Source of the DNA: Anaeromyxobacteraceae bacterium
GTDB taxonomy: Bacteria > Myxococcota > Myxococcia > Myxococcales > Anaeromyxobacteraceae
Reading direction: 5' to 3'
Length of the DNA: 64,000 bases
NCBI GenBank assembly: GCA_047602405.1
Contig: JASGHJ010000001.1
Span: forward strand, 160,001-224,000
Shown here: piece after piece, positions 1 through 64,000 of the stretch
Layout: the number at the start of each line of letters is the position of its first letter
How positions within the stretch are numbered: position 1 is the stretch's first letter
Made by a program: the position numbers and the translations under genes
The notes under the pieces: model-generated
What the model was told of the DNA's origin: nothing
Databases searched by the model: none
What the model saw: only the letters and a program-made list of their open reading frames with translations

Positions 1-369
1 GTCTCGCTGCGCGCGGGCGGCAGCGGCCTCAACCTCACCGGCGCCGATTACGTCGTGCACCTCAATCCGTGGTGGAACCCCGCCGTCGAGGATCAGGCCA
101 CCGACCGGGCGCACCGCATCGGCCAGACCCGGCCGGTCACCGTGCTGCGCCTCGTCTCGAGAGACACCATCGAGGAGAAGGTCCGCGCGCTGCAGGAGAA
201 GAAGCGCCGCCTCGTCGACGGCGTGCTCGAGGGGATGGGCGCGGCGAGCCGGCTCTCGCTCGAGGAGCTCGAGGCGCTCGTCATGGACCCGCCGCGGCCG
301 GGGCCGCCGCGGGGACCTCCTGGGGAGGAGGTGGAAAGCCCGCGAGCGGGATCTCCTTCAGGTGCGTGA
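1..369 (+). CDS. SNF2/SWI2 family helicase, C-terminal fragment (5' end outside window)
   Basis: Frame +1 from base 1 reads VSLRAGGSGLNLTGADYVVHLNPWWNPAVEDQATDRAHRIGQTRPV, the SNF2 helicase motifs V/VI. Confidence 0.93.
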   Translation, partial: VSLRAGGSGLNLTGADYVVHLNPWWNPAVEDQATDRAHRIGQTRPVTVLRLVSRDTIEEKVRALQEKKRRLVDGVLEGMGAASRLSLEELEALVMDPPRPGPPRGPPGEEVESPRAGSPSGA

Positions 370-2091
370 TCTTGAGCTCGGCGAACCGCCGCCCAGTCCG
401 CGGCTGCAGGAGCCGGAAGTACTCGGTCGCCTCCGGCGCGTTGAGCGCGTCGCAGGCGCGCAGGAGCTCCGCCTCGCTCATCGGCGCCTTCGGCACGAGC
501 AGGAAGAAGTTGTTCGAGCACCAGCGCCCCTCGAGATCCGGCGCCGCGAGCACGTGGTCGCCGGTCCGGCGCACGAGCAGCTTCGGCCGCTCGTACAGCG
601 CGGGGTCGCCGAGGTTGAGGTAGTCGCCCGCCGCCGCGTCGAAGCGCGAGGGGTCGAGCTGGATCCACCGGCCCCCCCAGGCGAGCCGGCCCGCGGCGAT
701 CTCGCCGCGGCCGAAGATGAGCGGGCGGCAGCGCGGCCCGTCCGGCCGCGCGAGGAACAGCCGCGCCCGCACGTTGCCCGAGTGGACGCCCTCGCGGATC
801 GTGAAGAGCGCCCCGCCGGCGCGCCGAGCCCACGGAGCGCCGCGAGCCGCGCCTCGACCGCGGGCGAGAGGCCCAGGTTGAACCGGTGCTCCCGGTTCTC
901 CGCGAACACCCGCTGCCGGATGAGCGCCGAGGGGCTCCTCGCCGGCCCGCCCTCGCCCACCTCCGGCACGCACCGCACGGCGTGCTCCGGCCCGGGCGGC
1001 CCGACCTGCGCGACCACCGTGCAGGCGTCGAGCCCGACTCCCCGGAACGCGAGCCCCCAGTGCGCGAGCTCCTCGAGCGCCGTCTCCTCCACGAGGAACC
1101 GCCGCACGCCCGGGTAGGCCTTGAGGAGCAGGATGTCCGGCAGGACGAGCCCGACCCGGCCGCCCGGCCGCACGAGCCGCACCGCGAGCTCCGTGAACGG
1201 CACCGAGCTGTCGAGCTTGCCGCTCCGCGCGGCCACGTACCGCGCGCGCACCGCCGCCGACGCGCGCGCGCCGAGCGCCGCGCCCCAGGGTGGGTTCGCG
1301 ACCGCGACGTCGAAGCGCGCCGGGCCCCACGCGACGCCGAGCAGCGACTCGCCGGCCCGCACGTGGCCCTCCGCCGGCGCGGCGCCACCCGCCGCGAGCC
1401 AGAGCCCCGCGCGGCAGAGGTCCGCCGCGAGCGGGTCCACGTCCACGCCGAACACGCAGCGCCGCACCACGTCCCGCAGCGCCCGCCGCGCGGCCGCCGC
1501 CGGGACGGCGCCCTTCGCCGGCCGGGCCCCGTCGCCGCCCGCCCGCGCCTGCGCGACGTGCCCCGCGAGCTGGCGCGCCGCCTCGAGCAGGAGGTGCCCC
1601 GCCCCGCACGCGGGATCCACGACGGTGAGCCCGAGCAGCGCCCGGTCCGGCCGCGCCGGCCGGGCGGCGAGGACCTCCGCCACCACCGGCGCGAGGGCCC
1701 GCTCGACGACCGCCCGCGCGACCGCGGCCGGCGTGTAGAAGGTCCCGCGCCGCCGCCGCACCCCGCGCGTGCCGCCGAGCGCCAGGCGCAGGTCGCCGAG
1801 GTGCTCCGGCGTGACCACCGCCCAGTCCACGGCGGCCGAGGCGAGCGCGCGCTCCACCCGCGCCGCGCCCGGGCGCGCCGACGGCGGCAGGACCGCCCGC
1901 GGCCAGGGCAACCCCGCGACCGGGATCCCCCGCGCCGCCGCGGCGAGCCGGAGCGCGACCCCGAAGGCGTGGCGCACGAGCGCCGCCCGCGCGCGGCCGC
2001 GACCGGCGCCACGCAGCGCCCCCTCGAACGCGCCGGCGAGCGCCGCCGCTCCGGCTGCGGGCTCTCGGGTGGGTGCTGGCCGGCGCGCCAT
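281..2091 (-). CDS. N6-adenine DNA methyltransferase, TaqI/Eco57I-like, with C-terminal target-recognition domain; frameshift at ~811-814
   Basis: GTFYTP, DPACGAGHLL (motif I) and NPPW (motif IV) in ORF 478..2091. TaqI_C-like tail (REGVHSGN...PKLLVRRT...FAELKITHLKEIP) lies in another frame, joined by one missing G in a G run. Confidence 0.85.
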
Positions 2092-2240
2092 GCCGCGATC
2101 GTACCCGATGTCCGCGCGCCCGCCTCCTCGGCCGCCTCCCCGTGACCGTCCTACCCGCCGGCCGGCACGGTGGACATCTGAGGATGACGCCGCTTCGGCC
2201 GAAGCCGGCTTCCACGCTCATCGAAGGGAGCACCCCGCAC

Positions 2241-2714
2241 ATGAGGATCCCCGCAGCCCTCGGCGCCGCCGCCGCGCTCGCCCTCGCCGCCTGTGGCGAC
2301 GGCAACAACAACGACAAGAAGAACCAGCTCGACACGGCCATGTCCGGCACCTGGGCGGGCACCGCCACGCTGACCATCGAGGGCGTCGCGACCCCCACGA
2401 GCTTCCCCGGCGAGCTCGACGTGGCCGTGAGCGGCGACCAGGCCACCGTCTCGAAGCTCTGCCTCGACGCCGCGGCCTCGGGCTCGGTCGTCGCGAAGGG
2501 CGACGGCAGCGCCGCGAGCTGGAACGGCACCCAGGCGTGCCCCGCGATCGACTTCGAGGACTGCACCGGCGTCGTCATGACCTTCAAGACCGTGAACCTC
2601 GCGCTCGCCGGCACGACGCTCACCGCCACCGGCACCGGCACCGCCGAGGGTTGCAGCCTCACGAAGGGCTTCACGATCACCCTCACGGGCACGAAGGCCG
2701 GAAACCCACAGTGA
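2241..2714 (+). CDS. Predicted lipoprotein, unknown function
   Basis: GGAG RBS; signal peptide with lipobox LAAC; beta-rich mature part with 4 further Cys. Confidence 0.8.
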   Translation: MRIPAALGAAAALALAACGDGNNNDKKNQLDTAMSGTWAGTATLTIEGVATPTSFPGELDVAVSGDQATVSKLCLDAAASGSVVAKGDGSAASWNGTQACPAIDFEDCTGVVMTFKTVNLALAGTTLTATGTGTAEGCSLTKGFTITLTGTKAGNPQ

Positions 2715-3178
2715 CGCGCGCGCTCCTCGCGGTGGCGCTCGCCGTGGCCGGCTGCGGGCCCGGCACGACGCAGCCCTCCACGCCCCCGTCCGATCCAGGG
2801 CCGCTCGCCTCCGGGCTCGCGGGCGACTGGGCCGGCACGGGGTCCCTCACGGTGCCCGGCGTCGACGCGACCGCCCGGGACGGCGCCTTCAGCGTCGCGC
2901 TCGACGGCCGCACGGCGACGCTCACCGGCGCCTGCCTCGACGGGTCGGGGACCGTGGCCCTCGAGGGCGGCGGCGTGAACGCCGCCTGGCACGGCACGCA
3001 GCGCTGCCCGGACGCCGCGGTCGCCGACTGCGCCACGGTGACGGTGACGCTCACCGACGCCTACCTGACCCTCGCGGACGGCAAGGCGTACCAGGCCACC
3101 TACGGCGACGTCGGCGGCTGCGGTCGGTCCCGCAGGTTCGTCCAGCAGCTCGTCGGCACGCGCGCGACGCCGCCCTGA
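2711..3178 (+). CDS. Predicted lipoprotein, paralog of upstream gene
   Basis: GTGA overlap with upstream stop; lipobox VAGC; aligns by eye with 2241..2714 (WAGT, CLD, W.GTQ.CP, DC, GC). Confidence 0.78.
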   Translation: MTRALLAVALAVAGCGPGTTQPSTPPSDPGPLASGLAGDWAGTGSLTVPGVDATARDGAFSVALDGRTATLTGACLDGSGTVALEGGGVNAAWHGTQRCPDAAVADCATVTVTLTDAYLTLADGKAYQATYGDVGGCGRSRRFVQQLVGTRATPP

Positions 3179-3333
3179 GCGGGCCGGGCGTGTCCGTGCC
3201 GGTGCGATCCTCCGCTCATCCGTGAGAGAGGAGACGCCGACGCCGACCCGTTCTTCGACGAGCTCGAGACGGAGCGGCCGCGGGCGCTTGCCTGAGGTGG
3301 GACGGGCTGCCGGTGCCGTATCATCGGGGGACC

Positions 3334-3969
3334 ATGGCAAACGAGCGGATCACCCCGCGCTTCCTCCTGGCGCTCGAGGCCGCGCACGCGCTCCACGCGG
3401 CCCAGCGGCGCAAGGGCACCGACATCCCGTACCTCACCCACCTCATGAACGTCGCGTCGCTCGTCCTGCAGTTCGGCGGCGACGAGGACCAGGCCATCGC
3501 GGGCCTGCTCCACGACGCGGCGGAGGACCAGGGCGGGCGGCCCACGCTCGAGAAGGTCCGGCTCGCGTTCGGCGACCGCGTCGCCGCCATCGTGGACGGC
3601 TGCACCGACGCCTGGACGGAGCCGAAGCCGCCGTGGCGCGCGCGCAAGGAGGCCTACGTCGCGAGCCTCGCGAAGAAGCCCGCCGAGGTGCTCCTCGTCT
3701 CCGCCGCCGACAAGCTCGACAACGCCCGCGCGATCAACGCCGATCTGCGCGTGCACGGCGAGGCGCTGTGGGAGCGCTTCAGCGGCGGGAAGCAGTCGCT
3801 CTGGTACTACGACGCGCTCGCGAGGGCCTACGTGGAGCGCGGCGTCGGCCCGCTCGCGATCGTGCTCGACGCGGCGGTGGCGGAGATGCACGCGCTCGCC
3901 GGGGAAGCGCTGCCTCGCCCCCGTTCGCCCCGAGACCTCATGGACGGACACGTCCACCGGGGGGCATGA
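3334..3969 (+). CDS. HD-domain protein, Mesh1-like small alarmone hydrolase family; 3' end likely extends into the IS110 left end
   Basis: HAAQRRKGTDIPYLTHL, LLHDAAED, SAADKLDNAR motifs of the RelA/SpoT HD (Mesh1) domain. Confidence 0.85.
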   Translation: MANERITPRFLLALEAAHALHAAQRRKGTDIPYLTHLMNVASLVLQFGGDEDQAIAGLLHDAAEDQGGRPTLEKVRLAFGDRVAAIVDGCTDAWTEPKPPWRARKEAYVASLAKKPAEVLLVSAADKLDNARAINADLRVHGEALWERFSGGKQSLWYYDALARAYVERGVGPLAIVLDAAVAEMHALAGEALPRPRSPRDLMDGHVHRGA

Positions 3970-5488
3970 AATGCCTGCCGTTGGTTGAGCGCGCGGGCGG
4001 TCCCGGTGTAGCGATCGACCTCGGAGGTGGTCGCTCAGAAGGCCGTTGCTACGTTCGGCGGTCCTGCCAGGAACCCCGTCCCCGAGACCGGCCCGCGCTG
4101 CGAATGGGTACCACGGTGTGCCGTACCTGGGCAGATGCATGCCTGGGAAGGGCGTGAAGCAGTGTCCTAGAAGCTACCCCGCGGCGCAGCGACCGCCTCC
4201 TTCCCCGGAGGTGGTCATGGAAGGAATCGTTGTCGATCGTGTCTGTGGACTCGACGTTCACAAGGAGCAAGTGACGGCCTGCGTGCTGCTGGGAGAGGGC
4301 TCCAGGCTGCGCAAGTTCGTGAGGGAGTTCTCGACGTTCACGTGCGACTTGCTGGCGCTCGTGGAGTGGCTGCGCGAGGAGCACGTCACGCACGTGGCCA
4401 TGGAGAGCACGGGCGTCTACTGGAAGCCCGTTTACGCGGTGCTGGAGTCGGCGGGCGAGCTCGAGCTCGTCGTTGGCAACGCGCAGCACATGAAGAACGT
4501 CCCAGGCCGCAAGACGGACGTGAAGGACTCGGAGTGGATCGCCCGACTCGTGAGGATGGGGCTGATCCGCAAGAGCTACGTGCCGCCGCTCTACCTTCGC
4601 GACCTACGGGACCTCGTTCGGTACCGACGCTCGGTCGTCCAGGCCCGGACGTCCGAGCGCAATCGACTACAGAAGGTCCTCGAGACCGCGAACGTGAAGC
4701 TCGCAAGCGTTGCCTCGGATGTCTTTGGCAAGTCTGGCATGGCGATGCTGCGAGCGATGGCCGATGGCGAATCCGACCCGCGCAACCTCGCGAAGCTCGC
4801 CGAAGGGCTCCTACGTAAGAAGATCCCCGAGCTCGAGGCCGCCCTCGACGGCCGGCTCCGCGACCACCACCGGTACATGTTGCGGCTACAGCTCGACCGG
4901 CTCGACGCTGCTGACCGCGACGTCGACACGCTAGAGAGGGAGATCGAGCGCCGACTCGAGCCCTATCGCGAGCAGGTCAAGCTGCTTTCGACGATTCCGG
5001 GCGTGAAGGTCCAGACCAGCGCGTCACTTCTCGCTGAGATCGGCCCCGACATGTCCGTCTTCGGCGGCCCGCGCCACCTGGCGAGTTGGGCTGGCGTCTG
5101 CCCCGGGAACGACGAATCGGCCGGGAAGCGGCGCTCCGGGCGTTCGCGGAAGGGGAACGTTCACCTCCGGTCGACCCTGGTCGAGGCTGCCGGCGCAGCC
5201 ATCCGCACCAAGAAGACCTACCTGCGAGACAAGTACTTCCGCCTCAAGGCCCGCCGAGGACACAAGCGAGCCACCTTCGCCATCGCCCACAAGATCCTCA
5301 ACGCCGCCTATGAGAATCCTCACGAAACACGTACCGTACGAGGACCTCGGGGACACCTACCTCGACCGGGTCGACGAAAAGCGCGTCGCCAAGAACCTCG
5401 TTCGCCGCCTTGAGCGCCTCGGCTATAGCGTGACCGTCACCTCACAGACACCCGAGGCGGTCACCTCCTAACCCCGGCATTTCGAAGC
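3909..5488 (+). mobile_element. IS110-family insertion sequence (left boundary uncertain, ~3909-3930)
   Basis: IS110 recombinase, ~300 bp non-coding left end, very short right end, codon usage differing from flanks, GAAGC at 3904-3908 and 5484-5488. Confidence 0.85.
4217..5471 (+). CDS. IS110 family transposase/recombinase (DEDD + Tnp20); +1 frameshift at ~5315
   Basis: CGLDVHK, AMESTGVYWKP, GRKTDVKDSEW, GNDESAGK motifs. Removing one A at ~5315 restores the typical tail YEDLGDTYLD...NLVRRLERLGYSVTV ending TAA 5469-5471. Confidence 0.92.
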
Positions 5489-5537
5489 AGCGTAGGGTCC
5501 GCGGAGCGGGCCTGAAGGCGAGGGGCGGCAGCGGCGA

Positions 5538-5559
5538 TGTCAGACCCTGGACATATGTT
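5538..5559 (+). promoter_or_regulatory. PafBC/RecA-NDp-like DNA-damage promoter motif TGTCAG-N10-TATGTT
   Basis: Same architecture as the mycobacterial TGTCGG-N10-TAnnnT motif; second copy at 50180-50201. Confidence 0.5.
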
Positions 5560-5594
5560 CAGCCTGTCTCGCTGAACCGCCAGGAGCTGACCCC

Positions 5595-6146
5595 ATGCCC
5601 ACCCCCGCCCTCATCGACGTCTCCAGCTACACCGCGCCTCCGACACCCCGCCCCCACTCCGCGAGCCGCCTCGCCCTCCTCCTCTCCCGCTCCGACGCGG
5701 GCGGGGCGCCGGGCAGCGTCTCCCCTGCCGTCCTCGCCGAGGCCCGCGCCCTCGGCATGGCCACAACCGCGGCGCTCGTGAACGTGCTCCTCGCGGGCGC
5801 GCTCCGGGTCCCGCAGCGCGACCGCTCCGGCGAGGCCGCCTGCGACCTCGCCGGCGCCCTCCACCTCGAGACCACCCTGCCCCGCCTCCTCGCGCTGGTG
5901 GACGTGGGCCGCACGCCGCTCTCGCTCTACCGGGCCGCGGTGCGGGCGATCGGCCGCATGGGCCCGGCCGCGCTGGGGCCCGTCGGCGAGGCCGTCGAGG
6001 AGGCCCGGGCCCGGGTCGAGGCCCACCGCGGCGAGGGCGAGGAGCGCGCGTTCTCCTCGGCCGTGGCCCGCCTGGGCCGCCACCTCGAGGCCGCCGCCGC
6101 CGTGAACGCCGCGCTGCGGGAAGCGGGGCCGTCCGTCGCCGCGTAG
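5595..6146 (+). CDS. Hypothetical alpha-helical protein (possibly HEAT-like)
   Basis: CAGGAG RBS, high GC3, co-oriented ahead of the addB-like gene. Confidence 0.7.
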   Translation: MPTPALIDVSSYTAPPTPRPHSASRLALLLSRSDAGGAPGSVSPAVLAEARALGMATTAALVNVLLAGALRVPQRDRSGEAACDLAGALHLETTLPRLLALVDVGRTPLSLYRAAVRAIGRMGPAALGPVGEAVEEARARVEAHRGEGEERAFSSAVARLGRHLEAAAAVNAALREAGPSVAA

Positions 6147-6211
6147 GTAGAAGGAACAGGCTCACCTGGGTCAAGGCGGGGATGTCCGCCCCGTCGGTAG
6201 AGTGCTCCCCG

Positions 6212-9200
6212 GTGCCGCTCGTTCTCTTCGACACGCTCGACGATCTCGCCGCCGCGGGGCGGGCGCTCCCCGCCGGGGGGGCCCTGCCGGCGCGCACGGT
6301 GCTCGTGCGCTCCGAGCGGCAGGCCCACGCGCTCCGGGTCTGCCTCGCGCCCGCCCCGGCCGCGCTCGCCGGCACCCGCTTCGTCGGTCCGCTCGCGGCC
6401 GCCGAGGACGTCCTGCACGCCGCCGGCGTCGCGTTCGCGACCGGCGAGTCCGCGCTGCGCCCGTCCCGGCTCGCCCGGCTCTTCTCCTCCGGCCCGGCGC
6501 TCCGGCACTTCAGGGCCGCCGAGCTCGCCGCGACGCCCGGCTGGGACGACGCCTTCTCCTCGGCGCTCCACGCGCTCGAGAACGCCGGGCTGCGCCCGGA
6601 CGACCTCCCCGCCACGCCGCCCGCGCTCGCCGACCTCGCCGCGCTCTGGCGCGCCGCCGACGATGAGGCCGGCGCGTCCTTCACCGGCGCCCGGCTCTAC
6701 GCCGAGGCCGCCGCCGCGCTCGAGCGGAACCCCGCGCTCTGGCCCTTCCCCGGCGCGGTCCTCGCGCCGGTCGACGGCCACGAGCCCGCGGTGCTCGCCC
6801 GCTTCCTGCGCGCCGTGCCCGGCGCCACGCTCGCGCTCCGCCGGGCGCGCCCCGCCCGCGCGCGCTGGGTCGCCGGCGTCGAGGCCCGCTTCGGCGCGGA
6901 GGCCGGGGCGCTCGCCGCCGCGAGGCCTGCCGCCGCGGCGAGGCCCTCGACCGAGCTCGCCCGCCTGCAGGCGCTCCTCTTCCTCGAGGACCCCTCCGCG
7001 GCCGACGCGCTCGGCGCGGGCCGCGGCCCCGACGGCCCGGGCGCCGCGAGCTCCGTCACGCTCGAGGAGCACGCCGGCGTGGAGTCCGAGCTCGACGCCG
7101 CCGCGGCCTGGGCCGCGCGCGAGGTCCTCGAGCACCGCACGCCGCTCGCGCGCATCGCGGTGCTCGTGCCGGTGCTCGACCCGCTCGCCGGGCTCGTCGC
7201 CGACCGGCTCGAGCGGCTCGGCCTCGCCGCGCACGTGGCGGGCGCGGTCCCCGCGGTTTCGACGAGCGGCGGCGCGCGCCTCCTCGCGGTCGTGCGCGCG
7301 CTCCGGCGGCGCCTGCCCGCGCCCGAGCTCGCCGCGGTCTTGCCGTACCTCCGCATCGAGGAGCCCGCGTCGCTGGACCCCGGCGAGCTCCCGCGCGGCC
7401 ACCTCTCCCACGGCGACGCCCTCGCGCTCGCCTTCTCGCTCGGCACCGCCGGCGGCAGCCCCGCGCGCCCGGACGGCGCGCTCACCTGGACGGTCCGCGC
7501 GCAGGAGCGGCTCGGCGAGCTCGGTCGCGCCCTCGAGGCCGCGAAGCAGTCCGCCGGCTCCGACGAGCGCGAGGCCTGGCGGCTCGAGGCCACGCTCGGC
7601 GACCTCCGCGCCGTCCGCGGCGCGCTCGACGCGCTCGTCGGCGTCGCGCGCGCCGTCCACGCGAACGCGCCGCTCGACGCCGTCGCCGGGGCGCTCCTCG
7701 GCTTCGCGGCGGACGCGCTCCTCCTCCCCGGCGGCAAGGAGCGCCTCCTCGGCCCCCTCGCCGCCGCCCTCGCGCCCGCGCGCGCCTCCTCGCTCGGCGA
7801 GGCGCTCCGCGGCCCCGACGCGCTCGCCGCCATCGAGACCGCGCTCCTCGGCCTGCGCGTGGGCCGCGGCCGGTTCGGCGAGCCCGCCGTGTACGTCGGC
7901 ACCGTCGCCGGAGCGGCCGGGCTGTCGTTCGACGCGGTCCGCGTGATCGGCCTCGCCGAGGGCAGCATCCCGTCGGCGCCGCGCGAGGACCCGGTGCTGC
8001 CCGCGCCGGTGCGCGACGCCCTCGCGGCGAAGGCGCTCCTCCGCGCGCCGGAGGACGCCGTCCTCGCCCAGCTCCACGCGCTCCACGCGGTCGTCGCCGG
8101 CACCCGCCGCCGGCTCGTGCTCTCCGCGCCGCGCGTCGACCTCGCCCGCACCGAGCGCGAGCCCGCCGCGCTCTTCGTCGAGGTCGCCGCCGCGCTCGGC
8201 CGCCCGGACCAGGCGACCGGCGAGGCCGCCCCGCGGGTGCCGGACTCGCAGGCCCTCCGCCGCGACGCCTTCGACCCCGCGCGCCGCGACGCGGCCGCCT
8301 TCCGCCGCGCGAACCCGGTCGGCGAGGCCGCCTGGCTCGCCCGCGTCGCAGGCGGCGAGCGGGGGCTGCCGCCGCGGTGGACCGCGACGCCCACGTTCGA
8401 TCCGGCCCGGGCCGCCGCGCTGCTCCGCAGCGACGGCCCGCTCGGCGCGCGCGACGGCATCCTCGCCGAGGGCGGCCCGTTCCCGGTCGTGCCCGGCCTC
8501 GGCGCGGCGAAGCCCATCAGCGCCTCCGCGCTCAACGACCTCCTCGCCTGCCCCCGGCGGTTCCTCATGTCGCGCGTGCTCGGCTGGAAGGAGCCCGCCG
8601 GGACGCCCGAGCTCCGCGAGCTCGACGCGCTCTCGTTCGGCACGCTCGTCCACCGCGTGCACGAGCTCCTCTACCGCGAGCAGGGCCAGGCCATCGTCGG
8701 CGGCAAGGCGAAGGCGCCCGAGGTGCTCGCCCGCGCCCGCGCCATCGCCGACCGCGCGTTCGACGACCTCCTCCTGGAGTTCCCGCTCCTCGGCGCGAAG
8801 GTCCGCGAGAAGCAGCGGGAGCGCCTCCACGACGCCGTCGCCGAGTTCGTCGAGCACGACCTCCGGCGCTGGAAGCGCGCCGCCGCCGGGAAGCAGCCCG
8901 GCCGCTTCGTCGACGTCGAGCGCGGCTTCGGCACCGGCGCCACGCCGCTCCCGCTCGCCGCGGGCGGGCGCACCCTCCACGTGCACGGCTTCATCGACCG
9001 GCTCGACGCCACGCCCGACCGCACCGTCGTCCGCGACCTCAAGAGCGGCCGCCCGTACCTGCGCCAGGCCGGTGAGGCACCCGATCCCGGCCGCGACGTC
9101 CAGCTCGGCCTCTACCAGCGCGTCGCGCGGGAGCTCGCCGGCGCGTGGGGCCTCCCCGACGACGTGGAGGGCGCGTACGTCTTCGCGAACGGCCGCGGCG

Positions 9201-9460
9201 CCGCGCAGGAGCGCGCGTTCGCCGGCGACGACGCCGGCCTCCTCGCGGAGGCCACCGAGCGCTGGCTCGCGCTCGCGGGTGGGCTCCTCGAGACCCACCG
9301 GTTCCCCGCGACGCCGGAGGAGGGCGACTGCGGCTACTGCCCCTTCGCGCCGCTCTGCGGCAGCGAGGAGCCGGGCCGCGCCGGCCGCGGCCTGGCGGCG
9401 GCGCCGGACGATCCGATCCTCGCCGGCTTCCTCGCGCTCAAGCTGGGAGACGACGCGTGA
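6212..9460 (+). CDS. AddB-like protein: degenerate helicase scaffold plus PD-(D/E)XK nuclease with 4-Cys Fe-S staple (alternative start 6182)
   Basis: ISASALNDLLACPRRF, GFIDRLD, VRDLKSG, QLGLY, CGYCPFAPLC; GTGA overlap with the next gene. Confidence 0.82.
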   Translation: MPLVLFDTLDDLAAAGRALPAGGALPARTVLVRSERQAHALRVCLAPAPAALAGTRFVGPLAAAEDVLHAAGVAFATGESALRPSRLARLFSSGPALRHFRAAELAATPGWDDAFSSALHALENAGLRPDDLPATPPALADLAALWRAADDEAGASFTGARLYAEAAAALERNPALWPFPGAVLAPVDGHEPAVLARFLRAVPGATLALRRARPARARWVAGVEARFGAEAGALAAARPAAAARPSTELARLQALLFLEDPSAADALGAGRGPDGPGAASSVTLEEHAGVESELDAAAAWAAREVLEHRTPLARIAVLVPVLDPLAGLVADRLERLGLAAHVAGAVPAVSTSGGARLLAVVRALRRRLPAPELAAVLPYLRIEEPASLDPGELPRGHLSHGDALALAFSLGTAGGSPARPDGALTWTVRAQERLGELGRALEAAKQSAGSDEREAWRLEATLGDLRAVRGALDALVGVARAVHANAPLDAVAGALLGFAADALLLPGGKERLLGPLAAALAPARASSLGEALRGPDALAAIETALLGLRVGRGRFGEPAVYVGTVAGAAGLSFDAVRVIGLAEGSIPSAPREDPVLPAPVRDALAAKALLRAPEDAVLAQLHALHAVVAGTRRRLVLSAPRVDLARTEREPAALFVEVAAALGRPDQATGEAAPRVPDSQALRRDAFDPARRDAAAFRRANPVGEAAWLARVAGGERGLPPRWTATPTFDPARAAALLRSDGPLGARDGILAEGGPFPVVPGLGAAKPISASALNDLLACPRRFLMSRVLGWKEPAGTPELRELDALSFGTLVHRVHELLYREQGQAIVGGKAKAPEVLARARAIADRAFDDLLLEFPLLGAKVREKQRERLHDAVAEFVEHDLRRWKRAAAGKQPGRFVDVERGFGTGATPLPLAAGGRTLHVHGFIDRLDATPDRTVVRDLKSGRPYLRQAGEAPDPGRDVQLGLYQRVARELAGAWGLPDDVEGAYVFANGRGAAQERAFAGDDAGLLAEATERWLALAGGLLETHRFPATPEEGDCGYCPFAPLCGSEEPGRAGRGLAAAPDDPILAGFLALKLGDDA

Positions 9461-12400
9461 CCGCCACCCGTCCCAAGGCGCCCGACCACGAGGACCGCGA
9501 GAGGGCCATCCGCGCGCGCGGCGTCAACGTGCTCGTCGACGCCGGCGCCGGCACCGGCAAGACGACGCTGCTCGTGCGGCGCATCCTCGACCTCGTGGCC
9601 CCGGAGCACGGCGCCGCGACCGTGCCGCTCCGGCGCATCGCCGCGATCACCTTCACCCGCAAGGCCGCCGGCGAGCTCAAGTACCGCCTGCGCGAGGCGC
9701 TCCTCGGCGCGCTCGCGGATCGGCCCGCCGGCGAGCGCCGCAGGCTCCTCGAGGCCGCCGTCGCCGAGCTCGACACCGCCTGGGTCGGCACGATCCACGG
9801 GTTCGCCGACCGGCTCCTCCGGATGCGGCCCGTCGAGGCGCGGCTCAGCCCGACGTACGACGTGGTCGAGGAGGGGGACGCGCTCCTCGAGGAGACGTTC
9901 GACCTCGTCATGCAGGCCGTCGAGCTCGGCACGCTCGCGGCCGACCTCGGCCGGCCCGACCTCGCGCCGCTCGCGAGGGAGCTCGAGGGCGCGGTGGTCG
10001 ACGCGCTCGAGGCCGGCTTCCGGCCCAGGACGGTCGAATACGAGTACTTCACGATCGTGGGCCTGGACGGCCTCTTCCGCCGCTTCGTCGAGACGCGCGA
10101 CGTGAAGGTCGACGTCCCGCCGCCGCCGGCGCCGGACCTGGGCCTCTTCCGCAAGCTCGCCGGGGAATACCTCCGGCTCGCGGAGGACTCCGCGGGCGAG
10201 CTGCCGGGCTCGGTGTACGTGCGGCACGTCGCGGAGCGGCTCGCGAAGGTGCGCGACGAAAAGGACCCGATCCGGATCCTCGGCGAGCTCGTGCGGCTCC
10301 AGCTCGCGAAGCCGAAGGACATGGTGAAGAAGCGCGCGTTCGTCGACGACGACGCGGGCTGGGAGGCGTGGCAGGCCTGGAACGCCGACGACGGCCTGCG
10401 GGACCGCATCGCCGCCCCCTTCCACGCCTGGCTCGCGCGCCGCCTCGTCCGCTGCGCGCCGGTCGTCACCGCCGCCCACGACCTCGTGAAGCGCCGCCAC
10501 CGCGCGGTCGACCAGGTCGACCTCCTCCTGCAGCTGCGCGACCTCCTCCGGGCGAACAGGGGCGTCCGCCGCGACCTGCAGCAGCTCTTCGACCAGCTCC
10601 TCGTCGACGAGTTCCAGGACACCGATCCCCTCCAGGCCGAGATCGTGCTGTACCTCTGCGAGGCCGGGGCGAACGCGGACACCTGGCAGGACGTCGCCCT
10701 CACGCCCGGGAAGCTCACCATCGTCGGCGACCCGAAGCAGTCGATCTACCGCTTCCGCCGCGCCGACATCTCGGTGTACGCCGCCGTCCGCGAGCTCGTC
10801 CGCAAGGGCCCGCACCTCGAGGCCTCGCTGCGCGCGAACTTCCGCTGCGCGCCCGCCCTCATCGACTGGCTCAACGACCGCTTCGATCACATCCTGGGCA
10901 AGGCGACCGCCGGCACGCCGGCGTTCGACGCCCGGCAGGGCACGGTCGTGAACGTGCCGCTCCTCGCGGGCCGACAGGCCGCGGGGACCCCGCGCGTCGT
11001 CACGATCCCGCTCGGCGCGCCGGAGGAGAAGGTCGACCTCTTCCGCGCCGCCGAGGCCGGCGCCGTCGCCGCGTTCCTGCGCGCGCTCGTCGATCGCAGG
11101 GAGCGCAGGATCGTCGACCCGGTCACCGGCGAGGAGCGGCCGGTGCGGCTCGGCGACGTCGCGATCCTCACCGCCGCGACCACGAAGCTGCCCCTGCTCT
11201 TCCCGGAGCTCGACCGGCTCGGCATCCCGTACGCGGTGCGCGGCTCGCGGCTCTTCCTCGAGGACGCGCTCCACCGGCAGTTCCTGCTCGCGCTCCGGCA
11301 CCTCGCCGACCCGGCCGACGGCGTCGCGAAGGCCGCGCTGTTCCGGGCGCCCTTCTTCGCGATCGACCTCGACGACGCCGCCCGCGAGCGCGCCGGCGCC
11401 GCCGACCAGGGCCACCCCGGCGCGCTGCGCGTGCGCGAGGCAAAGGCCCTCCTCCAGGAGCTCCGCCGCGACCGGCTCGACCGCGCGCCCGGGGACACCG
11501 CCCGCGACCTCCTCGAGCGCACCGCCTTCGCGCGCACGGTGGCCCTCGGGGCGAACGGCGTGCAGCGGCTCGCGGGGCTGCGCGAGCTCTGCCTGCGCCT
11601 CGACGCGCTCGCGGCCGACGAGGGGCTCGACTTCGACGGCGCGACCCAGCGCATGCGCGAGTGGGTCATCGACCCCGTCGAGCTCGACCCGCCGCGCCCG
11701 GTCGGCGAGGAGGCCGTGCAGATCCTCTCCATCCACCAGGCGAAGGGGCTCGAGTTCCCGGTGGTGCTCCTCTGGGACGCCTGCGCGAGCGTGAAGGCGC
11801 AGGGCGAGCGGGCGGCGTTCGTCGTCGACCGCGACGGGACGAGCTGGTCGGCGCGGCTCGGCGACCTCGAGTGGTCGGAGCCGGAGGGCTCGGCCTTCGC
11901 CGCGCGGGAGCAGGCCTACCGCGACGCCGAGCGGCTGCGCCTCGTCTACGTCGCGGCGACGCGCGCCCGGGACCTCCTCGTGGTGCCGGTGCCGGTCGCG
12001 AGGAAGCGCGAGAAGTGGGTGAGCGGGCTGCTCGTCGAGGGCGCCCCCTCGAGGCTGGTCGACCCGCTCGAGCCGTACGCGCTGGACGCCGTGCCCGCCT
12101 GGGCGAACGGCGTCGCCGCCCCGAGGCCGGCGAGGCCCGGTGACGCGGCCCCGCTCGCCGCCGACGTGGCCGCCCGCTGGACCGCCGCGAGCGCGGCCGC
12201 CGGCGCGCCCCGGCTCGCGCCGTCGTCGGTCACCGCGGAGGCGCACCGGGAGCCGGACGGGGAGGAGGAGACCCGCGCCCCGAAGGTCCTCCGCCAAAGC
12301 CGCCACGGCCCGGTCTTCGGCGACACGGTCCACCGGGCCATCGGCCTCGCGCTCGCCGCGCCCGCGCGCTCGCCCGCCGACGCGGTCGCCCGCGCCGTGC

Positions 12401-12792
12401 TCGCGACCGGCCTCGACCGGCTCCACGCCGAGGCCGCCGACGACGTCGCCCGCGCCCTCGCCGCGCTCGAGGCCGCCGGCCTGCGCCGCGCGCCCGGCGT
12501 CGACCTGCGCCTCGAGTACCCGGTCGCGCTCGCCACGCCCGACGGCGCGAAGCTCGTGCAGGGCTACGTCGACCTCGTCGGCCTGCGCGCCGCCACCGGC
12601 CGCCTCGCGGTGGTCGACTTCAAGACCGACCAGCCGCCCGGCCCCGGCGAGCGCGTGGAGGACACCCACGCGGCGTACGTCGCGCAGGTGCAGGCCTACG
12701 CGCGCACGCTCGAGGCGCTCGGCCTCGCGCCGGCGGGCTCGGTCGAGGCGGGGCTGCTCTTCACGGCCGACGGGGTGTTCCGCTGGGTGTAA
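9457..12792 (+). CDS. AddA-like UvrD/SF1A helicase with C-terminal RecB-type nuclease
   Basis: AGAGTGKT, ITFTRKAA, VDEFQDT, VGDPKQSIYRFRRAD, SIHQAKGLEFPVV, YVAATRAR; nuclease GYVDLV..VDFKTD..QVQAY. Confidence 0.9.
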   Translation: MTATRPKAPDHEDRERAIRARGVNVLVDAGAGTGKTTLLVRRILDLVAPEHGAATVPLRRIAAITFTRKAAGELKYRLREALLGALADRPAGERRRLLEAAVAELDTAWVGTIHGFADRLLRMRPVEARLSPTYDVVEEGDALLEETFDLVMQAVELGTLAADLGRPDLAPLARELEGAVVDALEAGFRPRTVEYEYFTIVGLDGLFRRFVETRDVKVDVPPPPAPDLGLFRKLAGEYLRLAEDSAGELPGSVYVRHVAERLAKVRDEKDPIRILGELVRLQLAKPKDMVKKRAFVDDDAGWEAWQAWNADDGLRDRIAAPFHAWLARRLVRCAPVVTAAHDLVKRRHRAVDQVDLLLQLRDLLRANRGVRRDLQQLFDQLLVDEFQDTDPLQAEIVLYLCEAGANADTWQDVALTPGKLTIVGDPKQSIYRFRRADISVYAAVRELVRKGPHLEASLRANFRCAPALIDWLNDRFDHILGKATAGTPAFDARQGTVVNVPLLAGRQAAGTPRVVTIPLGAPEEKVDLFRAAEAGAVAAFLRALVDRRERRIVDPVTGEERPVRLGDVAILTAATTKLPLLFPELDRLGIPYAVRGSRLFLEDALHRQFLLALRHLADPADGVAKAALFRAPFFAIDLDDAARERAGAADQGHPGALRVREAKALLQELRRDRLDRAPGDTARDLLERTAFARTVALGANGVQRLAGLRELCLRLDALAADEGLDFDGATQRMREWVIDPVELDPPRPVGEEAVQILSIHQAKGLEFPVVLLWDACASVKAQGERAAFVVDRDGTSWSARLGDLEWSEPEGSAFAAREQAYRDAERLRLVYVAATRARDLLVVPVPVARKREKWVSGLLVEGAPSRLVDPLEPYALDAVPAWANGVAAPRPARPGDAAPLAADVAARWTAASAAAGAPRLAPSSVTAEAHREPDGEEETRAPKVLRQSRHGPVFGDTVHRAIGLALAAPARSPADAVARAVLATGLDRLHAEAADDVARALAALEAAGLRRAPGVDLRLEYPVALATPDGAKLVQGYVDLVGLRAATGRLAVVDFKTDQPPGPGERVEDTHAAYVAQVQAYARTLEALGLAPAGSVEAGLLFTADGVFRWV

Positions 12793-12801
12793 GCTCCGCC
12801 C

Positions 12802-14412
12802 GTGCCCGGCCAGATCTTCCCCGCTGACGCCCCGCGCCCCACCACCTCCCACGGTGAACGCACCCTCTGGGAGGCCCTGCGCAAGGGCCTGCCGAAGGGC
12901 TGGACCGCGTGGCACTCCCTGCGCATCCGGGACCGGCACAACTCCCTCGGCGAGACCGACTTCGTGCTCGCCCACCCCGAGCGTGGCCTCCTCGTGCTCG
13001 AGGTGAAGAACGGCACCGTCGAGCAGCGCGGCGGGCACTGGCTGCAGAACGGCGAGCGCATGGAGCGCTCACCGCTCGACCAGGCGCTGGGCTTCCAGAG
13101 GAAGCTCCTCTCCCGGCTCGCCGACCGCGGGTGCCAGCCGCCGGCGTGGGGCGTCGCGCTCGCGCTCCCCGAGGTGGACGTGGGCGAGCAGCCGACGCAG
13201 GACGACCTCGCCGGCGTGGTCCTCGGCAAGAACGACCTCCCCTGGCTCTCCGACGCGCTGCCGGCGGTGGTGGAGCGCGCGCTCAAGCAGCCCGGCGGCG
13301 GCACCGGCAACTGGATCGCGGCGCTCCAGGACCTGTGGGGCGAGACCTGGACGTCGACGCTCTCCCTCGGCCGGCGCGTCCAGGACGGGAAGGCCTTGCG
13401 CGTCGCGCTCGACGACGAGCAGCTCGGCCTCCTCGACCTCCTCGCCGAGCAGGATCGCGTGCTCGTCTCGGGCGGCGCCGGGACCGGGAAGACGCTCCTC
13501 GCCGTCGAGGCCGCTCGGCGAGAGCGCGCCCGCGGCCACAGCGTGCTCCTCCTCTGCTTCACCCAGCCGCTGAAGCGCTGGCTCGAGGCCCGCGTCGCCG
13601 GCGAGGGCATCGACGTGCACACCGCGAGCGGCCTCGCGAGGGAGCTCGCCGTCGCCGAGGGGCGCGCCTGGGAGTTCGAGGGGCTCACCGAGGGCGAGGT
13701 CTGGAAGGCGTACTCGGAGAAGGCGGCCGAGGTCTGCCAGCCGCGCTGGGACGCCGTGATCGTGGACGAGGCGCAGGACCTCACCTTCGAGGCCTGGTAC
13801 CTCGTGGAGGCGCTCACCCCCGGGAAGCGCCTGTGGGCGTTCCACGATCCGGGCCAGGCGTACTGGCCCGAGCGCACGCCGCCCACGAAGCTCCTCGGGA
13901 AGCCCTTCCAGCTCCGCCGCGGCCAGCGCTCGCCGGCCGGCGTCGAGCTCCTCGCGCGGCGCTACCTCGGCGAGGTCGCCCCCGGCGACCCGATCGAGAA
14001 GGCGAGGAAGAGCGGCGTGCTCGGGCTCGTGCCCTGCCCCGAGCCGTCGCGCACCGCCGCCGCGGTCGGCGCGGAGATCGACCGCCTGCGCAGGGAGGGC
14101 ATCGCGCTCGCGGACATCGGCGTCGTCTCGCTGCGGGGCCAGGGCGCCTCGAGCGCCGTCCACCGCGCCGCCTCGCTCGGCGACCACGCGTTCGTCACCG
14201 CCGACGCGCCCGACATGGAGGACCGGCTCGTCGCCGACTCCTTCCTGCGCTGGAAGGGGCTCGAACGGCCCGTCGTGATCGTCGCCGACGTGGACCCCGC
14301 GCTGAAGCACTTCGGCACCCGGATGCACATCGCCCTCACCCGCGCGCTCACCGGCGCGCGCGTCGTCGCGCCGCCGGGGCCGGCCGGCGCCTGGCCCGGG
14401 CTCGAGCCGTGA
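12802..14412 (+). CDS. NERD nuclease domain fused to an SF1 helicase
   Basis: N-terminal GETDFVL..LVLEVK; GGAGTGKT, IVDEAQD, WKGLERPVV, IALTRA. Confidence 0.87.
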   Translation: MPGQIFPADAPRPTTSHGERTLWEALRKGLPKGWTAWHSLRIRDRHNSLGETDFVLAHPERGLLVLEVKNGTVEQRGGHWLQNGERMERSPLDQALGFQRKLLSRLADRGCQPPAWGVALALPEVDVGEQPTQDDLAGVVLGKNDLPWLSDALPAVVERALKQPGGGTGNWIAALQDLWGETWTSTLSLGRRVQDGKALRVALDDEQLGLLDLLAEQDRVLVSGGAGTGKTLLAVEAARRERARGHSVLLLCFTQPLKRWLEARVAGEGIDVHTASGLARELAVAEGRAWEFEGLTEGEVWKAYSEKAAEVCQPRWDAVIVDEAQDLTFEAWYLVEALTPGKRLWAFHDPGQAYWPERTPPTKLLGKPFQLRRGQRSPAGVELLARRYLGEVAPGDPIEKARKSGVLGLVPCPEPSRTAAAVGAEIDRLRREGIALADIGVVSLRGQGASSAVHRAASLGDHAFVTADAPDMEDRLVADSFLRWKGLERPVVIVADVDPALKHFGTRMHIALTRALTGARVVAPPGPAGAWPGLEP

Positions 14413-14420
14413 GCAGCTGA

Positions 14421-14456
14421 TCCCCCCTCTCCCCCCGCAGGCCGGGTGAGGGGGGC
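14421..14456. terminator. GC-rich hairpin between convergent genes
   Basis: CCCCCCTCTCCC...GGGTGAGGGGGG between the NERD-helicase and ADP-ribosylglycohydrolase stops. Confidence 0.35.
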
Positions 14457-14466
14457 CCCCGGAGCC

Positions 14467-15441
14467 TCAGCACCCCGCGTGGAGCTCGTCCGCCGCCCTG
14501 AGCACCTCGGCCCCGAGCTCCACCTTCACGACCCACGCGGCCGGCAGCGCCGCCTCGCCGAGCGCGGCGCCCAGCAGGTTCCCCGCGATGGCCCCGGTGG
14601 AGTCCGAATCGCCGGAGTGGTTCACCGCGAGCAGCACCCCGTGCGCGAAGTCGCGCGCGACGAGCGCCGCCGCGAGCCCGATCGCGAGCGCCTCCTCCGC
14701 GACCCAGCCCCCGCCGAGTGTCTCGAGCGCCTCCGGCGTGGGCTCCCCGCGCGCCGCGAGCCCGAACGCGCCCCGCAGCGCGGCCACGGTCTCCTGCGCC
14801 CCCGGCACGCCCTCGAGCTCGCCCGCCACCGCCCGCGCGGCCTCCCGCAGCGCCTCGCCGCGCGCGACCCGCGAGACGATCGCCGCGAGGGCCCCGCCCG
14901 CGAGCCAGCCGGTGGGGTGACCGTGCGTGATGGCCGAGAGCGCGCAGCCCGCCTCGAACGCCTCCCTCGGCGCGAGCGCGAGCCCGATGGGCGCGACGCG
15001 CATCACGGTCCCGCAGCCCTTCGAGTCGTTGAGCGGCGCCGCCGGGGTCCCCATCCGCCCCGAGCGCAGCGCGGAGAGGCAGGTGTTCCCCGGCGCGCGC
15101 CGCGCGTGCAGCGCCGGCGTCGCGAGGAGCCAGCCGTCCAGCGTCGCGCCCGTGCCGGCCGGGACCCGCTCGCGCTGCGTGGAGAGCCAGCGCAGGTACG
15201 CATGCCAGCCCTCGACGGCGAGGCCGGGCGAGCCCGGCGCGCGGGCCCGCACGAGGGCCTCCGCCGTGAAAAGCGTCATCTGCGTGTCGTCGGTGATCTC
15301 GGGCTCGACGAGGTCGGTCAGGCCCCTGGGCCCGTGCGCCTCGCGGATCGCGCGGAGGTTCAGGAACTCGATCGGCGCCCCCAGGGCGTCGCCGAGGGCG
15401 CCGCCGAGCAGGCAGCCGCGGAAGATCGATCGGGTGGGCAC
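14467..15441 (-). CDS. ADP-ribosylglycohydrolase (DraG/ARH family)
   Basis: GCLLGGALGDALGAPIEF, ITDDTQMT, SKGCGTVMRVAPIGL, NHSGDSDSTGAIAG. Confidence 0.9.
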   Translation of the reverse strand: MPTRSIFRGCLLGGALGDALGAPIEFLNLRAIREAHGPRGLTDLVEPEITDDTQMTLFTAEALVRARAPGSPGLAVEGWHAYLRWLSTQRERVPAGTGATLDGWLLATPALHARRAPGNTCLSALRSGRMGTPAAPLNDSKGCGTVMRVAPIGLALAPREAFEAGCALSAITHGHPTGWLAGGALAAIVSRVARGEALREAARAVAGELEGVPGAQETVAALRGAFGLAARGEPTPEALETLGGGWVAEEALAIGLAAALVARDFAHGVLLAVNHSGDSDSTGAIAGNLLGAALGEAALPAAWVVKVELGAEVLRAADELHAGC

Positions 15442-15538
15442 GGAGAGAAGTGTTGCGGGGGTACGGACATGGCTCTCGCGGGTTGCGTCGCCCCGCCGCA
15501 GCGCCGGAGTCGTCCGCCGGTGCCTAGAGTCGGCGGCC

Positions 15539-16564
15539 ATGCTCCACGGTGCGCACCTCGTCGGCAGCGTCCCGCTCGGCTCCTCGTCGGAGGTCTTCCG
15601 CGCCGTCTCCGGCGCGCTCGGGCCCTGGCTCCGCGCGGTGCCGGACGGCGAGACCGGCGTCCGCAAGGACTGGATCGCCTGGCAGTACGCGGTCCTCGCC
15701 GGCACGCCGGGCCTCGAGCCGGTGCCGCCGGACGACCGCGTGTACCTGAGGAAACAGCTCGTCCGGCGCGTGCCCGGCACGCCCCCGCCGGCGTTCGGCG
15801 CGCTCGGCTACGCCGACGCCGCCATCGGATCCTTCTCGGTCTTCGACGAGCTCCAGGCGACGGGCGCGCTCCCGCGGCACCTGCGCTTCCAGGTCTCGCT
15901 GCCGACGCCGCTCGCGCCGCCCACGGTCTTCGTGGCGCTGCCGGACCGCGCCGAGGTCGAGGCGGCGTACGAGCGCGCGCTCCACGCCGAGCTCGTGCGG
16001 ATCCTCGCGCACGTCCCGCACGATCGCCTCGCCATCCAGTGGGACGTCGCGGCGGAGTTCGGGCTGCTCGAGGGGCTGTGGTCGGCGCACTTCGTGGAGC
16101 TGGAGCGCGGCGTGCTCGCGCGCCTCGACCGCTGCGCCGGCTGGGTGCCGCCGAGCGTCGCGCTCGGGTTCCACCTCTGCTACGGCGACTTCGGCCACCG
16201 GCACTTCGTCGAGCCGCCCGACGCCTCGCGCCTCGTGCGCGTCGCCAACGCGCTCGCCCGGCCGGGCTGGCGCGCGCCGGACTGGGTGCACCTGCCCGTG
16301 CCGAAGGCCTGGGCCACGCCGGAGTCGTTCGCGCCGCTCGCCGACCTCGCGCTGCCCGCGGTCACGCGGCTCTTCCTCGGCGTCGTCCACGCGTCCGACG
16401 GCCTCCCCGGCGCGCGCGCCCGCATCGCCCGCGCGCGCGACTTCGTGCACGAGTTCGGGATCGCGACCGAGTGCGGCTGGGGCCGTCGCCCGCCGGCGAC
16501 GATCCCGGCGCTGCTCGCCCTGCACCGGGAGCTGCTCGAAGGAGTCCGCTCACCCCGGGCGTAG
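15539..16564 (+). CDS. Cobalamin-independent methionine synthase catalytic-domain-like TIM-barrel protein
   Basis: HLVGSVP, PDGETG, IQWDV, FHLCYGD, ATECGWGR. Confidence 0.7.
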   Translation: MLHGAHLVGSVPLGSSSEVFRAVSGALGPWLRAVPDGETGVRKDWIAWQYAVLAGTPGLEPVPPDDRVYLRKQLVRRVPGTPPPAFGALGYADAAIGSFSVFDELQATGALPRHLRFQVSLPTPLAPPTVFVALPDRAEVEAAYERALHAELVRILAHVPHDRLAIQWDVAAEFGLLEGLWSAHFVELERGVLARLDRCAGWVPPSVALGFHLCYGDFGHRHFVEPPDASRLVRVANALARPGWRAPDWVHLPVPKAWATPESFAPLADLALPAVTRLFLGVVHASDGLPGARARIARARDFVHEFGIATECGWGRRPPATIPALLALHRELLEGVRSPRA

Positions 16565-16581
16565 CCGCCGCATCACCGTGT

Positions 16582-16625
16582 GTCCCGAGCGTAGCCGCCG
16601 CGACGCGGCGGCGGAGACGAGGGAC
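16582..16625 (+). repeat. REP-like hairpin repeat, copy 1 (partial copies on both sides)
   Basis: GTCCCGAGCGTAG-CCGCCGCGACGCGGCGGC-GGAGACGAGGGAC. Confidence 0.7.
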
Positions 16626-16675
16626 GGCGGAGACGAGGGGTGGACCGGGGGTCCCTCCTGCGCGACACTTCGGTC

Positions 16676-17605
16676 ATGCGCCTCCACGCCCGCCCGCTCG
16701 CCGCGCTCGCGCTCCTCCTCCTCGCCGGCGGCGCCCTCGCCGCCGAGCCCGTCGCGCTCCTCCCCGCGAGCGGCGCGAACGTGGACGCCGGCACCCTCTC
16801 CGCCGCGAACGAGGTCTTCCGCTCCTACGTCGACCAGGCCGGCGAGTTCGCGCTGCGCCCGGCGCGCGGCGGCCCCACCTCCCCCGTGGAGGCCCTGCCC
16901 TCCGAGGCCGCCCAGGCCGCCGCGGAGGTCGGCGCGAGCCAGGCCGCGGCGCTCCGCCTCGCGGCGCTCGGCCCGGTCATCACCGTCCGGCTCACCGTGT
17001 ACGGCGCCCCCGACGGCCGCACGCTCTGGACCGACTCGCTCCAGGCCGGCTCCGCCGCGGACCTCGACCCGGTGCTGAAGCGCCTCGCCGTCGGCTGGTC
17101 GCGCGGCACGAAGGCCGTCGCCGCCGCCGAGATCGACACGGTGACCGACCGGGAGGCGAGGGCCCTCAACAAGAAGCAGGCGACGAAGCAGCGCGGCTTC
17201 CGCCTCGGCGTCGTGAAAGGGCTCAACACCGCCGACGGCAGCGACCCCACCGGCAAGGGGCTCGGCACCTACTGGCTCTACGACGCGCGCGCGTTCCTCG
17301 TCGACGTGACGACCGACCTCTACTGGGGCGGCCGCATCAACAACTTCGCGATCGGCTTCGGCGGCTACGTCCCGCTCACGAGCACCGACCTCGCGCCGTA
17401 CCTCGGCGGCGGCCTGCGCTACGGCTGGACCCGCCTCTCGGGCGACTGGGCCAACGGCTTCCAGCCGTACGTCGCGGGCGGCCTGATGGTCGGCCGCCTG
17501 TCGTCGGTCGGCTTCCGGGCCGAGGTCTCGTGGCACTGGGACCTCTACGAGACCGCCGGGCAGAACTCGAGCCTGCTCATCGGCTCGGTGGCGGTGCAGT
17601 TCTGA
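16676..17605 (+). CDS. Secreted/outer-membrane protein with C-terminal beta-barrel
   Basis: Signal peptide ending ALA-AE; amphipathic beta strands; terminal Phe (SVAVQF). Confidence 0.7.
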   Translation: MRLHARPLAALALLLLAGGALAAEPVALLPASGANVDAGTLSAANEVFRSYVDQAGEFALRPARGGPTSPVEALPSEAAQAAAEVGASQAAALRLAALGPVITVRLTVYGAPDGRTLWTDSLQAGSAADLDPVLKRLAVGWSRGTKAVAAAEIDTVTDREARALNKKQATKQRGFRLGVVKGLNTADGSDPTGKGLGTYWLYDARAFLVDVTTDLYWGGRINNFAIGFGGYVPLTSTDLAPYLGGGLRYGWTRLSGDWANGFQPYVAGGLMVGRLSSVGFRAEVSWHWDLYETAGQNSSLLIGSVAVQF

Positions 17606-17639
17606 AGCCCTGGCCGCCGAGGCCCGGCGGCCCCACCGT

Positions 17640-18233
17640 GTGAGGGTGCCGCGCAGCATCCTCATCGCCGATCGCTGGCTCTGGTTCGCGGTGCGCGCCG
17701 GCCTCGCCGCCGTGCTCGCGCTCGCCGCGCTGGTCGCCCCCGGCGCCGGGCACCACGCGCTCGCCGCGACGGCCGGCGTGCTCGCGGTCGCGAGCGGGGG
17801 CCTCGCCTTCACGCTCGCCGCCCCCGGCCCCACCGCGGAGCCGCGCTTCGTCGCCTTCACGGTCGAGGGCGTCGCGGCCGTGGCGAGCGGCGTGGCCGCA
17901 TTCACCCTGGGTACACGCGGGCCGATCTGGCTCGCGGTGGTGCTCGGCGGGTGGGCCGCACTCGCCGGCGCGGCGCAGGTCGGGGCCGGGCTGCGGCTCG
18001 GGCGGCAGATCGCCCGCGAGTGGCTGCTCACGGGCGCGGGGACCTGCTCGCTCGTCGCCGCCACCTACCTGTTCCTCGCCATCCCCTCCGGCGCACCGCG
18101 TCTCGCACCGGCGGTCGCGCTCTGGCAGGCGGCCCTCGCCGCCACGTTCGGCCTCCTCGCCCTCCGGCTCCGGGCCTGGTCGCGCCGCCGTGAGCGGCCG
18201 GTGCCCTGGATCCGCTCGACCGCCCACGCCTGA
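17640..18233 (+). CDS. Integral membrane protein, DUF308/HdeD-like
   Basis: About six hydrophobic segments; GWAALAGAAQVGAGLRLGRQIAREWLL pattern. Confidence 0.6.
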   Translation: MRVPRSILIADRWLWFAVRAGLAAVLALAALVAPGAGHHALAATAGVLAVASGGLAFTLAAPGPTAEPRFVAFTVEGVAAVASGVAAFTLGTRGPIWLAVVLGGWAALAGAAQVGAGLRLGRQIAREWLLTGAGTCSLVAATYLFLAIPSGAPRLAPAVALWQAALAATFGLLALRLRAWSRRRERPVPWIRSTAHA

Positions 18234-18436
18234 GCGCCGGTGTCCCAGGATCCGGGCACGCCGGCCCCGGCCCGGCCCCCACGAGGGCACGAGTGTCGAT
18301 CCGTCGCGGGCGCTTTTCCGGGTTAGGCTCTGCGCCTTCTTGCAAGGTGCAGCACGGCGACGAACGGAGGCCGGGCGAGAGCGCGCCGCAGCCCTCTTTG
18401 CCCGGCCTCCGTTCCCGCCACCGCGCGCCGGCGGGC

Positions 18437-18856
18437 TCAGCGCCGCGGCCCCTCCTCCGGGGTCGAGCGCACGTACCGGTGCTCCTGCGTGAGCCCGCCG
18501 TACCCGTAGCCGTGCGCGGGCACCTCGTGCACGTGCACGTAGCTCTCCTCCTGCAGCGCGCCGAGGAGCACGCCCATCGCCCGGAACACCTCCCGCACGT
18601 ACGCCGCGAGCTCGTCCTTCGTGTTCGTCCCGGCGGTCACCCGGACGTCCAGGAAGAAGCTCGCCTTCCCCTGCTCCGCGAGGCTCCTGCCCGCGACGAA
18701 CCAGTGCGTGGGCTCCACGAGCTGGATCGCGACCGCGGTCACCTCCGGCTTCTTCTTCAGGTACCTCGCGGTGAGCTCCGCGAGGATCGAGGCGGCCTTC
18801 CCGGGGAGGCCCTGCTCGGTGCGGCGGGGGGCGAGGCGAACGTCGAGGAACGGCAT
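18437..18856 (-). CDS. Tautomerase (4-oxalocrotonate tautomerase/MIF superfamily)
   Basis: Met-Pro N-terminus (catalytic Pro1), VTAGTNTKDE, ESYV, YGYGGLTQE; AGGAG RBS. Confidence 0.85.
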   Translation of the reverse strand: MPFLDVRLAPRRTEQGLPGKAASILAELTARYLKKKPEVTAVAIQLVEPTHWFVAGRSLAEQGKASFFLDVRVTAGTNTKDELAAYVREVFRAMGVLLGALQEESYVHVHEVPAHGYGYGGLTQEHRYVRSTPEEGPRR

Positions 18857-18917
18857 GGTGTGGCTCCTTTCGAGGTCCGATCTACGCATCCCGGACAGTT
18901 GCCACAATTGAAACCTT

Positions 18918-18944
18918 TTCACGATTCGGGTCATACTTCGTGAA
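18918..18944. promoter_or_regulatory. Inverted repeat, probable LysR operator in divergent promoter
   Basis: TTCACGA-N13-TCGTGAA in the AT-rich gap between tautomerase and LysR. Confidence 0.4.
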
Positions 18945-18946
18945 CC

Positions 18947-19837
18947 ATGGATCCGACCCTCGACCTCGCCCTCCTGCGCACGCTCGCCGCCGCCACCGAG
19001 GTGGGCGGGCTCATGCGCGCCGCCTCCGCGCTGGGGCTGTCCCGGCCGGCGATCAGCGTGCGGATGCGCCGCCTCGAGGACCAGGTCGGCGCGAAGCTCT
19101 TCCGGAAGGACGGCCGGCGCGCGGTGCTCACGCGCGAGGGCGAGGTGCTCCTCGGCTACGCCCGGCGCCTCCTCGCGCTCAACGACGAGGCCCTCGCGGC
19201 CTTCCGCCCCGGTGCGGCGCCGGGCGCGATCCGGGTCGGCGCGCCGCAGGACCTGGCGGCCCGGGCGCTGCCGCACGCCCTCCGCCGGTTCGATCGCGCG
19301 ACGCCCGGCGCCGTCGTCGAGGCCCGCGTCGACGGCAACGCCGCGCTCCGCGACGCGCTCGAGCACGGCCGCCTCGACCTCGCGCTCGTGTTCGGCACGC
19401 CGGCGAGCGGGTCCTCCGACGAGGTCGCGGAGCTCCCGATGACCTGGATCGGGAGCCCCGCGCTCGGCTGGAAGCCGCCGGCGCCGCTGCCGCTCGCGCT
19501 CCTCGAGTCGCCGTGCATCTTCCGCGCGGCGGCGCTCTCGGCGCTCGACGCGGCGGGGCTCCGCTGGCGCGTGGCGTTCCAGAGCGCGAGCCTCGCCGCG
19601 GTCTGGGCCGCCGCGCAGGCGGGGCTCGGCGTCACGGTCCGCACGCGGCTCGGCGTGCCCGCGGGCCTCCGCGCGGGCCTCGGCGGGAAGAAGCTGCCGG
19701 ACCTGCCCTCGGTGGGGCTCTGGTCGTGCACCGCCGCGGCGGAGCTCCCCGCCCCCGCCGCCCGGCTGCGCACGGAGCTCGAGGCCGCGGTCCGCGAAGA
19801 ACTTTCGTCTTCACGCGGAGTTCGCGTCCGCGTTTGA
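18947..19837 (+). CDS. LysR family transcriptional regulator
   Basis: N-terminal HTH (LDLALLRTL...AASALGLSRPAISVRMRRLE) and substrate-binding domain. Confidence 0.93.
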   Translation: MDPTLDLALLRTLAAATEVGGLMRAASALGLSRPAISVRMRRLEDQVGAKLFRKDGRRAVLTREGEVLLGYARRLLALNDEALAAFRPGAAPGAIRVGAPQDLAARALPHALRRFDRATPGAVVEARVDGNAALRDALEHGRLDLALVFGTPASGSSDEVAELPMTWIGSPALGWKPPAPLPLALLESPCIFRAAALSALDAAGLRWRVAFQSASLAAVWAAAQAGLGVTVRTRLGVPAGLRAGLGGKKLPDLPSVGLWSCTAAAELPAPAARLRTELEAAVREELSSSRGVRVRV

Positions 19838-19863
19838 CAGGCGACGCACGGTTCGTCTACAAC
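19834..19863 (+). promoter_or_regulatory. Sigma70-type promoter TTGACA-N18-TACAAC
   Basis: Perfect -35 at 19834-19839, -10-like at 19858-19863. Confidence 0.45.
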
Positions 19864-19978
19864 CCGCGCCCTCATGAGCCCGAACGCACTCTGCGCCAGG
19901 CACGAGCGGCACCCGACCTTCTGACCCGCGGCCCCCTCTGGCCGATGGCCAGGGGAGCGGCAGCCGCGTGGAGGAAGG

Positions 19979-20590
19979 TTGAAGACCACACCGAAGCTCC
20001 AGTGGATGCTGGACGAGCTCGCCCGCGGCCTCGAGCTCGACCGGTCCGACAAGGCCGCTGCCATGCAGGTGTACCGCTCGGTGCTCGTCGAGGCGGAGCG
20101 CCTGGGCGTCGACTCGGCGTACCTGCGCTGGGTGGTCGCCGTCACCCACGACGAGCTGGGAGCCCTCGAGATGGCCTGGGAGGAGCTGGAGAAGTCGATC
20201 GCGGCCGACCCGCTCTCGCTCCCGGCGAGGCGGTCGTTCGAGATCATCGCCGACCGCGTGCGCGCGGCGCTCCGCGCGCCGGAGCGCGCGGTCGACGACC
20301 CGTCGACGCCGCGCCTCTACGCCCTGCTGATCCGGGCGGGGGAGGCCGACCTCGGCGCGCACGTCGCGATGGCGCGCTTCGAGCTCGCCGCCGGGCGCGC
20401 CGCCGAGGCCCGCGGGCTCGCCGACGCCGTCGTGCGGCTCTTCCCGGCCTCCCGCGAGGCCTGGAGCCTGCTCGCCGACGTCGCGCGCGCGCAGGGCGAC
20501 GCGGTGACCGCCGCGTCCGCCGGGCTCGAGGCCGCCTCCGCCGGCGCGCTCGAGCCGATGTTCGGCGTGTTCGGGCAGGCGAAGGCCTGA
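19979..20590 (+). CDS. TPR-like helical hypothetical protein
   Basis: GGAGG RBS, TTG start, TPR-like helix pairs. Confidence 0.65.
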   Translation: MKTTPKLQWMLDELARGLELDRSDKAAAMQVYRSVLVEAERLGVDSAYLRWVVAVTHDELGALEMAWEELEKSIAADPLSLPARRSFEIIADRVRAALRAPERAVDDPSTPRLYALLIRAGEADLGAHVAMARFELAAGRAAEARGLADAVVRLFPASREAWSLLADVARAQGDAVTAASAGLEAASAGALEPMFGVFGQAKA

Positions 20591-20600
20591 CCCCCCGCTC

Positions 20601-20640
20601 ATCCTGAGCGTAGCCGCCGTGAGGCGGCGGAGTCGAAGGA
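20601..20640 (+). repeat. REP-like hairpin repeat, copy 2
   Basis: ATCCTGAGCGTAG-CCGCCGTGAGGCGGC-GGAGTCGAAGGA. Confidence 0.65.
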
Positions 20641-20674
20641 GCCGGTCCGGGGTGCGCCGTCACCCCGGACCGGC
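20641..20674. terminator. Perfect 14-bp stem-loop
   Basis: GCCGGTCCGGGGTG-N6-CACCCCGGACCGGC. Confidence 0.45.
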
Positions 20675-20696
20675 CGCTTCGTCGTAGGATCGGTCC

Positions 20697-21795
20697 ATGT
20701 CGACGAAGCGGAAGCCGCGCGTGGGCGTCATCGGCACGAGCTGGTGGGCGGACCTCGAGCACCTCCCGGGCCTGAGGGCCCGCGGCGACGTGGAGCTCGC
20801 GGCGCTGTGCGGGCGCGACCGGCGCCGCCTGGACGCGCTCGCCGACCGGTACGCCATCCCCGCGCGGCACACCGACTGGCGTCAGCTCGTCGACGGCGGC
20901 GGGCTCGACGTGGTCGTGCTCTCGACGCCGAACCACCTGCACCACCCGCAGGCCATGCTCGCGCTCGAGCGCGGGCTGCACGTCGTCTGCGAGAAGCCGC
21001 TCACGCTCGATTCTCGCGCAGGCGCGGGAGCTCGTGGCCCGCGCGCGCCAGGCCGATTGGCGCACGCTCACCTTCTTCTCCTACCGGACCGTCGGCGCCG
21101 CCGAGCACGTGAGGCGCCTCGTCGCCGAGGGCTGGCTCGGCCAGGTCCACCAGGTCACCGCACGCTACCTCACCGCCTCGCACCTGCAGCCCGGGAAGCC
21201 CGCCCAGTGGCGCATGAAGAAGGCCGAGGCCGGCACCGGCGTGCTCGGCGACCTCGGCTCGCACCTCGTCGATCTCGTGCGCTGGTGGCTCGGCGACTTC
21301 GCCCGGGTGGCGGCGCAGTGGCAGACGCTCACCCGCGAGCGCCGCGGCGAGGTGGTCGACGCCGACGAGTCCGTCTCCTTCCTCGCCGACCTCGCCTGCG
21401 GCGCGCAGGCGACCTTCCACGCCTCGAAGCTCGCGTCCGGGTACGGCAACTGGGTCAGCATCGAGCTGCACGGCTCCGCGGGGACGCTCGTCTTCGAGGC
21501 CGACACCGGCTTCACCATCGGCTGGGCCGGCCGGCTCCGCGGGGCGAAGGCCGACCGGGTCGGGCTCGAGGTCCTGCCGCTCCCGGCGGACCTCTCGCCC
21601 CGGCTCGAGGGTGCCGGCGACCGCGCCGGTCGCGACGAGGCCTACCGGCGGCTGACGGACCCGTTCTTCGCGTCGCTCGCGGGAGGGCCGCCCGCCACAC
21701 CGGACTTCTCCGACGGCGCCGCGGTCCAGGCGGTGCTGGACGCGGTCGCGGCGTCGGCGGAGTCGGGGCGGTGGGTGGACGTGGAGCGGGTGTAG
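20697..21795 (+). CDS. Gfo/Idh/MocA family oxidoreductase; +1 frameshift at ~21011
   Basis: RVGVIGT, STPNHLH, VVCEKPL, then GVLGDLGSHLVDL in the next frame; removing one T restores LTLDLAQAREL. Confidence 0.87.
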
Positions 21796-21839
21796 CAGTC
21801 GCCGCCCGCCGCACCCGACCCGCTCCGGCGGCGCTCAGG

Positions 21840-24110
<2,271 letters not shown>

Positions 24111-24127
24111 TCATGTTACAGACGCTG

Positions 24128-24146
24128 TGATAGTGCGTTGCTATCA
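24128..24146. promoter_or_regulatory. OxyR-like binding site upstream of katG
   Basis: TGATAG-N7-CTATCA containing ATAG-N7-CTAT, ~90 bp upstream of the katG start. Confidence 0.55.
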
Positions 24147-24324
24147 ACGGGGAGGGGCTCGTGGCCCCCCTTCCGCCGTGTCGGCCCGGCGGGCGCTCGC
24201 CCGCCTGCTCCGCGTGACACGACGCGTCTCGCGCCGGGCTCTGCCCGGGGTCGCCGCGCGCCCGCCCCGAACTGGCCGCCTCCCGTGACGGGCCGGTGAC
24301 CGGAGGGCCGCAGGTTGGCCGCAC

Positions 24325-25476
24325 ATGACCTCGGCCGCCCCCCGCGTCCACTTCCCCCGAGACGATGGCTTCCACGAGGACCTGAAGGCGCGCGCCGAGG
24401 CCTGGCTCGCACGGACAGGCAAGCGCGCGTCCGGCGACGCCTCGATGAAGGCGAAGACCGCGACGATCCTCCTCTGGCAGCTCGGCGCGTACGCGCTGCT
24501 CCTCGCGTTCGGCCCGGGCGCGCCATTCCTCTCGGCGGCGCTCGTGCTCTCGCTCGCGCTCTCCACGGTCGGCATCGGCTTCGCGATCATGCACGACGCC
24601 AACCACGGCTCGTGGTCGAGCCGGCGCGGCGTGAACCGCCTCGTCGGCCTCTCGCTCGACGCCGTCGGCGGCAGCTCCTACGTGTGGCGCCACAAGCACA
24701 ACGTCCGCCACCACACCTACGCGAACATCGAGGGGCTCGACGCCGACCTCGAGGCGGAGCCGTTCCTGCGCCTCGCGCCCGGCCAGCGCCGCCGCGCGTG
24801 GCACCGCCTCCAGCACCTCTACGCCTGGCCGATCTACGGCTTCCTCGCGCCGAAGTGGTGGCTCGTCGACGACGCGAAGGACCTCCTCACCGGCCGCATC
24901 GGCAAGGTCGCCTTCCCCCGCCCGCAGGCCGGCGAGCTCGCCCTCGCCGTGCTCGGGAAGGTCTTCTTCCTGACGTGGTCGCTCGCGGTGCCGCTCCTCG
25001 TCTTCCGGACGCCGTGGGTGATCGCCTACTGGTTCGGCGGCGCGATGGTCGCCGGCGTCGTGCTCGCGGTCGTGTTCCAGCTCGCGCACGTCGTGCCGGC
25101 CGCCGAGTTCCACGCGTCCGGCGCGCCGGGCCGGAAGATGCCGACCGGCTGGGCCGAGCACCAGGTCCGCACCACCGTCGACTTCGCGCCCGGGAGCCCG
25201 CTCCTGACCTGGTACCTCGGCGGCCTCAACTACCAGGTCGTGCACCACCTGTTGCCGACCTACTGCCACGTGCACTACCCGGCGCTCGCCGGCATCGTGG
25301 CGGAGACCTGCAGGGACCACGGCATCCCGTACCGGTCGGAGCCCACGCTCCTGGGCGCGCTGCGTGCGCACGGGCGGCTGCTCCGGGAGCTGGGGCGGCC
25401 CCTCGTCTCCGCGGCGGCCGCGCGGCCCCTGCCCTCGGGGCTGACGGACGTGGAGGGTGCGGTCGCCGGCCGCTGA
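24325..25476 (+). CDS. Membrane fatty acid (acyl-CoA) desaturase
   Basis: His boxes HDANH, HNVRHH, QVVHH. Confidence 0.9.
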   Translation: MTSAAPRVHFPRDDGFHEDLKARAEAWLARTGKRASGDASMKAKTATILLWQLGAYALLLAFGPGAPFLSAALVLSLALSTVGIGFAIMHDANHGSWSSRRGVNRLVGLSLDAVGGSSYVWRHKHNVRHHTYANIEGLDADLEAEPFLRLAPGQRRRAWHRLQHLYAWPIYGFLAPKWWLVDDAKDLLTGRIGKVAFPRPQAGELALAVLGKVFFLTWSLAVPLLVFRTPWVIAYWFGGAMVAGVVLAVVFQLAHVVPAAEFHASGAPGRKMPTGWAEHQVRTTVDFAPGSPLLTWYLGGLNYQVVHHLLPTYCHVHYPALAGIVAETCRDHGIPYRSEPTLLGALRAHGRLLRELGRPLVSAAAARPLPSGLTDVEGAVAGR

Positions 25477-25557
25477 CGCGCGGCGTCCTCACCGGGAGTG
25501 TCTCTCCTCGCCGGGCGCTCCGGCCGGGCCCTTTGCCCGTGGTACGCTCGTGGTCGC

Positions 25558-27382
25558 TTGCCCGAGCAGACCGGCTGGTTCGAGGAGCTGAAGGAGCGGC
25601 GCGTGTTCCGCGCCGTGGTGGGCTACGGCCTCGTGGCCTTCGCGGTGCTCCAGGTGGCCGAGCCCATCATGCACGGGCTCGGGCTGCCGGACTGGGTCCT
25701 CGGCGCCACCGTGGTCGCGCTCGGGCTCGGGTTCCCGATCACCCTCGTGCTCGCCTGGATCTTCGACGTCCGGGCCGGGCGGGTGGAGACGGCGGACCCC
25801 CGGCCGCGGACCCGCGCGCTCGTGCTCCTCGTCGCGGCGGGGCTCCTGCTCGGCGCGCCGGGCGTGGCCTGGTTCTTCTGGCGCGGGCACCGCGCGCCCG
25901 CCACGACGGCAGCCGCCGGGCCGGCGAGCGCGGAGGGCCCGCCGTCGGTCGCCGTGCTCGCCTTCGCCGACCTCAGCCCGGCGAGGGACCAGGAGTACTT
26001 CTCCGACGGCATCGCCGAGGAGATCCTCGACGCGCTCGCCCGGGTGAAGGGCCTCCGCGTCGCGGGGCGGACCTCGTCCTTCCAGTTCAAGGGCAAGAAC
26101 GAGGACCTCCGCACCATCGGCAAGGCGCTCGGCGTCGCGAACGTCCTCGAGGGCTCGGTGCGGCGCCAGGGGAACAAGGTCCGCATCACCGCCCAGCTCG
26201 TGAAGGCCGCGGACGGCTTCCACCTCTGGTCGAAGAGCTTCGACGGCGAGCTCACCGACGTCTTCGAGCTGCAGGAGCGGATCGCCCGGGCGGTGGCGGA
26301 GGAGCTCCGGGTCGTCCTGCAGGGCGGCGAGAAGGACCGCCTGGTCCCGGTCGCGACCTCGAACCCGGAGGCGTACGCGCTGTACCTGAAGGCCACCGCG
26401 ATCTTCAACCGGCGCGACGGCGCGCGGTTCGGGGAAGCCATCGCGCAGCTCCAGGAGGCGCTCAAGCTCGACCCGGCCTACGCACGCGCCGAGTCGCGGC
26501 TCGCCACGGTCTACGTGCTGATGTCGACCTACCGGCCGGACTCCGCGGAGGACTTCTTCGCCGAGACGGTGACGCACGCGAGGAAGGCGAGCGCCCTCGC
26601 GCCGGCGCTCGCCGAGCCCCACGCGGCCCTCGGGCTCGCCTACTCGAACCTCCGCCGTCACGCGGAGAGCCGCGCCGCGTTCGCGAAGGCGCTCGCGCTC
26701 GAATCCGGACGACCCGACGGCGAACTTCTGGGCGGGGGCGACGCTCACGAGGCAGGGTTACCTCGCCCGGGCCAACGCGCGCTTCGACCACGCGCTCGAG
26801 GTCGACCCCGCGTTCCCGAACGCGAACTACTGGCGGGGCGCGTGCACGTACGCCCTGGGCGACCCGGCCGCGGGCGAGCGCTACGTCGCGAAGGCGCAGG
26901 AGCTCGGGCTCGTGCACGCGGGCTTCGTCGGCGCGCAGTTCGCGGCGCAGCGGGGCCGGCTCGAGGAGGCGGCCGCCGTGATGGCGACCGCGCTCCGCCC
27001 GCAGCTCACCGACCTGCCCGCCGGGGCCGCGGAGGAGCTCGCGAGGGGGATCTTCGGCGACGCGGCGGCGCACGCCCGCGCGCTCGAGATCGTGAACGCC
27101 TACCTCGCGGGCAAGCCGCGCGTCGTGAACGGGAACGTGCCGTTCGTCCTCAACCTGCTCGGAGAGCCGCCGGAGCGGGCCCTCGAGCTCGCCGGCCGCG
27201 GGCTCACCTCGAACGACGCCACCTTCTTCGTGGGCCTGTGGCTGCCGCAGGGGCGCCGCCTCCGCACCGCCCCCGCCTTCTCCGCCTTCGCCCGGCGCCT
27301 CGGCCTCGTCGAGATCTGGGACCGCGAGGGCCCGCCCGACCTCTGCGAGCGGAAGGCGCCGGGCGAGTACGTCTGCCGGTGA
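25558..27382 (+). CDS. Membrane-anchored TolB-N-like/TPR protein; +1 frameshift at ~26702
   Basis: ELKERRVFR + TM helices, PSVAVLAFADLS..QEYFSDGIAEEILDAL, TPRs; removing one A restores ALDPDDPTANFW and joins ORF 26912..27382. Confidence 0.8.
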
Positions 27383-27390
27383 ACCGGGGC

Positions 27391-27432
27391 GTCCCTCGTC
27401 TCCGGGCCGCTTCGCGGCCCTGCGCTCGGGAC
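27391..27432 (-). repeat. REP-like hairpin repeat, copy 3 (inverted)
   Basis: Reverse complement GTCCCGAGCGCAG-GGCCGCGAAGCGGCCC-GGAGACGAGGGAC. Confidence 0.7.
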
Positions 27433-27451
27433 GAACGGATGCAGCGCAGGG

Positions 27452-28675
27452 TCACCGGCGTTCCTCGGCGTGCCTGCCGCGGTAGCGGCGCAGCGCCGGC
27501 GAGAGCACGGCCGTGAGCGCGGCCACCCCCACGCAGGCGAGCCCGCCCGCCGCGACCGAGACCCGCGCGCCGAACAGCTTCGCGACGGCGCCCGCCTCGA
27601 CCTCGCCGAGCTGCGGGCCGCCCATGAAGAAGATCATGTTGAGCGAGGTCATCCGACCGCGGAGCGCGTCGGGCGTCTCGAGCTGCCGGAGCGTCTGGCG
27701 GATGACGGTGCTCACCGTGTCGGCCGCCCCGGAGAGCGCGAGCGCCACGAGCGACAGCGCGAAGTTCCCGGACATCCCGAAGACCGCGATGGCCGCCCCG
27801 TAGCAGGCGACCGAGATCAGCACCGCCGGGCCCTGCGCCCGCGGCACCGAGCGCGTGGCGAGCACGACGCCGGCGAGCGCGGCCCCCGCCGGCTGCGCCG
27901 CGTACAGGAACCCGAGCCCGTGCGGCCCCACGGCGAGGAGCTCGTTCGCGAAGATGGGCATGAGCAGGAGCGCGCCCGCGAAGAAGGTCCCGAAGAAGTC
28001 GAGCAGCATGGTCGTGCGGATGATGGGCGTGCGCTTCAGGAAGAGGAGCCCCTCCTTCACCGCCTCGAGCCCCACGCCGCTCTTCGGCCGCGGCGCGTCG
28101 CGGTGGTGCATCGTGAGGAGCGCCGCGATGACCGCCCCGAACGACAGCACGTCGAGCACGTAGATCGGCAGCGGCCCCTGCCAGGCGAGGAGCGCGCCCG
28201 CGACCGCCGGGCCGATCACGTTCGCGAGCTGCCAGCCGGTGAAGCCGACCGAGAGGGCGCCGGGGAGGAGCTCGGCGGGCACGAGCGACGGGATGAGCGC
28301 CGCGCGCGCCGGGTTGTCGAAGGCGATCGCCGAGCCCGCGAGCGCGGCCATCGCGTAGAGGAGCGGCGCGGAGGTGAAGCCGAGCCAGGTCGCGAGGCCG
28401 AGCGTCGCCGAGACCGAGGCGAGCACGGTCTGGGTGACGAGCATGAGCTTCCGCCGGTCGGCGGCGTCGGCGACGACCCCGCCGCCGAGCGCGAACGCCA
28501 CGATCGGGACGACCCTGAAGAAGCCCAGGAGGCCGAGCGCGAGCGGCGAGCGGGTGACGAGGTACAGCTGCCAGACCACCGCCACCTGCTGCATCTGCGA
28601 GCCGGCGTTCGAGAGGAGCTGGCCGAGCGCGAGGTTCCGGAAGTCGCGGACGCGGAGCGCGGGCGGGAGCTGCAC
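27452..28675 (-). CDS. MFS transporter (EntS/DHA3-like)
   Basis: About 12 TM segments, GGVVADAADRRKLM motif A, TPDALRGRM. Confidence 0.88.
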   Translation of the reverse strand: MQLPPALRVRDFRNLALGQLLSNAGSQMQQVAVVWQLYLVTRSPLALGLLGFFRVVPIVAFALGGGVVADAADRRKLMLVTQTVLASVSATLGLATWLGFTSAPLLYAMAALAGSAIAFDNPARAALIPSLVPAELLPGALSVGFTGWQLANVIGPAVAGALLAWQGPLPIYVLDVLSFGAVIAALLTMHHRDAPRPKSGVGLEAVKEGLLFLKRTPIIRTTMLLDFFGTFFAGALLLMPIFANELLAVGPHGLGFLYAAQPAGAALAGVVLATRSVPRAQGPAVLISVACYGAAIAVFGMSGNFALSLVALALSGAADTVSTVIRQTLRQLETPDALRGRMTSLNMIFFMGGPQLGEVEAGAVAKLFGARVSVAAGGLACVGVAALTAVLSPALRRYRGRHAEERR

Positions 28676-28708
28676 GGCCCTCGTTCGACCACGCGCCCGG
28701 CCTCGCCG

Positions 28709-30211
28709 TCAACCGCGCGACCCGTCGAGCGCCGCCTCGAGCCGGTCCGCGATGGTGCGGAGCACCTTCACGCGCGCCCAGCGCTTGTCGTTCGCCTCGA
28801 CGAGCGTCCACGGCGCGACGGCGGTGCTCGTGCGGTCGACCATGTCGCGCACCGCCCGCTCGTAGTCGGACCACTTCTTGCGGTTCCGCCAGTCCTCCGG
28901 CGTGATCTTGAAGCGCTTGAAGCGGGTCTTCTCCCGGGCGCGGAAGCGCTTCAGCTGCTCCTCCGGCGAGATCTGCAGCCAGAACTTCACCACCACGGCG
29001 CCCGCCCGCGAGAGCTGCTCCTCGAAGCCGACGAGCTCGGCGTACGCCCGCATCCAGTCGGCCTCGCGGGCGAAGCCCTCCACCCGCTCGACGAGCACGC
29101 GCCCGTACCAGGTCCGGTCGAAGATCGCGACCCGGCCCTGCGGCGGCACGTGGCGCCAGAACCGCCAGAGGTACGGCTGCGCGCGCTCCTCCTCGGTGGG
29201 CGCGGCGATCGGGACGACCCGGTACAGCCGGGCGTCGAGCGCGCCGGTCACCCGGCGGATCGCCCCGCCCTTCCCGGCCGCGTCCGACCCCTCGAACGCG
29301 ACGACGAGCGAGTGGCGGCGGAAGGCCTTGCGCCGGCAGAGGAGCGCGAGCCGGCCCTGCTGCCGCTCGAGCTCGCGCTCGTAGGCGGCCTCGGGGAGCC
29401 GGAGCGAGAGGTCGAGCGCGCCGACGACGTCCTTCCCGTCGGCGGGCGGCGGGGCCGGCGGCGCCGCGGAGGCGATCGTCGCGCGGACGCCCTCCTTCTC
29501 CTGCGCCAGCCGGCGGCGCATCGCCTCGAGGAGGATCCGGCCGACGGTGAGCCCGCGGTAGCGGTCGTCCTCGCCGGCGACGACGTACCAGGGCGCGTGG
29601 CCGGAGCTCGTGCGCTGCAGCACGTGCTCGGAGACCTCGCGGTAGGCGTCGTAGCGCGCGTGGTTCTTCCAGTCCTCCGGCGTCACGCGCCAGCGCGTCG
29701 CGGGGTCCTTCTCGAGCCTCTTCAGGCGCTGCTTCTGCGCCTTCTTCGACAGGTGGAACCAGAACTTCACGACGAGCGCGCCCTCGCTCGCGAGCATCTG
29801 CTCGAACGCGTCGATCTCGTCGAGGGCCTGGTCGAGCGCGCCCCTCCTGAGGCGGCCCATCACCCGCTCCTGGATCGGGTACGTGTACCAGCTGCCGAAG
29901 AGCACGCCGACCTTCCCCTTCGGCGGCAGGGCCTGCCAGTACCGCCACATGAAGGGCCGCCGGCGGTCCTGCTCCACGGGATCGGCGAAGGCGTGGACGC
30001 GGACGTGCCGCGGGTCCATCCAGGAGTTGAGGAGGTTGACCGTCTCGCCCTTGCCGGCGCCGTCGACGCCGTTCACGAGCACGATCACCGGGAACGTCGC
30101 GAGCTGCCCGAGCTCGAACTGCACGTCGAGGAGGTCGGCCCTCAGGCGCGGCTCCTCGCGGCGCCACCGCGCCTTGTCGATGGCGTGGTCGAGCTCGGCG
30201 GACTCGAACAT
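28709..30211 (-). CDS. pap: Polyphosphate:AMP phosphotransferase (two-domain PPK2)
   Basis: MFESAEL start; two PPK2 domains with GVDGAGKG and EGSDAAGKGG, FDRTWYGRVLVERVEG. Confidence 0.9.
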   Translation of the reverse strand: MFESAELDHAIDKARWRREEPRLRADLLDVQFELGQLATFPVIVLVNGVDGAGKGETVNLLNSWMDPRHVRVHAFADPVEQDRRRPFMWRYWQALPPKGKVGVLFGSWYTYPIQERVMGRLRRGALDQALDEIDAFEQMLASEGALVVKFWFHLSKKAQKQRLKRLEKDPATRWRVTPEDWKNHARYDAYREVSEHVLQRTSSGHAPWYVVAGEDDRYRGLTVGRILLEAMRRRLAQEKEGVRATIASAAPPAPPPADGKDVVGALDLSLRLPEAAYERELERQQGRLALLCRRKAFRRHSLVVAFEGSDAAGKGGAIRRVTGALDARLYRVVPIAAPTEEERAQPYLWRFWRHVPPQGRVAIFDRTWYGRVLVERVEGFAREADWMRAYAELVGFEEQLSRAGAVVVKFWLQISPEEQLKRFRAREKTRFKRFKITPEDWRNRKKWSDYERAVRDMVDRTSTAVAPWTLVEANDKRWARVKVLRTIADRLEAALDGSRG

Positions 30212-30301
30212 GGCTTCCCTCCCGGACCGAGCACACGCCGGCGCGGACCGGAAGTCCACCCGGAACCGCGGGGCGTGATGCCGCAGGGCGTCGCCGGACG
30301 G

Positions 30302-32941
30302 CTAGAAGTCCGAGACCCGGACCTCGTCGCTCCGCGCGCGCGGCCGCCGCGCCGCCGGCAACGCCCTCGCGCCGGCGCCGCTCGCACGGGTCAGCTGGAA
30401 GCTCGCGATCATCGCGCCGAGCTCCTCCGCCTGCGCGGAGAGCTCGCTCGCCGCCGACGAGGACTCCTCGGCGGACGCGGCGTTCTGCTGGGTGACCCGG
30501 TCCATCTCGCCGACGGCCTTCGTCACGCCGTCGATGCCCGCGGACTGGTCCACCCCGGCGGCGGAGATCTCCGACACGATGGCGGTCACCTTGCCGATGC
30601 CGCCGACGATCTCGCCGAGCTTCCCGGCCACGTGCTTCGCGGTGGTCTCGCCGTCGCCGGCCTCCTTCACCGACTGCCGGATGAGCTCCTCGGTCTTGGT
30701 CGCGGCCTCCTTCGCGCGGAGCGCCAGCGACCGGACCTCCTCGGCGACGACCGCGAACCCGCGGCCCGCCTCGCCGGCGCGCGCGGCCTCGACGGCGGCG
30801 TTGAGGGCGAGGAGGTTCGTCTGGAAGGCGATGTCCGAGACGTCCTTGATGATCTGCGAGGTGCCCTCCGCGGAGGCCTTGATGCGCCCCATCACGCCCT
30901 GCATCTGCTCGACGGCCTGCGAGCCGTCGTCCGCGGCGGTCCGGGCGCCCTGGGCGAGCAGGTTCGCCTGCTGGGCGTTCTCCACCGCGTGCCTCGTGAG
31001 CGCCGAGAGCGACTCCACCGAGGCGGTGGTCTCCTGCAGGCTCCCCGCCTGCTGGGAGGCGCCGGAGGCGACGGCCTGGGAGGAGGAGGCGATCTGCGTC
31101 GCCGCCGACGACACCTGCTCCACGGTCGAGGCGACCTGGGCCATGGCGTCCTCGAGGGCCTGGGCGGTGGCGTTGAGCGCGTCCTTGATGCGCGCGTGGT
31201 CGCCGCGGTAGTCGCCGGTCACCCGCGCCGTGAGGTCGCGGCGGGAGAGGGCCTCGAGCGCGCGGCTCGTCTCGGTGATCGGCGCGAGCACCGCGTCGAG
31301 CGTGCGGTTGACGCCGTCCACGATCTTGCGGAAGTCGCCCTGGTGCCGCGCGGCGTCGGCCCGCGTCTCGAGGTGGCCCTCGACGGCCGCCGAGGCGAGC
31401 CGGTTCGCGTCGGCGACGAGCGCGTTCACGGCGTCGATGCAGGTGTTGAGGTTCCGCTTCAGGACGTCGAAGTCGCCGCGGTACTCGGCCGTGATCCTCG
31501 CCGGGATGGCGCCGCGCGAGATCTCGTCGACGTAGCGCGCCGCCACGTTGAGCGGCCCGATGACGGCGTCGAGCGTGTCGTTCACGCCCTGGACGATCTT
31601 CCGGAAGTCGCCCTGGTGCCTCGAGGCGTCGGCCCGGGTCGCGAGCTCGCCCGCGACCGCGGCCTGCGAGAGCGCGCGCGCGTCGTTCACGAGCGCGTTC
31701 ACGGCGTCGATGCAGCCGTTGAGCGAGCGCTTCACGATCGCGTAGTCGCCCCGGAACTCCGCCGTGATGTGGCCGGGGATGGCGCCCCGCGAGATCTCGT
31801 CGAGCGCGCGGGCGGCCACGTTGAGCGGGCCGACCACGGCGTCGAGCGTGTCGTTCACGCCCTGCACGATCTTCCGGAAGTCGCCCGGGTGGCGGGAGGC
31901 GTCCGCGCGGATGGCGAGCTGGCCCGCCACCGCCGCGCCCACGAGCTGCGAGGCGTCGGCGACGAGCGCGTTCACGGTGCCGGTGCACGCGTTGAGCGCG
32001 GCCTTGATGGTGTCGAAGTCCCCCTGCCACTCCTCCTCGATGGGCGGCGGGATCTCGCCGCGCGCGAGCTGGGTGAGGCGGGTGGAGGTCTCCTCGATGG
32101 GACGCCGGAAGCCCTCGACGGCCTCGTTCACGCCCGCGACGATGCCCTGGAAGTCGGGGCCCACCGCCTGCGCGTCGGCCCGGACGTCGAGCTTGCCCGC
32201 CCGGACGGCGCGGGTGATGTCGCCCACGCCGTTCTGCACGGCGGAGAGCTCGGCGAGGAGCTTCGCGCGCACCCACCACCCGATCGCGAGGGCCACGAAC
32301 GCGGCGATGACCGCCACGGTCGCGAGCCGCACGCGGCCGTCCCGGATCACCGCGTCGATCGCGTGCGCCGCGACCTCGGTCTCTCCGTCGACGACCGGGT
32401 CCATGGCGTCGCGCGCCGCGTCCCCGGCGGGCCAGCCCTGCTCGGCGGCCTGCGAGGCGCCCCACGCGTTCGCCGAGGCCTCGACCACCTCCGGGTCGGT
32501 GCGCGTCATGCCCGACCCGAGCAGGCGATCGCGCTCCGCCGCGCCCTTCGCCGCCTCGGCCACGCGGGCGAGCCAGGGATCGAGCACCGCCCACAGCTCG
32601 CGCCAGCGGGCGGTCGCGGCCTCGCCGTGCGGGTGCGCCTCGTACGCGGCGCGGGCCTGTCCGAGCTCCTCGACCGCCTGCTTCAACCCGTCCTGCGCGG
32701 CGCGCCGCTCGTCGAGCGTGGCCTTGTTCACGAACAGCGCCGAGAGCTGGCGCGCGACCGCCGCGCGGCGATCGTTGAGCCGGTTCCACGCCTTGACCGA
32801 CGGGGTCGCGTGCGCCTCGTGGTGCTGCTGGGCGGCGGCGACCGCGGCGAGGCTCACGACGCCGGTGAAGGCGATGAACGCCGCGATGAAGGCGGACGCC
32901 GCGAGCCCGGCGACGACGAGGGTGGAGAGCTTGAGACGCAT
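30302..32941 (-). CDS. Methyl-accepting chemotaxis protein with multiple HAMP repeats
   Basis: Two TM helices flanking a sensor domain; [34 protein letters not shown]. Confidence 0.95.
31290..32100 (-). repeat. Intragenic ~273-bp (91-aa) tandem HAMP-unit repeats in the MCP
   Basis: CGATCTT(C/G)CGGAAGTCGCCC at 31321, 31594 and 31867 (GDFRKIV units). Confidence 0.8.
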
Positions 32942-33278
32942 GGGGGAAGGTCCTCTCGCGACCGATGGTGATCCGGTAGTAGCCCTTTGCAGCGCGCGGG
33001 CCTGACGCGGGGTTCGCGGAACCTCGCGTAAACCGGTCATGATCCGCCAGGTTCGCCGGTCCGTCCGGGAGGGGCACCACGCACCCGGGGGGTCCTCGCC
33101 CCCGGGGAGGAGGGCCGGCGTTCGACCCTGGGGGCGGCCTCGACCCGGCGAATTGTCCCGTCGATCAGCGCGCGCGGGGATGGCTCGGAACTCGCAATCG
33201 GTCATCGCCCGAAGGCGCTCGACCGGGCCGGCCCCCGCGGCCCGGCGTGCGCCCACCCTCCGACCCGAGGTCCAACGC

Positions 33279-33842
33279 ATGTCGTACCTCCACCGCGCCG
33301 CCCTCCTCGCCACCCTGGCCGCCGCGCTCGTCGCGCGCCCGGCGTCCGCCGAGCCGCTCTCGGCGCACAACCAGGCGCTGCTCGTGGTGAAGGTGCTCGG
33401 CTCCGACAAGGACCTCGCCCGCCGCGCCTCCGGCTCCGCCGTGATCGCCGTCGCCGCCGTGCAGGGCGACGTCCGGGCCGAGGCCCGCCGCGACGCCATC
33501 GTGAACGAGCTGAAGCTCCTCTCGAAGGACGTCCGCCTCCAGGGGCTCGCGCTCGACGCGCGCGCCGTGACCTGGGGCGAGGCCGACGCCCTCTCCCGCG
33601 CCTCCGCGGTCGTGGTGGTGGGCGGCCTCGCCGAGAAGGCCGCCGAGATCGTGAAGCTGACCCGCACGAAGCAGGTGCTCTCGATCGGCGAGGATCCCTC
33701 CGCGGTCGAGCGCGGCCTCGCGGTCGGCGTCTTCGCCCGCGCGGCGAAGGCCGTCATCTCCGCCTCGCTCCTCACCGCGCGGCAGGAGGGCGTGACGTTC
33801 GAGCCGGCGTTCCTGCGCACGGCCGAGCTGGTGGACGAGTAG
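33279..33842 (+). CDS. YfiR/HmsC-like periplasmic protein
   Basis: Signal peptide; [19 protein letters not shown]...[16 protein letters not shown] pattern. Confidence 0.65.
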
Positions 33843-33851
33843 CGCCTGACG

Positions 33852-35126
33852 CTACCCCTCGGGCTCCCGGAGCCCGCGGATCGAGGCGTCCAGGAACTCG
33901 ATCGGGTGCGCGGCGCGCACCGACGTGGACCGCTCGCGCAGCATGCGCAGCACGTGGAGCGTGCAGCCCGGGTTGGCGCTCGCGAGCCACGGCGCGCCCG
34001 TCGCGAGCACGGCCTGGGCCTTGCGCGCCCCGACCTGCTCGGCGGCCTCCGGCTGCACGAGGTTGTAGACGCCCGCGCTCCCGCAGCAGCCCTCGGCCTC
34101 CCCGACGTCCACGACCTCGAGGCCGGGGATGCCGGTGAGGAGGGCGCGCGGCGCCGCGCCGACGCGCTGCGCGTGCGCGAGGTGGCAGGGCGCGTGGAAC
34201 GCCACCTTCGCGGCGATGGGGTGCCGCGGTGCGCGCGGCTCGAGCGAGGCCACGAGCTCGTTCACGTCGCGCACCCGGGCCGAGAAGGCCCTCGCGCGCT
34301 CGAAGAAGCCGTCGCCCTCGAAGAGCCGCTCGCAGTCCTTGAGGTGCGAGCCGCAGCCGGCGGAGTTCACGACGACGAGCTCGACGCCCGCGACCTCGAA
34401 GCGTTCGATGAGCGCGCGCACCATCCGGCGCGACTCCTCGAGCCGGCCCGCGTGCACCGAGAGCGCGCCGCAGCAGCCCTGTCCGCCGGGCACCACGACC
34501 TCGCAGCCCTCCGCGGCGAGCACGCGCGCGGTGGCCGCGTTGACGCCCGGGAAGAAGGTGCCCTGCACGCAGCCGGTGACGAGGCCCACCCGGAGCCGGC
34601 GCGGGCCCTGCGCGGGCACCGCGGCGGGCAGCCGCGCGGCGATCGCCGCGAGCGACACCGGCGGCGCGAGCCCCTCCGCCGCCGCGAGCCGCCGCGACAG
34701 GAGCCGCGTGAGCCCCGTCACCCGCGCGAGCCACGCGAGCCCGGTCGCGCGGTAGAGCCAGAGCAGCACCGCGGCGACGCGCAACCGGCGCGGGTACGGG
34801 AGCACCGCAAAGAGGAGCGCCCGGTGGAGCCGGTCGACCGCGCCCCGCGGCACCGCCCGCTCCCGCGCCGCGCGCGCCTCCTCGATGATCCGGTCGTAGC
34901 GCACGCCGGACGGGCACGCCGGCAGGCAGGCCATGCAGCCCAGGCACCGGTCGAGGTGGAGGGCGACCTCCTCGTCCATCGCGATCCGCCCGTCGCGCAC
35001 GGCCTTCACGAGGTCGATGCGGCCGCGGGGCGAGTCCATCTCGGCGCCCCACACGTGCCAGGTCGGGCAGACCGGCAGGCAGAAGCCGCAGTGCACGCAC
35101 TCGTCGACGTGGGCCCGCGGCGCCAT
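33852..35126 (-). CDS. glcF: Glycolate/lactate oxidase iron-sulfur subunit
   Basis: [24 protein letters not shown], two CCG domains. Confidence 0.9.
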
Positions 35127-35128
35127 CG

Positions 35129-36352
35129 CTAGATCCCCCCCACGAACCGGCCCGGCGCGAGCCGGCCCTCCGGGTCGAGCTCGGCCTTCAGCCGCCGCAT
35201 GATCGCGATCCCGGGCGGCGGCGGGCCCCACGGCTCCACCGCGGTCCGGATGCCGCCCGGCGCCTCCGCCACCACGAGCGTCCCGTCGAGCCGGGCCGCC
35301 GCCTCGCGGGCGCGGACGATGGCCGCGGCGGCGTCGAGGGGCGCGGCCTTCGCGGAGACCGTGCCGACCCCGAGCACCGGCTCGAGCGCCGCCGCGCCGC
35401 CGAGCGCGCGCGAGAGCGGCTCCACGACCTCCTTCACGAGCGCGGCGAGCGCCGAGGACGCGGCCGCGACCCGCACGCGGACCTCGCCCTCCGACCGCAG
35501 CGCCGCGTGGCGCCCCCAGAGCTGGGCGGCGCCCGCCGGCGCGAGCCGCTCCGCCGGGACGCCGAGCGGGACCGCGAGCTCCTTGAGCCTCGCCTGCTGC
35601 GCCGCGACGCCGGGGCCGAAGCCCTCGAAGCGCACCGCGAGCACGAGCCGCCCGCCCTCGAGGAGGAGCGACACCGCCGCGGGCTCGAGCTGCGCGTCGC
35701 GGAGCGCCTTCACGACCGCCCGCGCGGCCTCGGCGTCCCGCGGCACGAGCACGGCGGTCTCGTCCACCTCCGGGAGCGGGTGCAGCCGGAACGTCACCGT
35801 CGCGAGGAGCGCGAGCGTGCCGAGCGATCCCACCATGAGCCGCGGGAGGTCGAAGCCGGCGACGTTCTTCACCACCTTGCCGCCGCCGCGCGCGAGCACG
35901 CCGTCGGCGCGGACCAGCGACACGCCCACCAGGAGATCGCGCGAGGTGCCGTAGCGCGTCCGGTGCGGGCCCCACGCGTTCGCGGCCACCACGCCGCCGA
36001 GCGTCGCGCGGTCGGGCGACGGCGGGTCGAGCGCGAGCCGCTGCCCGTGCGGCGCGAGCGCCGCCTGGAGCGCCGCGACCGTGAGGCCGGCCTCGGCGAC
36101 GACGATCTGGTCGGCGGGCTGGTGCTCGACCACGCGGGCGAGGCCGCCGGTGCGCAGGACGAGGTCGAGGCCGGAGGGTGGCGCGCCGAGGCCGAGGTCG
36201 GTCCCGCCGCCCACGAAGCCGACCCGCAGCCGGTCGCGGGCGCACGCCTTCATGACCTCGACCGCCTCCTCCACGCTCGCGGGCTCCGCGACGAGCCGCG
36301 GCGCGACGCCGAGGAGCGCGTCCTCCGCGCGGGCGGGCCGGGGCGGGCTCAC
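35129..36352 (-). CDS. glcE: Glycolate/lactate oxidase FAD-binding subunit
   Basis: ATLGGVVAANAWGPHRTRYG, GGKVVKNVAGFDLPRLMVGSLGTL. Confidence 0.88.
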   Translation of the reverse strand: MSPPRPARAEDALLGVAPRLVAEPASVEEAVEVMKACARDRLRVGFVGGGTDLGLGAPPSGLDLVLRTGGLARVVEHQPADQIVVAEAGLTVAALQAALAPHGQRLALDPPSPDRATLGGVVAANAWGPHRTRYGTSRDLLVGVSLVRADGVLARGGGKVVKNVAGFDLPRLMVGSLGTLALLATVTFRLHPLPEVDETAVLVPRDAEAARAVVKALRDAQLEPAAVSLLLEGGRLVLAVRFEGFGPGVAAQQARLKELAVPLGVPAERLAPAGAAQLWGRHAALRSEGEVRVRVAAASSALAALVKEVVEPLSRALGGAAALEPVLGVGTVSAKAAPLDAAAAIVRAREAAARLDGTLVVAEAPGGIRTAVEPWGPPPPGIAIMRRLKAELDPEGRLAPGRFVGGI

Positions 36353-37803
36353 CAGCGCTCCACCTCCCCGGCGCGCTCCGCCGGGTGGGGACGGTACGGG
36401 CCGGGCTTCTCGCCGCACAGGCGCGGCGTCGGGAAGACCTTGCCCGGGTTGAAGCGGCCGGCGGCGTCGAACGCGCAGCGGACGCGCGCCATCGTCTCGA
36501 GGTCGTCCGCGCCGAACTGGTCGGCCATGTAGGCGGCCTTCTCCGCGCCGACGCCGTGCTCGCCGGTGATGGACCCGCCGAGCCGCACGCACAGCCGGAG
36601 GATGTCGCCGCCGAGCCTCGCCGCGCGCTCCTCCTCGCCGGGCCGCGCGGCGTCGTAGAGCACGAGCGGGTGCAGGTTGCCGTCGCCGGCGTGGAACACG
36701 TTCGCGACCCGCAGGCCGGCCTCGTCGGCGAGCCGCTGGATCTCCCGCAGCGTCCGCGCGATCTCCGAGCGCGGGATGACGCCGTCCTCGACGAGGTAGC
36801 TCGGGCTGATGCGCCCGACGGCGGCGAACGCGCTCTTGCGCCCCTTCCACATGAGCTGCCGCTCGGCCTCGTCCCTCGGCACCGACACCGCGGTCGCGCC
36901 CGCGGCCCGCGCGCAGGCGATCGCCCGCTCGGCGGTGTGCGCGACCTCCGCCTCGGGGCCGTCGACGTCCATGAGGAGGAGCGCGCCGCGGTCCGGCCAG
37001 GCGAGCCCGGTCGCCGCCTTCGCGGCCTGGATGGCGAGCGTGTCCATCATCTCGATCGCCGCGGGCAGGATGCCCGCCGCGATGATGGCCGACACCGCCG
37101 CGCCCGCCTCGTCGTTGCCGGGGAAGGTCGCGAGGAAGGTGCGGGTGGCCTGGGGCTTCCGGAGCAGCCGGAGGGTCACCTCGGTCACGATGCCCAGCAT
37201 GCCCTCCGAGCCGACGAGCGCGGCGAGGAGGTCGTAGCCGGGCCCGTCCGCCACGGGCCCGCCGAGGTCCACCACCTCGCCGCCGTCGAGCACCACCCGC
37301 GCGCCGAGCACGTGGTTCACGGTGAAGCCGTACTTCAGGCAGTGCGCGCCGCCGGAGTTCTCCGAGACGTTGCCGCCGATCGAGCAGATCGACTGCGACG
37401 ATGGATCCGGCGCGTAGTAGTAGCCGCGCGCCGAGACCGCCTTCGTGACGTCGAGGTTGATGACGCCGGGCTCGACCTTCACCCAGCCGTCCTCGAGGTT
37501 CACCTCGAGGACGCGGCGCATCCGCGAGAGCGCCACCACCACCGACTCGGGCGTGGGCCGCGCGCCGCCGGAGAGGCCGGTCCCGGACCCGCGCGGCACG
37601 AGCGGCACGCCCGCCTCGCGGGCGAGGCGCACGACCGCCGCGACCTCCTCGGTCGAGCCGGGGAGGACGACGAGGCGAGGCCTCACCCGCCCGTGGGCCA
37701 GGCCGTCGCACTCGTAGGTCGAGAGCGCCGCGGGGTCGGAGAGGCAGTGCGCCTCCCCGACCACCTCGGCGAGCCGGCGAGCGAGCGGGTCCTCGTGGGC
37801 CAT
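36349..37803 (-). CDS. glcD: Glycolate/lactate oxidase FAD-linked subunit
   Basis: PRGSGTGLSGG, APDPSSQSICSIGGN, HAGDGNLHP, ITGEHGVG. Confidence 0.92.
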   Translation of the reverse strand: MAHEDPLARRLAEVVGEAHCLSDPAALSTYECDGLAHGRVRPRLVVLPGSTEEVAAVVRLAREAGVPLVPRGSGTGLSGGARPTPESVVVALSRMRRVLEVNLEDGWVKVEPGVINLDVTKAVSARGYYYAPDPSSQSICSIGGNVSENSGGAHCLKYGFTVNHVLGARVVLDGGEVVDLGGPVADGPGYDLLAALVGSEGMLGIVTEVTLRLLRKPQATRTFLATFPGNDEAGAAVSAIIAAGILPAAIEMMDTLAIQAAKAATGLAWPDRGALLLMDVDGPEAEVAHTAERAIACARAAGATAVSVPRDEAERQLMWKGRKSAFAAVGRISPSYLVEDGVIPRSEIARTLREIQRLADEAGLRVANVFHAGDGNLHPLVLYDAARPGEEERAARLGGDILRLCVRLGGSITGEHGVGAEKAAYMADQFGADDLETMARVRCAFDAAGRFNPGKVFPTPRLCGEKPGPYRPHPAERAGEVERW

Positions 37804-37816
37804 GGGCCCTCCCGCC

Positions 37817-39610
37817 CTACTTTACGGGCGGGACCGGGATGACGCCCGTGAACACGTACGCCTGCAGGAGCGCGATGATGCCGATGACGGCCGCCCCGGC
37901 GAGCGAGTGCCACCAGACCGCGCGGAAGATCGGGCCGAGCGAGTGCGCCCGCTCCTTCGGATCGTCGTAGCAGGCCGCGCCCGCCACCATGATCGACTGC
38001 GCGTCGATCATCTTGCCCATGACGCCGCCGGTGGAGTTGGTGGCGACGATGAGGACCTCGTTCAGGTTCAGCTGCTGCGCGGTGATGCGCTGCAGGCTCC
38101 CGAAGAGCGCGTTCGAGGCGGTGTCGGAGCCGGTGAGGAACACGCCCAGCCAGCCGAGGTAGGCCGCGAAGAACGGGTAGAGGAACCCGGCGTTCGTGAA
38201 CGCGAGGCCGAGGACCGCGTCGGTGCCGGAGTAGCGGGTGAGGTAGCCGAGGCCGAGCACCTGGCCGATGACGAGCACCGGGGTCTTCATGCGGCCGAGG
38301 GTCCGGCGGACGGCCTCGCCCCACTGCGCGGCGCTCATCTTGAGCACGAGGCCCGAGATGATCGCGGCGACGAACACGCCGGTGCCGGCGGCGGAGAGCC
38401 AGTTGATCGTGAAGCGGGCCGCCTCGGGCTTCGCGTTGACCGCCGCGACCGGCGGCATGCGCTGCACGAGGTTGTGGAGGGCCGGCATGTCCCAGGTCGG
38501 CAGCGAGAGGACGCCGCCGATCTTCGAGCCCAGGAACGTCGAGTCGAACTTCACCGAGGCGAAGAGCCCGTTGAGCGCCTTCTTGAACTCGGGCGCGCCC
38601 CAGAGCGCGCAGCAGGCGATGAGGATCGCCCAGGGCAGCCAGGCGTAGACGGTCTGGCCGACGGTGTACGGGTACTTCCAGGCCGACTTGTCGATGGCCT
38701 CGGCGGTCTTCCCGGCCTCGCGCTCCGCCCGCAGCAGGAAGCGCGTCTTCGGGTGCCACACGAAGCGCAGGAAGAGCGCGGTGCACACGACCGAGGTCAC
38801 GCCCGCGAGCACGTCGGTCATGAGGTGGGTCTCGGGCAGGCCCGAGAAGATCCACTGCGCGACGGCGAAGGAGACGCCGGAGACGACCGCCGCGGGCCAG
38901 ACCTCGAAGACCTCGCCCCAGGTGCCGCCCTCCATCTTCACGAACGCGGCGATGAGCCAGAAGGGCACGAGCACCGAGACGAACGGCAGCTGGCGGCCGG
39001 CCATCGCGGAGAGCGACACCTGGTCGAGGCCGGAGACCGCGGCGAGCGTGACGATCGGCGTGCCGATGGCGCCCCAGGCGACCGGGGCGGTGTTGGCGAG
39101 GAGGTTCAGCACGGCGGACTGGAAGGGCTTGAAGCCGAGGCCCACCATGACCGCGCCGGCGATGGCCACCGGCGTGCCGAAGCCGGAGGTGCCCTCGATG
39201 ATCGCGCCGAACGAGAACGCGATCAGGAGCACCTGCAGGCGCCGGTCGAACGAGATGTGGATGATCGACTCCTTCACGATCTCGAACTTCCCGGTGATGA
39301 CGGTCATCGTGTAGAGGAACATCGCCGCCACGACGATCCAGATGATCCCGAGGAAGCCGGAGAGCGTGCCGAGCGCGAACGCCGACACCGCCGTGCCGAC
39401 CGGCATCCCGAACACGAGGCAGGTGATCAGGAACGCCGCGATGACGCCGAAGAACGCGGCGTACGGCGCGGAGATGCCGAGGTGGCGGACGCCGTCCTTG
39501 TCGCGGTGCGGATGCAGCGCGATGAAGTAGAGCAGCACCGCGATGGGCACCGCGGCGAGGACGGTGGAGAGGAAGACGCTCCCGGTGGGGTTGTAGTTCT
39601 GCTGGTACAT
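37817..39610 (-). CDS. L-lactate/glycolate permease (LctP/GlcA family)
   Basis: EGTSGFGTPVAI, NTAPVAWGAIGTP, FLTGSDTASNALFG, GGVMGKMI. Confidence 0.92.
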   Translation of the reverse strand: MYQQNYNPTGSVFLSTVLAAVPIAVLLYFIALHPHRDKDGVRHLGISAPYAAFFGVIAAFLITCLVFGMPVGTAVSAFALGTLSGFLGIIWIVVAAMFLYTMTVITGKFEIVKESIIHISFDRRLQVLLIAFSFGAIIEGTSGFGTPVAIAGAVMVGLGFKPFQSAVLNLLANTAPVAWGAIGTPIVTLAAVSGLDQVSLSAMAGRQLPFVSVLVPFWLIAAFVKMEGGTWGEVFEVWPAAVVSGVSFAVAQWIFSGLPETHLMTDVLAGVTSVVCTALFLRFVWHPKTRFLLRAEREAGKTAEAIDKSAWKYPYTVGQTVYAWLPWAILIACCALWGAPEFKKALNGLFASVKFDSTFLGSKIGGVLSLPTWDMPALHNLVQRMPPVAAVNAKPEAARFTINWLSAAGTGVFVAAIISGLVLKMSAAQWGEAVRRTLGRMKTPVLVIGQVLGLGYLTRYSGTDAVLGLAFTNAGFLYPFFAAYLGWLGVFLTGSDTASNALFGSLQRITAQQLNLNEVLIVATNSTGGVMGKMIDAQSIMVAGAACYDDPKERAHSLGPIFRAVWWHSLAGAAVIGIIALLQAYVFTGVIPVPPVK

Positions 39611-39874
39611 GCACGATCTCCCGCAGCGAGGTGGAGGACCTCTGCGTCTCGAGTCGACGTGCTACCGGCTGCTCGTGGCGCACATGAGAGTCAGGTTGCC
39701 GCTGATCTGGCAAGCCTCGCCTCGCCGCGCGCTGCGTCACCCTCCGGCCGCATTCACGAAACGTGCAGATCCGTCGGCGGAGGAGGGGTGCCTTCCTCCC
39801 GCCCGGGGCGCACCCCGGCCGGGGTGCGCGGCGCGGCGCATGCACCCGCGCGAGGTGGAGGTTAGGTTCGCCCG

Positions 39875-41197
39875 ATGGCGTCGCCCTCCGTGACCCTCGA
39901 CGTCGCCGGCCGCGAGGTGACGATCACGAACCCGGCGAAGGTCTACTTCCCGCCGGTCGAGGGGAAGCACGCCGGCTACTCGAAGCTCGACCTCGTCCGC
40001 TACTACCTCGCGGTCGCCGACCCGGTGCTGAGGAGCCTGGGCGGCAGGCCGATGGCGATGAAGCGGTACGTCGACGGCATCGCGGGCGAGGCCTTCTACC
40101 AGAAGCGCGCGCCGGAGAAGCGCCCCGACTTCGTCGAGGTCGCGACCTTCTCCTTCCCGTCCGGCCGCACCGCCGAGGAGGTCGTGCTCACCGGCGCGCC
40201 GACGCTCGCGTGGGCGGTGAACCTCGGCTGCATCGACCTCCACCCGCACCCGGTGCGGGCCGACGACCTCGACCACCCCGACGAGCTGCGCGTCGACCTC
40301 GACCCGGTGCCGGGCGTGGCGTGGCCGGACGTCTGCGCCGTCGCGATGGCCGCGCGCGACGTGCTCCGCGACTTCGGCCTCGCCGGCTGGCCGAAGACCT
40401 CGGGCTCGCGGGGCATCCACGTCTGGGTGCGCATCGAGCGCCGCTGGGAGTACCCGCAGGTCCGCCGCGCCGCGCTGGCGCTCGCGCGCGAGGTCGAGCG
40501 CCGCGTGCCCGCGCTCGCGACCTCCAAGTGGTGGAAGGAGGAGCGGCACGGCGTCTTCCTCGACTACAACCAGAACGCGCGCGACCGCACCACCGTCGGC
40601 GCGTGGTCGGTGCGCCCGGTGCCCGACGCGCGCGTCTCGACGCCGCTCGCCTGGGACGAGGTGCCCACCTGCGACCCCGCCACGTTCACGGTCGCCACCG
40701 TGCCCGCCCGGTACGCCGCGCGCGGCGATCCGTTCGAGGGCATCGACGCCGCGCCGGGCTCGCTCGACGGGCTCCTCGAGCTCTCGAGGAAGCACGAGGC
40801 CGAGGGGCTCGGCGACGCGCCCTGGCCGCCGCACTTCGCGAAGGCGGAGGGCGAGGGGAAGCGCGTCGCGCCCTCGCGCGCGCGGAAGCCGGGCGAGAGC
40901 CGGCGGGTGCCGAAGGTGCCGCTCCTCACGATCTCGAAGGCGGCCGCGAAGGCCGACGCGCTCGCCGGGCTCGAGCGCTGGAAGGCGCGCCACCCGGCGG
41001 TGGTCCCGCACCTCGAGGCGGCGGACGTGCTCGTCGACTCGATGCGCGGGCGCTCGTCCACCTGGACGCGCGTGCGCGTGAACCTCGTGCACGTGCCCGC
41101 GGAGCTGAGACCCGCGGAGGAGCCGCCGGAGCCGGACTACGATCCGTGGGAGGGTTTCTCCCCGCCCGCCGGTGCAGACGAGCCCGCCGAGCCCTGA
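39875..41197 (+). CDS. Stand-alone LigD polymerase-type primase-polymerase (Prim-PolC-like)
   Basis: ITNPAKVYFP, FYQKRAP, ELRVDLDP, KTSGSRGIH, FLDYNQNARDRT. Confidence 0.9.
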   Translation: MASPSVTLDVAGREVTITNPAKVYFPPVEGKHAGYSKLDLVRYYLAVADPVLRSLGGRPMAMKRYVDGIAGEAFYQKRAPEKRPDFVEVATFSFPSGRTAEEVVLTGAPTLAWAVNLGCIDLHPHPVRADDLDHPDELRVDLDPVPGVAWPDVCAVAMAARDVLRDFGLAGWPKTSGSRGIHVWVRIERRWEYPQVRRAALALAREVERRVPALATSKWWKEERHGVFLDYNQNARDRTTVGAWSVRPVPDARVSTPLAWDEVPTCDPATFTVATVPARYAARGDPFEGIDAAPGSLDGLLELSRKHEAEGLGDAPWPPHFAKAEGEGKRVAPSRARKPGESRRVPKVPLLTISKAAAKADALAGLERWKARHPAVVPHLEAADVLVDSMRGRSSTWTRVRVNLVHVPAELRPAEEPPEPDYDPWEGFSPPAGADEPAEP

Positions 41198-42255
41198 CCG
41201 AAGATCGCCGCGAGCTCCGCGGCGGCGACCTGCTCCAGCTGATCGTAGCGGCAGTCCGCCGGCGACCTGTCGTCCCGCCAGCGGACCATGTGCGTCGCGT
41301 GCCGGAAGCGGTCGCCCTGCAGGTGATCGTACGAGACCTCGACCACGCGCTCGGGCCGCACCGGCTCCCACTCGAGCGACTTGCCGCGGTTCCAGCGCGA
41401 GGTCGCGCCGGGCATGCGGCTCCCCCCCGGCTCCTCCCGCCACGCGGCCCAGGGGTGCCCCTCGAGCGCGTTCGCGCGCAGCGGCTCGAGCTCGGCGGCG
41501 AGCTCCTTCCGCTGCTTCGCCGAGAACCCGCTCGCGACCCCGGCGTGCTGCAGCGTCCCCTGCCCGTCGAGGAGGCCGAGGAGCAGCGAGCCCACCTCGA
41601 CGCCGGGCGCGTTCGCGTGCCAGCGGAAGCCGGCGACGACGCAGTCCGCGGTGCGGGCGTGCTTCACCTTGAGCATGGTGCGCTTGCCGGCGTCGTAGGT
41701 GCCGTCGGCGCGCTTCGCCATCACGCCGTCGAGCCCGGCGCCCTCGAACCGGGAGAACCAGTCCCGCGCCACCGCCTGGTCGGCGGACGCCGGCGTGAGG
41801 TGGAGCGGCGGGCGCGCGCCGGCGAGCACCTCCTCGAGCCGCGCGCGCCGCTCGCCGAACGGCGCGCCGCGGAGATCCCGGTCGCCGAGCGCGAGGAGAT
41901 CCCAGGCGACGAGCTCGGCGGGCGTCTCCTTCGCGAGGAGCGCCACCCGGGAGGCCGCCGGGTGGATGCGGAGCAGGAGCCGCTCGAAGTCGAGGCCGCG
42001 CGGGCCGGCGATCACGATCTCCCCGTCGAGCACGCACCGCTCCGGCAGCGCGGCCTTGAGCGGCGCCTCGAGCTCCGGGAAGTAGCGGTTCATCGGCTTC
42101 AGATCCCGCGACTGGAGCAGGAGCTCGTCGCCGTCCCGGAAGACGAGCGTGCGGAAGCCGTCCCACTTCGGCTCGTAGATCCAGCCCGCGCCCTCCGGGA
42201 GCGCCTCGGAGAGCTTCGCGAGCATCGGCTCGAGCGGTGCCTCGAAGGGCAGCAT
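41137..42255 (-). CDS. ligC: ATP-dependent DNA ligase, LigC type
   Basis: YEPKWDGFR, LDGEIV, DGVMAK, MLKVKH, SLLLGL, RFRH. Confidence 0.87.
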   Translation of the reverse strand: MLPFEAPLEPMLAKLSEALPEGAGWIYEPKWDGFRTLVFRDGDELLLQSRDLKPMNRYFPELEAPLKAALPERCVLDGEIVIAGPRGLDFERLLLRIHPAASRVALLAKETPAELVAWDLLALGDRDLRGAPFGERRARLEEVLAGARPPLHLTPASADQAVARDWFSRFEGAGLDGVMAKRADGTYDAGKRTMLKVKHARTADCVVAGFRWHANAPGVEVGSLLLGLLDGQGTLQHAGVASGFSAKQRKELAAELEPLRANALEGHPWAAWREEPGGSRMPGATSRWNRGKSLEWEPVRPERVVEVSYDHLQGDRFRHATHMVRWRDDRSPADCRYDQLEQVAAAELAAIFGQGSAGSSAPAGGEKPSHGS

Positions 42256-42311
42256 GGGGCGATCCCTATCGAGGCACGGCCGCGCGCGCCAGCGATCGCT
42301 AGGGTCCTGGG

Positions 42312-43052
42312 ATGGATCAGCCCCAGCGCGGCAGGGTGAAGGTCGAGCCGTCCACGAAGCGCGTGCGCGCGTACCTCGGCGGCGAGCCGGTGTTCGACAC
42401 GCTGCGGCCGGTGCTGGTCTGGGAGTCGCCGAAGTTCCCGACGTACTACGTGCCCGCGCCCGACGTGCGGGCGCAGCTCGTGCCGAGCGGGCGCACCGAG
42501 CGCTCGCCGAGCCGCGGCGAGGCCGAGCTCCTGGACGTGAGCTCGGGCCGGGCCACCGCGCCGGGCGCGGCGCGCCGCTACCCGGACTCGCCGCTCGAGG
42601 CGCTCCGCGGCCTCGTGCGGTTCGACTGGGAGGCGATGAGCGAGTGGCTCGAGGAGGACGAGCCCGTCTACACGCACGCGCGCGACCCGCACCACCGCAT
42701 CGACACGCTCCGCTCCTCGAGGCGGATCACGATCTCGGTCGGCGGCACGCAGGTCGCCGACTCGACGCGCGCGGTGGTCCTCCACGAGACGGACCTCGTG
42801 CCGCGCTGGTACCTGCCGATGACCGACGCGCGGATGGACCTCCTCGTGCCCTCGGAGACCGAGACGCACTGTCCGTACAAGGGCCGCGCCACGTACTTCT
42901 CGGTGCGCGCGGGCGACGCGCTGCACGCCGACCTCGTCTGGACCTACCGCGCGCCGTTCCAGGACGCGTGGAAGGTCGGCGGCCTGATCGCGTTCTACGA
43001 CGAGAAGGTCGACCTCGCGATCGACGGCGTGCCGCAGGCGCGGCCGCGGTGA
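42312..43052 (+). CDS. DUF427 (NTP_transf_9) tandem-domain protein
   Basis: HARDPHHRID, THCPYKGRATY, IAFYDEKVD. Confidence 0.85.
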   Translation: MDQPQRGRVKVEPSTKRVRAYLGGEPVFDTLRPVLVWESPKFPTYYVPAPDVRAQLVPSGRTERSPSRGEAELLDVSSGRATAPGAARRYPDSPLEALRGLVRFDWEAMSEWLEEDEPVYTHARDPHHRIDTLRSSRRITISVGGTQVADSTRAVVLHETDLVPRWYLPMTDARMDLLVPSETETHCPYKGRATYFSVRAGDALHADLVWTYRAPFQDAWKVGGLIAFYDEKVDLAIDGVPQARPR

Positions 43053-43460
43053 CTACCCGCAGCCGCAGCCTTCTCCGTGCACGTGGAGTGGCCCCGCGGG
43101 CTTCCCCTCGGAGCCGCCCGCACAGGTGCCCGCGTCGATCTGCGGCAGCATCCCGGCCTTGAGCGCGCTCACCACCTGCGCGACCGTCGAGCGGACCGCC
43201 CGGTAGACCGGGATGCCCTTCGCCTGGAAGCGGCCGATGGCGCCCTCGCCGATGTTGCCGACCACCGCGACGTCCACCCGGTCCTCGCCGAGGGCGTCGA
43301 GCGCGTGGGTCCGGCCTGGCGTGCCGGCGCTGGGGTTCGGGTGGGCCGCCATCGCGCCCGTGTCGGTGTCGATCACCAGGAACACCGGCGCCGACCCGAA
43401 GTGCGGGAAGACGACGCTCGACAGTCCATGGTCCTTCGCGACGGGGATGCAGGCCTTCAC
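43053..43460 (-). CDS. NifB/NifX-like (FeMo-co biosynthesis domain) protein with His/Cys tail
   Basis: VFPHFGSAPVFL, VVGNIGEGA..F..KGIPVY; tail HVHGEGCGCG. Confidence 0.8.
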   Translation of the reverse strand: MKACIPVAKDHGLSSVVFPHFGSAPVFLVIDTDTGAMAAHPNPSAGTPGRTHALDALGEDRVDVAVVGNIGEGAIGRFQAKGIPVYRAVRSTVAQVVSALKAGMLPQIDAGTCAGGSEGKPAGPLHVHGEGCGCG

Positions 43461-43672
43461 GGGTCACCTCCGGCGCCGGGCCGCCCGGAACCTCCGGGAG
43501 ATAAGGCCTCCCGGCGTGGATCCGGTCAAGCGCCCCGCGGCGCAAGACTTGCGCCTTTCCCGGGGATCTCCTGGGTTTGGCTGCCAGCGCGGCACCTTGT
43601 CGCACCCTCGAACCCGCCCTGGGGGCGGGGGCTCCCACCGGCCGAAGTCCCCTCCGCTCTCAGGAGTACACG

Positions 43673-45094
43673 TTGACCGCCCCCTCCCGCCGCTGGCTCG
43701 CCGTGGGCCTCGCGCTGACCGTCGTCGCCGGCATCGCCGCCGCCGTCGCCGCCTCGCGCCGCGAGACCCCGCACCCGCTCGCGCCCGCCTTCCAGAGGAA
43801 GACGCGCGCCCACTTCGACCACGCACCCGTGATGCCCGCGAGCTTCGACTCGCCCCAGGCCGTCACCCGGAGATGCCTCGAGTGCCACGAGGACGCGAAG
43901 GCCGTCATGAAGACCTCGCACTGGCAGTGGCTGGGCGAGGAGACCGCGATCCCGGGCCGCGAGGGCAAGCACCGCGTCGGCAAGGCGAACCTCATCAACA
44001 ACTTCTGCATCGCCTCGAGCGGCAACGAGAAGTCCTGCACGAAGTGCCACGTCGGCTACGGCTGGAAGGACGCCTCGTTCGACTTCTCGAAGGCCGAGAA
44101 CGTCGACTGCCTCGTCTGCCACGAGCGCACCGGCGGCTACGTGAAGGGACCCTGGGGCTTCCCCACGAAGGAGTCCGACCTCGCGGCCGCCGCGCGGTCG
44201 GTCGGCTTCCCGACCCGCGAGAACTGCATCACCTGCCACGCCTACGGCGGCGGCGGCCAGGCGGTGAAGCACGGCGACCTCGACTCGTCGCTCCTCCACC
44301 CGATCGCCGACGACGACGTGCACATCGGGAAGCTCGGCTTCCTGTGCGTCGACTGCCACGGCGGCAAGGACCACCAGCTGAAGGGCCGCGCCTTCTCGGT
44401 CTCGGTCGAGGACGCCCACGGCGTCGCCTGCCAGGACTGCCACGCGACGCCGAAGCACCCGGACCCGCGCATCGACGGGCACCTCGCGTCGGTCGCCTGC
44501 CAGACCTGCCACATCCCGAGCTACGCCCGGAAGATCCCGACGAAGGCCACCTGGGACTGGTCGAAGGCCGGCGACGCCTCCCGCCAGGACGACCCGCACA
44601 GCTACCTCAAGATCAAGGGCGAGTTCACCTACGAGCAGGACGTCGTGCCGGAGTACCGCTGGTTCAACCTGACCGTGGGCCGCTACCTCTCCGGCGACAA
44701 GGTCGACCCGGCCGGCGTCACCGAGCTCAACCCGCCCCAGGGCAGCATCCAGGACCGCACCGCGAAGATCTGGCCGTTCAAGGTCCACCGCGCGAAGCAG
44801 CCCTTCGACGCCGTGAACCTGTACCTCCTGAAGCCGGTCACCGGTGGTGAAGGCGGCTACTGGACCACCTTCGACTGGGACAGGAGCTTCAGGCTCGGCG
44901 AGAGGACCTCCGGCCTCGCGTACTCCGGCAAGTACGGCTTCGCGAGGACCGAGATGGTCTGGCCGATCACCCACATGGTCACGCCGAAGGAGAAGGCCCT
45001 CGGCTGCACCGACTGCCACGGGGAGAAGGGCCGCATGGACTGGAAGGCGCTCGGCTACGCGGGCGACCCGATGACGGTGGGAGGCCGGCCGTGA
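43673..45094 (+). CDS. Octaheme tetrathionate reductase (OTR)-family cytochrome c
   Basis: 8 CxxCH motifs; TSHWQW, GKANLINNFC, CTKCHVGYGW, KIWPFKVH; AGGAG RBS, N-terminal TM. Confidence 0.88.
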   Translation: MTAPSRRWLAVGLALTVVAGIAAAVAASRRETPHPLAPAFQRKTRAHFDHAPVMPASFDSPQAVTRRCLECHEDAKAVMKTSHWQWLGEETAIPGREGKHRVGKANLINNFCIASSGNEKSCTKCHVGYGWKDASFDFSKAENVDCLVCHERTGGYVKGPWGFPTKESDLAAAARSVGFPTRENCITCHAYGGGGQAVKHGDLDSSLLHPIADDDVHIGKLGFLCVDCHGGKDHQLKGRAFSVSVEDAHGVACQDCHATPKHPDPRIDGHLASVACQTCHIPSYARKIPTKATWDWSKAGDASRQDDPHSYLKIKGEFTYEQDVVPEYRWFNLTVGRYLSGDKVDPAGVTELNPPQGSIQDRTAKIWPFKVHRAKQPFDAVNLYLLKPVTGGEGGYWTTFDWDRSFRLGERTSGLAYSGKYGFARTEMVWPITHMVTPKEKALGCTDCHGEKGRMDWKALGYAGDPMTVGGRP

Positions 45095-47397
45095 AGCGCG
45101 CGTTCTCGATCCTGACCCTCGCCCTCACCCTCGCCCTCACCCTCGCGGCGCCGCTCGCCGTCCGGGCGCAGCAGGCGGTGAACCCCATCCACCCGCAGTT
45201 CGCGCCGCTCGGCGCGGACGGCAAGCCCGTGGCGAAGCCGGAGGCGGTCTCGATCGACGCCACCTGCGGCGCGTGCCACGACGCGAGGTACGTGCAGGCG
45301 CACGGCGTGCACGGCGAGGGCAAGGCCCGCGCCTCCTGCGTGCAGTGCCACGTCGACGGCGGCAAGCTCGACCTCGCCGCCCTCGGCGCTGACGGGCGGC
45401 TCGCCCGCGAGGCCCTCCGCATCGGCAAGCCGAAGGCCGCGAACTGCGCCGCCTGCCACGGCGTGATCGCGCCCGCCGGCGAGGCGGTTGCGCTGCCCGC
45501 GGACCTCGAAGCCGCCCCGGCGCCGGGCCGCACGTGGTCGTTGACCCTTGGCGAGGGCGCCATCGTCTCGCCGGGCCGGATGGAGGAGTCCTTCCTCAAC
45601 CTCGCAGGGAAGGACGCGCTCGCTTCCCCGTGGGACGTCCACGCGGCGAAGCTCGTCGACTGCGTCGCCTGCCACCACGCCGCGAACGATCCGGTCCGCG
45701 TCGACGCGAAGAAGGCGAAGCTCGCGTACCTCACCACCGACCCTCGCCGCACCACCACCGCGGAGTACCTGCTCCGGCCCGATCACCGGCTCGCCGAGCT
45801 CGACTGCCGCGCATGCCACGACGCGACGAAGGCCCACGCGTTCCTGCCCTACCGCGAGCGCCACGTGCAGGTGCTCGCTTGCCAGGCCTGCCACCTGCAG
45901 GCGCCGGCCGGCCCCGCCGCCGAGATGATCGACGCCACCGTCGCGGACGCGGCCGGGAAGCCCGCCGTCCGGTTCCGCAACGTCGAGCGCCGGCCCGGCG
46001 AGCCGCTCAACGCCGCGGCGATCACCCCGCTCCGCCCGCTCCTCGTCATGCGCACCGCGCCCGACGGGGCACGCCGGCTCACGCCGGTGAACCTCGTGTC
46101 CCGCTGGCGCTGGACCTCGAACGGCGAGGACGTCCCCTTCGAGAAGGTCGCCGCCGCGTTCCGCGAGCCGGCCGTGACGGCGGCGCTGGACGCCGACCGG
46201 GACGGCAAGCTCTCGGAGGCCGAGCTGCGGCTCGACGGCGACGCGAAGGTCGCCGCGGTCGCGGCGCGCCTGCGCGCGCTCGGGGTCGCCGATCCCCGCA
46301 TCGAGGGCGCTCTCGAGCCGCACGTGCTCGCCCACGGCGTCCCGTCCCGCGAGCGCGCGCTGCGTGACTGCGAGGCGTGCCACGCCGCCGAGTCGCGCGT
46401 CGCCACGACGTTCGCGCTCGCCGCCTACGTCCCCGGCGGCGTGCCCCCGAGGCCGCCCGAGGGCCGGCCCGGCGGCGAGAAGGTCGAGCTGTCGGGCACG
46501 GTGGAGCCCGGCCCGGCCGGCGGCCTCGTGTTCCGCCAGGGCGAGGGCTCGACGCCCTCCGGCCTCCACGTCCTCGGGCACTCCCGCGAGTCTTGGTCCA
46601 ACCTGCTCGGCTTCCTCGTGTTCGCGGCGGTCGCGCTCGGCGTGGCCGGCCACGGCCTCGCCCGGATCGTGATCCGCAAGGTCCGGGGCGCGCCCGCCCA
46701 CCCGCGCGCCGCACCGGCGGCGGCCCCTCCGACGCCGGGGCGCGAGTACGTGTTCGGCCGCTACGAGCGGCTGTGGCACTGGACGATGGCGTTCTCCGGC
46801 ATGGCCCTCATCCTCACCGGCCTCGTGATCCACTTCGCCGGGTCGGGGCCGCTCAGCCTCGCCGCCGCGGTGAACGTGCACAACGCGGGCGCCGTGGTGC
46901 TGATGGTGAACGCGTTCCTCGCGCTCTTCTACCACCTCGCCACCGCGGCCATCCGCAACTTCATCCCCGCGCCGCACGGCCTCGTGAGGCGGATGCTCGA
47001 GCACATGGAGTACCAGGCCCGCGGCATCTTCTTCGGCGGGCCGCACCCCGAGAACGCGCCGGGCGTGAAGCTCAACCCGCTGCAGCAGCTCACGTACCTC
47101 GCGCTCCTGAACGCGCTCTTCCCGGTGCAGATCGGGTCCGGCCTCCTCCTCTGGGCGGTCGGCCACTGGCCGTCGCTGGGCGAGGCGCTGGGCGGACTCT
47201 CCGTTCTCGCCCCGCTGCACAACCTCGGGTCCTGGCTGTTCCTCGCGTTCTTCGTGCTGCACGTCTACCTCGTCACGACCGGCCGCACGGTCGGCGAGCA
47301 CCTCCGCTCGATGGTCACGGGCTACCGCGACGCCGAGCCGGAGCCCGAGGGGCACGCCGCGGCTTCCCCCTCTCCTCTCGTCGACGCTGGAGCCTGA
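45091..47397 (+). CDS. Multiheme (7 CxxCH) cytochrome c fused to a cytochrome b membrane anchor
   Basis: Signal peptide, 7 CxxCH, then ERLWHW..VHN..NPLQQLTY..LHN..LHVY (FdnI/HyaC-type cytochrome b). Confidence 0.85.
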   Translation: MKRAFSILTLALTLALTLAAPLAVRAQQAVNPIHPQFAPLGADGKPVAKPEAVSIDATCGACHDARYVQAHGVHGEGKARASCVQCHVDGGKLDLAALGADGRLAREALRIGKPKAANCAACHGVIAPAGEAVALPADLEAAPAPGRTWSLTLGEGAIVSPGRMEESFLNLAGKDALASPWDVHAAKLVDCVACHHAANDPVRVDAKKAKLAYLTTDPRRTTTAEYLLRPDHRLAELDCRACHDATKAHAFLPYRERHVQVLACQACHLQAPAGPAAEMIDATVADAAGKPAVRFRNVERRPGEPLNAAAITPLRPLLVMRTAPDGARRLTPVNLVSRWRWTSNGEDVPFEKVAAAFREPAVTAALDADRDGKLSEAELRLDGDAKVAAVAARLRALGVADPRIEGALEPHVLAHGVPSRERALRDCEACHAAESRVATTFALAAYVPGGVPPRPPEGRPGGEKVELSGTVEPGPAGGLVFRQGEGSTPSGLHVLGHSRESWSNLLGFLVFAAVALGVAGHGLARIVIRKVRGAPAHPRAAPAAAPPTPGREYVFGRYERLWHWTMAFSGMALILTGLVIHFAGSGPLSLAAAVNVHNAGAVVLMVNAFLALFYHLATAAIRNFIPAPHGLVRRMLEHMEYQARGIFFGGPHPENAPGVKLNPLQQLTYLALLNALFPVQIGSGLLLWAVGHWPSLGEALGGLSVLAPLHNLGSWLFLAFFVLHVYLVTTGRTVGEHLRSMVTGYRDAEPEPEGHAAASPSPLVDAGA

Positions 47398-47399
47398 CC

Positions 47400-47957
47400 A
47401 TGGCCGACACCGACCCCACGACCGAAGCCCCGGCCCCCGCCCCGCGCGAGCCCAGGAAGTACATCGACCCCTACCTCGGCGGCGCGCTCCTCGGCGTCGT
47501 CCTCTTCCTCGCCTTCTACGTGACCGGCGGTGGCCTGGGCGCCTCCGCCGGCATCAACCACGTGCAGGTGGGCCTCCTCGACCTCGTGGCGCCCGGCCAC
47601 GTCGACCGCGTCGCCTACCTCGCCGAGATGGGCGGCGGCAGCCGCAGCTCCTGGGCGTACACCGGCGTCTACATGCTGGTGGGCACGCTCGTCGGCGGGC
47701 TCGTCTCCGGCCTCGTCGGCCGGCGCGTGAAGCTCGAGACCCGCGGCGGCCCGAACGTCTCCACCCGCACCCGCTGGCTCCTGGCGTTCGCGGGCGGAGT
47801 GGTCATGGCCTACGGCGCCCGCCTCGCGCGCGGCTGCACCTCGGGTCAGGCGCTCTCCGGCGGCGCGGTGCTCTCCGTCGGCAGCTGGGCCTTCATGTTC
47901 TCCATCTTCGCCGGGGGCTACGCGGTCGCGTTGCTCTTCCGCCGGCTCTGGAACTAG
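47400..47957 (+). CDS. YeeE/YedE sulfur-compound transporter family protein
   Basis: PYLGG, GLGAS, GARLARGCTSG. Confidence 0.87.
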   Translation: MADTDPTTEAPAPAPREPRKYIDPYLGGALLGVVLFLAFYVTGGGLGASAGINHVQVGLLDLVAPGHVDRVAYLAEMGGGSRSSWAYTGVYMLVGTLVGGLVSGLVGRRVKLETRGGPNVSTRTRWLLAFAGGVVMAYGARLARGCTSGQALSGGAVLSVGSWAFMFSIFAGGYAVALLFRRLWN

Positions 47958-47966
47958 GAGGCGGCC

Positions 47967-49275
47967 ATGGCTCCCTTCGATCTCGGCGGCATCGCGGGCA
48001 CCTTCTCCTACGCCCTCGTCTTGGGTGCGATCGGCTTCGGCTTCGGCGCCGTGCTGGAGATGACCGGCTTCGGCGACACCCGCAAGCTCGCGGCGCAGTT
48101 CTACCTGACCGACCTCACCGTCCTGAAGACGATGTTCACCGCCATCGTCGTCGCGGCGGTGCTCGTGTTCGGCGCGACCTCGCTCGGCCTCCTCGACTTC
48201 TCCCGGGTGTGGGTGAACCCCACGTACCTGTGGCCCGGCATCGTGGGCGGGCTCATCATGGGCGTCGGCTTCGTCGTGGGTGGCTTCTGCCCGGGCACCT
48301 CGCTCGTCGCGGCCGCCACGCTCAAGGTGGACGGCATCCTGTTCGTCCTCGGCGCGCTGGTGGGCGTCGGGCTCTTCGGCGAGACGGTCGGCGCGTTCGA
48401 GCCGTTCTTCCTCTCCGGCGCCATGGGCCGCTTCACGCTGCCGGAGTGGCTCGGGCTCTCCACCGGCGCGGTCCTGCTGCTCGTGGTCGCGATGGCGCTC
48501 GTCATGTTCTGGGGCGCGGAGGTCCTCGAGCGGCGGGTGGGCGGCGCGCCGGCCCCCTCCGCGCGGCGCCGCACGCTCCGCCGCGCGGGCGTCTTCGCGC
48601 TCGCGGTGGTCGCGCTCCTCGTGGCCGTGCGCGGCCAGCCGACGGCCGACGATCGCTACGCCCGGATGCCCGCGCTCCAGAAGCTCGTCGCCGACGGCGC
48701 GATCCTCGTGCACCCCGCCGAGGTGGTCGCGCTCAAGAGGGACACCAGCGTGAAGGTGAACGTGCTCGACCTCCGGGACGAGGCCGCGTTCAACCTCTTC
48801 CACGTGGGCGGCGCGCGCCGGATCTCCGCCCGCCGCGCTCCAGGACCGCGCGGTGCTGCGCCCGCTCGTGGAGGCCGGCCCCACCGACGTGACGTTCCTC
48901 GTGGCGGCGACCGCGCCCGAGGCGCTCGCCGCGTGGCGCGCGCTCCGCACCCAGGGCGTCCTCAACCTCTTCGTCGTCGACGGCGGCGCCGACCGCTGGC
49001 TCGAGCTCTACCCGCCGCCGGCGTGCGTCGCCGAGCGGTCGCAGGGCGAGGCCGGGTGGCGGTTCCAGTACGCCACCGGCGAGAGCCTGCCGTCGGCCTG
49101 GCCGGAGCTCGCGAGCTCGCGGCTGTTCCGGTTCCCGTGCGAGACCACCGCCGACGCCTCGCACGCCGAAGGCGCCCCCGTGGGCGGCCACCACGGGTAC
49201 ACCTGGCCGAGCCACGCCTTCACGAAGCGCGTGAAGCTGCAGACGAAGTCGGTCGTGAAGGGGGGCTGCGGGTAG
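47967..49275 (+). CDS. YeeE/YedE-rhodanese fusion with C-terminal GGCG; +1 frameshift at ~48830
   Basis: VLKTMFTAI, GGFCPGTS, VLDLRDEAAFNLFHVGGA; removing one C joins ORF 48853..49275 (VDGGADRW...VVKGGCG). Confidence 0.8.
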
Positions 49276-49323
49276 CGGCTCCCCCACGCCGGGTGCGGGG
49301 CCCCTGCGTCCCCTCGCCCGGCA

Positions 49324-49357
49324 GCCCCCGCCGCGGGTTCGGAGCCGTGGCGGGGGC
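49324..49357 (+). terminator. Stem-loop after the OTR/YeeE operon
   Basis: GCCCCCGCCGCGG...CCGTGGCGGGGGC. Confidence 0.4.
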
Positions 49358-49435
49358 ACCTTCCGCCCGCGGCCTCGAAAAGGCAGAGGATCCGGACCGG
49401 CCCTTGTCGTACTCTGGGTGCACCGGGAGGGTGCG

Positions 49436-49999
49436 ATGTCGCGAATGGCCTGGTTCGTCACGGCGGGGCTGGCCGCGCTCGCGCCCGCCGTCGCCATGGC
49501 CTCGGGCGGAAGCGCGCCGGGCGTCGCGGTCGGGGCCCGCAAGCACTCCGACGGCTACGGGCCGGCGCTCCGGCTCGAGCTCGCGACCGCGCCGCGCAGG
49601 CTGGATGCGCACTCGGACTACCAGCTCGTCGGGTCGTTCGGGCTCTCTCGCGTGTGGGGCGGCACCCGCTACTACCTCTCGCCGGAGGCCGTGGGTGAGG
49701 GTCGGTGGGTCGGCTCGGCCGCCGAGGCCGCGCTGGGCGTGCGGCTCGGCATGCAGGGTCCGGGGCGAATGCGCTTCGAGGCCGGGGTGGGCGTCGGCCT
49801 GTCCTGGCGGAGAGACGACCTGCAGGGGGTGGACGGGGCCTCCTTCTCGGACCAGCGGCTGTTCGGCCGCCCGTCGTTTGCGGCGCTGTGGGACGCTGGC
49901 GCGTCCGGCCACTGGGGCGTCGAGGCGGCGTTCCTCGTCATCCGCGGCGACGACGGCATCCCGGTCGAGCTCCTGGCCGCGTGGCGCGTGGCCTTCTGA
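49436..49999 (+). CDS. Hypothetical secreted/outer-membrane beta protein
   Basis: GGGAGG RBS, signal peptide, terminal WRVAF. Confidence 0.55.
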   Translation: MSRMAWFVTAGLAALAPAVAMASGGSAPGVAVGARKHSDGYGPALRLELATAPRRLDAHSDYQLVGSFGLSRVWGGTRYYLSPEAVGEGRWVGSAAEAALGVRLGMQGPGRMRFEAGVGVGLSWRRDDLQGVDGASFSDQRLFGRPSFAALWDAGASGHWGVEAAFLVIRGDDGIPVELLAAWRVAF

Positions 50000-50078
50000 G
50001 CTGGCGCGGGTCTCCCGGGGTCGGCGCAGACGTCTGCGCATCCGACCCTCCCCCGTCCGTCCCTTCCCCCCCCCGCCC

Positions 50079-50122
50079 GTCCCGAGCGTAGCCCCCGCGC
50101 AGCGGGGGCGGAGACGAGGGAC
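50079..50122 (+). repeat. REP-like hairpin repeat, copy 4
   Basis: GTCCCGAGCGTAG-CCCCCGCGCAGCGGGGGC-GGAGACGAGGGAC. Confidence 0.7.
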
Positions 50123-50179
50123 AAGGGTCCGGGGGGCTCGAGATCCTCCCTGAGCCCCAGCCGGATCCTGCGATTTCAC

Positions 50180-50201
50180 TGTCAGACCGGGGTGGCAGGA
50201 T
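50180..50201 (+). promoter_or_regulatory. PafBC/RecA-NDp-like promoter motif TGTCAG-N10-CAGGAT, leaderless to HNH gene
   Basis: Same TGTCAGACC core and spacing as 5538-5559; ATG 7 nt after the -10. Confidence 0.45.
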
Positions 50202-50208
50202 CTCGGGC

Positions 50209-52011
50209 ATGGACGCGTGCGCGGCCAGCGAGATCGTCGCGGAGACGTCGCCGGAGATCACTCCGGGTGACGCTGCGACGGGCATCACCCGCCGCGACCC
50301 GCTCGGCGACCGCTGGGACCTCCGCGCGCCGCGGTGGGATCTCCCGACCTTCACGCTGTTCGAGCTGCGCGAGCTCTGGCTGCGCGGCGACGGCGGCCTC
50401 GAGAAGTACGAAAGGGCTCTGGCCCAGGGCGCTCGCATGCTGCGGGCGCTGCAGGTCAGCCGCGCCGCGGTGCTCGCCAAGTTCACGGAGGGTGACCGGC
50501 TCGCCCGGCTGGGCTTCTCGAGCCTCGGCGACTTCACCGAGAACCTCCTCGGCACCCGCCGGCGCGCCGCGCAGGTGGAGGTCCAGCTCTCGAAGGCGCT
50601 GCGGGAGCGGCCGCTCCTCAGGGCCGCGGTGCACGCGGGCACGGTGAGCCCGTCGGCGGCGCTCGCGGTCCTGCCGGTCACGCCCGGAGACGACGAGGCG
50701 CGCTGGGTCGAGCGCGCGGCGGAGCTGCCGGTCCGCAGGCTCAAGCAGGAGGTGAAGCGGGCGCTGAAGGAGCGGAAGGCGCTGCCCGGGCCCGACGCCG
50801 CGGAGGAGAAGAGGGAAGAGGACGAGGCACCCTGGGTGCACCTCGACGTGCCGATCTCGGACCGGGCCAGCGAGCGGCTCCACAAGGCCCTCGCCCTCGC
50901 CGGCGAGCTCGTCGAGAGCCCGCACCGGTTCGTCCAGCTCGAGGCGCTCGGGCAGGAGTTCCTCTCCGAGCACCCGGGCGACGAGTGGGACGTGAAGGGC
51001 GCTGAGCTCGCCCTCGATCGAACGTTGCACCCCCTCGACGTCCCGACGAAGCGGAACGCCGCGGAGGCGAAGCTCGAGTCCGAGACCTCCTCCTGGGAGT
51101 TCCTCGACCCGGTCGTCCCGGTCCCGGCCGTCGAGCTCGACCCGCTCGACGCCGCGACGGACGACGACCTCTACGGGACCGCGCTCGGCCTCTCCCTGGA
51201 GATCAAGAGCTGGGAGGACCTCATCGGTTTCTGCTCGGCGGTCGTGAAGGGCGCCCGGCTCCACAAGGAGGCGGGGTTCGTCGACTTCCGTCACTACGCG
51301 ACCGAGCGGCTCGGCGTCCCGGCCCGCACCATCGAGACCCGCGCCGCGCTCGAGAAGCACCTCTGGGAGAAGCCCGAGCTCAAGGTCGCCAAGGAGATGG
51401 GCCTCAGCTACTCGAAGCTGCTCCTCCTGAAGGAGGTCCCGCAGGACCAGATCCTGGAATTCGCGAAGCGGGCCGAGACCCTGACGGTGGTCGAGCTCAA
51501 GGAGGCCGTCCAGGCGCGGACCGACGCGCATATGTCTGCGTCGAAGCGGTTCCGGGTGTGGGTCCCCCGCCGGGTCGCCCTGCTGCTCCACCAGGCGTTC
51601 CTGGCCTCGTTGGCGCTTCCGGTTCCGCCGGAGGAGGCGGAGACCCCCCAGTCCAGCACCCTGGACGGCGCCTTCCTCGGGAAGCTCGCGGACCACTTCA
51701 TCGCGGTCTGGGGCGGCGACGTGATGGAGCCGAAGACCGTCTCCCAGAAGCAGCGCGCGAAGTACCCGCGCTGCTGCTTCCCGGGCTGCAGCCGCCGCAG
51801 CGACCACGGCCACCACATCGAGTTCCGCAGCCACGGCGGCTCGGAGGACGCCTGGAACCGCATGCCGCTCTGCGCCTTCCACCACCACGTCGTCGTCCAC
51901 GGCGGCCACGCCACCATCACCGGCATCTTCCCCGACGCCGTCGAGTTCCGCGTGAACGGCGTCGTCTGGAAGGACGCGAATTTCGGGCGAACGCGGGCGG
52001 AGCGGGTCTGA
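50209..52011 (+). CDS. HNH endonuclease with long N-terminal DUF222-like region
   Basis: C-terminal CCFPGC..DHGHHIEFRSHGG....N..PLCAFHH...H. Confidence 0.82.
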   Translation: MDACAASEIVAETSPEITPGDAATGITRRDPLGDRWDLRAPRWDLPTFTLFELRELWLRGDGGLEKYERALAQGARMLRALQVSRAAVLAKFTEGDRLARLGFSSLGDFTENLLGTRRRAAQVEVQLSKALRERPLLRAAVHAGTVSPSAALAVLPVTPGDDEARWVERAAELPVRRLKQEVKRALKERKALPGPDAAEEKREEDEAPWVHLDVPISDRASERLHKALALAGELVESPHRFVQLEALGQEFLSEHPGDEWDVKGAELALDRTLHPLDVPTKRNAAEAKLESETSSWEFLDPVVPVPAVELDPLDAATDDDLYGTALGLSLEIKSWEDLIGFCSAVVKGARLHKEAGFVDFRHYATERLGVPARTIETRAALEKHLWEKPELKVAKEMGLSYSKLLLLKEVPQDQILEFAKRAETLTVVELKEAVQARTDAHMSASKRFRVWVPRRVALLLHQAFLASLALPVPPEEAETPQSSTLDGAFLGKLADHFIAVWGGDVMEPKTVSQKQRAKYPRCCFPGCSRRSDHGHHIEFRSHGGSEDAWNRMPLCAFHHHVVVHGGHATITGIFPDAVEFRVNGVVWKDANFGRTRAERV

Positions 52012-52012
52012 C

Positions 52013-52360
52013 CTAGATCGTCACGACCTTCGCCGCGCCCATCGTCCGCTGCACGATCTCGCGCATGTTGCTCACCGTGCCCACCGCCAGCTTCTGCGTG
52101 AGGGCGAAGTGCTCGAGGCAGGTCACGCAGGCGAGGAGGTCCACCCCGGCCGCGTGCAGCGCCTGGAGCGCCTCGACGTGCGGCGAGCCCTCGGCGAGGA
52201 GCTTCACCGCCGCGTTGTAGAAGACGATGGCATCGGGCTTCTCGTCGACCGTGCCGAGCGTCCGGAAGAAGCTTCCCAGGATCTTCGCGCCGAGCGCGTC
52301 GTCGCCCCGGCCCATCGTCTCCGCGTGCACCGCGATCACCGTGCCGCTCTTGCCCGCCAT
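52013..52360 (-). CDS. DsrE-like protein (YedF-type sulfur/selenium relay domain)
   Basis: MGRGDDALGAKILGSFF, VFYNAAVKL, ACVTCLEH, VGTVSNMREI; GGAGG RBS. Confidence 0.82.
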   Translation of the reverse strand: MAGKSGTVIAVHAETMGRGDDALGAKILGSFFRTLGTVDEKPDAIVFYNAAVKLLAEGSPHVEALQALHAAGVDLLACVTCLEHFALTQKLAVGTVSNMREIVQRTMGAAKVVTI

Positions 52361-52396
52361 GCGCTCGACCTCCGGTCCCCGTGCGCCTCGTGTCTC

Positions 52397-52433
52397 GAGC
52401 CACCCAGCATGAGCCACCCAGTATGAGCCACCC
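52397..52433. repeat. 14-bp tandem direct repeat (~2.6 copies)
   Basis: GAGCCACCCAG(C/T)AT units at 52397, 52411 and 52425. Confidence 0.75.
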
Positions 52434-52464
52434 CGGGCCGGCCGGGGTGCGCTACGGTGAGGCG

Positions 52465-53748
52465 GTGACCGGTCTCTCCGCGAGGGCCGCGCTGGCGCCC
52501 GGCGCGACGCCCGCCGCCCCCTCCCGCCTCGCCCTCGCCCGGCTCTCGGCCTGGCTCGGCCTCGTCGGCTTCGGCGGCGGCATCGCGGTGCTGGCGACCA
52601 TGCGCACCGCGCTCGTCGACCAGCGCCGCTGGCTCTCCGAGCGCGAATTCGCGGTCACGGCCACCGTCTCGCAGATGATCCCGGGGGGCGCCGCGGCGAA
52701 CGCGCTCGCCTACACGGGACTGCGGATGTTCGGCCCCGGCGGCGCGGCGCTCGCGTACGCCGCCTTCATCGCGCCGGGCGCCGTGGTCGTGCTCGCGCTC
52801 GCCGCCGCGTACGCCCACCTCGGCGTCACCCCGCACCTCGCGCCGGCGCTCGCCGGGATGAACGCGGCGGTGGTGGGCGTGGTCGGCGCCATCACGCTGC
52901 AGCTCGTGCGGAGCGGCGTCTCGCGCCCCTGGCAGATGGGCGTCGCGGGCGGGGCGCTCCTCCTCGCGCTCGCGGGTGGGGCCTCCGCCGCCGAGGTGGC
53001 CGCGCTCGGCGTCGGCGCCGGGCTCGTGCTCGACCTCGGGATCGCCCGCTTCCGGCTCGCCCGCGTGCAGCGGGCCGGCGCCGCTCGTCCCGGGCCCGTC
53101 GAGGAACGAGCCGCCTCGAGGGAGCCGCCGCCGGTGGCCCTCCCCGAGGAGGGCGAGCGCCTCCCCACGCCGCCCGGCGGCGAGCACGCGCTCCTGCCGC
53201 TCGCGCTCGGCGCGGCGCCGGCGCTGGGCGCCCTCGGGACGCTCGGCCTCGTGCTTTTCCGCGCCGGGCTCGGTGCGTACGGCGGCGGCTTCGCGGCGGT
53301 CACGCAGCTGCGCGCGGCGGTGCTCGAGCACGGCTGGCTCACCGCCCGGCAGTTCGCGGACGCGGTCGCGATCGGCAAGCTCACGCCCGGGCCGGTGCTG
53401 CTCATGGCGACCTTCGTGGGCTACCTCACCGCCGGCCTGCCCGGCGCGCTCGTCGCGACGGTCTCGATCTTCGCCGGGCCGCTCCTCCTCGTGCTCGGGA
53501 TCGGCGCGGTGCTCGCGCGCTACCGCTCGCGCCGTCCGGTGCGCGCGGCGCTGCGGGGGCTCACGCCCGCGGTGGTCGGGCTCATGGCCGCCGCGGCGCT
53601 CACGCTCGGCAGCTCGCTCGAGGGCGCGCCGGAGCTCGCGATCGCGGGCGCGGCGTTCCTCACCCTCGCGCGCTTCCGGGCGAGCCCGGTGGCCGTGATG
53701 GCGGCCGGCGGCGCCGCGCGGCTCGCGCTCGCGCTCGCCGGCCGCTGA
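52465..53748 (+). CDS. chrA: Long-chain chromate-ion transporter (CHR family)
   Basis: Two domains with GFGGG..VDQRRWL..SQMIPG and AYGGG..GWLT..GKLTPGP. Confidence 0.85.
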   Translation: MTGLSARAALAPGATPAAPSRLALARLSAWLGLVGFGGGIAVLATMRTALVDQRRWLSEREFAVTATVSQMIPGGAAANALAYTGLRMFGPGGAALAYAAFIAPGAVVVLALAAAYAHLGVTPHLAPALAGMNAAVVGVVGAITLQLVRSGVSRPWQMGVAGGALLLALAGGASAAEVAALGVGAGLVLDLGIARFRLARVQRAGAARPGPVEERAASREPPPVALPEEGERLPTPPGGEHALLPLALGAAPALGALGTLGLVLFRAGLGAYGGGFAAVTQLRAAVLEHGWLTARQFADAVAIGKLTPGPVLLMATFVGYLTAGLPGALVATVSIFAGPLLLVLGIGAVLARYRSRRPVRAALRGLTPAVVGLMAAAALTLGSSLEGAPELAIAGAAFLTLARFRASPVAVMAAGGAARLALALAGR

Positions 53749-53755
53749 GCGGCTG

Positions 53756-54115
53756 CTACTTCGCGGTCGCCGGCGTGTTCGTCGCTGCCGCGGGCTGGGT
53801 CGTCGCTGCCGCGGGCGGGGTCGCCGGCGGAGCGTCGGGCTTCCCGTAGTACTTCACGAGGTAGTCGACGATCTTCGGCACGTCCTCGGGCTTGATCTTG
53901 GCGTCGAACATCTTGACCATCTTGCCGACCGAGCCCTCCCACGCCTTGCGATCCAGGAACGGCGAGTTCATCTGGATGTAGTCGAGGCTGTGGCACATCG
54001 AGCAGCTCGCCTTCACGAGCGCGGCGTCCGGGCCGTCCTTCAGCTTCACCGCCTTCTCGTCCGCGAGCGCGGCGGGCGCCGCGGCGAGGAGGGCCATCAC
54101 GATCAGGGTGCGCAT
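53756..54115 (-). CDS. sorB: Monoheme cytochrome c subunit of sulfite dehydrogenase (SorB-like)
   Basis: Signal peptide, CSMCHSLDYI, WEGSVGKMVK, IVDYLVKYYG; directly downstream of sorA. Confidence 0.8.
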   Translation of the reverse strand: MRTLIVMALLAAAPAALADEKAVKLKDGPDAALVKASCSMCHSLDYIQMNSPFLDRKAWEGSVGKMVKMFDAKIKPEDVPKIVDYLVKYYGKPDAPPATPPAAATTQPAAATNTPATAK

Positions 54116-54126
54116 GCGGTGCCTCC

Positions 54127-55365
54127 TCACCCGACGTCGAGGGTGACCTTCGAGACGACGTTGTTGTGGTAGCCGGCCGGGTTGAACACGAGCTCGAACG
54201 ACTGCGAGCCGCCGAGCCGGTTGGTCGCCTTCGCGAGCACGACCTGGGCGCCCTTCCCCTCCGCCTGGATCGCCATCGAGAACGACCGGAACGAGAACTT
54301 CCCGAGGTCCTGGCCGAGGTCCGCGGGACGCCAGCTCCGGCCGCCGTCCGCCGAGACCTCGACGGTGCGGATGCCGTAGCCGCCGTCCCAGGCGATGCCC
54401 TTCACCTCGACCTGGTCGCCGGCCTTCACCTTCTGGCCCTCGCGCAGGTTCGTGATGAGCGAGTTCGTCACCATCTCGGTGATGGGCATGTTCACGTCGC
54501 TCTCCTGCGACGAGAACCGGTCCACGAGCGGAAACTTGCCCTTCGGGATCCGGTAGGCCGGCGCCATCCAGAACGACTTGAACGGCTGCGTCACCGCCTG
54601 GATCGAGACCACGTGCTTCATCCAGTAGGTCGCCGTCCAGCCCGGCACCACGAGGCGCACCGGGTCGCCGTGGTAGTGCGGGATCGGCTCGCCGTTCATC
54701 TCCCAGGCGAGCAGGGTGTTCTCGTCGAGCGCCTTCCAGACCGGGATGCTCTTCTGGAAGTCCGGCGTGGTCGCGAGCACCGCGGTGTCGGCGCCGTTCG
54801 CGACGATCTCGACGGCCTCCTTCTTGACGCCCGCCTTCGCGAGCACGTCCCTGAGCCGCACGCCCTTCCAGCGCGCGTTGCCCATCGCGCCGTGGCCCCA
54901 CTGCACGCCGGCCACGTGGGGCTCGGAGAGGCCGCGGCGGTTGCCGGAGCAGAGGCACACCGCGACGGTCTCGACCTGCTCGAAGTCCTTCCTGAGCGCG
55001 GCGAGGTCGAAGGTGAGCGGCTTCTCGAGGCCGTCGCCGCCGAGCTCGAGCTTCCACCGGGCCGGATCGACCTTCGGGGTCACCGGCAGGTGGCAGCGGA
55101 CGAAGAACGCGTCGTTCGGCGTGATGGCGTCGTCGAAGTACTCGACCGGCGTCTCGTAGTTCAGCGGCCGGTAGGTCCGCTTGATGAGCGGGCGCTTCCC
55201 GGGGAGGGACTCGAGCACCGACTCCTCGAGCGTGCCGGCGGGGAGGCCGGCCGGGCCGAGCGAGGGCTTCTCGCCGGCGTGGGCCCAGCGGGGGAGGAGG
55301 GCGCCGGCGCCGGCCACGGCGGCGCCGCTCGCAACCTTGCGAAGGAATTGACGTCTGGAGGTCAT
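54127..55365 (-). CDS. sorA: Sulfite-oxidase-family molybdoenzyme (SorA-like), Tat-exported
   Basis: SRRQFL Tat motif, FFVRCHL, CSGNRRG Mo-Cys, GVQWGHGAMGNARW, GIAWDGG, NPAGYHNN. Confidence 0.88.
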   Translation of the reverse strand: MTSRRQFLRKVASGAAVAGAGALLPRWAHAGEKPSLGPAGLPAGTLEESVLESLPGKRPLIKRTYRPLNYETPVEYFDDAITPNDAFFVRCHLPVTPKVDPARWKLELGGDGLEKPLTFDLAALRKDFEQVETVAVCLCSGNRRGLSEPHVAGVQWGHGAMGNARWKGVRLRDVLAKAGVKKEAVEIVANGADTAVLATTPDFQKSIPVWKALDENTLLAWEMNGEPIPHYHGDPVRLVVPGWTATYWMKHVVSIQAVTQPFKSFWMAPAYRIPKGKFPLVDRFSSQESDVNMPITEMVTNSLITNLREGQKVKAGDQVEVKGIAWDGGYGIRTVEVSADGGRSWRPADLGQDLGKFSFRSFSMAIQAEGKGAQVVLAKATNRLGGSQSFELVFNPAGYHNNVVSKVTLDVG

Positions 55366-55537
55366 GTCCGCTCCCTGCTTCAGCGGCCGGCCGGCGTGGA
55401 GGTCCGCGGCCGCCGGTCATCACGGGGGGTCACATCACGGTGCGTGTAGCGTGGGGCGTCGAAGAAGCATCCCGATCCGCGCGTGGCGCGTCAAGCCGCT
55501 GCGCTCCCTGCACCCGAGCGGAGCGCGCGCACCCCGC

Positions 55538-55750
55538 TCACGCGCCGCGCTGCGGCGCGTCCTTTCCGGGGTCGATGGTCCGCCACTGGTAGGTGGGCGC
55601 CTCGCCGTGGTGACCGATGGTGATCATCCGGATCATCTTCAGGTTGATCCACGCGAACCGCACGAGCTGCCACGGCAGGAACGTCCGCATGAGGACGGTC
55701 CAGCGCGTCGGCATGGGCGCGTGGAAGGTCTGCTCGCCGGGTCTGGGCAT
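55538..55750 (-). CDS. Small (70 aa) protein directly downstream of sqr
   Basis: GGGAG RBS 11 bp after the sqr stop; MPRPGEQTFHAPMPTRWTVLMRTFLPWQLVRFAWINLKMIRMI. Confidence 0.6.
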   Translation of the reverse strand: MPRPGEQTFHAPMPTRWTVLMRTFLPWQLVRFAWINLKMIRMITIGHHGEAPTYQWRTIDPGKDAPQRGA

Positions 55751-55761
55751 CGTCGACTCCC

Positions 55762-57216
55762 CTACTCCGGGATCAGCCACCAGCCCGCGCGGGCCTTGGC
55801 CTTCCAGAGGAACAGGTGGTGGAGGATCTTCTTGATCCAGTGGCCGGCGAGGCCGATCTCGCCGAACGTGAAGCGGAAGTCCCGGCCGTAGTCCGGGTAC
55901 TTGTCGTAGTCCGGCACGATCGGGAACATGGTCATCGAGGCCGCGGAGCCGCCGAGCCAGCTTGCGCCGGCCGAGGCCACGCAGGACGCGCCCATCTCGG
56001 CCATCGACGCGGTGCGCGTCGGCCGGGGCGTGCCCATCACGATCATGCCGGTGATGGACTCGGCGACCGCGCGGGCCATGACGGCCGACGGCATGCCGGT
56101 GCGCGGCGGGGCGGGGGCGATCAGCGTCCCCTTCGCCGACTTCCGCGGGCGGGAGATCGCGTGCGGCGGCGCGAAGGCGATGCCGATCGCGAAGACGTTG
56201 GGGTACCTGGGGGTCTGGTAGGTCTTCGGCCAGTCGGCCGCCTTCCACTGCTCGAACGGCTTCGCGGTGTAGTCGGCGTCGACCCGCATGAACCCGCTCG
56301 GCGCGAAGACCTCGGAGGTGATCTCGGCCCCGTCCTTCGCGAAGGCCTTGATGGGCTGGCCGGCGAACGGGGGCAGCAGCATCGCGAAGTCGAACGGGAG
56401 GTCGTGCTCGACCCCGTCGAGCGTCTCGTAGTGCACCACGTCCGGCTCGACCCGGTGCACGTGGGCGCCGGTGATCCACTCGATGCCGCGCTCGGCGTAC
56501 AGCGACTCGGCGAAGGTCTTCGAGTGCACGCGGTAGCCGCCGCGCTCGAGGTGCACGCCGCCCACGCCGAAATCGCCGAGGTCGGCCTCGTTCGTGAGGA
56601 AGACGATGCGGGCGCGGTCGCGCACGCCCGCCTGCCGGAGCGTGAACTCGACGTTGAAGACGTACTCGAACGCCGCGCCCTCGCAGGTGCACAGGCCGTG
56701 GCCGACGCCGACCACCAGCGTCAGCCGCTCGCCCTGGCGCATCCGGGCGATGGCCTGCGCGAGCGCCTTCGCCGCGTGAGCGGCGTGGTCGTTCGTGCAG
56801 ACCGAGACGGTGTGGGCCTCGGGGCCGAGGCCGGGCGTCGCCGCGAAGTTGAGGCGGGGACCGGTCGCGTTGACGAGGTAGTCGTAGGGCACGCGGGAGC
56901 GCTCGCCCGCCGCGGCGCCGGTGGACTCCACCACGACGTGCGGCCCGGGCTCGGCGGCGCCGCCCTCGGCCCACAGCTCGACCGCCTTCGCCTGGACGAA
57001 CTCGATGCCCTCCCGCCGGTAGACCGGGGCGAGCTCGAAGACGACGTCCTCCGGCTTCATCATCCCGACGCCCACCCAGATGTTGGACGGGATCCAGTTG
57101 CAGGTCGGCTTCGGGGAGACCACGGTGACCGTGTGCTCGCGCGGGAGCTCCTTCCGGAGGAGCAGCGCCGCCGTGTGCCCCGCGATGCCGGCGCCGAGGA
57201 CCACCACCTTCGCCAT
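55762..57216 (-). CDS. sqr: Sulfide:quinone oxidoreductase
   Basis: VVVLGAGIAG, WIPSNIWVG, SVCT, GHGLCTCEGAAFE, APPRTGMPS, ASCVASAG, GLAGHWIK. Confidence 0.87.
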   Translation of the reverse strand: MAKVVVLGAGIAGHTAALLLRKELPREHTVTVVSPKPTCNWIPSNIWVGVGMMKPEDVVFELAPVYRREGIEFVQAKAVELWAEGGAAEPGPHVVVESTGAAAGERSRVPYDYLVNATGPRLNFAATPGLGPEAHTVSVCTNDHAAHAAKALAQAIARMRQGERLTLVVGVGHGLCTCEGAAFEYVFNVEFTLRQAGVRDRARIVFLTNEADLGDFGVGGVHLERGGYRVHSKTFAESLYAERGIEWITGAHVHRVEPDVVHYETLDGVEHDLPFDFAMLLPPFAGQPIKAFAKDGAEITSEVFAPSGFMRVDADYTAKPFEQWKAADWPKTYQTPRYPNVFAIGIAFAPPHAISRPRKSAKGTLIAPAPPRTGMPSAVMARAVAESITGMIVMGTPRPTRTASMAEMGASCVASAGASWLGGSAASMTMFPIVPDYDKYPDYGRDFRFTFGEIGLAGHWIKKILHHLFLWKAKARAGWWLIPE

Positions 57217-57310
57217 GGAGACCTCCCCTGGACCACGAGCGGGCCCGAGCCACGTGTGAGGTGCGGAGGGTGGCGGGCGGTTCGCGCTCGCCCCGCCCGG
57301 GACCGAGGTG

Positions 57311-57457
57311 ATGGACGGCGCCGCCTACGTGCACCGCGACGACACCGTCGAGCGGATGATCCCGCTGCCGGTGGTCGGGCACTGGATGGAGCGCGGCTGG
57401 GGCCGCTACTTCACGCTCTCGAAGAAGCGGCTCGTGCCGCGGCTGCCGGGGACGTAG
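57311..57457 (+). pseudogene. 48-codon ORF resembling the C-terminus of an SQR-like flavoprotein (remnant)
   Basis: MDGAAYVHRDDTVERMIPLPVVGHWMERGWGRYFTLSKKRLVPRLPGT; GHW motif and amphipathic helix; coding-like GC3. Confidence 0.45.
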
Positions 57458-57574
57458 CCGGCCCGGGGCGGCGGCCCGGACCCCGTCCCGAGGTGGGCGG
57501 GGCCGAGGGTCGCAGCCCCACCCGGCCACCGCCGGCCTCGGCCCCCTGCGTCAGCATTCCCTGCATCTCGACGC

Positions 57575-57625
57575 TTGACGCCGGTCAACCGCCCTGGCAG
57601 AACGTTCAACGATTCAATTGAACGT
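57575..57625 (+). promoter_or_regulatory. Promoter plus ArsR-type operator palindrome
   Basis: TTGACG-N17-CAGAAC (57575-57603), then ACGTTCAA-N8-TTGAACGT (57602-57625) overlapping the start codon. Confidence 0.6.
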
Positions 57626-58398
57626 GATCTCCTGACAAGAACGCCCTCGCGCGCGCCCACTACGCGGAGCTCGCCCGCATCGGGAAGGTCCTCGGCAGCC
57701 CCGTCCGGCTGCTCCTGCTGGATCTCCTGCGCCAGGGGCCGCGCTCGGTCGAGACGCTCGCCGAGGCCGCGGGCCTGCCGGTCGCGAACGCCTCGCAGCA
57801 CCTCCAGCACATGCGCCGCGCCCGCGTGATCGCGGCCGAGCAGCGCGGCCGGTTCACCGTGTACCGCCTCGCGGCCGAGAACGTCTCGGCGGTCTTCGCC
57901 GCGCTGCGCCTGCTCGCGGAGGACCTCCTCCCCGAGATGGACCGGCTCCGCGGCGAGCTCTCCGTGCTCGGCCCGGAGGAGCGCGAGGAGCTCCTCGAGG
58001 CGATCCGTCGCGACGCCGTGACGCTCGTCGACGTCCGCCCGGTCGAGGAGTTCCGCGCCGGGCACCTCCCCGGCGCCCACTCGATGCCGCTCGCCGAGCT
58101 GCGCGAGCGCCTCGCCGAGCTGCCGCGCGAGCGCGAGATCGTCGCGTACTGCCGCGGCCCTTACTGCACGCTCGCGGGCACCGCCGTCCGGATCCTCGAG
58201 CAGGCCGGCTTCAGGGCCCGCCACCTCGACCTCGGCGTACCCGACCTCAGGGCCCGCCGCTTCCGCATCGCCTCCGGCGACGCCGCGCAACCGCGCCGCG
58301 CCGCCCCGCCCACCCGCCGCGCCGTTCGCACCTCGAAGCCCAGCACCTCGAAGCTCAGCACCTCGAGGCCCCGCACCCGCACCCGGAGCTCCCGATGA
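57624..58398 (+). CDS. ArsR/SmtB regulator fused to a rhodanese domain; one extra base right after the GTG start
   Basis: ARIGKVLGSPVRLLLLDLLRQGPRSVETLA..NASQHL (open from 57628); VDVRPVEEFRAGHLPGA, YCRGPYC. Confidence 0.85.
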
Positions 58399-59333
58399 GA
58401 CACCTCGTTGCCGTCGCCGCCCTCGCGTTCGCCACCCCCGCCCTCTCCGACGACGTCTTCGTGTCCGCGGACGAGGCGAAGGCCCTCGCCGGGAAGCCCG
58501 ACGTCCGGTTCGTCTACGCCGACGCCGTGAAGAAGTTCGAGGCCGGGCACGTCCCCGGCTCGGTCGTCGCCTTCGCGCACGACCTCCACTTCCTCGACGA
58601 CGTGAAGGCCTGCAAGGGCCTGCCGATGTGCGAGCCCGCCGCCGCGAAGCTCATCGGCGGCACCCTCGGCATCGACGGGAAGACCCAGGTCGTCGTGTAC
58701 GACGACGGCCCGGGCGCGAACGCGTCCGGCACCTGGTTCTTCCTCGAGCTCTACGGCGTGCCGAACGTGAAGATCCTCGACGGCGGCCTCGCCGCCTGGA
58801 AGGCGAAGGGCGGCGCGGTCGAGGCCGGCGCCCCGGCGAAGGTCGCCGCGAAGGCGTTCACGCCCGCCGTGCAGTGGAACATGATCGCGACGGTCGACGA
58901 GGTGAAGAAGGCGACCGCCGACGGCGCCCACTACGTCATCCTCGACTCCCGCCACAACCTCGACGAGTACACCGGCAAGCAGCTCCTCGGCGCGCTCTCC
59001 GCGCCCGGCAAGGAGCAGACCGTGAAGCGCGGCGGCGCGATCCCCGGCGCGATCTTCTCGCCCTGGTCGAAGTACGCCGGCAACAAGGACGGCGCGGCCG
59101 ACAAGCCGACGCTGAAGGACCCCGCCGAGCTCGCGAAGCAGCTCGAGAAGCTCAAGAAGAACGGCTACGACCCGTCGAAGACCGTCATCACCTACTGCCA
59201 CGTCGGCCTGGGCCGCGGCTCGTTCCAGTACCTCGCGCTGCGCGCCGCCGGCCACAAGAACACGAAGGTCTACGTCGGCTCCTGGGACGAGTGGGGCAAC
59301 GACGCCTCGCTCCCGCTCGCCGCGCAGCCGTAG
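58395..59333 (+). CDS. Periplasmic two-domain rhodanese/sulfurtransferase
   Basis: Signal peptide, GHVPGS, KILDGGLAAWK, TYCHVGLGRG active loop, VYVGSWDEW. Confidence 0.88.
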   Translation: MRHLVAVAALAFATPALSDDVFVSADEAKALAGKPDVRFVYADAVKKFEAGHVPGSVVAFAHDLHFLDDVKACKGLPMCEPAAAKLIGGTLGIDGKTQVVVYDDGPGANASGTWFFLELYGVPNVKILDGGLAAWKAKGGAVEAGAPAKVAAKAFTPAVQWNMIATVDEVKKATADGAHYVILDSRHNLDEYTGKQLLGALSAPGKEQTVKRGGAIPGAIFSPWSKYAGNKDGAADKPTLKDPAELAKQLEKLKKNGYDPSKTVITYCHVGLGRGSFQYLALRAAGHKNTKVYVGSWDEWGNDASLPLAAQP

Positions 59334-59342
59334 GAGGTCGTC

Positions 59343-60473
59343 ATGGTCGGCTCCTTCCTCGCGGGCGCCCTCACCGGCGCGGCGTTCGGGTGGGTCCTCT
59401 ACAAGGTGGGCGCCACGCGCTACTCGCGCGTGATGGGCATGCTCACGCTCAAGGACACGAAGGTGATGAAGTTCGCCTTCACCACCATCGGCGTCGCCTC
59501 GCTCGCCTATGGCCTCGCGGCCGCGGCGGGCGTGGCGGAGGCCTGGGGGCTCGTCCCCCGGGTGATGCCGTTCCTCGGCTACGGCCACCTCCTCGGCGGC
59601 GCGCTCTTCGGCCTCGGCATGGGCGTCTCCGGCCTCTGCCCCGGCACCTGCGTCGCGAAGCTCGGCGGGCGCGGCGGCGGGAAGAAGTACGCCACGCCGG
59701 CCGCGGTCCTGGGGCTCGTCGCCGGCGTGCTCGTCTACCAGCTCGTGAAGGATCGGCTGATGTCCGCCGGGGTCATCGCCGAGAACCAGCTGCCGCTCAC
59801 GCTGCACGGCGTGCTCGGCCTGCCCTACGCGGCGGTCGCGCTCGTCCTCGCCGCGGTCATGATCGCCGTCGCGATCGCCGTCGACCGGCTGACGCCCGAG
59901 GCGGTGTACGCGCCGGCCCGCGAGAAGAGGACGCTCGTCGACTGGCTGCGCGGCGAGTGGAGCTGGACCGCGGGCGGCACCGCCGCGGGCCTCCTCGTCG
60001 TGGCCTCGACCGCCCAGGGCGGCTACCTGGGGTTCTCGGGCGCGATCCTCGCCGCGGTCGGGAGCGGCACGCACCTCCTCGGCCTCGACCTCCCCATCGT
60101 CCCCCGCGTCGACGCCGACATCGTCTGGCGGGCCGCGCTCATCCTCGGCGTGTTCCCGGGCGCCTGGCTCGCCCACGCGGTCGCGATCCCGTCGAAGGCG
60201 GCGGTCGAGGCCCCCGCCGTGAAGGTCCTCGACTGGCGGGCGATCGGCACGAGCTTCGGCGCGGCGGCCACGATGTGCCTCGGCGCGCTCGTCGGCGGCG
60301 GCTGCACCACCGGCGCGTTCCTCTCCGCGTGGCCGACCCTCTCGGTCGGCAGCTTCGCCATGGCGGGCACGTTCTTCGCCGTCTCGATGGCGACCTCGAG
60401 CGCCCGGGCGTTCCTCCTCCACACCTACGACATCGGCGCGGCGCAGGCGTTCGGCGATCGCGCCTACGACTAG
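59343..60473 (+). CDS. YeeE/YedE family membrane protein (full-length, two halves)
   Basis: VMKFAF, SGLCPGT, GGGCTTG. Confidence 0.85.
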   Translation: MVGSFLAGALTGAAFGWVLYKVGATRYSRVMGMLTLKDTKVMKFAFTTIGVASLAYGLAAAAGVAEAWGLVPRVMPFLGYGHLLGGALFGLGMGVSGLCPGTCVAKLGGRGGGKKYATPAAVLGLVAGVLVYQLVKDRLMSAGVIAENQLPLTLHGVLGLPYAAVALVLAAVMIAVAIAVDRLTPEAVYAPAREKRTLVDWLRGEWSWTAGGTAAGLLVVASTAQGGYLGFSGAILAAVGSGTHLLGLDLPIVPRVDADIVWRAALILGVFPGAWLAHAVAIPSKAAVEAPAVKVLDWRAIGTSFGAAATMCLGALVGGGCTTGAFLSAWPTLSVGSFAMAGTFFAVSMATSSARAFLLHTYDIGAAQAFGDRAYD

Positions 60474-60482
60474 GAGCCGGCC

Positions 60483-60617
60483 ATGAAGATGCAGATCAGG
60501 ATGCTCCTCGCGGCGGCCGTGCTGGTGCTCGCCGCGGGCTATCTGGGCCTCAGGAGCGGCAACGCGGCGCTGGAGCGGAAGGTCGCCGCCACCGCGAGGG
60601 GTGAGGTGACGCCGTGA
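60483..60617 (+). CDS. Small single-TM protein (44 aa)
   Basis: AGGAG RBS; MKMQIRMLLAAAVLVLAAGYLGLRSGNAALERKVAATARGEVTP; GTGA overlap with next gene. Confidence 0.55.
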   Translation: MKMQIRMLLAAAVLVLAAGYLGLRSGNAALERKVAATARGEVTP

Positions 60618-61076
60618 AGCTCGAACCGCTCGTCTGGGTGGGGGCGCTCGCGCTCCTCTCCGGCATGGTCGTGAGGGAGGGCCAGCGCCGCACCGCGCTC
60701 GAGGCCCAGGTGCCGGTCGAGGCGAAGGACCTCTACCGCACGATGGCGAGGTCGAAGGCGGCGCTCCAGAATCGTCGACGTCCGCCCCGACCTCTCCGCC
60801 GGCTACGAGGACGCCCGGGTGCCGGGCGCGCTGCCGATGCCCGGCTGCGACCTCGCCGCCGCGCCCGAGAAGGCGCGCGCCCGCATCGTCCCGTCGGTGC
60901 CCACCGTGATCGTCACGGCCACCGGCAGCGCGGCGGAGGCCGCGAGGTGCGCGGGCTTCTTCACGTCGGCGCGGTTGCTCGCCGGCGGCCAGGAGGCCTG
61001 GACCGACGCGAACCTGCCCGAGGACTCGGGCGAGTACTCCCCGCCGTCCGCGAAGGCGGGCGGGGGCTGCCTCTAG
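60614..61076 (+). CDS. Membrane-anchored rhodanese-like protein ending GGGCL; +1 frameshift at ~60770
   Basis: N-terminal TM; removing one A gives LQIVDVRPD..GYEDARVPGA..LAGGQEAW..AKAGGGCL. Confidence 0.72.
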
Positions 61077-61142
61077 GACGTTCGTCGCTCGCAGCAGGGC
61101 AGCGCTGGCAGCAGCGCTTCGACACCAGGGAGAGGGTTGGCC

Positions 61143-64000
61143 ATGTCCGTCAGCCGAAGGGACGTGCTGAAGGGGATCGCGGCGCTGCCGGTGGCCGGAG
61201 CCGCCGGCGAGGTCCTCGCCGAGGCAGCGCCTCGACAGCCGCAGCTGCCCGAGCCGGTCCGGGTGGAAGGCCCGGGGCCCGGCCCGACCGCGAAGGCCAC
61301 CGAGGACCTGTACCGCGCCGAGTTCGCCGGTACCTACGGCGACGGCGAGCAGCACGGGTACGCCTTCCACTGCGTGAACTGCCAGGGCAACTGCGCCTGG
61401 GAGGTCTGGACCGACGCGTCGGGCAAGGTGACGCGCGAGAACCAGTCGGCCTCCTACCCGCAGCTCGCGCCCGACCTGCCGGACGCGAACCCGCGCGGCT
61501 GCAACAAGGGCGTGCAGCACTCGCAGATCATGTACGAGAAGGACCGGCTCCTCTACCCGATGCGGCGCGCGGGCAAGCGCGGCGAGGGCAAGTGGACCCG
61601 GATCTCCTGGGACGAGGCGGTCACCGAGGTCGCCACCCACCTCTACGAGACCATGCTCTCGAAGGGGCCGGGCGGGAACTACGTCCACATGGGCTCGGGC
61701 ATGCTCTCCGAGGCGCGCGCCGCCTCCGTGAAGCGGCTCGGCTCGCTCCTCGGCGCGGTCCGCCCGTACATCGCGAGCTACGTCGGCGACAACTTCCCCG
61801 GCCCGGGCCTCGTCTACGGCGAGGGCAACCTCGGCGTCACCTACGACTTCTTCTACAAGACCGAGGTGGCGGTGTTCTGGGGCTGCAACCCCAACACCTC
61901 TCGCATCCCGGACGCCCACTACCTGTGGGAGGGGAAGTACAACGGCGCGAAGGTCATCGTCATCACGCCCGAGTTCAACTCGACCGCGGTGCACGCCGAC
62001 CTGTGGGTGCCGGTGAAGCCGGGCTACGACGGCCACCTGGCGCTCTCGATCATGAACCGGATCGTGGCGCGGAAGCTCTACGACCCGGCGTTCCTGAAGA
62101 CCTTCACGGATCTCCCGTTCCTGGTCCGCGCCGACACGAAGGAGCTCGTCCGGCTCCACGACGTCGACCTCACGGACAGGCGCTTCGACGCCGGCTCGGC
62201 GAAGCGGTTCGCCGCCGACGAGGCGAGGCACCACGAGGTCTTCCTCGCCTGGGACCTGAAGCAGAACCGGGCGACCGCGCTGCCAGGCTGCGAGGGCTCG
62301 ACGGTCGACACGCTCCGGCTCGAGGACATCGACTGGAAGCTCGACCCGGCGCTCGCGGGCAGCTTCAAGCTGAAGCTCAAGGAGCACGGCGGCGCCCCGA
62401 AGGAGGTCACGGTCGTCCCGGCCATGGCGCTCCTCGAGCAGGAGCTCCGGAAGTTCGCGCCGGAGGCGACCCGGAAGCTCACCGGCGTGCACCCGTCGAT
62501 CGTCGAGACCCTCGCGACCGACCTCATGAAGTCGAAGACCGCGGTCCTCACCCTCGGCTTCGCCATCGGCAAGCACTTCAACGGCCTCCTCTCCCAGCGC
62601 GCCATCGCCTCCCTCGGCGCGCTCATGGGCAAGCTCGGGCCCCGCGGCGGGTTCAACACCGAGAACGAGTGGTCGATCACCGGCCTCGGCGGGCTCTCCG
62701 GCTTCGACGGCCGCTACAACCACCGCTTCGCCTCGGGCTTCGTCTCCGAGTTCATGATGGGCGACGGCTTCGCGTCACCGGAGGCCGCCTTCCAGGACGA
62801 GGACTTCAGGCGCGCCACCGGCAAGGGGGAGAAGGAGTACGTCGCCGAGGTCGCCGCCACCATCGCGAAGAGCGAGGGCGACGCCGGCTACAGGCAGGGC
62901 AAGCCCTGGTGGAAGGAGACCGACACCTTCCTCCTCTTCGCCGACGCCCGCTTCCGCCGGAACAAGGGGCGCTACCGCGACGCGTTCCTGGAGAAGGCGA
63001 AGTTCATCGCGTACGGCGACTTCCGGATGAGCGACTTCGCGAGCTACGCGGACGTGCTCCTCCCCTGCTCCAGCCACTACGAGGTCTGGGACCTCCGCAC
63101 GAACCCCGGCTACCACCGCTACGCGAACGTCGCCGTCCCGCCCGCGAACCTCAAGAAGCTCGGCGAGGCGAAGTCGGAGTGGGAGATCTCGACGCTCATC
63201 GCCGAGAAGCTCCAGGCGATCGCGACCGCGCGGTACGCGGCGACGAAGGACGAGAGGTTCATCAAGATCCCCGACCGCACGCACACCCAGGGCGGCGTCC
63301 GCGACCTCGACCGCGTGGTCGAGGAGTTCACCCTCGGCGGGAAGCTCCGGAGCGACCGCGACGCGGTCGAGTTCGCGCTCGAGCACGTCGACCAGTTCAA
63401 GCCGAACGACCCGAAGACGATGGTGGCCCGCGGCGGGTACCTGCAGCTCAACGAGAAGGCGGGCAAGTCCTCGCCGCTCTACCCGGACCGGCCCTACTCG
63501 ACCTTCGAGAACAACCTGTACCTCACGCAGAGGTTCGAGACCGCGAGCGGCCGCCTCACCTTCTACGTCGACCACCCGCTCTGGATCGCCCAGGGCGCGA
63601 ACGTGCCGACCGCGAAGGAGCCGCTCGCCTCGCGGAAGTTCCCGTTCCTGCTCATGACGCCGCACGCGCGCTGGTCGATCCACTCGACCTACAAGACCTC
63701 GCCGACGCTGCTCCGCCTGCAGCGCGGCCGGCCGGCGGTCATGCTGAACCCGGCCATCGCCGAGAAGCGGGGCATCCACGACGGCGAGCTCGTGCGGGTC
63801 TTCAACGACCTCGGCGAGGCCACCATGGTCGCGAAGGTCGCCGCGAGCTGCCCGCGGGACGCGCTCGTCCTCGAGCACGGGTGGGAGCCGTTCTGCTACC
63901 CGGGCAAGAAGGGCCACAACGCGCTCGTCGGCTCGATGCTCAACCAGCTCGAGGTCTCCGACGGCTGGGGCCACCTCAGGTTCGGCACCGCCTGGGACGG
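61143..64000 (+). CDS. Tat-exported type II DMSO-reductase-family molybdoenzyme catalytic subunit (3' end beyond window; absent from ORF track)
   Basis: SRRDVLK Tat motif; FHCVNCQGNC...NPRGCNKG (His/Cys FS0); SYVGDNFPG (Asp ligand position); WGCNPNTSRIPDAH; TPHARWSIHSTY. Confidence 0.9.
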   Translation, partial: MSVSRRDVLKGIAALPVAGAAGEVLAEAAPRQPQLPEPVRVEGPGPGPTAKATEDLYRAEFAGTYGDGEQHGYAFHCVNCQGNCAWEVWTDASGKVTRENQSASYPQLAPDLPDANPRGCNKGVQHSQIMYEKDRLLYPMRRAGKRGEGKWTRISWDEAVTEVATHLYETMLSKGPGGNYVHMGSGMLSEARAASVKRLGSLLGAVRPYIASYVGDNFPGPGLVYGEGNLGVTYDFFYKTEVAVFWGCNPNTSRIPDAHYLWEGKYNGAKVIVITPEFNSTAVHADLWVPVKPGYDGHLALSIMNRIVARKLYDPAFLKTFTDLPFLVRADTKELVRLHDVDLTDRRFDAGSAKRFAADEARHHEVFLAWDLKQNRATALPGCEGSTVDTLRLEDIDWKLDPALAGSFKLKLKEHGGAPKEVTVVPAMALLEQELRKFAPEATRKLTGVHPSIVETLATDLMKSKTAVLTLGFAIGKHFNGLLSQRAIASLGALMGKLGPRGGFNTENEWSITGLGGLSGFDGRYNHRFASGFVSEFMMGDGFASPEAAFQDEDFRRATGKGEKEYVAEVAATIAKSEGDAGYRQGKPWWKETDTFLLFADARFRRNKGRYRDAFLEKAKFIAYGDFRMSDFASYADVLLPCSSHYEVWDLRTNPGYHRYANVAVPPANLKKLGEAKSEWEISTLIAEKLQAIATARYAATKDERFIKIPDRTHTQGGVRDLDRVVEEFTLGGKLRSDRDAVEFALEHVDQFKPNDPKTMVARGGYLQLNEKAGKSSPLYPDRPYSTFENNLYLTQRFETASGRLTFYVDHPLWIAQGANVPTAKEPLASRKFPFLLMTPHARWSIHSTYKTSPTLLRLQRGRPAVMLNPAIAEKRGIHDGELVRVFNDLGEATMVAKVAASCPRDALVLEHGWEPFCYPGKKGHNALVGSMLNQLEVSDGWGHLRFGTAWD

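Follow-up and report, generated by a model that had tools for sequence, protein, structure and literature searches.

A conserved operon within a composite sulfur gene stretch of an Anaeromyxobacteraceae bacterium points to a predicted Sox-like, non-homologous oxidation of carrier-bound sulfane sulfur

We found that the 21-kb sulfur stretch at positions 43,053-64,000 of a 64,000-nucleotide window (the whole piece of DNA analysed) from an Anaeromyxobacteraceae bacterium is a patchwork around one conserved core operon. We propose, with a probability of about 0.55, that this core oxidises carrier-bound sulfane sulfur to sulfite in the periplasm, in a manner like that of Sox but with non-homologous proteins. 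A preceding sequence-only reading had also placed rhodanese carriers and a molybdoenzyme at a predicted periplasmic step from sulfane sulfur to sulfite, as our present best reading does; every gene that it named was found within 43,053-64,000, and the Myxococcota-like host that it suggested was borne out as Anaeromyxobacteraceae-like, with a closest relative that is 95% identical. The core operon runs about 8.5 kb past the window end, and its genes are given below; coordinates past the window continue the window numbering (the number minus 60,000 gives the position in locus L001), and paired scores here and later are bits/cut-off.

57,628-58,398, + strand: ArsR regulator-rhodanese fusion with an active cysteine (YCRGPYC); PF01022/PF00581, NF033788; first gene of the core operon
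58,395-59,333, + strand: exported two-domain rhodanese, active Cys268 in the C-terminal domain (profile searches)
59,343-60,473, + strand: full-length YeeE sulfur channel, PF04143
60,483-60,617, + strand: 44-residue membrane microprotein with a single helix
60,614-61,076, + strand: GGGCL-tailed rhodanese-fold protein with an N-terminal hydrophobic anchor and no active-site cysteine; frameshift at 60,770 here
61,143-64,000 (gene end 64,064), + strand: alpha subunit of the type II DMSO-reductase family with a Tat signal; TIGR03479; FS0 H76/C80/C84/C120, ligand Asp216
64,067-65,134 (past the window): beta subunit, TIGR03478 518/481 bits
65,131-66,192 (past the window): gamma subunit with a fused heme c, PF09459
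66,197-66,625 (past the window): FKGCL protein, 142 residues, C-terminal FKGCL
after the FKGCL protein, up to 72,500 (past the window): Mrp, cytochrome c, SCO and coxBACD

Conservation of the core was followed over 51 related loci from Myxococcota, Bdellovibrionota, Pseudomonadota and Aquificota records, in which alpha identities range from 56 to 95%. The exported rhodanese, YeeE and the GGGCL protein each occur in 50 of the 51, and in the one locus that lacks the upstream core genes the sequence starts within alpha, at the end of a contig; gamma is present in 47 and the FKGCL protein in 46, and the microprotein was found in 49/49 loci with the same gene order. At the residue level, Cys268 of the exported rhodanese and both Cys99 and Cys321 of YeeE are kept in 50/50, and the two tails are invariant, with a C-terminal GGCL in 50/50 and KGCL in 46/46. 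The oxidase adjoins the core in 14/51 loci, all in one subtree. The operon is carried by 38 of the 355 Myxococcota genomes tested and by 17 of the 77 genomes of the family. The single parts have known folds; for the core as a system, no match to a described kind was found in the literature searched. Three key features are absent from the sequence-only reading: the tail cysteines, the FKGCL protein and the oxidase encoded further downstream.

Frameshifts at about 48,835, 57,633 and 60,770 occur in this assembly only. Given the intact relatives, we rejected the reading of frameshifted genes as real pseudogenes for coxA, the YeeE fusion and the ArsR and GGGCL genes (coxB and coxC lie outside this verdict), and a one-base difference in four DNA runs restores the ArsR-rhodanese start (frameshift 57,633). 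In those runs, related pieces cover both the OTR module and the core, with no single contig spanning the stretch. GC content showed no shift of the stretch against the rest of the window.

The alpha subunit has the His-3Cys FS0 motif (H76, C80, C84, C120) and the Asp ligand (D216) of type II DMSO reductases, and it scores 729 bits against TIGR03479, under the cut-off of 985; judged by sequence, it is a divergent branch of this family. In a FastTree phylogeny that does not itself contain the Ser, Ddh, Pcr and Ebd enzymes, alpha falls outside the ClrA, pNarG and NarG branches on its own well-supported branch, its nearest characterised relative in the tree being ClrA (34% identity, as compared with 30% to pNarG). 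Scores against the ebdA and narG models were 305/2000 and 203/1084 bits, and among ten sister or outside lineages (P0172-P0193) no characterised enzyme was found besides one annotated chlorate reductase. The complex shares with ClrABC/SerABC, PcrAB, DdhABC, EbdABC and periplasmic NarG a Tat-exported alpha that carries the His-3Cys FS0 motif and an Asp ligand, an iron-sulfur beta and a Met/Lys heme b gamma. Unlike those enzymes, its gamma is fused to heme c, its sulfur-transfer genes are fixed, and the operon has no TorD-type or D-type chaperone gene, the sole PF02613 match of the genome sitting in the nar operon. Gamma (PF09459; TIGR03477 118/170 bits) combines Met/Lys heme b with His/Met heme c ligands, kept in 46/47. 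Such hemes are high-potential, which fits oxidation rather than reduction of thiosulfate or polysulfide; however, ClrA, the nearest characterised relative, is a reductase with similar heme wiring, and this counts against the oxidation reading. At the substrate funnel, I210, A211 and W510 of alpha align with F164, Y165 and W461 of 4ydd, which we take to be the PcrA substrate gate, so that alpha has smaller residues than its type II relatives at two gate positions; neither I210 nor A211 varies across 45 aligned rows. At one site close to the funnel, 46/48 relatives have a cysteine but this alpha has Val232, which counts against the proposed reading.

For the GGGCL protein, one of the two cysteine-tailed proteins of the core, the intact copy of a relative showed a rhodanese fold with a disordered tail by fold search, and a sequence search of the PDB gave no match. 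Its active-site loop lacks cysteine in 50/50 rows, in a register set by model and by eye, the profile alignment covering the N-terminal part only. The FKGCL protein had no Pfam or NCBIfam match, its atlas clusters are hypothetical, and a Foldseek comparison of its fold with the PDB returned nothing at E 0.001, with weak OB-fold likeness only. A complex prediction of alpha 72-965 with FKGCL protein 37-142 scored 0.81, while the best of three controls scored 0.00; the mark for such scores, reached by 116/157 solved versus 2/215 mismatched pairs, is a rough one for custom alignments. The runs, which cover the FKGCL arm of the two arms, agree in at least 84% of contacts with a partner pLDDT of at least 82, and since the FKGCL protein has no PDB match at E 0.001, a score arising from a memorised like complex is unlikely. 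The predicted interface takes in residues 135-139 and 141-142 of the FKGCL protein, in its tail, and alpha 210-211, 229 and 509-513, with funnel-gate residues among them; the model, made without the Mo cofactor, yields this residue list rather than a contact between Cys141 and the gate. Of the 33 interface positions, 23-28 have matching residues in each of four clade members, but only 1-6 do so in ClrA, pNarG and three further rows of type II enzymes. By this prediction, the FKGCL protein would dock on alpha and place its tail at the substrate funnel. A further cysteine arm of this genome, with a GGGCSG tail, sits elsewhere beside a PhsA/Psr-like enzyme.

Since, by the prediction, the FKGCL tail extends into the enzyme, the core likely oxidises protein-bound sulfur to sulfite without Sox or Dsr genes. 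The exported rhodanese would take sulfane sulfur from thiosulfate or polysulfide, and YeeE may carry sulfane sulfur through the membrane in one of two directions, outward from SQR or another cytoplasmic source, or inward to the ArsR-rhodanese sensor. The sulfur would then be relayed as a persulfide by the GGGCL arm, anchored in the membrane, to the FKGCL protein at Cys141; the binding of this protein to alpha would present its tail at the funnel, where Mo would add water-derived oxygen in two cycles and sulfite would be released. The genes for an electron path from Fe-S through heme b, the fused heme c and cytochrome c to a caa3 oxidase are present, and electrons would presumably flow along it. 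Sulfite would be turned to sulfate by SorAB or, in other lineages, by a second Mo enzyme with the gene order B-C-A.

The Sox system is periplasmic and cytochrome c-linked, and SoxY carries the tail motif GGCGG, which the GGGCL tail of the core and the VKGGCG tail of the OTR module resemble. According to the portions available of two accounts, Sox holds sulfur on a cysteine swinging arm (PMC11237559) and SoxCD oxidises SoxYZ-bound sulfane (PMC4584964). The core as we propose it would share the arm, the oxidation of carrier-bound sulfane, the periplasmic site and the cytochrome c link. Unlike Sox, the carriers of this genome have rhodanese and OB-like folds with no SoxY homology found, the enzyme belongs to the DMSO-reductase family (bis-pterin, Asp ligand) and not, as SoxCD, to the sulfite-oxidase family, and the product leaving the core would be sulfite rather than sulfate. 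DsrC has a penultimate cysteine on a tail that enters DsrAB, and the FKGCL tail cysteine is likewise penultimate; the FKGCL protein, however, is periplasmic without a Pfam match, in a genome without DsrC or DsrA. The heterotrophic route described, in the part available, as SQR, rhodaneses and persulfide dioxygenase with sulfite as an intermediate (PMC13047784) resembles the present set in SQR, rhodaneses and the proposed sulfite intermediate, but the Mo enzyme would conserve electrons rather than use O2 directly; sdo and sqr have been reported in other Myxococcota orders (PMC11821767).

The claim that sox and dsr core genes are missing held over the 98%-complete genome, where soxY, soxA and soxB gave no match (the control was positive in Thermus), nor did dsrA and dsrC. 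The aprA search was blank, as was its control. CCG-domain matches, read by eye and with no dedicated sHdr model, resemble lactate/glycolate-type dehydrogenases, and a motif scan for persulfide dioxygenase together with seven metallo-beta-lactamase matches, four of which were read, gave none that is clearly PDO. SoxB occurs in 2/50 core-carrier genomes, a count that stands without a phylum baseline and so says little.

Beside the core, on the opposite strand, lies a putative sulfite dehydrogenase pair.

53,756-54,115, - strand: SorB-type monoheme cytochrome c (CxxCH); NF052246 78 bits, cut-off 93, E 3e-22
54,127-55,365, - strand: Tat-exported SorA-type sulfite dehydrogenase; best PDB match 2blf, E 1e-93

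The best match 2blf is subunit A of sulfite:cytochrome c oxidoreductase, and SorA is Tat-exported, with the Mo-binding cysteine and an adjacent monoheme SorB; both proteins score under their NCBIfam equivalog cut-offs (425/600 and 78/93). A SorA-type gene occurs in 10/17 core-carrying versus 4/60 other family genomes, and in 16/38 core-carrying versus 30/317 other Myxococcota genomes. SorA adjoins the core in 13/51 loci, at varying positions. The B-C-A enzyme is found in 13/38 core-carrying Myxococcota genomes, none of the 38 having SorA as well, and over 50 carrier genomes the two occur together in one, against 8.5-8.8 expected, with a SorA cut-off of E 1e-48 chosen post hoc at a score gap (weaker matches are mostly short ORFs) and with one adjacent SorA-like gene, G126, counted both ways; 9/38 phylum carriers (8-9 of the 50-genome set), several of them near-complete, have neither. 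Counted as independent events, 4-5 pairs agree and none disagrees (sign test p 0.06). Thus, SorAB appears to track the core and to alternate with the B-C-A enzyme, with few independent events behind the alternation. An assignment of the B-C-A enzyme as TtrA was rejected (63/1750 bits; it lies under every NCBIfam cut-off). Its best PDB match is 2vpw over 250 residues, and full-length homologs of 52-58% occur in Nitrosophilus, Sulfurimonas and Thiovulum, genera in which similar gene sets, matched here by genus and gene set only, have been published as polysulfide reductases (PMC10045233, PMC11539149); this points against a sulfite-oxidation role.

The remainder of the stretch consists of the following genes.

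43,053-43,460, - strand: NifX/Nitro_FeMo-Co-like protein flanking the OTR module, PF02579 E 2e-15
43,673-45,094, + strand: octaheme tetrathionate-reductase-family cytochrome (OTR module), 8 CxxCH, TIGR04315 539 bits, cut-off 375
45,091-47,397, + strand: heptaheme cytochrome c fused to cytochrome b (OTR module), 7 CxxCH, PF01292
47,400-47,957, + strand: split YeeE, first gene (OTR module), PF04143 profile 174-309
47,967-49,275, + strand: split YeeE, second gene, with a rhodanese-like domain and tail VKGGCG (OTR module), profile 8-188; frameshift near 48,835
50,209-52,011, + strand: 600-residue multi-copy passenger with a C-terminal HNH-like motif (by eye), no Pfam match
52,013-52,360, - strand: DsrE-like protein, C-terminal half of the YedF model, PF02635, TIGR03527
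52,423-53,748, + strand: ChrA-family oxyanion transporter, TIGR00937
55,538-55,750, - strand: small protein after SQR, kept in the closest relative
55,762-57,216, - strand: sulfide:quinone oxidoreductase, best PDB match 3hyv, E 2e-43, no signal peptide seen
57,311-57,457, + strand: 3' remnant of a second, SQR-like flavoprotein gene, intact in the closest relative

The three YeeE proteins counted by the sequence-only reading are three PF04143 genes, but two of them are halves of one split YeeE; its four rhodanese-domain proteins are present, but only two have an active-site cysteine and the other two end in a cysteine tail. The YeeE-rhodanese-like fusion is one 435-residue ORF in the closest relative, and its rhodanese call rests on a motif seen by eye, with no Pfam match on the C-terminal piece. 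OTR, the heptaheme-cytochrome b fusion (a likely quinol link) and split YeeE form a unit fixed in 9/11 OTR loci, with the KGGCG tail in 8/9 copies of the module; among these 11 loci, the NifX-like gene is kept only in the closest relative. The cytochrome is like the Shewanella-type OTR in its eight hemes and above-cut-off TIGR04315 score, its activity being predicted by family, and unlike it in this fixed unit and GGCG tail. SQR has an FAD fold, and its C178 and C412 align with the redox cysteines of 3hyv. The 600-residue passenger, which is not sulfur-related, has further genome copies at 94% identity or above and is absent at the same place in the closest relative; a 184-residue gene is a second passenger.

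That the 21 kb forms one co-conserved pathway, as had been claimed, we rejected. OTR occurs in 38/77 family genomes and is shared with the Mo operon in 11, without significant association (Fisher p 0.18), the two lying within 30 kb in only 2 of these 11; a 0/51 count for OTR in the locus survey was set aside given its 10-kb flanks, with OTR about 16 kb from alpha. This SQR type is present in 3/77 family genomes, and an SQR is close to the core in only 2/51 loci. The OTR module and SQR are independent units brought beside the core in this lineage. A single co-regulated sulfide-to-sulfate pathway across the whole stretch, OTR and SQR included, is thus decidedly unlikely: transcription runs in several directions and a multi-copy gene lies within the stretch, which also speaks against it, even though the order is the same in the closest relative and the units may yet work together in this strain.

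Other readings concern the core itself. The same cysteine-arm relay could serve an enzyme that cleaves or reduces a carrier-bound species, such as tetrathionate or cysteine-S-thiosulfonate, or that supplies the oxidative half-reaction when paired with the Psr-like B-C-A partner in a disproportionation. The resemblance of that partner to annotated polysulfide reductases and the similar arms beside OTR and the PhsA/Psr-like enzyme argue for this, but the wiring to cytochrome c instead of a quinol anchor, and the association with SorAB and an oxidase, make it unlikely. We regard as quite improbable that the sulfur brought by the arm is a reagent for the Mo centre, used for cofactor sulfuration or, in the manner of metallopterin-dependent ergothioneine synthase, to make a C-S bond on an organic substrate. 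Relay of a persulfide to a Mo centre of the DMSO-reductase family has been proposed, in the part of that source available (PMC9516567), the predicted docking would fit equally, and the operon is without a D-type chaperone gene; this reading, however, leaves the SorAB association unexplained, and no conserved organic-substrate gene was found among the window genes tested over the 51 loci. The position of ClrA as nearest characterised branch, together with a weak ExtH match on the rhodanese and the YedF-like DsrE and ChrA genes nearby, would suit a selenate/chlorate-type reductase or selenium-handling system whose rhodaneses and YeeE deal with Se or Te products, but the ExtH score is only 58/200 bits, DsrE and ChrA are each in 1/51 loci, and both the predicted protein partner at the funnel and the SorA link oppose it, so that we consider it very improbable.

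Our preferred reading, oxidation of carrier-bound sulfane sulfur to sulfite, can be widened, tentatively and at somewhat less than even odds, to an undescribed fourth carrier-bound sulfur oxidation route beside Sox, rDsr and sHdr. Its enzyme would be a sulfane dehydrogenase of the DMSO-reductase family that has a cysteine-arm carrier of its own, and the route would occur in Bdellovibrionota, Aquificota and about a tenth of Myxococcota genomes. In the same scenario, the 'polysulfide reductase' of the Campylobacterota-type B-C-A kind would be a periplasmic sulfite:quinone oxidoreductase replacing SorAB. The alternation with SorAB suggests such a function, which would be new for this widespread enzyme, its probable relatives being annotated as polysulfide reductases. 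Sulfur oxidisers are recognised among genomes by their sox, dsr and shdr markers; if our reading is true, 38 of 355 Myxococcota genomes, together with Bdellovibrionota and Aquificota, would carry an energy-linked sulfur oxidation missed by those markers, and annotation would mislabel the enzyme as a DMS dehydrogenase or generic reductase. It would also mean a new reaction for type II molybdoenzymes, one in which the substrate is tethered to a protein, and the arm principle of SoxY and DsrC would have been copied by convergence.

All the sulfur genes that the sequence-only reading had listed in the window were recovered by gene calling and family scans, in a host genome of 6.16 Mb that lies on two contigs, is rated 98.4% complete and holds the window at 160,001-224,000 of contig 1. 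That reading had joined them into one 21-kb island; its idea of a sulfur system was partly right, but the stretch as a unit is an ordinary patchwork. Among 77 genomes of the family, the marker of the core operon occurs in 17, an octaheme OTR cytochrome above the cut-off in 38 and both in 11, which is not a significant association (Fisher p 0.18). Where both are present, they lie less than 30 kb apart in two genomes, about 50-56 kb apart in three (with unrelated intervening genes in the one inspected), 611 kb apart in one and on different contigs in five. The OTR sits in a unit of its own together with the heptaheme-cytochrome b fusion and a split YeeE, an arrangement fixed in nine of the 11 OTR loci inspected, the other two holding distant OTRs; the KGGCG tail is found in 8/9 copies of this unit, and the remaining copy is broken. 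The window's SQR type is present in 3/77 family genomes. In the middle of the stretch (window 50,209-52,011) there is a multi-copy gene of 600 aa with a C-terminal HNH-like motif and without a Pfam match, which recurs elsewhere in the genome in three further full copies (94-96% identity), a split one and several more at 45-66%, and is probably a mobile or repeat element that is still active. We also observed that the NifX-like protein (window 43,053-43,460) ends in another Cys-rich tail, HVHGEGCGCG, and that genes resembling a LigD polymerase and an ATP-dependent ligase, recognised by eye in translation, converge at window 39,875-42,255.

The core operon, which encodes an ArsR-rhodanese, an exported rhodanese, YeeE, a microprotein, the GGGCL protein and the alpha subunit of a molybdoenzyme, starts at 57,628, runs rightward past the window end and reaches about 72,500. 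Its parts beyond the window are:

to about 72,500, + strand: beta; gamma carrying a fused heme c; the FKGCL protein of 142 aa, whose N-terminus resembles a signal
to about 72,500, + strand, downstream genes: Mrp, cytochrome c, SCO and a caa3-type oxidase

Several reading-frame breaks are peculiar to this assembly: at 57,633 and at 60,770 it has one base that is missing from four public runs, each of a different study, and the YeeE fusion, the GGGCL gene and coxA are each a single ORF in the closest relative. Of a second SQR-like flavoprotein the window retains only the 3' end (57,311-57,457), the gene being intact in the closest relative (L002, about 5,060-6,320), and two WYL-type genes, the first assigned by Pfam and the second by eye, lie directly 3' of the oxidase operon (L001, the window locus continued past its end, 12,518-14,517).

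Conservation was followed in 51 loci with alpha relatives, taken from the best 80 of 328 confirmed stretches. Within this set the rhodanese, YeeE and the GGGCL gene are each present in 50/51 loci, gamma in 47, the FKGCL gene in 46 and Mrp in 31, and the counts fall to 14 for the oxidase, 13 for SorA and two for SQR; the 44-aa membrane microprotein occurs in all 49 loci of the same gene order. Both cysteine tails are invariant here (GGCL in 50/50, KGCL in 46/46), and the records span at least four groups by title, namely Myxococcota, Bdellovibrionota, Pseudomonadota and Aquificota. Across the phylum the core marker was found in 38/355 genomes, as a single copy in each; the genus has four single-contig genomes, and none of them carries it. 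Three small genomes of 2.6-3.1 Mb (L049, L033 and L035; two Bdellovibrionota and one Pseudomonadota by title) carry the core with a SorA-type gene, and L049 has Moco-biosynthesis-like genes upstream, as judged by eye.

The GGGCL protein is predicted to adopt a rhodanese fold (model pLDDT 88; 69 PDB matches at E 0.001), with an active-site loop that has no cysteine and a tail predicted to be disordered. Family scans assigned no family to the FKGCL protein, and its likeness to an OB-like fold is weak. Alpha carries type II signatures, scores under the TIGR03479 cut-off and forms its own branch with support 100 in a 55-row FastTree tree; of the characterised enzymes in that tree ClrA comes closest, at 34%, SerA, DdhA, PcrA and EbdA not being among the rows. 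Its I210, A211 and W510 align with F164, Y165 and W461 of 4ydd, which we take to be PcrA and its substrate gate. No chaperone gene lies within the core operon. Near the funnel, 46/48 relatives keep a Cys at the position where this alpha, like that of the closest relative, has Val (residue 232, window 61,836-61,838), and the residue following the Asp ligand is Asn, the usual one being Met.

Complex prediction was carried out on alpha 72-965 and FKGCL protein 37-142 with a 45-row alignment for each. The pair scored 0.81, the best of three controls 0.00; the docking mark was reached by 116/157 solved and 2/215 mismatched pairs, and these counts are approximate when applied to the present alignments. 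The runs shared at least 84% of contacts, with partner pLDDT of at least 82. In the predicted interface, the bodies touch through alpha 381-397 and 771-796 and partner 58-69 and 87-99, and alpha 210-211, 229 and 509-513 and partner 135-139 and 141-142 are also named, all 25 listed pairs being body contacts. We infer that the tail would be the part touching the alpha gate. At 33 interface positions, four clade members match the window at 23-28 and five outside rows at 1-6; four sister lineages match at 10-16, funnel surfaces differing between families anyway. The modelling supports putative binding of the FKGCL protein to alpha. In the sister lineages P0172, P0176, P0179 and P0174 the predicted docking surface is partly kept, and the aligned P0176 sequence is without the FS0 ligands.

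The sequence-only reading had seen no sox or dsr core genes in the island; a six-frame search of the genome also gave no match for SoxY, SoxB, SoxA, DsrA or DsrC. AprA likewise had no match, as did its control, and indirect checks of the genome showed neither sHdr nor persulfide dioxygenase. SoxB occurs in 2/50 carrier genomes, that is, genomes with the core marker. The genome also encodes NarG, two Nap-like enzymes, an NrfA-like protein, formate dehydrogenases and a cbb3 oxidase, as well as a third Cys-arm module on the second contig (L072:3,988-9,890; about 1,090,000-1,096,000) with ArsR, PhsA/Psr-like A and B and an NrfD-like subunit, whose split YeeE ends its second half in GGGCSG.

Evidence on the direction and product of the reaction came from co-occurring genes and from the hemes of gamma. 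SorA-type genes are present in 10/17 core-positive vs 4/60 core-negative genomes of the family, and in 16/38 vs 30/317 of the phylum. A second Mo enzyme lies near the core in nine loci from the best 80 of 328 stretches, in eight of them immediately downstream of it with the beta-type gene leading; in the two inspected in full the genes run B-C-A, and both have a Tat motif and a gene for TorD:

L046:15,949-22,588 and L031:16,068-22,650: Tat-bearing B-C-A Mo enzyme of about 1,100 aa, accompanied by TorD and polyferredoxin

Among 50 carrier genomes, 25-26 have a SorA-type gene, 17 the B-C-A enzyme, one both and 8-9 neither, and in the phylum set, which overlaps with these 50 and includes kin that are not independent, the close B-C-A form is found in 13 genomes, all carriers and none with SorA (0/13), while nine distant homologs are all in non-carriers. 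By independent pairs, 4-5 agree with alternation and none disagrees (p 0.06). We read SorA and the B-C-A enzyme as two putatively interchangeable sulfite sinks, in which case the core product would be sulfite. In 46/47 loci from the best 80 of 328 stretches, gamma retains Met/Lys ligation of heme b and His/Met ligation of heme c; the potentials of a chain of this kind rule out reduction of thiosulfate or polysulfide, though they allow that of selenate or chlorate. Counted against the sulfite-sink reading is where homologs of the B-C-A enzyme occur: Nitrosophilus, Sulfurimonas and Thiovulum (Campylobacterota) have them at 52-58%, and similar gene sets in those genera are presented as polysulfide reductases in two papers (PMC10045233, PMC11539149). 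In the former, psrA1B1C1 of Sulfurovum indicum is highly expressed without significant change under sulfur reduction. An oxidase lies 3' of the core in 14 loci from the best 80 of 328 stretches, and since all share one subtree, this link counts as one event.

With genes, gene order, conservation, tails and the missing Sox and Dsr markers observed and the docking predicted, the core is most likely a Cys-arm molybdoenzyme system that oxidises sulfane sulfur to sulfite. The system appears undescribed: listings and abstracts of open-licence papers yielded no description of the operon, though supplementary tables could list its genes under other names. In the mechanism we propose, the Cys-tail carriers would be loaded with persulfide, the Mo enzyme would oxidise the carrier-bound sulfur to sulfite, and the electrons would pass to oxygen, for which genes are present. 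YeeE may carry sulfur out of the cytoplasm or bring it in for sensing by the ArsR-rhodanese; in Hyphomicrobium, YeeE-type SoxT proteins act in import and signalling (PMC12423496). The host would be a heterotroph for which sulfane sulfur may serve as an extra electron source, or may be removed.

Follow-up and report, generated by a model that had tools for sequence, protein, structure and literature searches.

A conserved, sulfurtransferase-linked type II molybdoenzyme of Myxococcota as a candidate oxidase of carrier-bound sulfur

In the Sox pathway, the C-terminal Cys arm of SoxY carries sulfur, which the sulfane dehydrogenase SoxCD oxidizes. Among type II molybdoenzymes, the Ser and Clr enzymes have a haem b γ subunit and use cytochrome c, yet act as reductases. 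To our knowledge, no characterized type II molybdoenzyme acts on a protein-bound substrate. Among the characterized type II enzymes listed in the table of PMC10100899, none has a protein-bound substrate, and DdhA is entered there as oxidizing DMS. A six-gene 'rhodanese-narGH' operon of Ca. Thiovulum stygium has been annotated as a nitrate reductase, and in cave Thiovulum, which lacks sox and dsr genes, this operon, whose layout matches the one described below, is expressed at the level of SQR (PMC9938260). A literature search, with most subscription journals outside it, found no characterization of the enzyme clade described here or of its Cys-tailed partner.

The window analysed comprises 64,000 nucleotides of an Anaeromyxobacteraceae genome (GCA_047602405.1, contig JASGHJ010000001.1, positions 160,001–224,000); coordinates are those of the window unless given as contig positions. 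Positions 57575–64000 hold six co-oriented, tightly joined forward-strand genes, all of them confirmed, and the single unit with overlapping junctions proposed in a preliminary description is borne out by ATGA and GTGA overlaps. The lead gene does encode an ArsR/SmtB HTH fused to a rhodanese domain (matches to HTH_5/HTH_20 and Rhodanese; YCRG loop; 57618–58398), as had been proposed, but it starts at about 57618–57624 rather than at 57575. It is followed by an exported tandem-domain sulfurtransferase of 312 amino acids (58395–59333; ATGA overlap with the preceding gene), a YeeE/YedE sulfur-transport membrane protein (59343–60473; PF04143; CPGTC and GGGCTTG motifs), a 44-amino-acid hydrophobic single-helix membrane peptide (60483–60617), a membrane-anchored rhodanese-fold protein (60614–61076; GTGA overlap with the preceding gene), and the 973-amino-acid Tat-exported catalytic (α) subunit of a type II Mo-bisPGD enzyme (61143–64064). 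The α gene runs off the window, as had been noted, and ends 64 bases beyond it (contig 224064).

The α gene had been taken for the end of the operon; instead, ten further co-oriented forward-strand genes extend to about 72500 in window numbering. The β (Fe-S) and γ subunits that had been predicted beyond the window lie directly downstream, at contig positions 224067–225134 and 225131–226192, respectively, the latter being an EbdC-type haem b domain fused to a class I cytochrome c. Next are a 142-amino-acid exported OB-fold-like protein with a Cys141 tail, here proposed to be a sulfur carrier (contig 226197–226625), Mrp/ApbC (contig 226625–227494), a monohaem cytochrome c (contig 227491–227865), and SCO with coxII/I/III/IV-like genes (contig 227885–232500), the cox names being read from motifs in the translations and not from a family scan. 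Upstream, on the reverse strand, lie a divergent SQR-like flavoprotein gene (484 amino acids; 55762–57216) and, within 53756–55365, a divergent SorA-like sulfite dehydrogenase gene (54127–55365) with a small c-type cytochrome (CSMCH); the SorA-like protein scores 425 bits against NF052245, below the cut-off of 600.

The α subunit is a type II (Asp-ligand) Tat molybdoenzyme, in agreement with the preliminary description, and has a twin-Arg motif (SRRDVLK), an FS0 motif (H76-x3-C80-x3-C84...C120) in which all four residues are invariant, and G215-D216. Asp216 aligns with PcrA Asp170, the Mo ligand position of PcrA/NarG, and is invariant in 97/97 sequences. TIGR03479 is by far the best family, and the score of 728.7 bits, below the curated cut-off of 984.75, marks a divergent member; scores against TIGR01580 (NarG; 203 bits, cut-off 1084) and the EbdA model (305, cut-off 2000) fall much lower. 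Among solved structures its best matches are PcrA, EbdA, and NarG, and the structure model matches PcrA with a TM score of 0.81. The aromatic gate of PcrA (F164-Y165-W461) reads I210-A211-W510 in α; the position of Tyr165 is occupied by Ala or Ser in all 97 clade sequences, and Arg207 is invariant and clade-specific.

Homologues of α form a clade of their own (support 100/100), which is the reciprocal sister of a DdhA clade (support 100/99) marked by the cluster named R. sulfidophilum DMS dehydrogenase; Clr is the next clade outward. Identity to α is 37.6% for DdhA, 34% for ClrA, and 30% for pNarG. Grouping of α with Nar or with Clr is rejected by AU tests (p 1.9e-40 and 0.0023, respectively), and quick trees agree with the careful tree. 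Nesting inside a characterized clade, the outcome that would have spoken against a distinct enzyme, is not seen for NarG, pNarG, ClrA, or DdhA; PcrA, EbdA, and NxrA, which like SerA stand outside the tree, were compared by score and fold alone, and yield 343, 283, and 96 bits, respectively, against 662–1385 bits within the clade, the programs being different.

The sulfurtransferases are tightly linked to this enzyme. A rhodanese gene lies upstream in 43 of the 44 metagenome clade loci with sufficient upstream DNA, for which taxonomy is inferred only, and in 21/21 Myxococcota loci, against 0/6 DdhA-group loci. Of the conserved neighbours suggested in the preliminary description, rhodanese thus holds, but YeeE is not universal and is absent from low-GC loci. 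In the tandem protein, whose hydrophobic N-terminus suggests a signal peptide, the catalytic residue is Cys268 (YCHVGLGRGS), and Cys73 and Cys79 form a conserved pair. The 44-residue peptide is called in 14/21 Myxococcota loci, and in each of them its gene separates that of YeeE from that of the anchored rhodanese. The latter is rhodanese-like and membrane-anchored, as had been described, but lacks the catalytic-loop Cys and has instead a C-terminus reading GGGCL, the GGCL tail being invariant (19/19).

Both electron-transfer subunits are recognizable. The β subunit scores above the cut-off of TIGR03478, and γ scores above that of PF09459 and below that of TIGR03477. The c-haem motif of γ is found in 20/20 and 50/51 loci of the clade and in 0/9 DdhA-group loci. 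The β and γ genes overlap directly with no δ chaperone gene between them; a check for a TorD-type chaperone gave a divided result, as the Myxococcota loci are without the usual δ chaperone and the low-GC loci have a TorD-like gene. Among nearby redox genes, those for cytochrome c, oxidase, and SorA-like proteins are the most frequent. Quinol dehydrogenase genes are not a recurring part of the core set, and oxidase genes follow downstream in 6/21 loci, all close kin.

The 142-residue protein ends in FKGCL, and its Cys141 is invariant. It occurs in 39/39 enzyme-positive Myxococcota genomes and in 1/362 others, where it is a fragment on a 4.9-kb contig; these counts, like the others given here, are not independent, because the genomes are related. 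The tail is present in 30/30 clade loci with both flanks, and its Lys, Cys, and Leu are invariant in 52/52 Cys-type carriers. No Pfam or NCBIfam family, including SoxY, matches the protein; a Foldseek search with its model gave no match at E <0.001, and the top-ranking rows of an Atlas search were all unnamed clusters. The best structural matches are OB-type barrels, which are weak (Z 6.7, rmsd 3.0, 77 residues aligned), and the C-terminal end is modelled as flexible, with low confidence. In complex prediction with α, the pair reached an ipSAE of 0.82 (the best of three controls, 0.00), a mark reached by 116/157 solved pairs and 2/215 mismatched pairs; runs shared at least 74% of contacts, and partner pLDDT was 84. 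The predicted interface on α includes residues 511 and 513, beside Trp510 (PcrA gate Trp461), as well as Arg392 and Tyr780, which show 97% conservation within the clade and are missing from 6/6 DdhA-group rows; most carrier-side interface residues are poorly conserved (<50%). The carrier is predicted to dock near the substrate tunnel of α, with its residues 137–142, including Cys141, placed without confidence.

In one sub-lineage, represented by metagenome contigs, TGA occupies the positions of the carrier tail Cys, the anchored-rhodanese tail Cys, and one YeeE Cys. The first Cys of the YeeE CPGTC motif is TGA in seven relatives, and the anchored-rhodanese tail reads G-TGA-L-stop in five. All 22 distinct TGA-for-Cys sites are followed by a SECIS-like hairpin (at least 6 bp, 14–23 nt downstream), compared with 17/93 Cys-coded sites. 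Because these TGA codons align to Cys and precede such hairpins, they probably encode selenocysteine. A selenoprotein review (PMC13188914) lists a YeeE selenoprotein whose motif, GUxSG, differs from the one here.

The promoter/operator region (57575–57624, forward strand) begins with a conserved TTGACG −35-like hexamer at 57575, the position previously given as the ArsR gene start. A palindrome, TTCAA-N8-TTGAA (57605–57622), overlaps the ArsR start; its exact form occurs once in the 6.16-Mb genome, and TTCAA-N8-TTGA is found in 10/11 ArsR-led loci and in 0/10 loci without ArsR. ArsR-rhodanese is the lead gene in 11/21 Myxococcota loci, and the conserved operator-like palindrome supports autoregulation of the operon by this protein, a putative persulfide sensor. 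A consensus promoter/terminator scan found nothing above chance, and a search of sequencing runs listed no RNA run for this genome (all shares <0.2), and contigs from the runs came from relatives rather than from this strain. Compared with an intact relative at 94% DNA identity, in which the ArsR-rhodanese frame is unbroken (259 amino acids), this assembly has one extra base in the ArsR gene (57633) and one in the anchored rhodanese gene (60771), each breaking the frame. Both are probably assembly errors, and local pseudogenization is judged less likely, because indels also break 5/38 flanking genes; a codon-based frameshift count (5–7 versus 3.3 per 100 kb) is too noisy to use.

A SorA-like gene is present in 18/39 enzyme-positive genomes, compared with 19/362 others, lies within about 10 kb of the operon in 13 of those 18, and was not found in the remaining 21. 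SoxY occurs in 2/39 enzyme-positive genomes and was not found in this Anaeromyxobacteraceae genome. With the SQR of this locus as the one query, 6/39 positive genomes gave a match.

Of the substrates proposed in the preliminary description, a sulfur or selenium oxyanion or carrier-bound sulfur, the last is favoured and reduction of a selenium (or chlorine) oxyanion is disfavoured. We consider it somewhat more probable than otherwise that the enzyme works in the periplasm, independently of Sox, to oxidize sulfane sulfur bound to the carrier and passes electrons to cytochrome c. From the observed gene set, clade, motifs, co-occurrence, and Cys/TGA exchange, together with the complex model, we infer the following steps. 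Polysulfide, S0, or thiosulfate would supply a sulfane atom, which Cys268 of the exported rhodanese would load onto carrier Cys141; the carrier would dock at the substrate tunnel so that its tail reaches Mo, and Mo(VI)=O would give oxygen to the outer sulfur, in the direction of the sister enzyme DdhA. Sulfite may then be released and oxidized by the neighbouring SorA-like enzyme, the release step having no assigned catalyst because the operon contains no SoxB-like releasing enzyme. Electrons would pass from FS0 through the β clusters, haem b, and haem c to cytochrome c, with the oxidase encoded downstream as the probable final sink in this organism. Transport of sulfane sulfur through the inner membrane may fall to YeeE together with the peptide and the anchored protein with the Cys tail, and ArsR-rhodanese would repress the operon until sulfane sulfur is present.

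The carrier, rhodanese, and selenocysteine evidence would fit either direction of catalysis, and redox wiring alone cannot fix it, because Ser and Clr enzymes with the same wiring are reductases. The same chemistry run backward, as reduction of an oxidized carrier adduct or of thiosulfate/tetrathionate in respiration or disproportionation, gains from a Ttr-like reductase module adjoining 4/21 loci and from the reductase Clr being the next clade out. We nevertheless regard it as unlikely: the nearest characterized relative, DdhA, is an oxidase, the core set has no recurring quinol dehydrogenase gene, and the class I c-haem fused to γ and the cytochrome c, oxidase, and SorA-like neighbours point the other way. 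The DdhA relationship, with HCxNCxGNC and an NKxRRNK-like segment common to both enzymes, could also indicate a dehydrogenase of a small organosulfur compound (DMS, methanethiol, or disulfides), with the Cys-tailed protein as an accessory subunit or product handler. This is improbable given an identity of only 37.6%, the consistently different residues 207–218 beside the Asp ligand (Arg207, Phe218, small residue at 211), and DdhA-group loci that have a δ chaperone and no rhodanese.

Equally improbable is a reductase of free nitrate, chlorate, or selenate, as assumed where the matching operon is named narGH (PMC9938260); type II membership, the Asp ligand, and the solved relatives PcrA, EbdA, and NarG agree with it, but the AU tests reject the Nar and Clr groupings, the aromatic gate is opened, this genome already has a separate NarG with its own chaperone, and it would not account for why a sulfurtransferase and a partner with a Cys or Sec tail are so strictly linked to the enzyme. 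Slightly less probable still, in our estimate, is that the Cys-tailed protein and rhodanese serve maturation or repair, for example by supplying sulfur to the metal site, with an unrelated substrate. The missing δ chaperone of the Myxococcota loci, the predicted binding of the partner to α, and Mrp in the operon suit such a role, whereas Tat enzymes mature in the cytoplasm and both carrier and rhodanese have export-type N-termini; moreover, low-GC loci have the TorD-like gene in addition to the carrier.

The gene set is conserved and encodes an unstudied secreted molybdenum enzyme. If carrier-bound sulfur is indeed oxidized, bacteria would have a way of oxidizing inorganic sulfur that has not been described and that is at present mistaken for nitrate reduction in genome surveys. 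It would also give a testable answer to how sulfur bacteria that lack genes for Sox, reverse Dsr, or sulfite dehydrogenase deal with stored sulfur, and would assign an unexpected sulfur metabolism to roughly one in ten of the searched Myxococcota genomes (39/401). More tentatively, and at rather less than an even chance, the system may be a convergent, Sox-independent machine in which a DdhA-derived bisPGD enzyme acts as SoxCD, an OB-fold Cys/Sec-tailed protein as SoxYZ, and a rhodanese as loader; it would close the gap between stored sulfur and sulfite in oxidizers that, like Thiovulum, have neither sox nor dsr genes, imply that some relatives of Anaeromyxobacter oxidize sulfur, and include two new selenoprotein families.

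The Thiovulum operon matches the low-GC branch in gene order and sizes (rhodanese, 961-amino-acid α, β, EbdC/cytochrome c γ, and an unannotated small gene), a layout that suggests membership in the same system. The regulated genes listed in the part of a Sulfurovum indicum S0 transcriptome report consulted (PMC10045233) include no ethylbenzene-dehydrogenase-type γ gene, which is uninformative either way. ClrABDC/SerABDC, PcrAB, EbdABC, NarG, and pNarG share the type II fold and subunit plan, and their operons, as examined, contain δ chaperones and no sulfurtransferases. Closest is DdhABC of Rhodovulum sulfidophilum, which likewise has a Tat-exported α with an Asp ligand and His/Cys FS0 motif, an Fe-S β, and a haem b γ, and which, according to PMC10100899, transfers oxygen onto sulfur in the periplasm, the chemistry proposed here. 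Unlike DdhABC, the present system has a c-haem added to γ, no δ gene in the Myxococcota operon, a rhodanese and a Cys-tailed partner as fixed neighbours, and different residues near the active site. By analogy, SoxCD/SoxYZ may be its functional counterpart, as a periplasmic Mo enzyme that oxidizes sulfur attached to a small carrier through a C-terminal Cys arm. SoxC, however, belongs to the sulfite-oxidase family and the enzyme here is bisPGD, the carrier has no SoxY family match and is modelled as an OB-like barrel, and a rhodanese stands in place of SoxAX in an operon without SoxB.

The gene for alpha, the catalytic subunit of a Tat-exported type II molybdoenzyme, lies at 61143–64064, and its 973-residue product has a twin-arginine leader. 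The six genes of the preliminary description were all found, co-oriented, and its FS0 motif and Asp ligand are borne out by His76/Cys80/Cys84/Cys120 and by Asp216, which aligns to PcrA Asp170. The operon does not end in the molybdoenzyme as had been stated: in the source genome G000, where the window is G000:C1:160001–224000 (coordinates above 64000 continue the window numbering), the same strand runs on past 64000 with no large gaps. It encodes beta (64067–65134, +; TIGR03478 above cut-off), gamma (65131–66192, +; an EbdC-type haem b domain plus a class I cytochrome c), a 142-residue exported protein with a Cys tail and a proposed carrier role (66197–66625, +; no family match), and then, up to 72500 (+), Mrp/ApbC, a monohaem cytochrome c, SCO and four cox genes. 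Beta and gamma had been sought beyond 64000 together with a TorD-type (delta) chaperone gene; the latter is absent from the operon, and the only PF02613 match in G000 adjoins its separate narG. Upstream and divergent are genes for SQR-like and SorA-like proteins, the latter accompanied by a small cytochrome; a 70-aa ORF after the SQR-like gene (55538–55750, −) is kept in the close relative L002 and has no Pfam match. After the cox genes, two adjoining genes (G000:C1:232518–234517) look, by their motifs, like WYL-domain (PafB/PafC-type) regulators.

L002 (Anaeromyxobacter sp.) is the closest relative fetched and is 94% identical across 16.7 kb. Relative to it, G000 carries one additional base in each of five genes: ArsR (57633), the anchored rhodanese (60771) and three cox genes (68966, 70582, 71530). 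Assembly error is the likelier cause, because in the comparison with L002 frame-breaking indels also occur in 5/38 flanking genes (two are close to the end of a gene and may not be real). Across the G000 assembly, genes are disrupted by scattered indels of one base. G000 also lacks ~1.07 kb that in L002 contains most of a second SQR-like gene, through either a real deletion or an assembly gap; just the last 49 codons are left (57304–57457) of a gene that encodes 387 aa in L002.

Comparison with NarG, ClrA and DdhA (dimethylsulfide dehydrogenase alpha), as earlier suggested, placed alpha in its own clade outside all three. In a careful phylogeny built from 30 selected proteins over 911 columns (PcrA, EbdA, NxrA and SerA left out), alpha falls within a 14-row clade (support 100/100). 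The sister of this clade (100/99) is a 6-row clade, the DdhA group, containing P0389, a protein whose 90% cluster carries the name Rhodovulum sulfidophilum dimethylsulfide dehydrogenase alpha. ClrA lies outside both clades. AU tests reject placing the alpha clade with ClrA (p 0.0023) and with NarG/pNarG (p 1.9e-40). Alpha is 37.6% identical to DdhA, 34% to ClrA and 30% to pNarG. DdhA oxidizes DMS to DMSO (PMC10100899), and therefore the nearest characterized relative of alpha adds oxygen to sulfur. The system is a type II family member outside Ddh, Clr, Nar and Sox, and literature searches found no characterization of this clade or system.

The alpha gene occurs in 39/401 Myxococcota genomes searched. 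Among 21 Myxococcota loci (20 positives picked for long contigs, plus L001 and L002, minus one duplicate, L045), the tandem rhodanese and the 142-residue protein (one by motif alone) are present in all, YeeE in 20, the anchored rhodanese in 19 (as called), Mrp in 17, the peptide in 14 (as called), ArsR-rhodanese in 11, coxII in six and a Ttr-like module in four. A metagenome set comprised 80 loci kept from 282; 79 have an alpha ORF, of which 70 were assigned to the alpha clade and nine to the DdhA group; a tree decided this for 30 loci, score and layout for the remainder. A lack of rhodanese neighbours in homologs, which would have spoken against the preliminary description, was not seen: rhodanese is directly upstream of alpha in 43/44 clade loci whose upstream DNA spans 1.5 kb or more, versus 0/6 DdhA-group loci. 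The expected YeeE neighbours hold for nearly all the Myxococcota loci and not for low-GC loci, which we infer to be Campylobacterota from an Atlas structural row and the Thiovulum paper. The gamma c-haem motif is present in 50/51 clade loci versus 0/9 DdhA-group loci (metagenome), and the carrier tail motif in 30/30 clade loci with both flanks; the sole DdhA-group locus with both flanks is without it. L033 (G229:C18) shows that the membrane module is separable: its reduced operon keeps ArsR, rhodanese, alpha, beta, gamma, carrier, Mrp and cox and lacks YeeE, the peptide and the anchored rhodanese.

Several loci carry further genes. Fe-S and NrfD genes directly follow the operon in 4/21 loci (L037, L040, L043, L052), and any of these that extends far enough also includes a large Ttr-like molybdoenzyme gene; small thioredoxins follow the carrier in four Myxococcota loci. 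A TorD-like chaperone gene follows the carrier in low-GC loci (L114:15627–16199, L127:12967–13536) and is absent from Myxococcota loci. In a sub-lineage with probable selenocysteine sites, a TlpA/ResA-type thioredoxin is just 5′ of alpha (L070:9356–9997, L057, L061, L062, L074, L081), and some loci have a rubrerythrin-like gene after gamma.

A palindrome, TTCAA-N8-TTGA, lies across the start of ArsR in 10/11 ArsR-led loci versus 0/10 others, which supports autorepression of the operon by ArsR-rhodanese.

The carrier accompanies alpha in all 39 alpha-positive genomes; of the 362 others, just one has it, and there it is a fragment in a contig of 4.9 kb. The predicted model of the carrier is a beta barrel that matches OB folds weakly and has an unstructured end. 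The carrier C-terminus is K-G/A-C-L in 52/52 Cys-type copies, despite a mean identity of 36%; the anchored rhodanese has a catalytic loop without Cys and ends in GGCL (19/19). In the sub-lineage with probable selenocysteine sites, TGA replaces a Cys codon in the carrier (KG-TGA-L-stop, 10 distinct sites), anchored rhodanese (G-TGA-L-stop, 5 sites) and YeeE (G[FL]-TGA-PGTC, 7 sites). A hairpin whose stem has 6 bp or more and whose loop lies 14–23 nt downstream follows 22/22 TGA sites versus 17/93 Cys-coded sites; this is the bacterial SECIS layout. The KG-U-L-stop carriers, G-U-L-stop anchored rhodaneses and YeeE G[FL]-U-PGTC proteins (L056–L121, metagenome; for example L062:7927–8292, L070:8916–9365 and L100:6537–6908), each with a SECIS-like hairpin, are probably new selenoprotein sites. 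Cys/TGA exchange serves as a selenoprotein criterion in PMC13188914, and here would single out the tail and YeeE Cys residues as having a chemical, not a structural, role.

The predicted complex of alpha 68–957 and carrier 35–142 has an ipSAE of 0.82 (best of three controls, 0.00); the ipSAE mark is reached by 116/157 solved complexes and 2/215 mismatched pairs, counts that are rough here, as custom alignments were used. At least 74% of contacts recur between runs, the partner has a pLDDT of 84, and no solved complex of this kind was found. The predicted interface contacts alpha 511 and 513, beside Trp510, which aligns to the PcrA gate residue Trp461, and includes Arg392 and Tyr780, two residues with 97% conservation across the clade that none of six DdhA-group rows has. 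The PcrA gate Tyr165 position is Ala/Ser in 97/97 clade sequences and Arg207 is invariant and clade-specific, features that would suit a bulky, anionic substrate.

The most likely reading, held with modest confidence and with all chemical steps inferred, is that alpha oxidizes a rhodanese-loaded carrier and passes electrons to cytochrome c and an oxidase. Rhodanese would put sulfane sulfur onto carrier Cys141, the carrier would dock at the alpha substrate tunnel, Mo would pass oxygen to the bound sulfur, sulfite would depart to SorAB, and electrons would flow through Fe-S clusters and haems b and c to cytochrome c and the oxidase. SorA-like genes occur in 18/39 alpha-positive versus 19/362 other genomes, and 13/18 lie on the operon's contig, within ~10 kb of it and variously arranged; this co-occurrence and proximity point to sulfite as the product. 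The window's SQR is in only 6/39 alpha-positive genomes (one query). However, carrier residues 135–136 are placed in the predicted complex and 137–142 are not, so that the tail is not placed in the active site; no release enzyme is evident; and oxidase linkage is confined to close kin.

Ser and Clr run similar wiring in reverse, and reduction of carrier-bound or free sulfur oxyanions is the foremost alternative, though an unlikely one. Reduction of a free oxyanion is a poorer prospect, and organosulfur oxidation is equally improbable. A maturation role is slightly less probable still.

The proposed oxidation of the carrier by alpha can be set beside known systems. In cave Thiovulum, six genes form an operon that matches the alpha operon in gene order and size: rhodaneses, 'narG' and 'narH', together with a cytochrome gene and one without annotation. 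The paper reports that sox, dsr, apr and sulfite dehydrogenase were not found, and gives expression values at two sites of 1907 and 1525 for alpha, 1088 and 1227 for type IV SQR, and 2.9 and 15.4 for one napA row (PMC9938260). SoxY is present in 2/39 alpha-positive genomes. If carrier oxidation holds, alpha and the carrier would work like SoxCD and SoxYZ.
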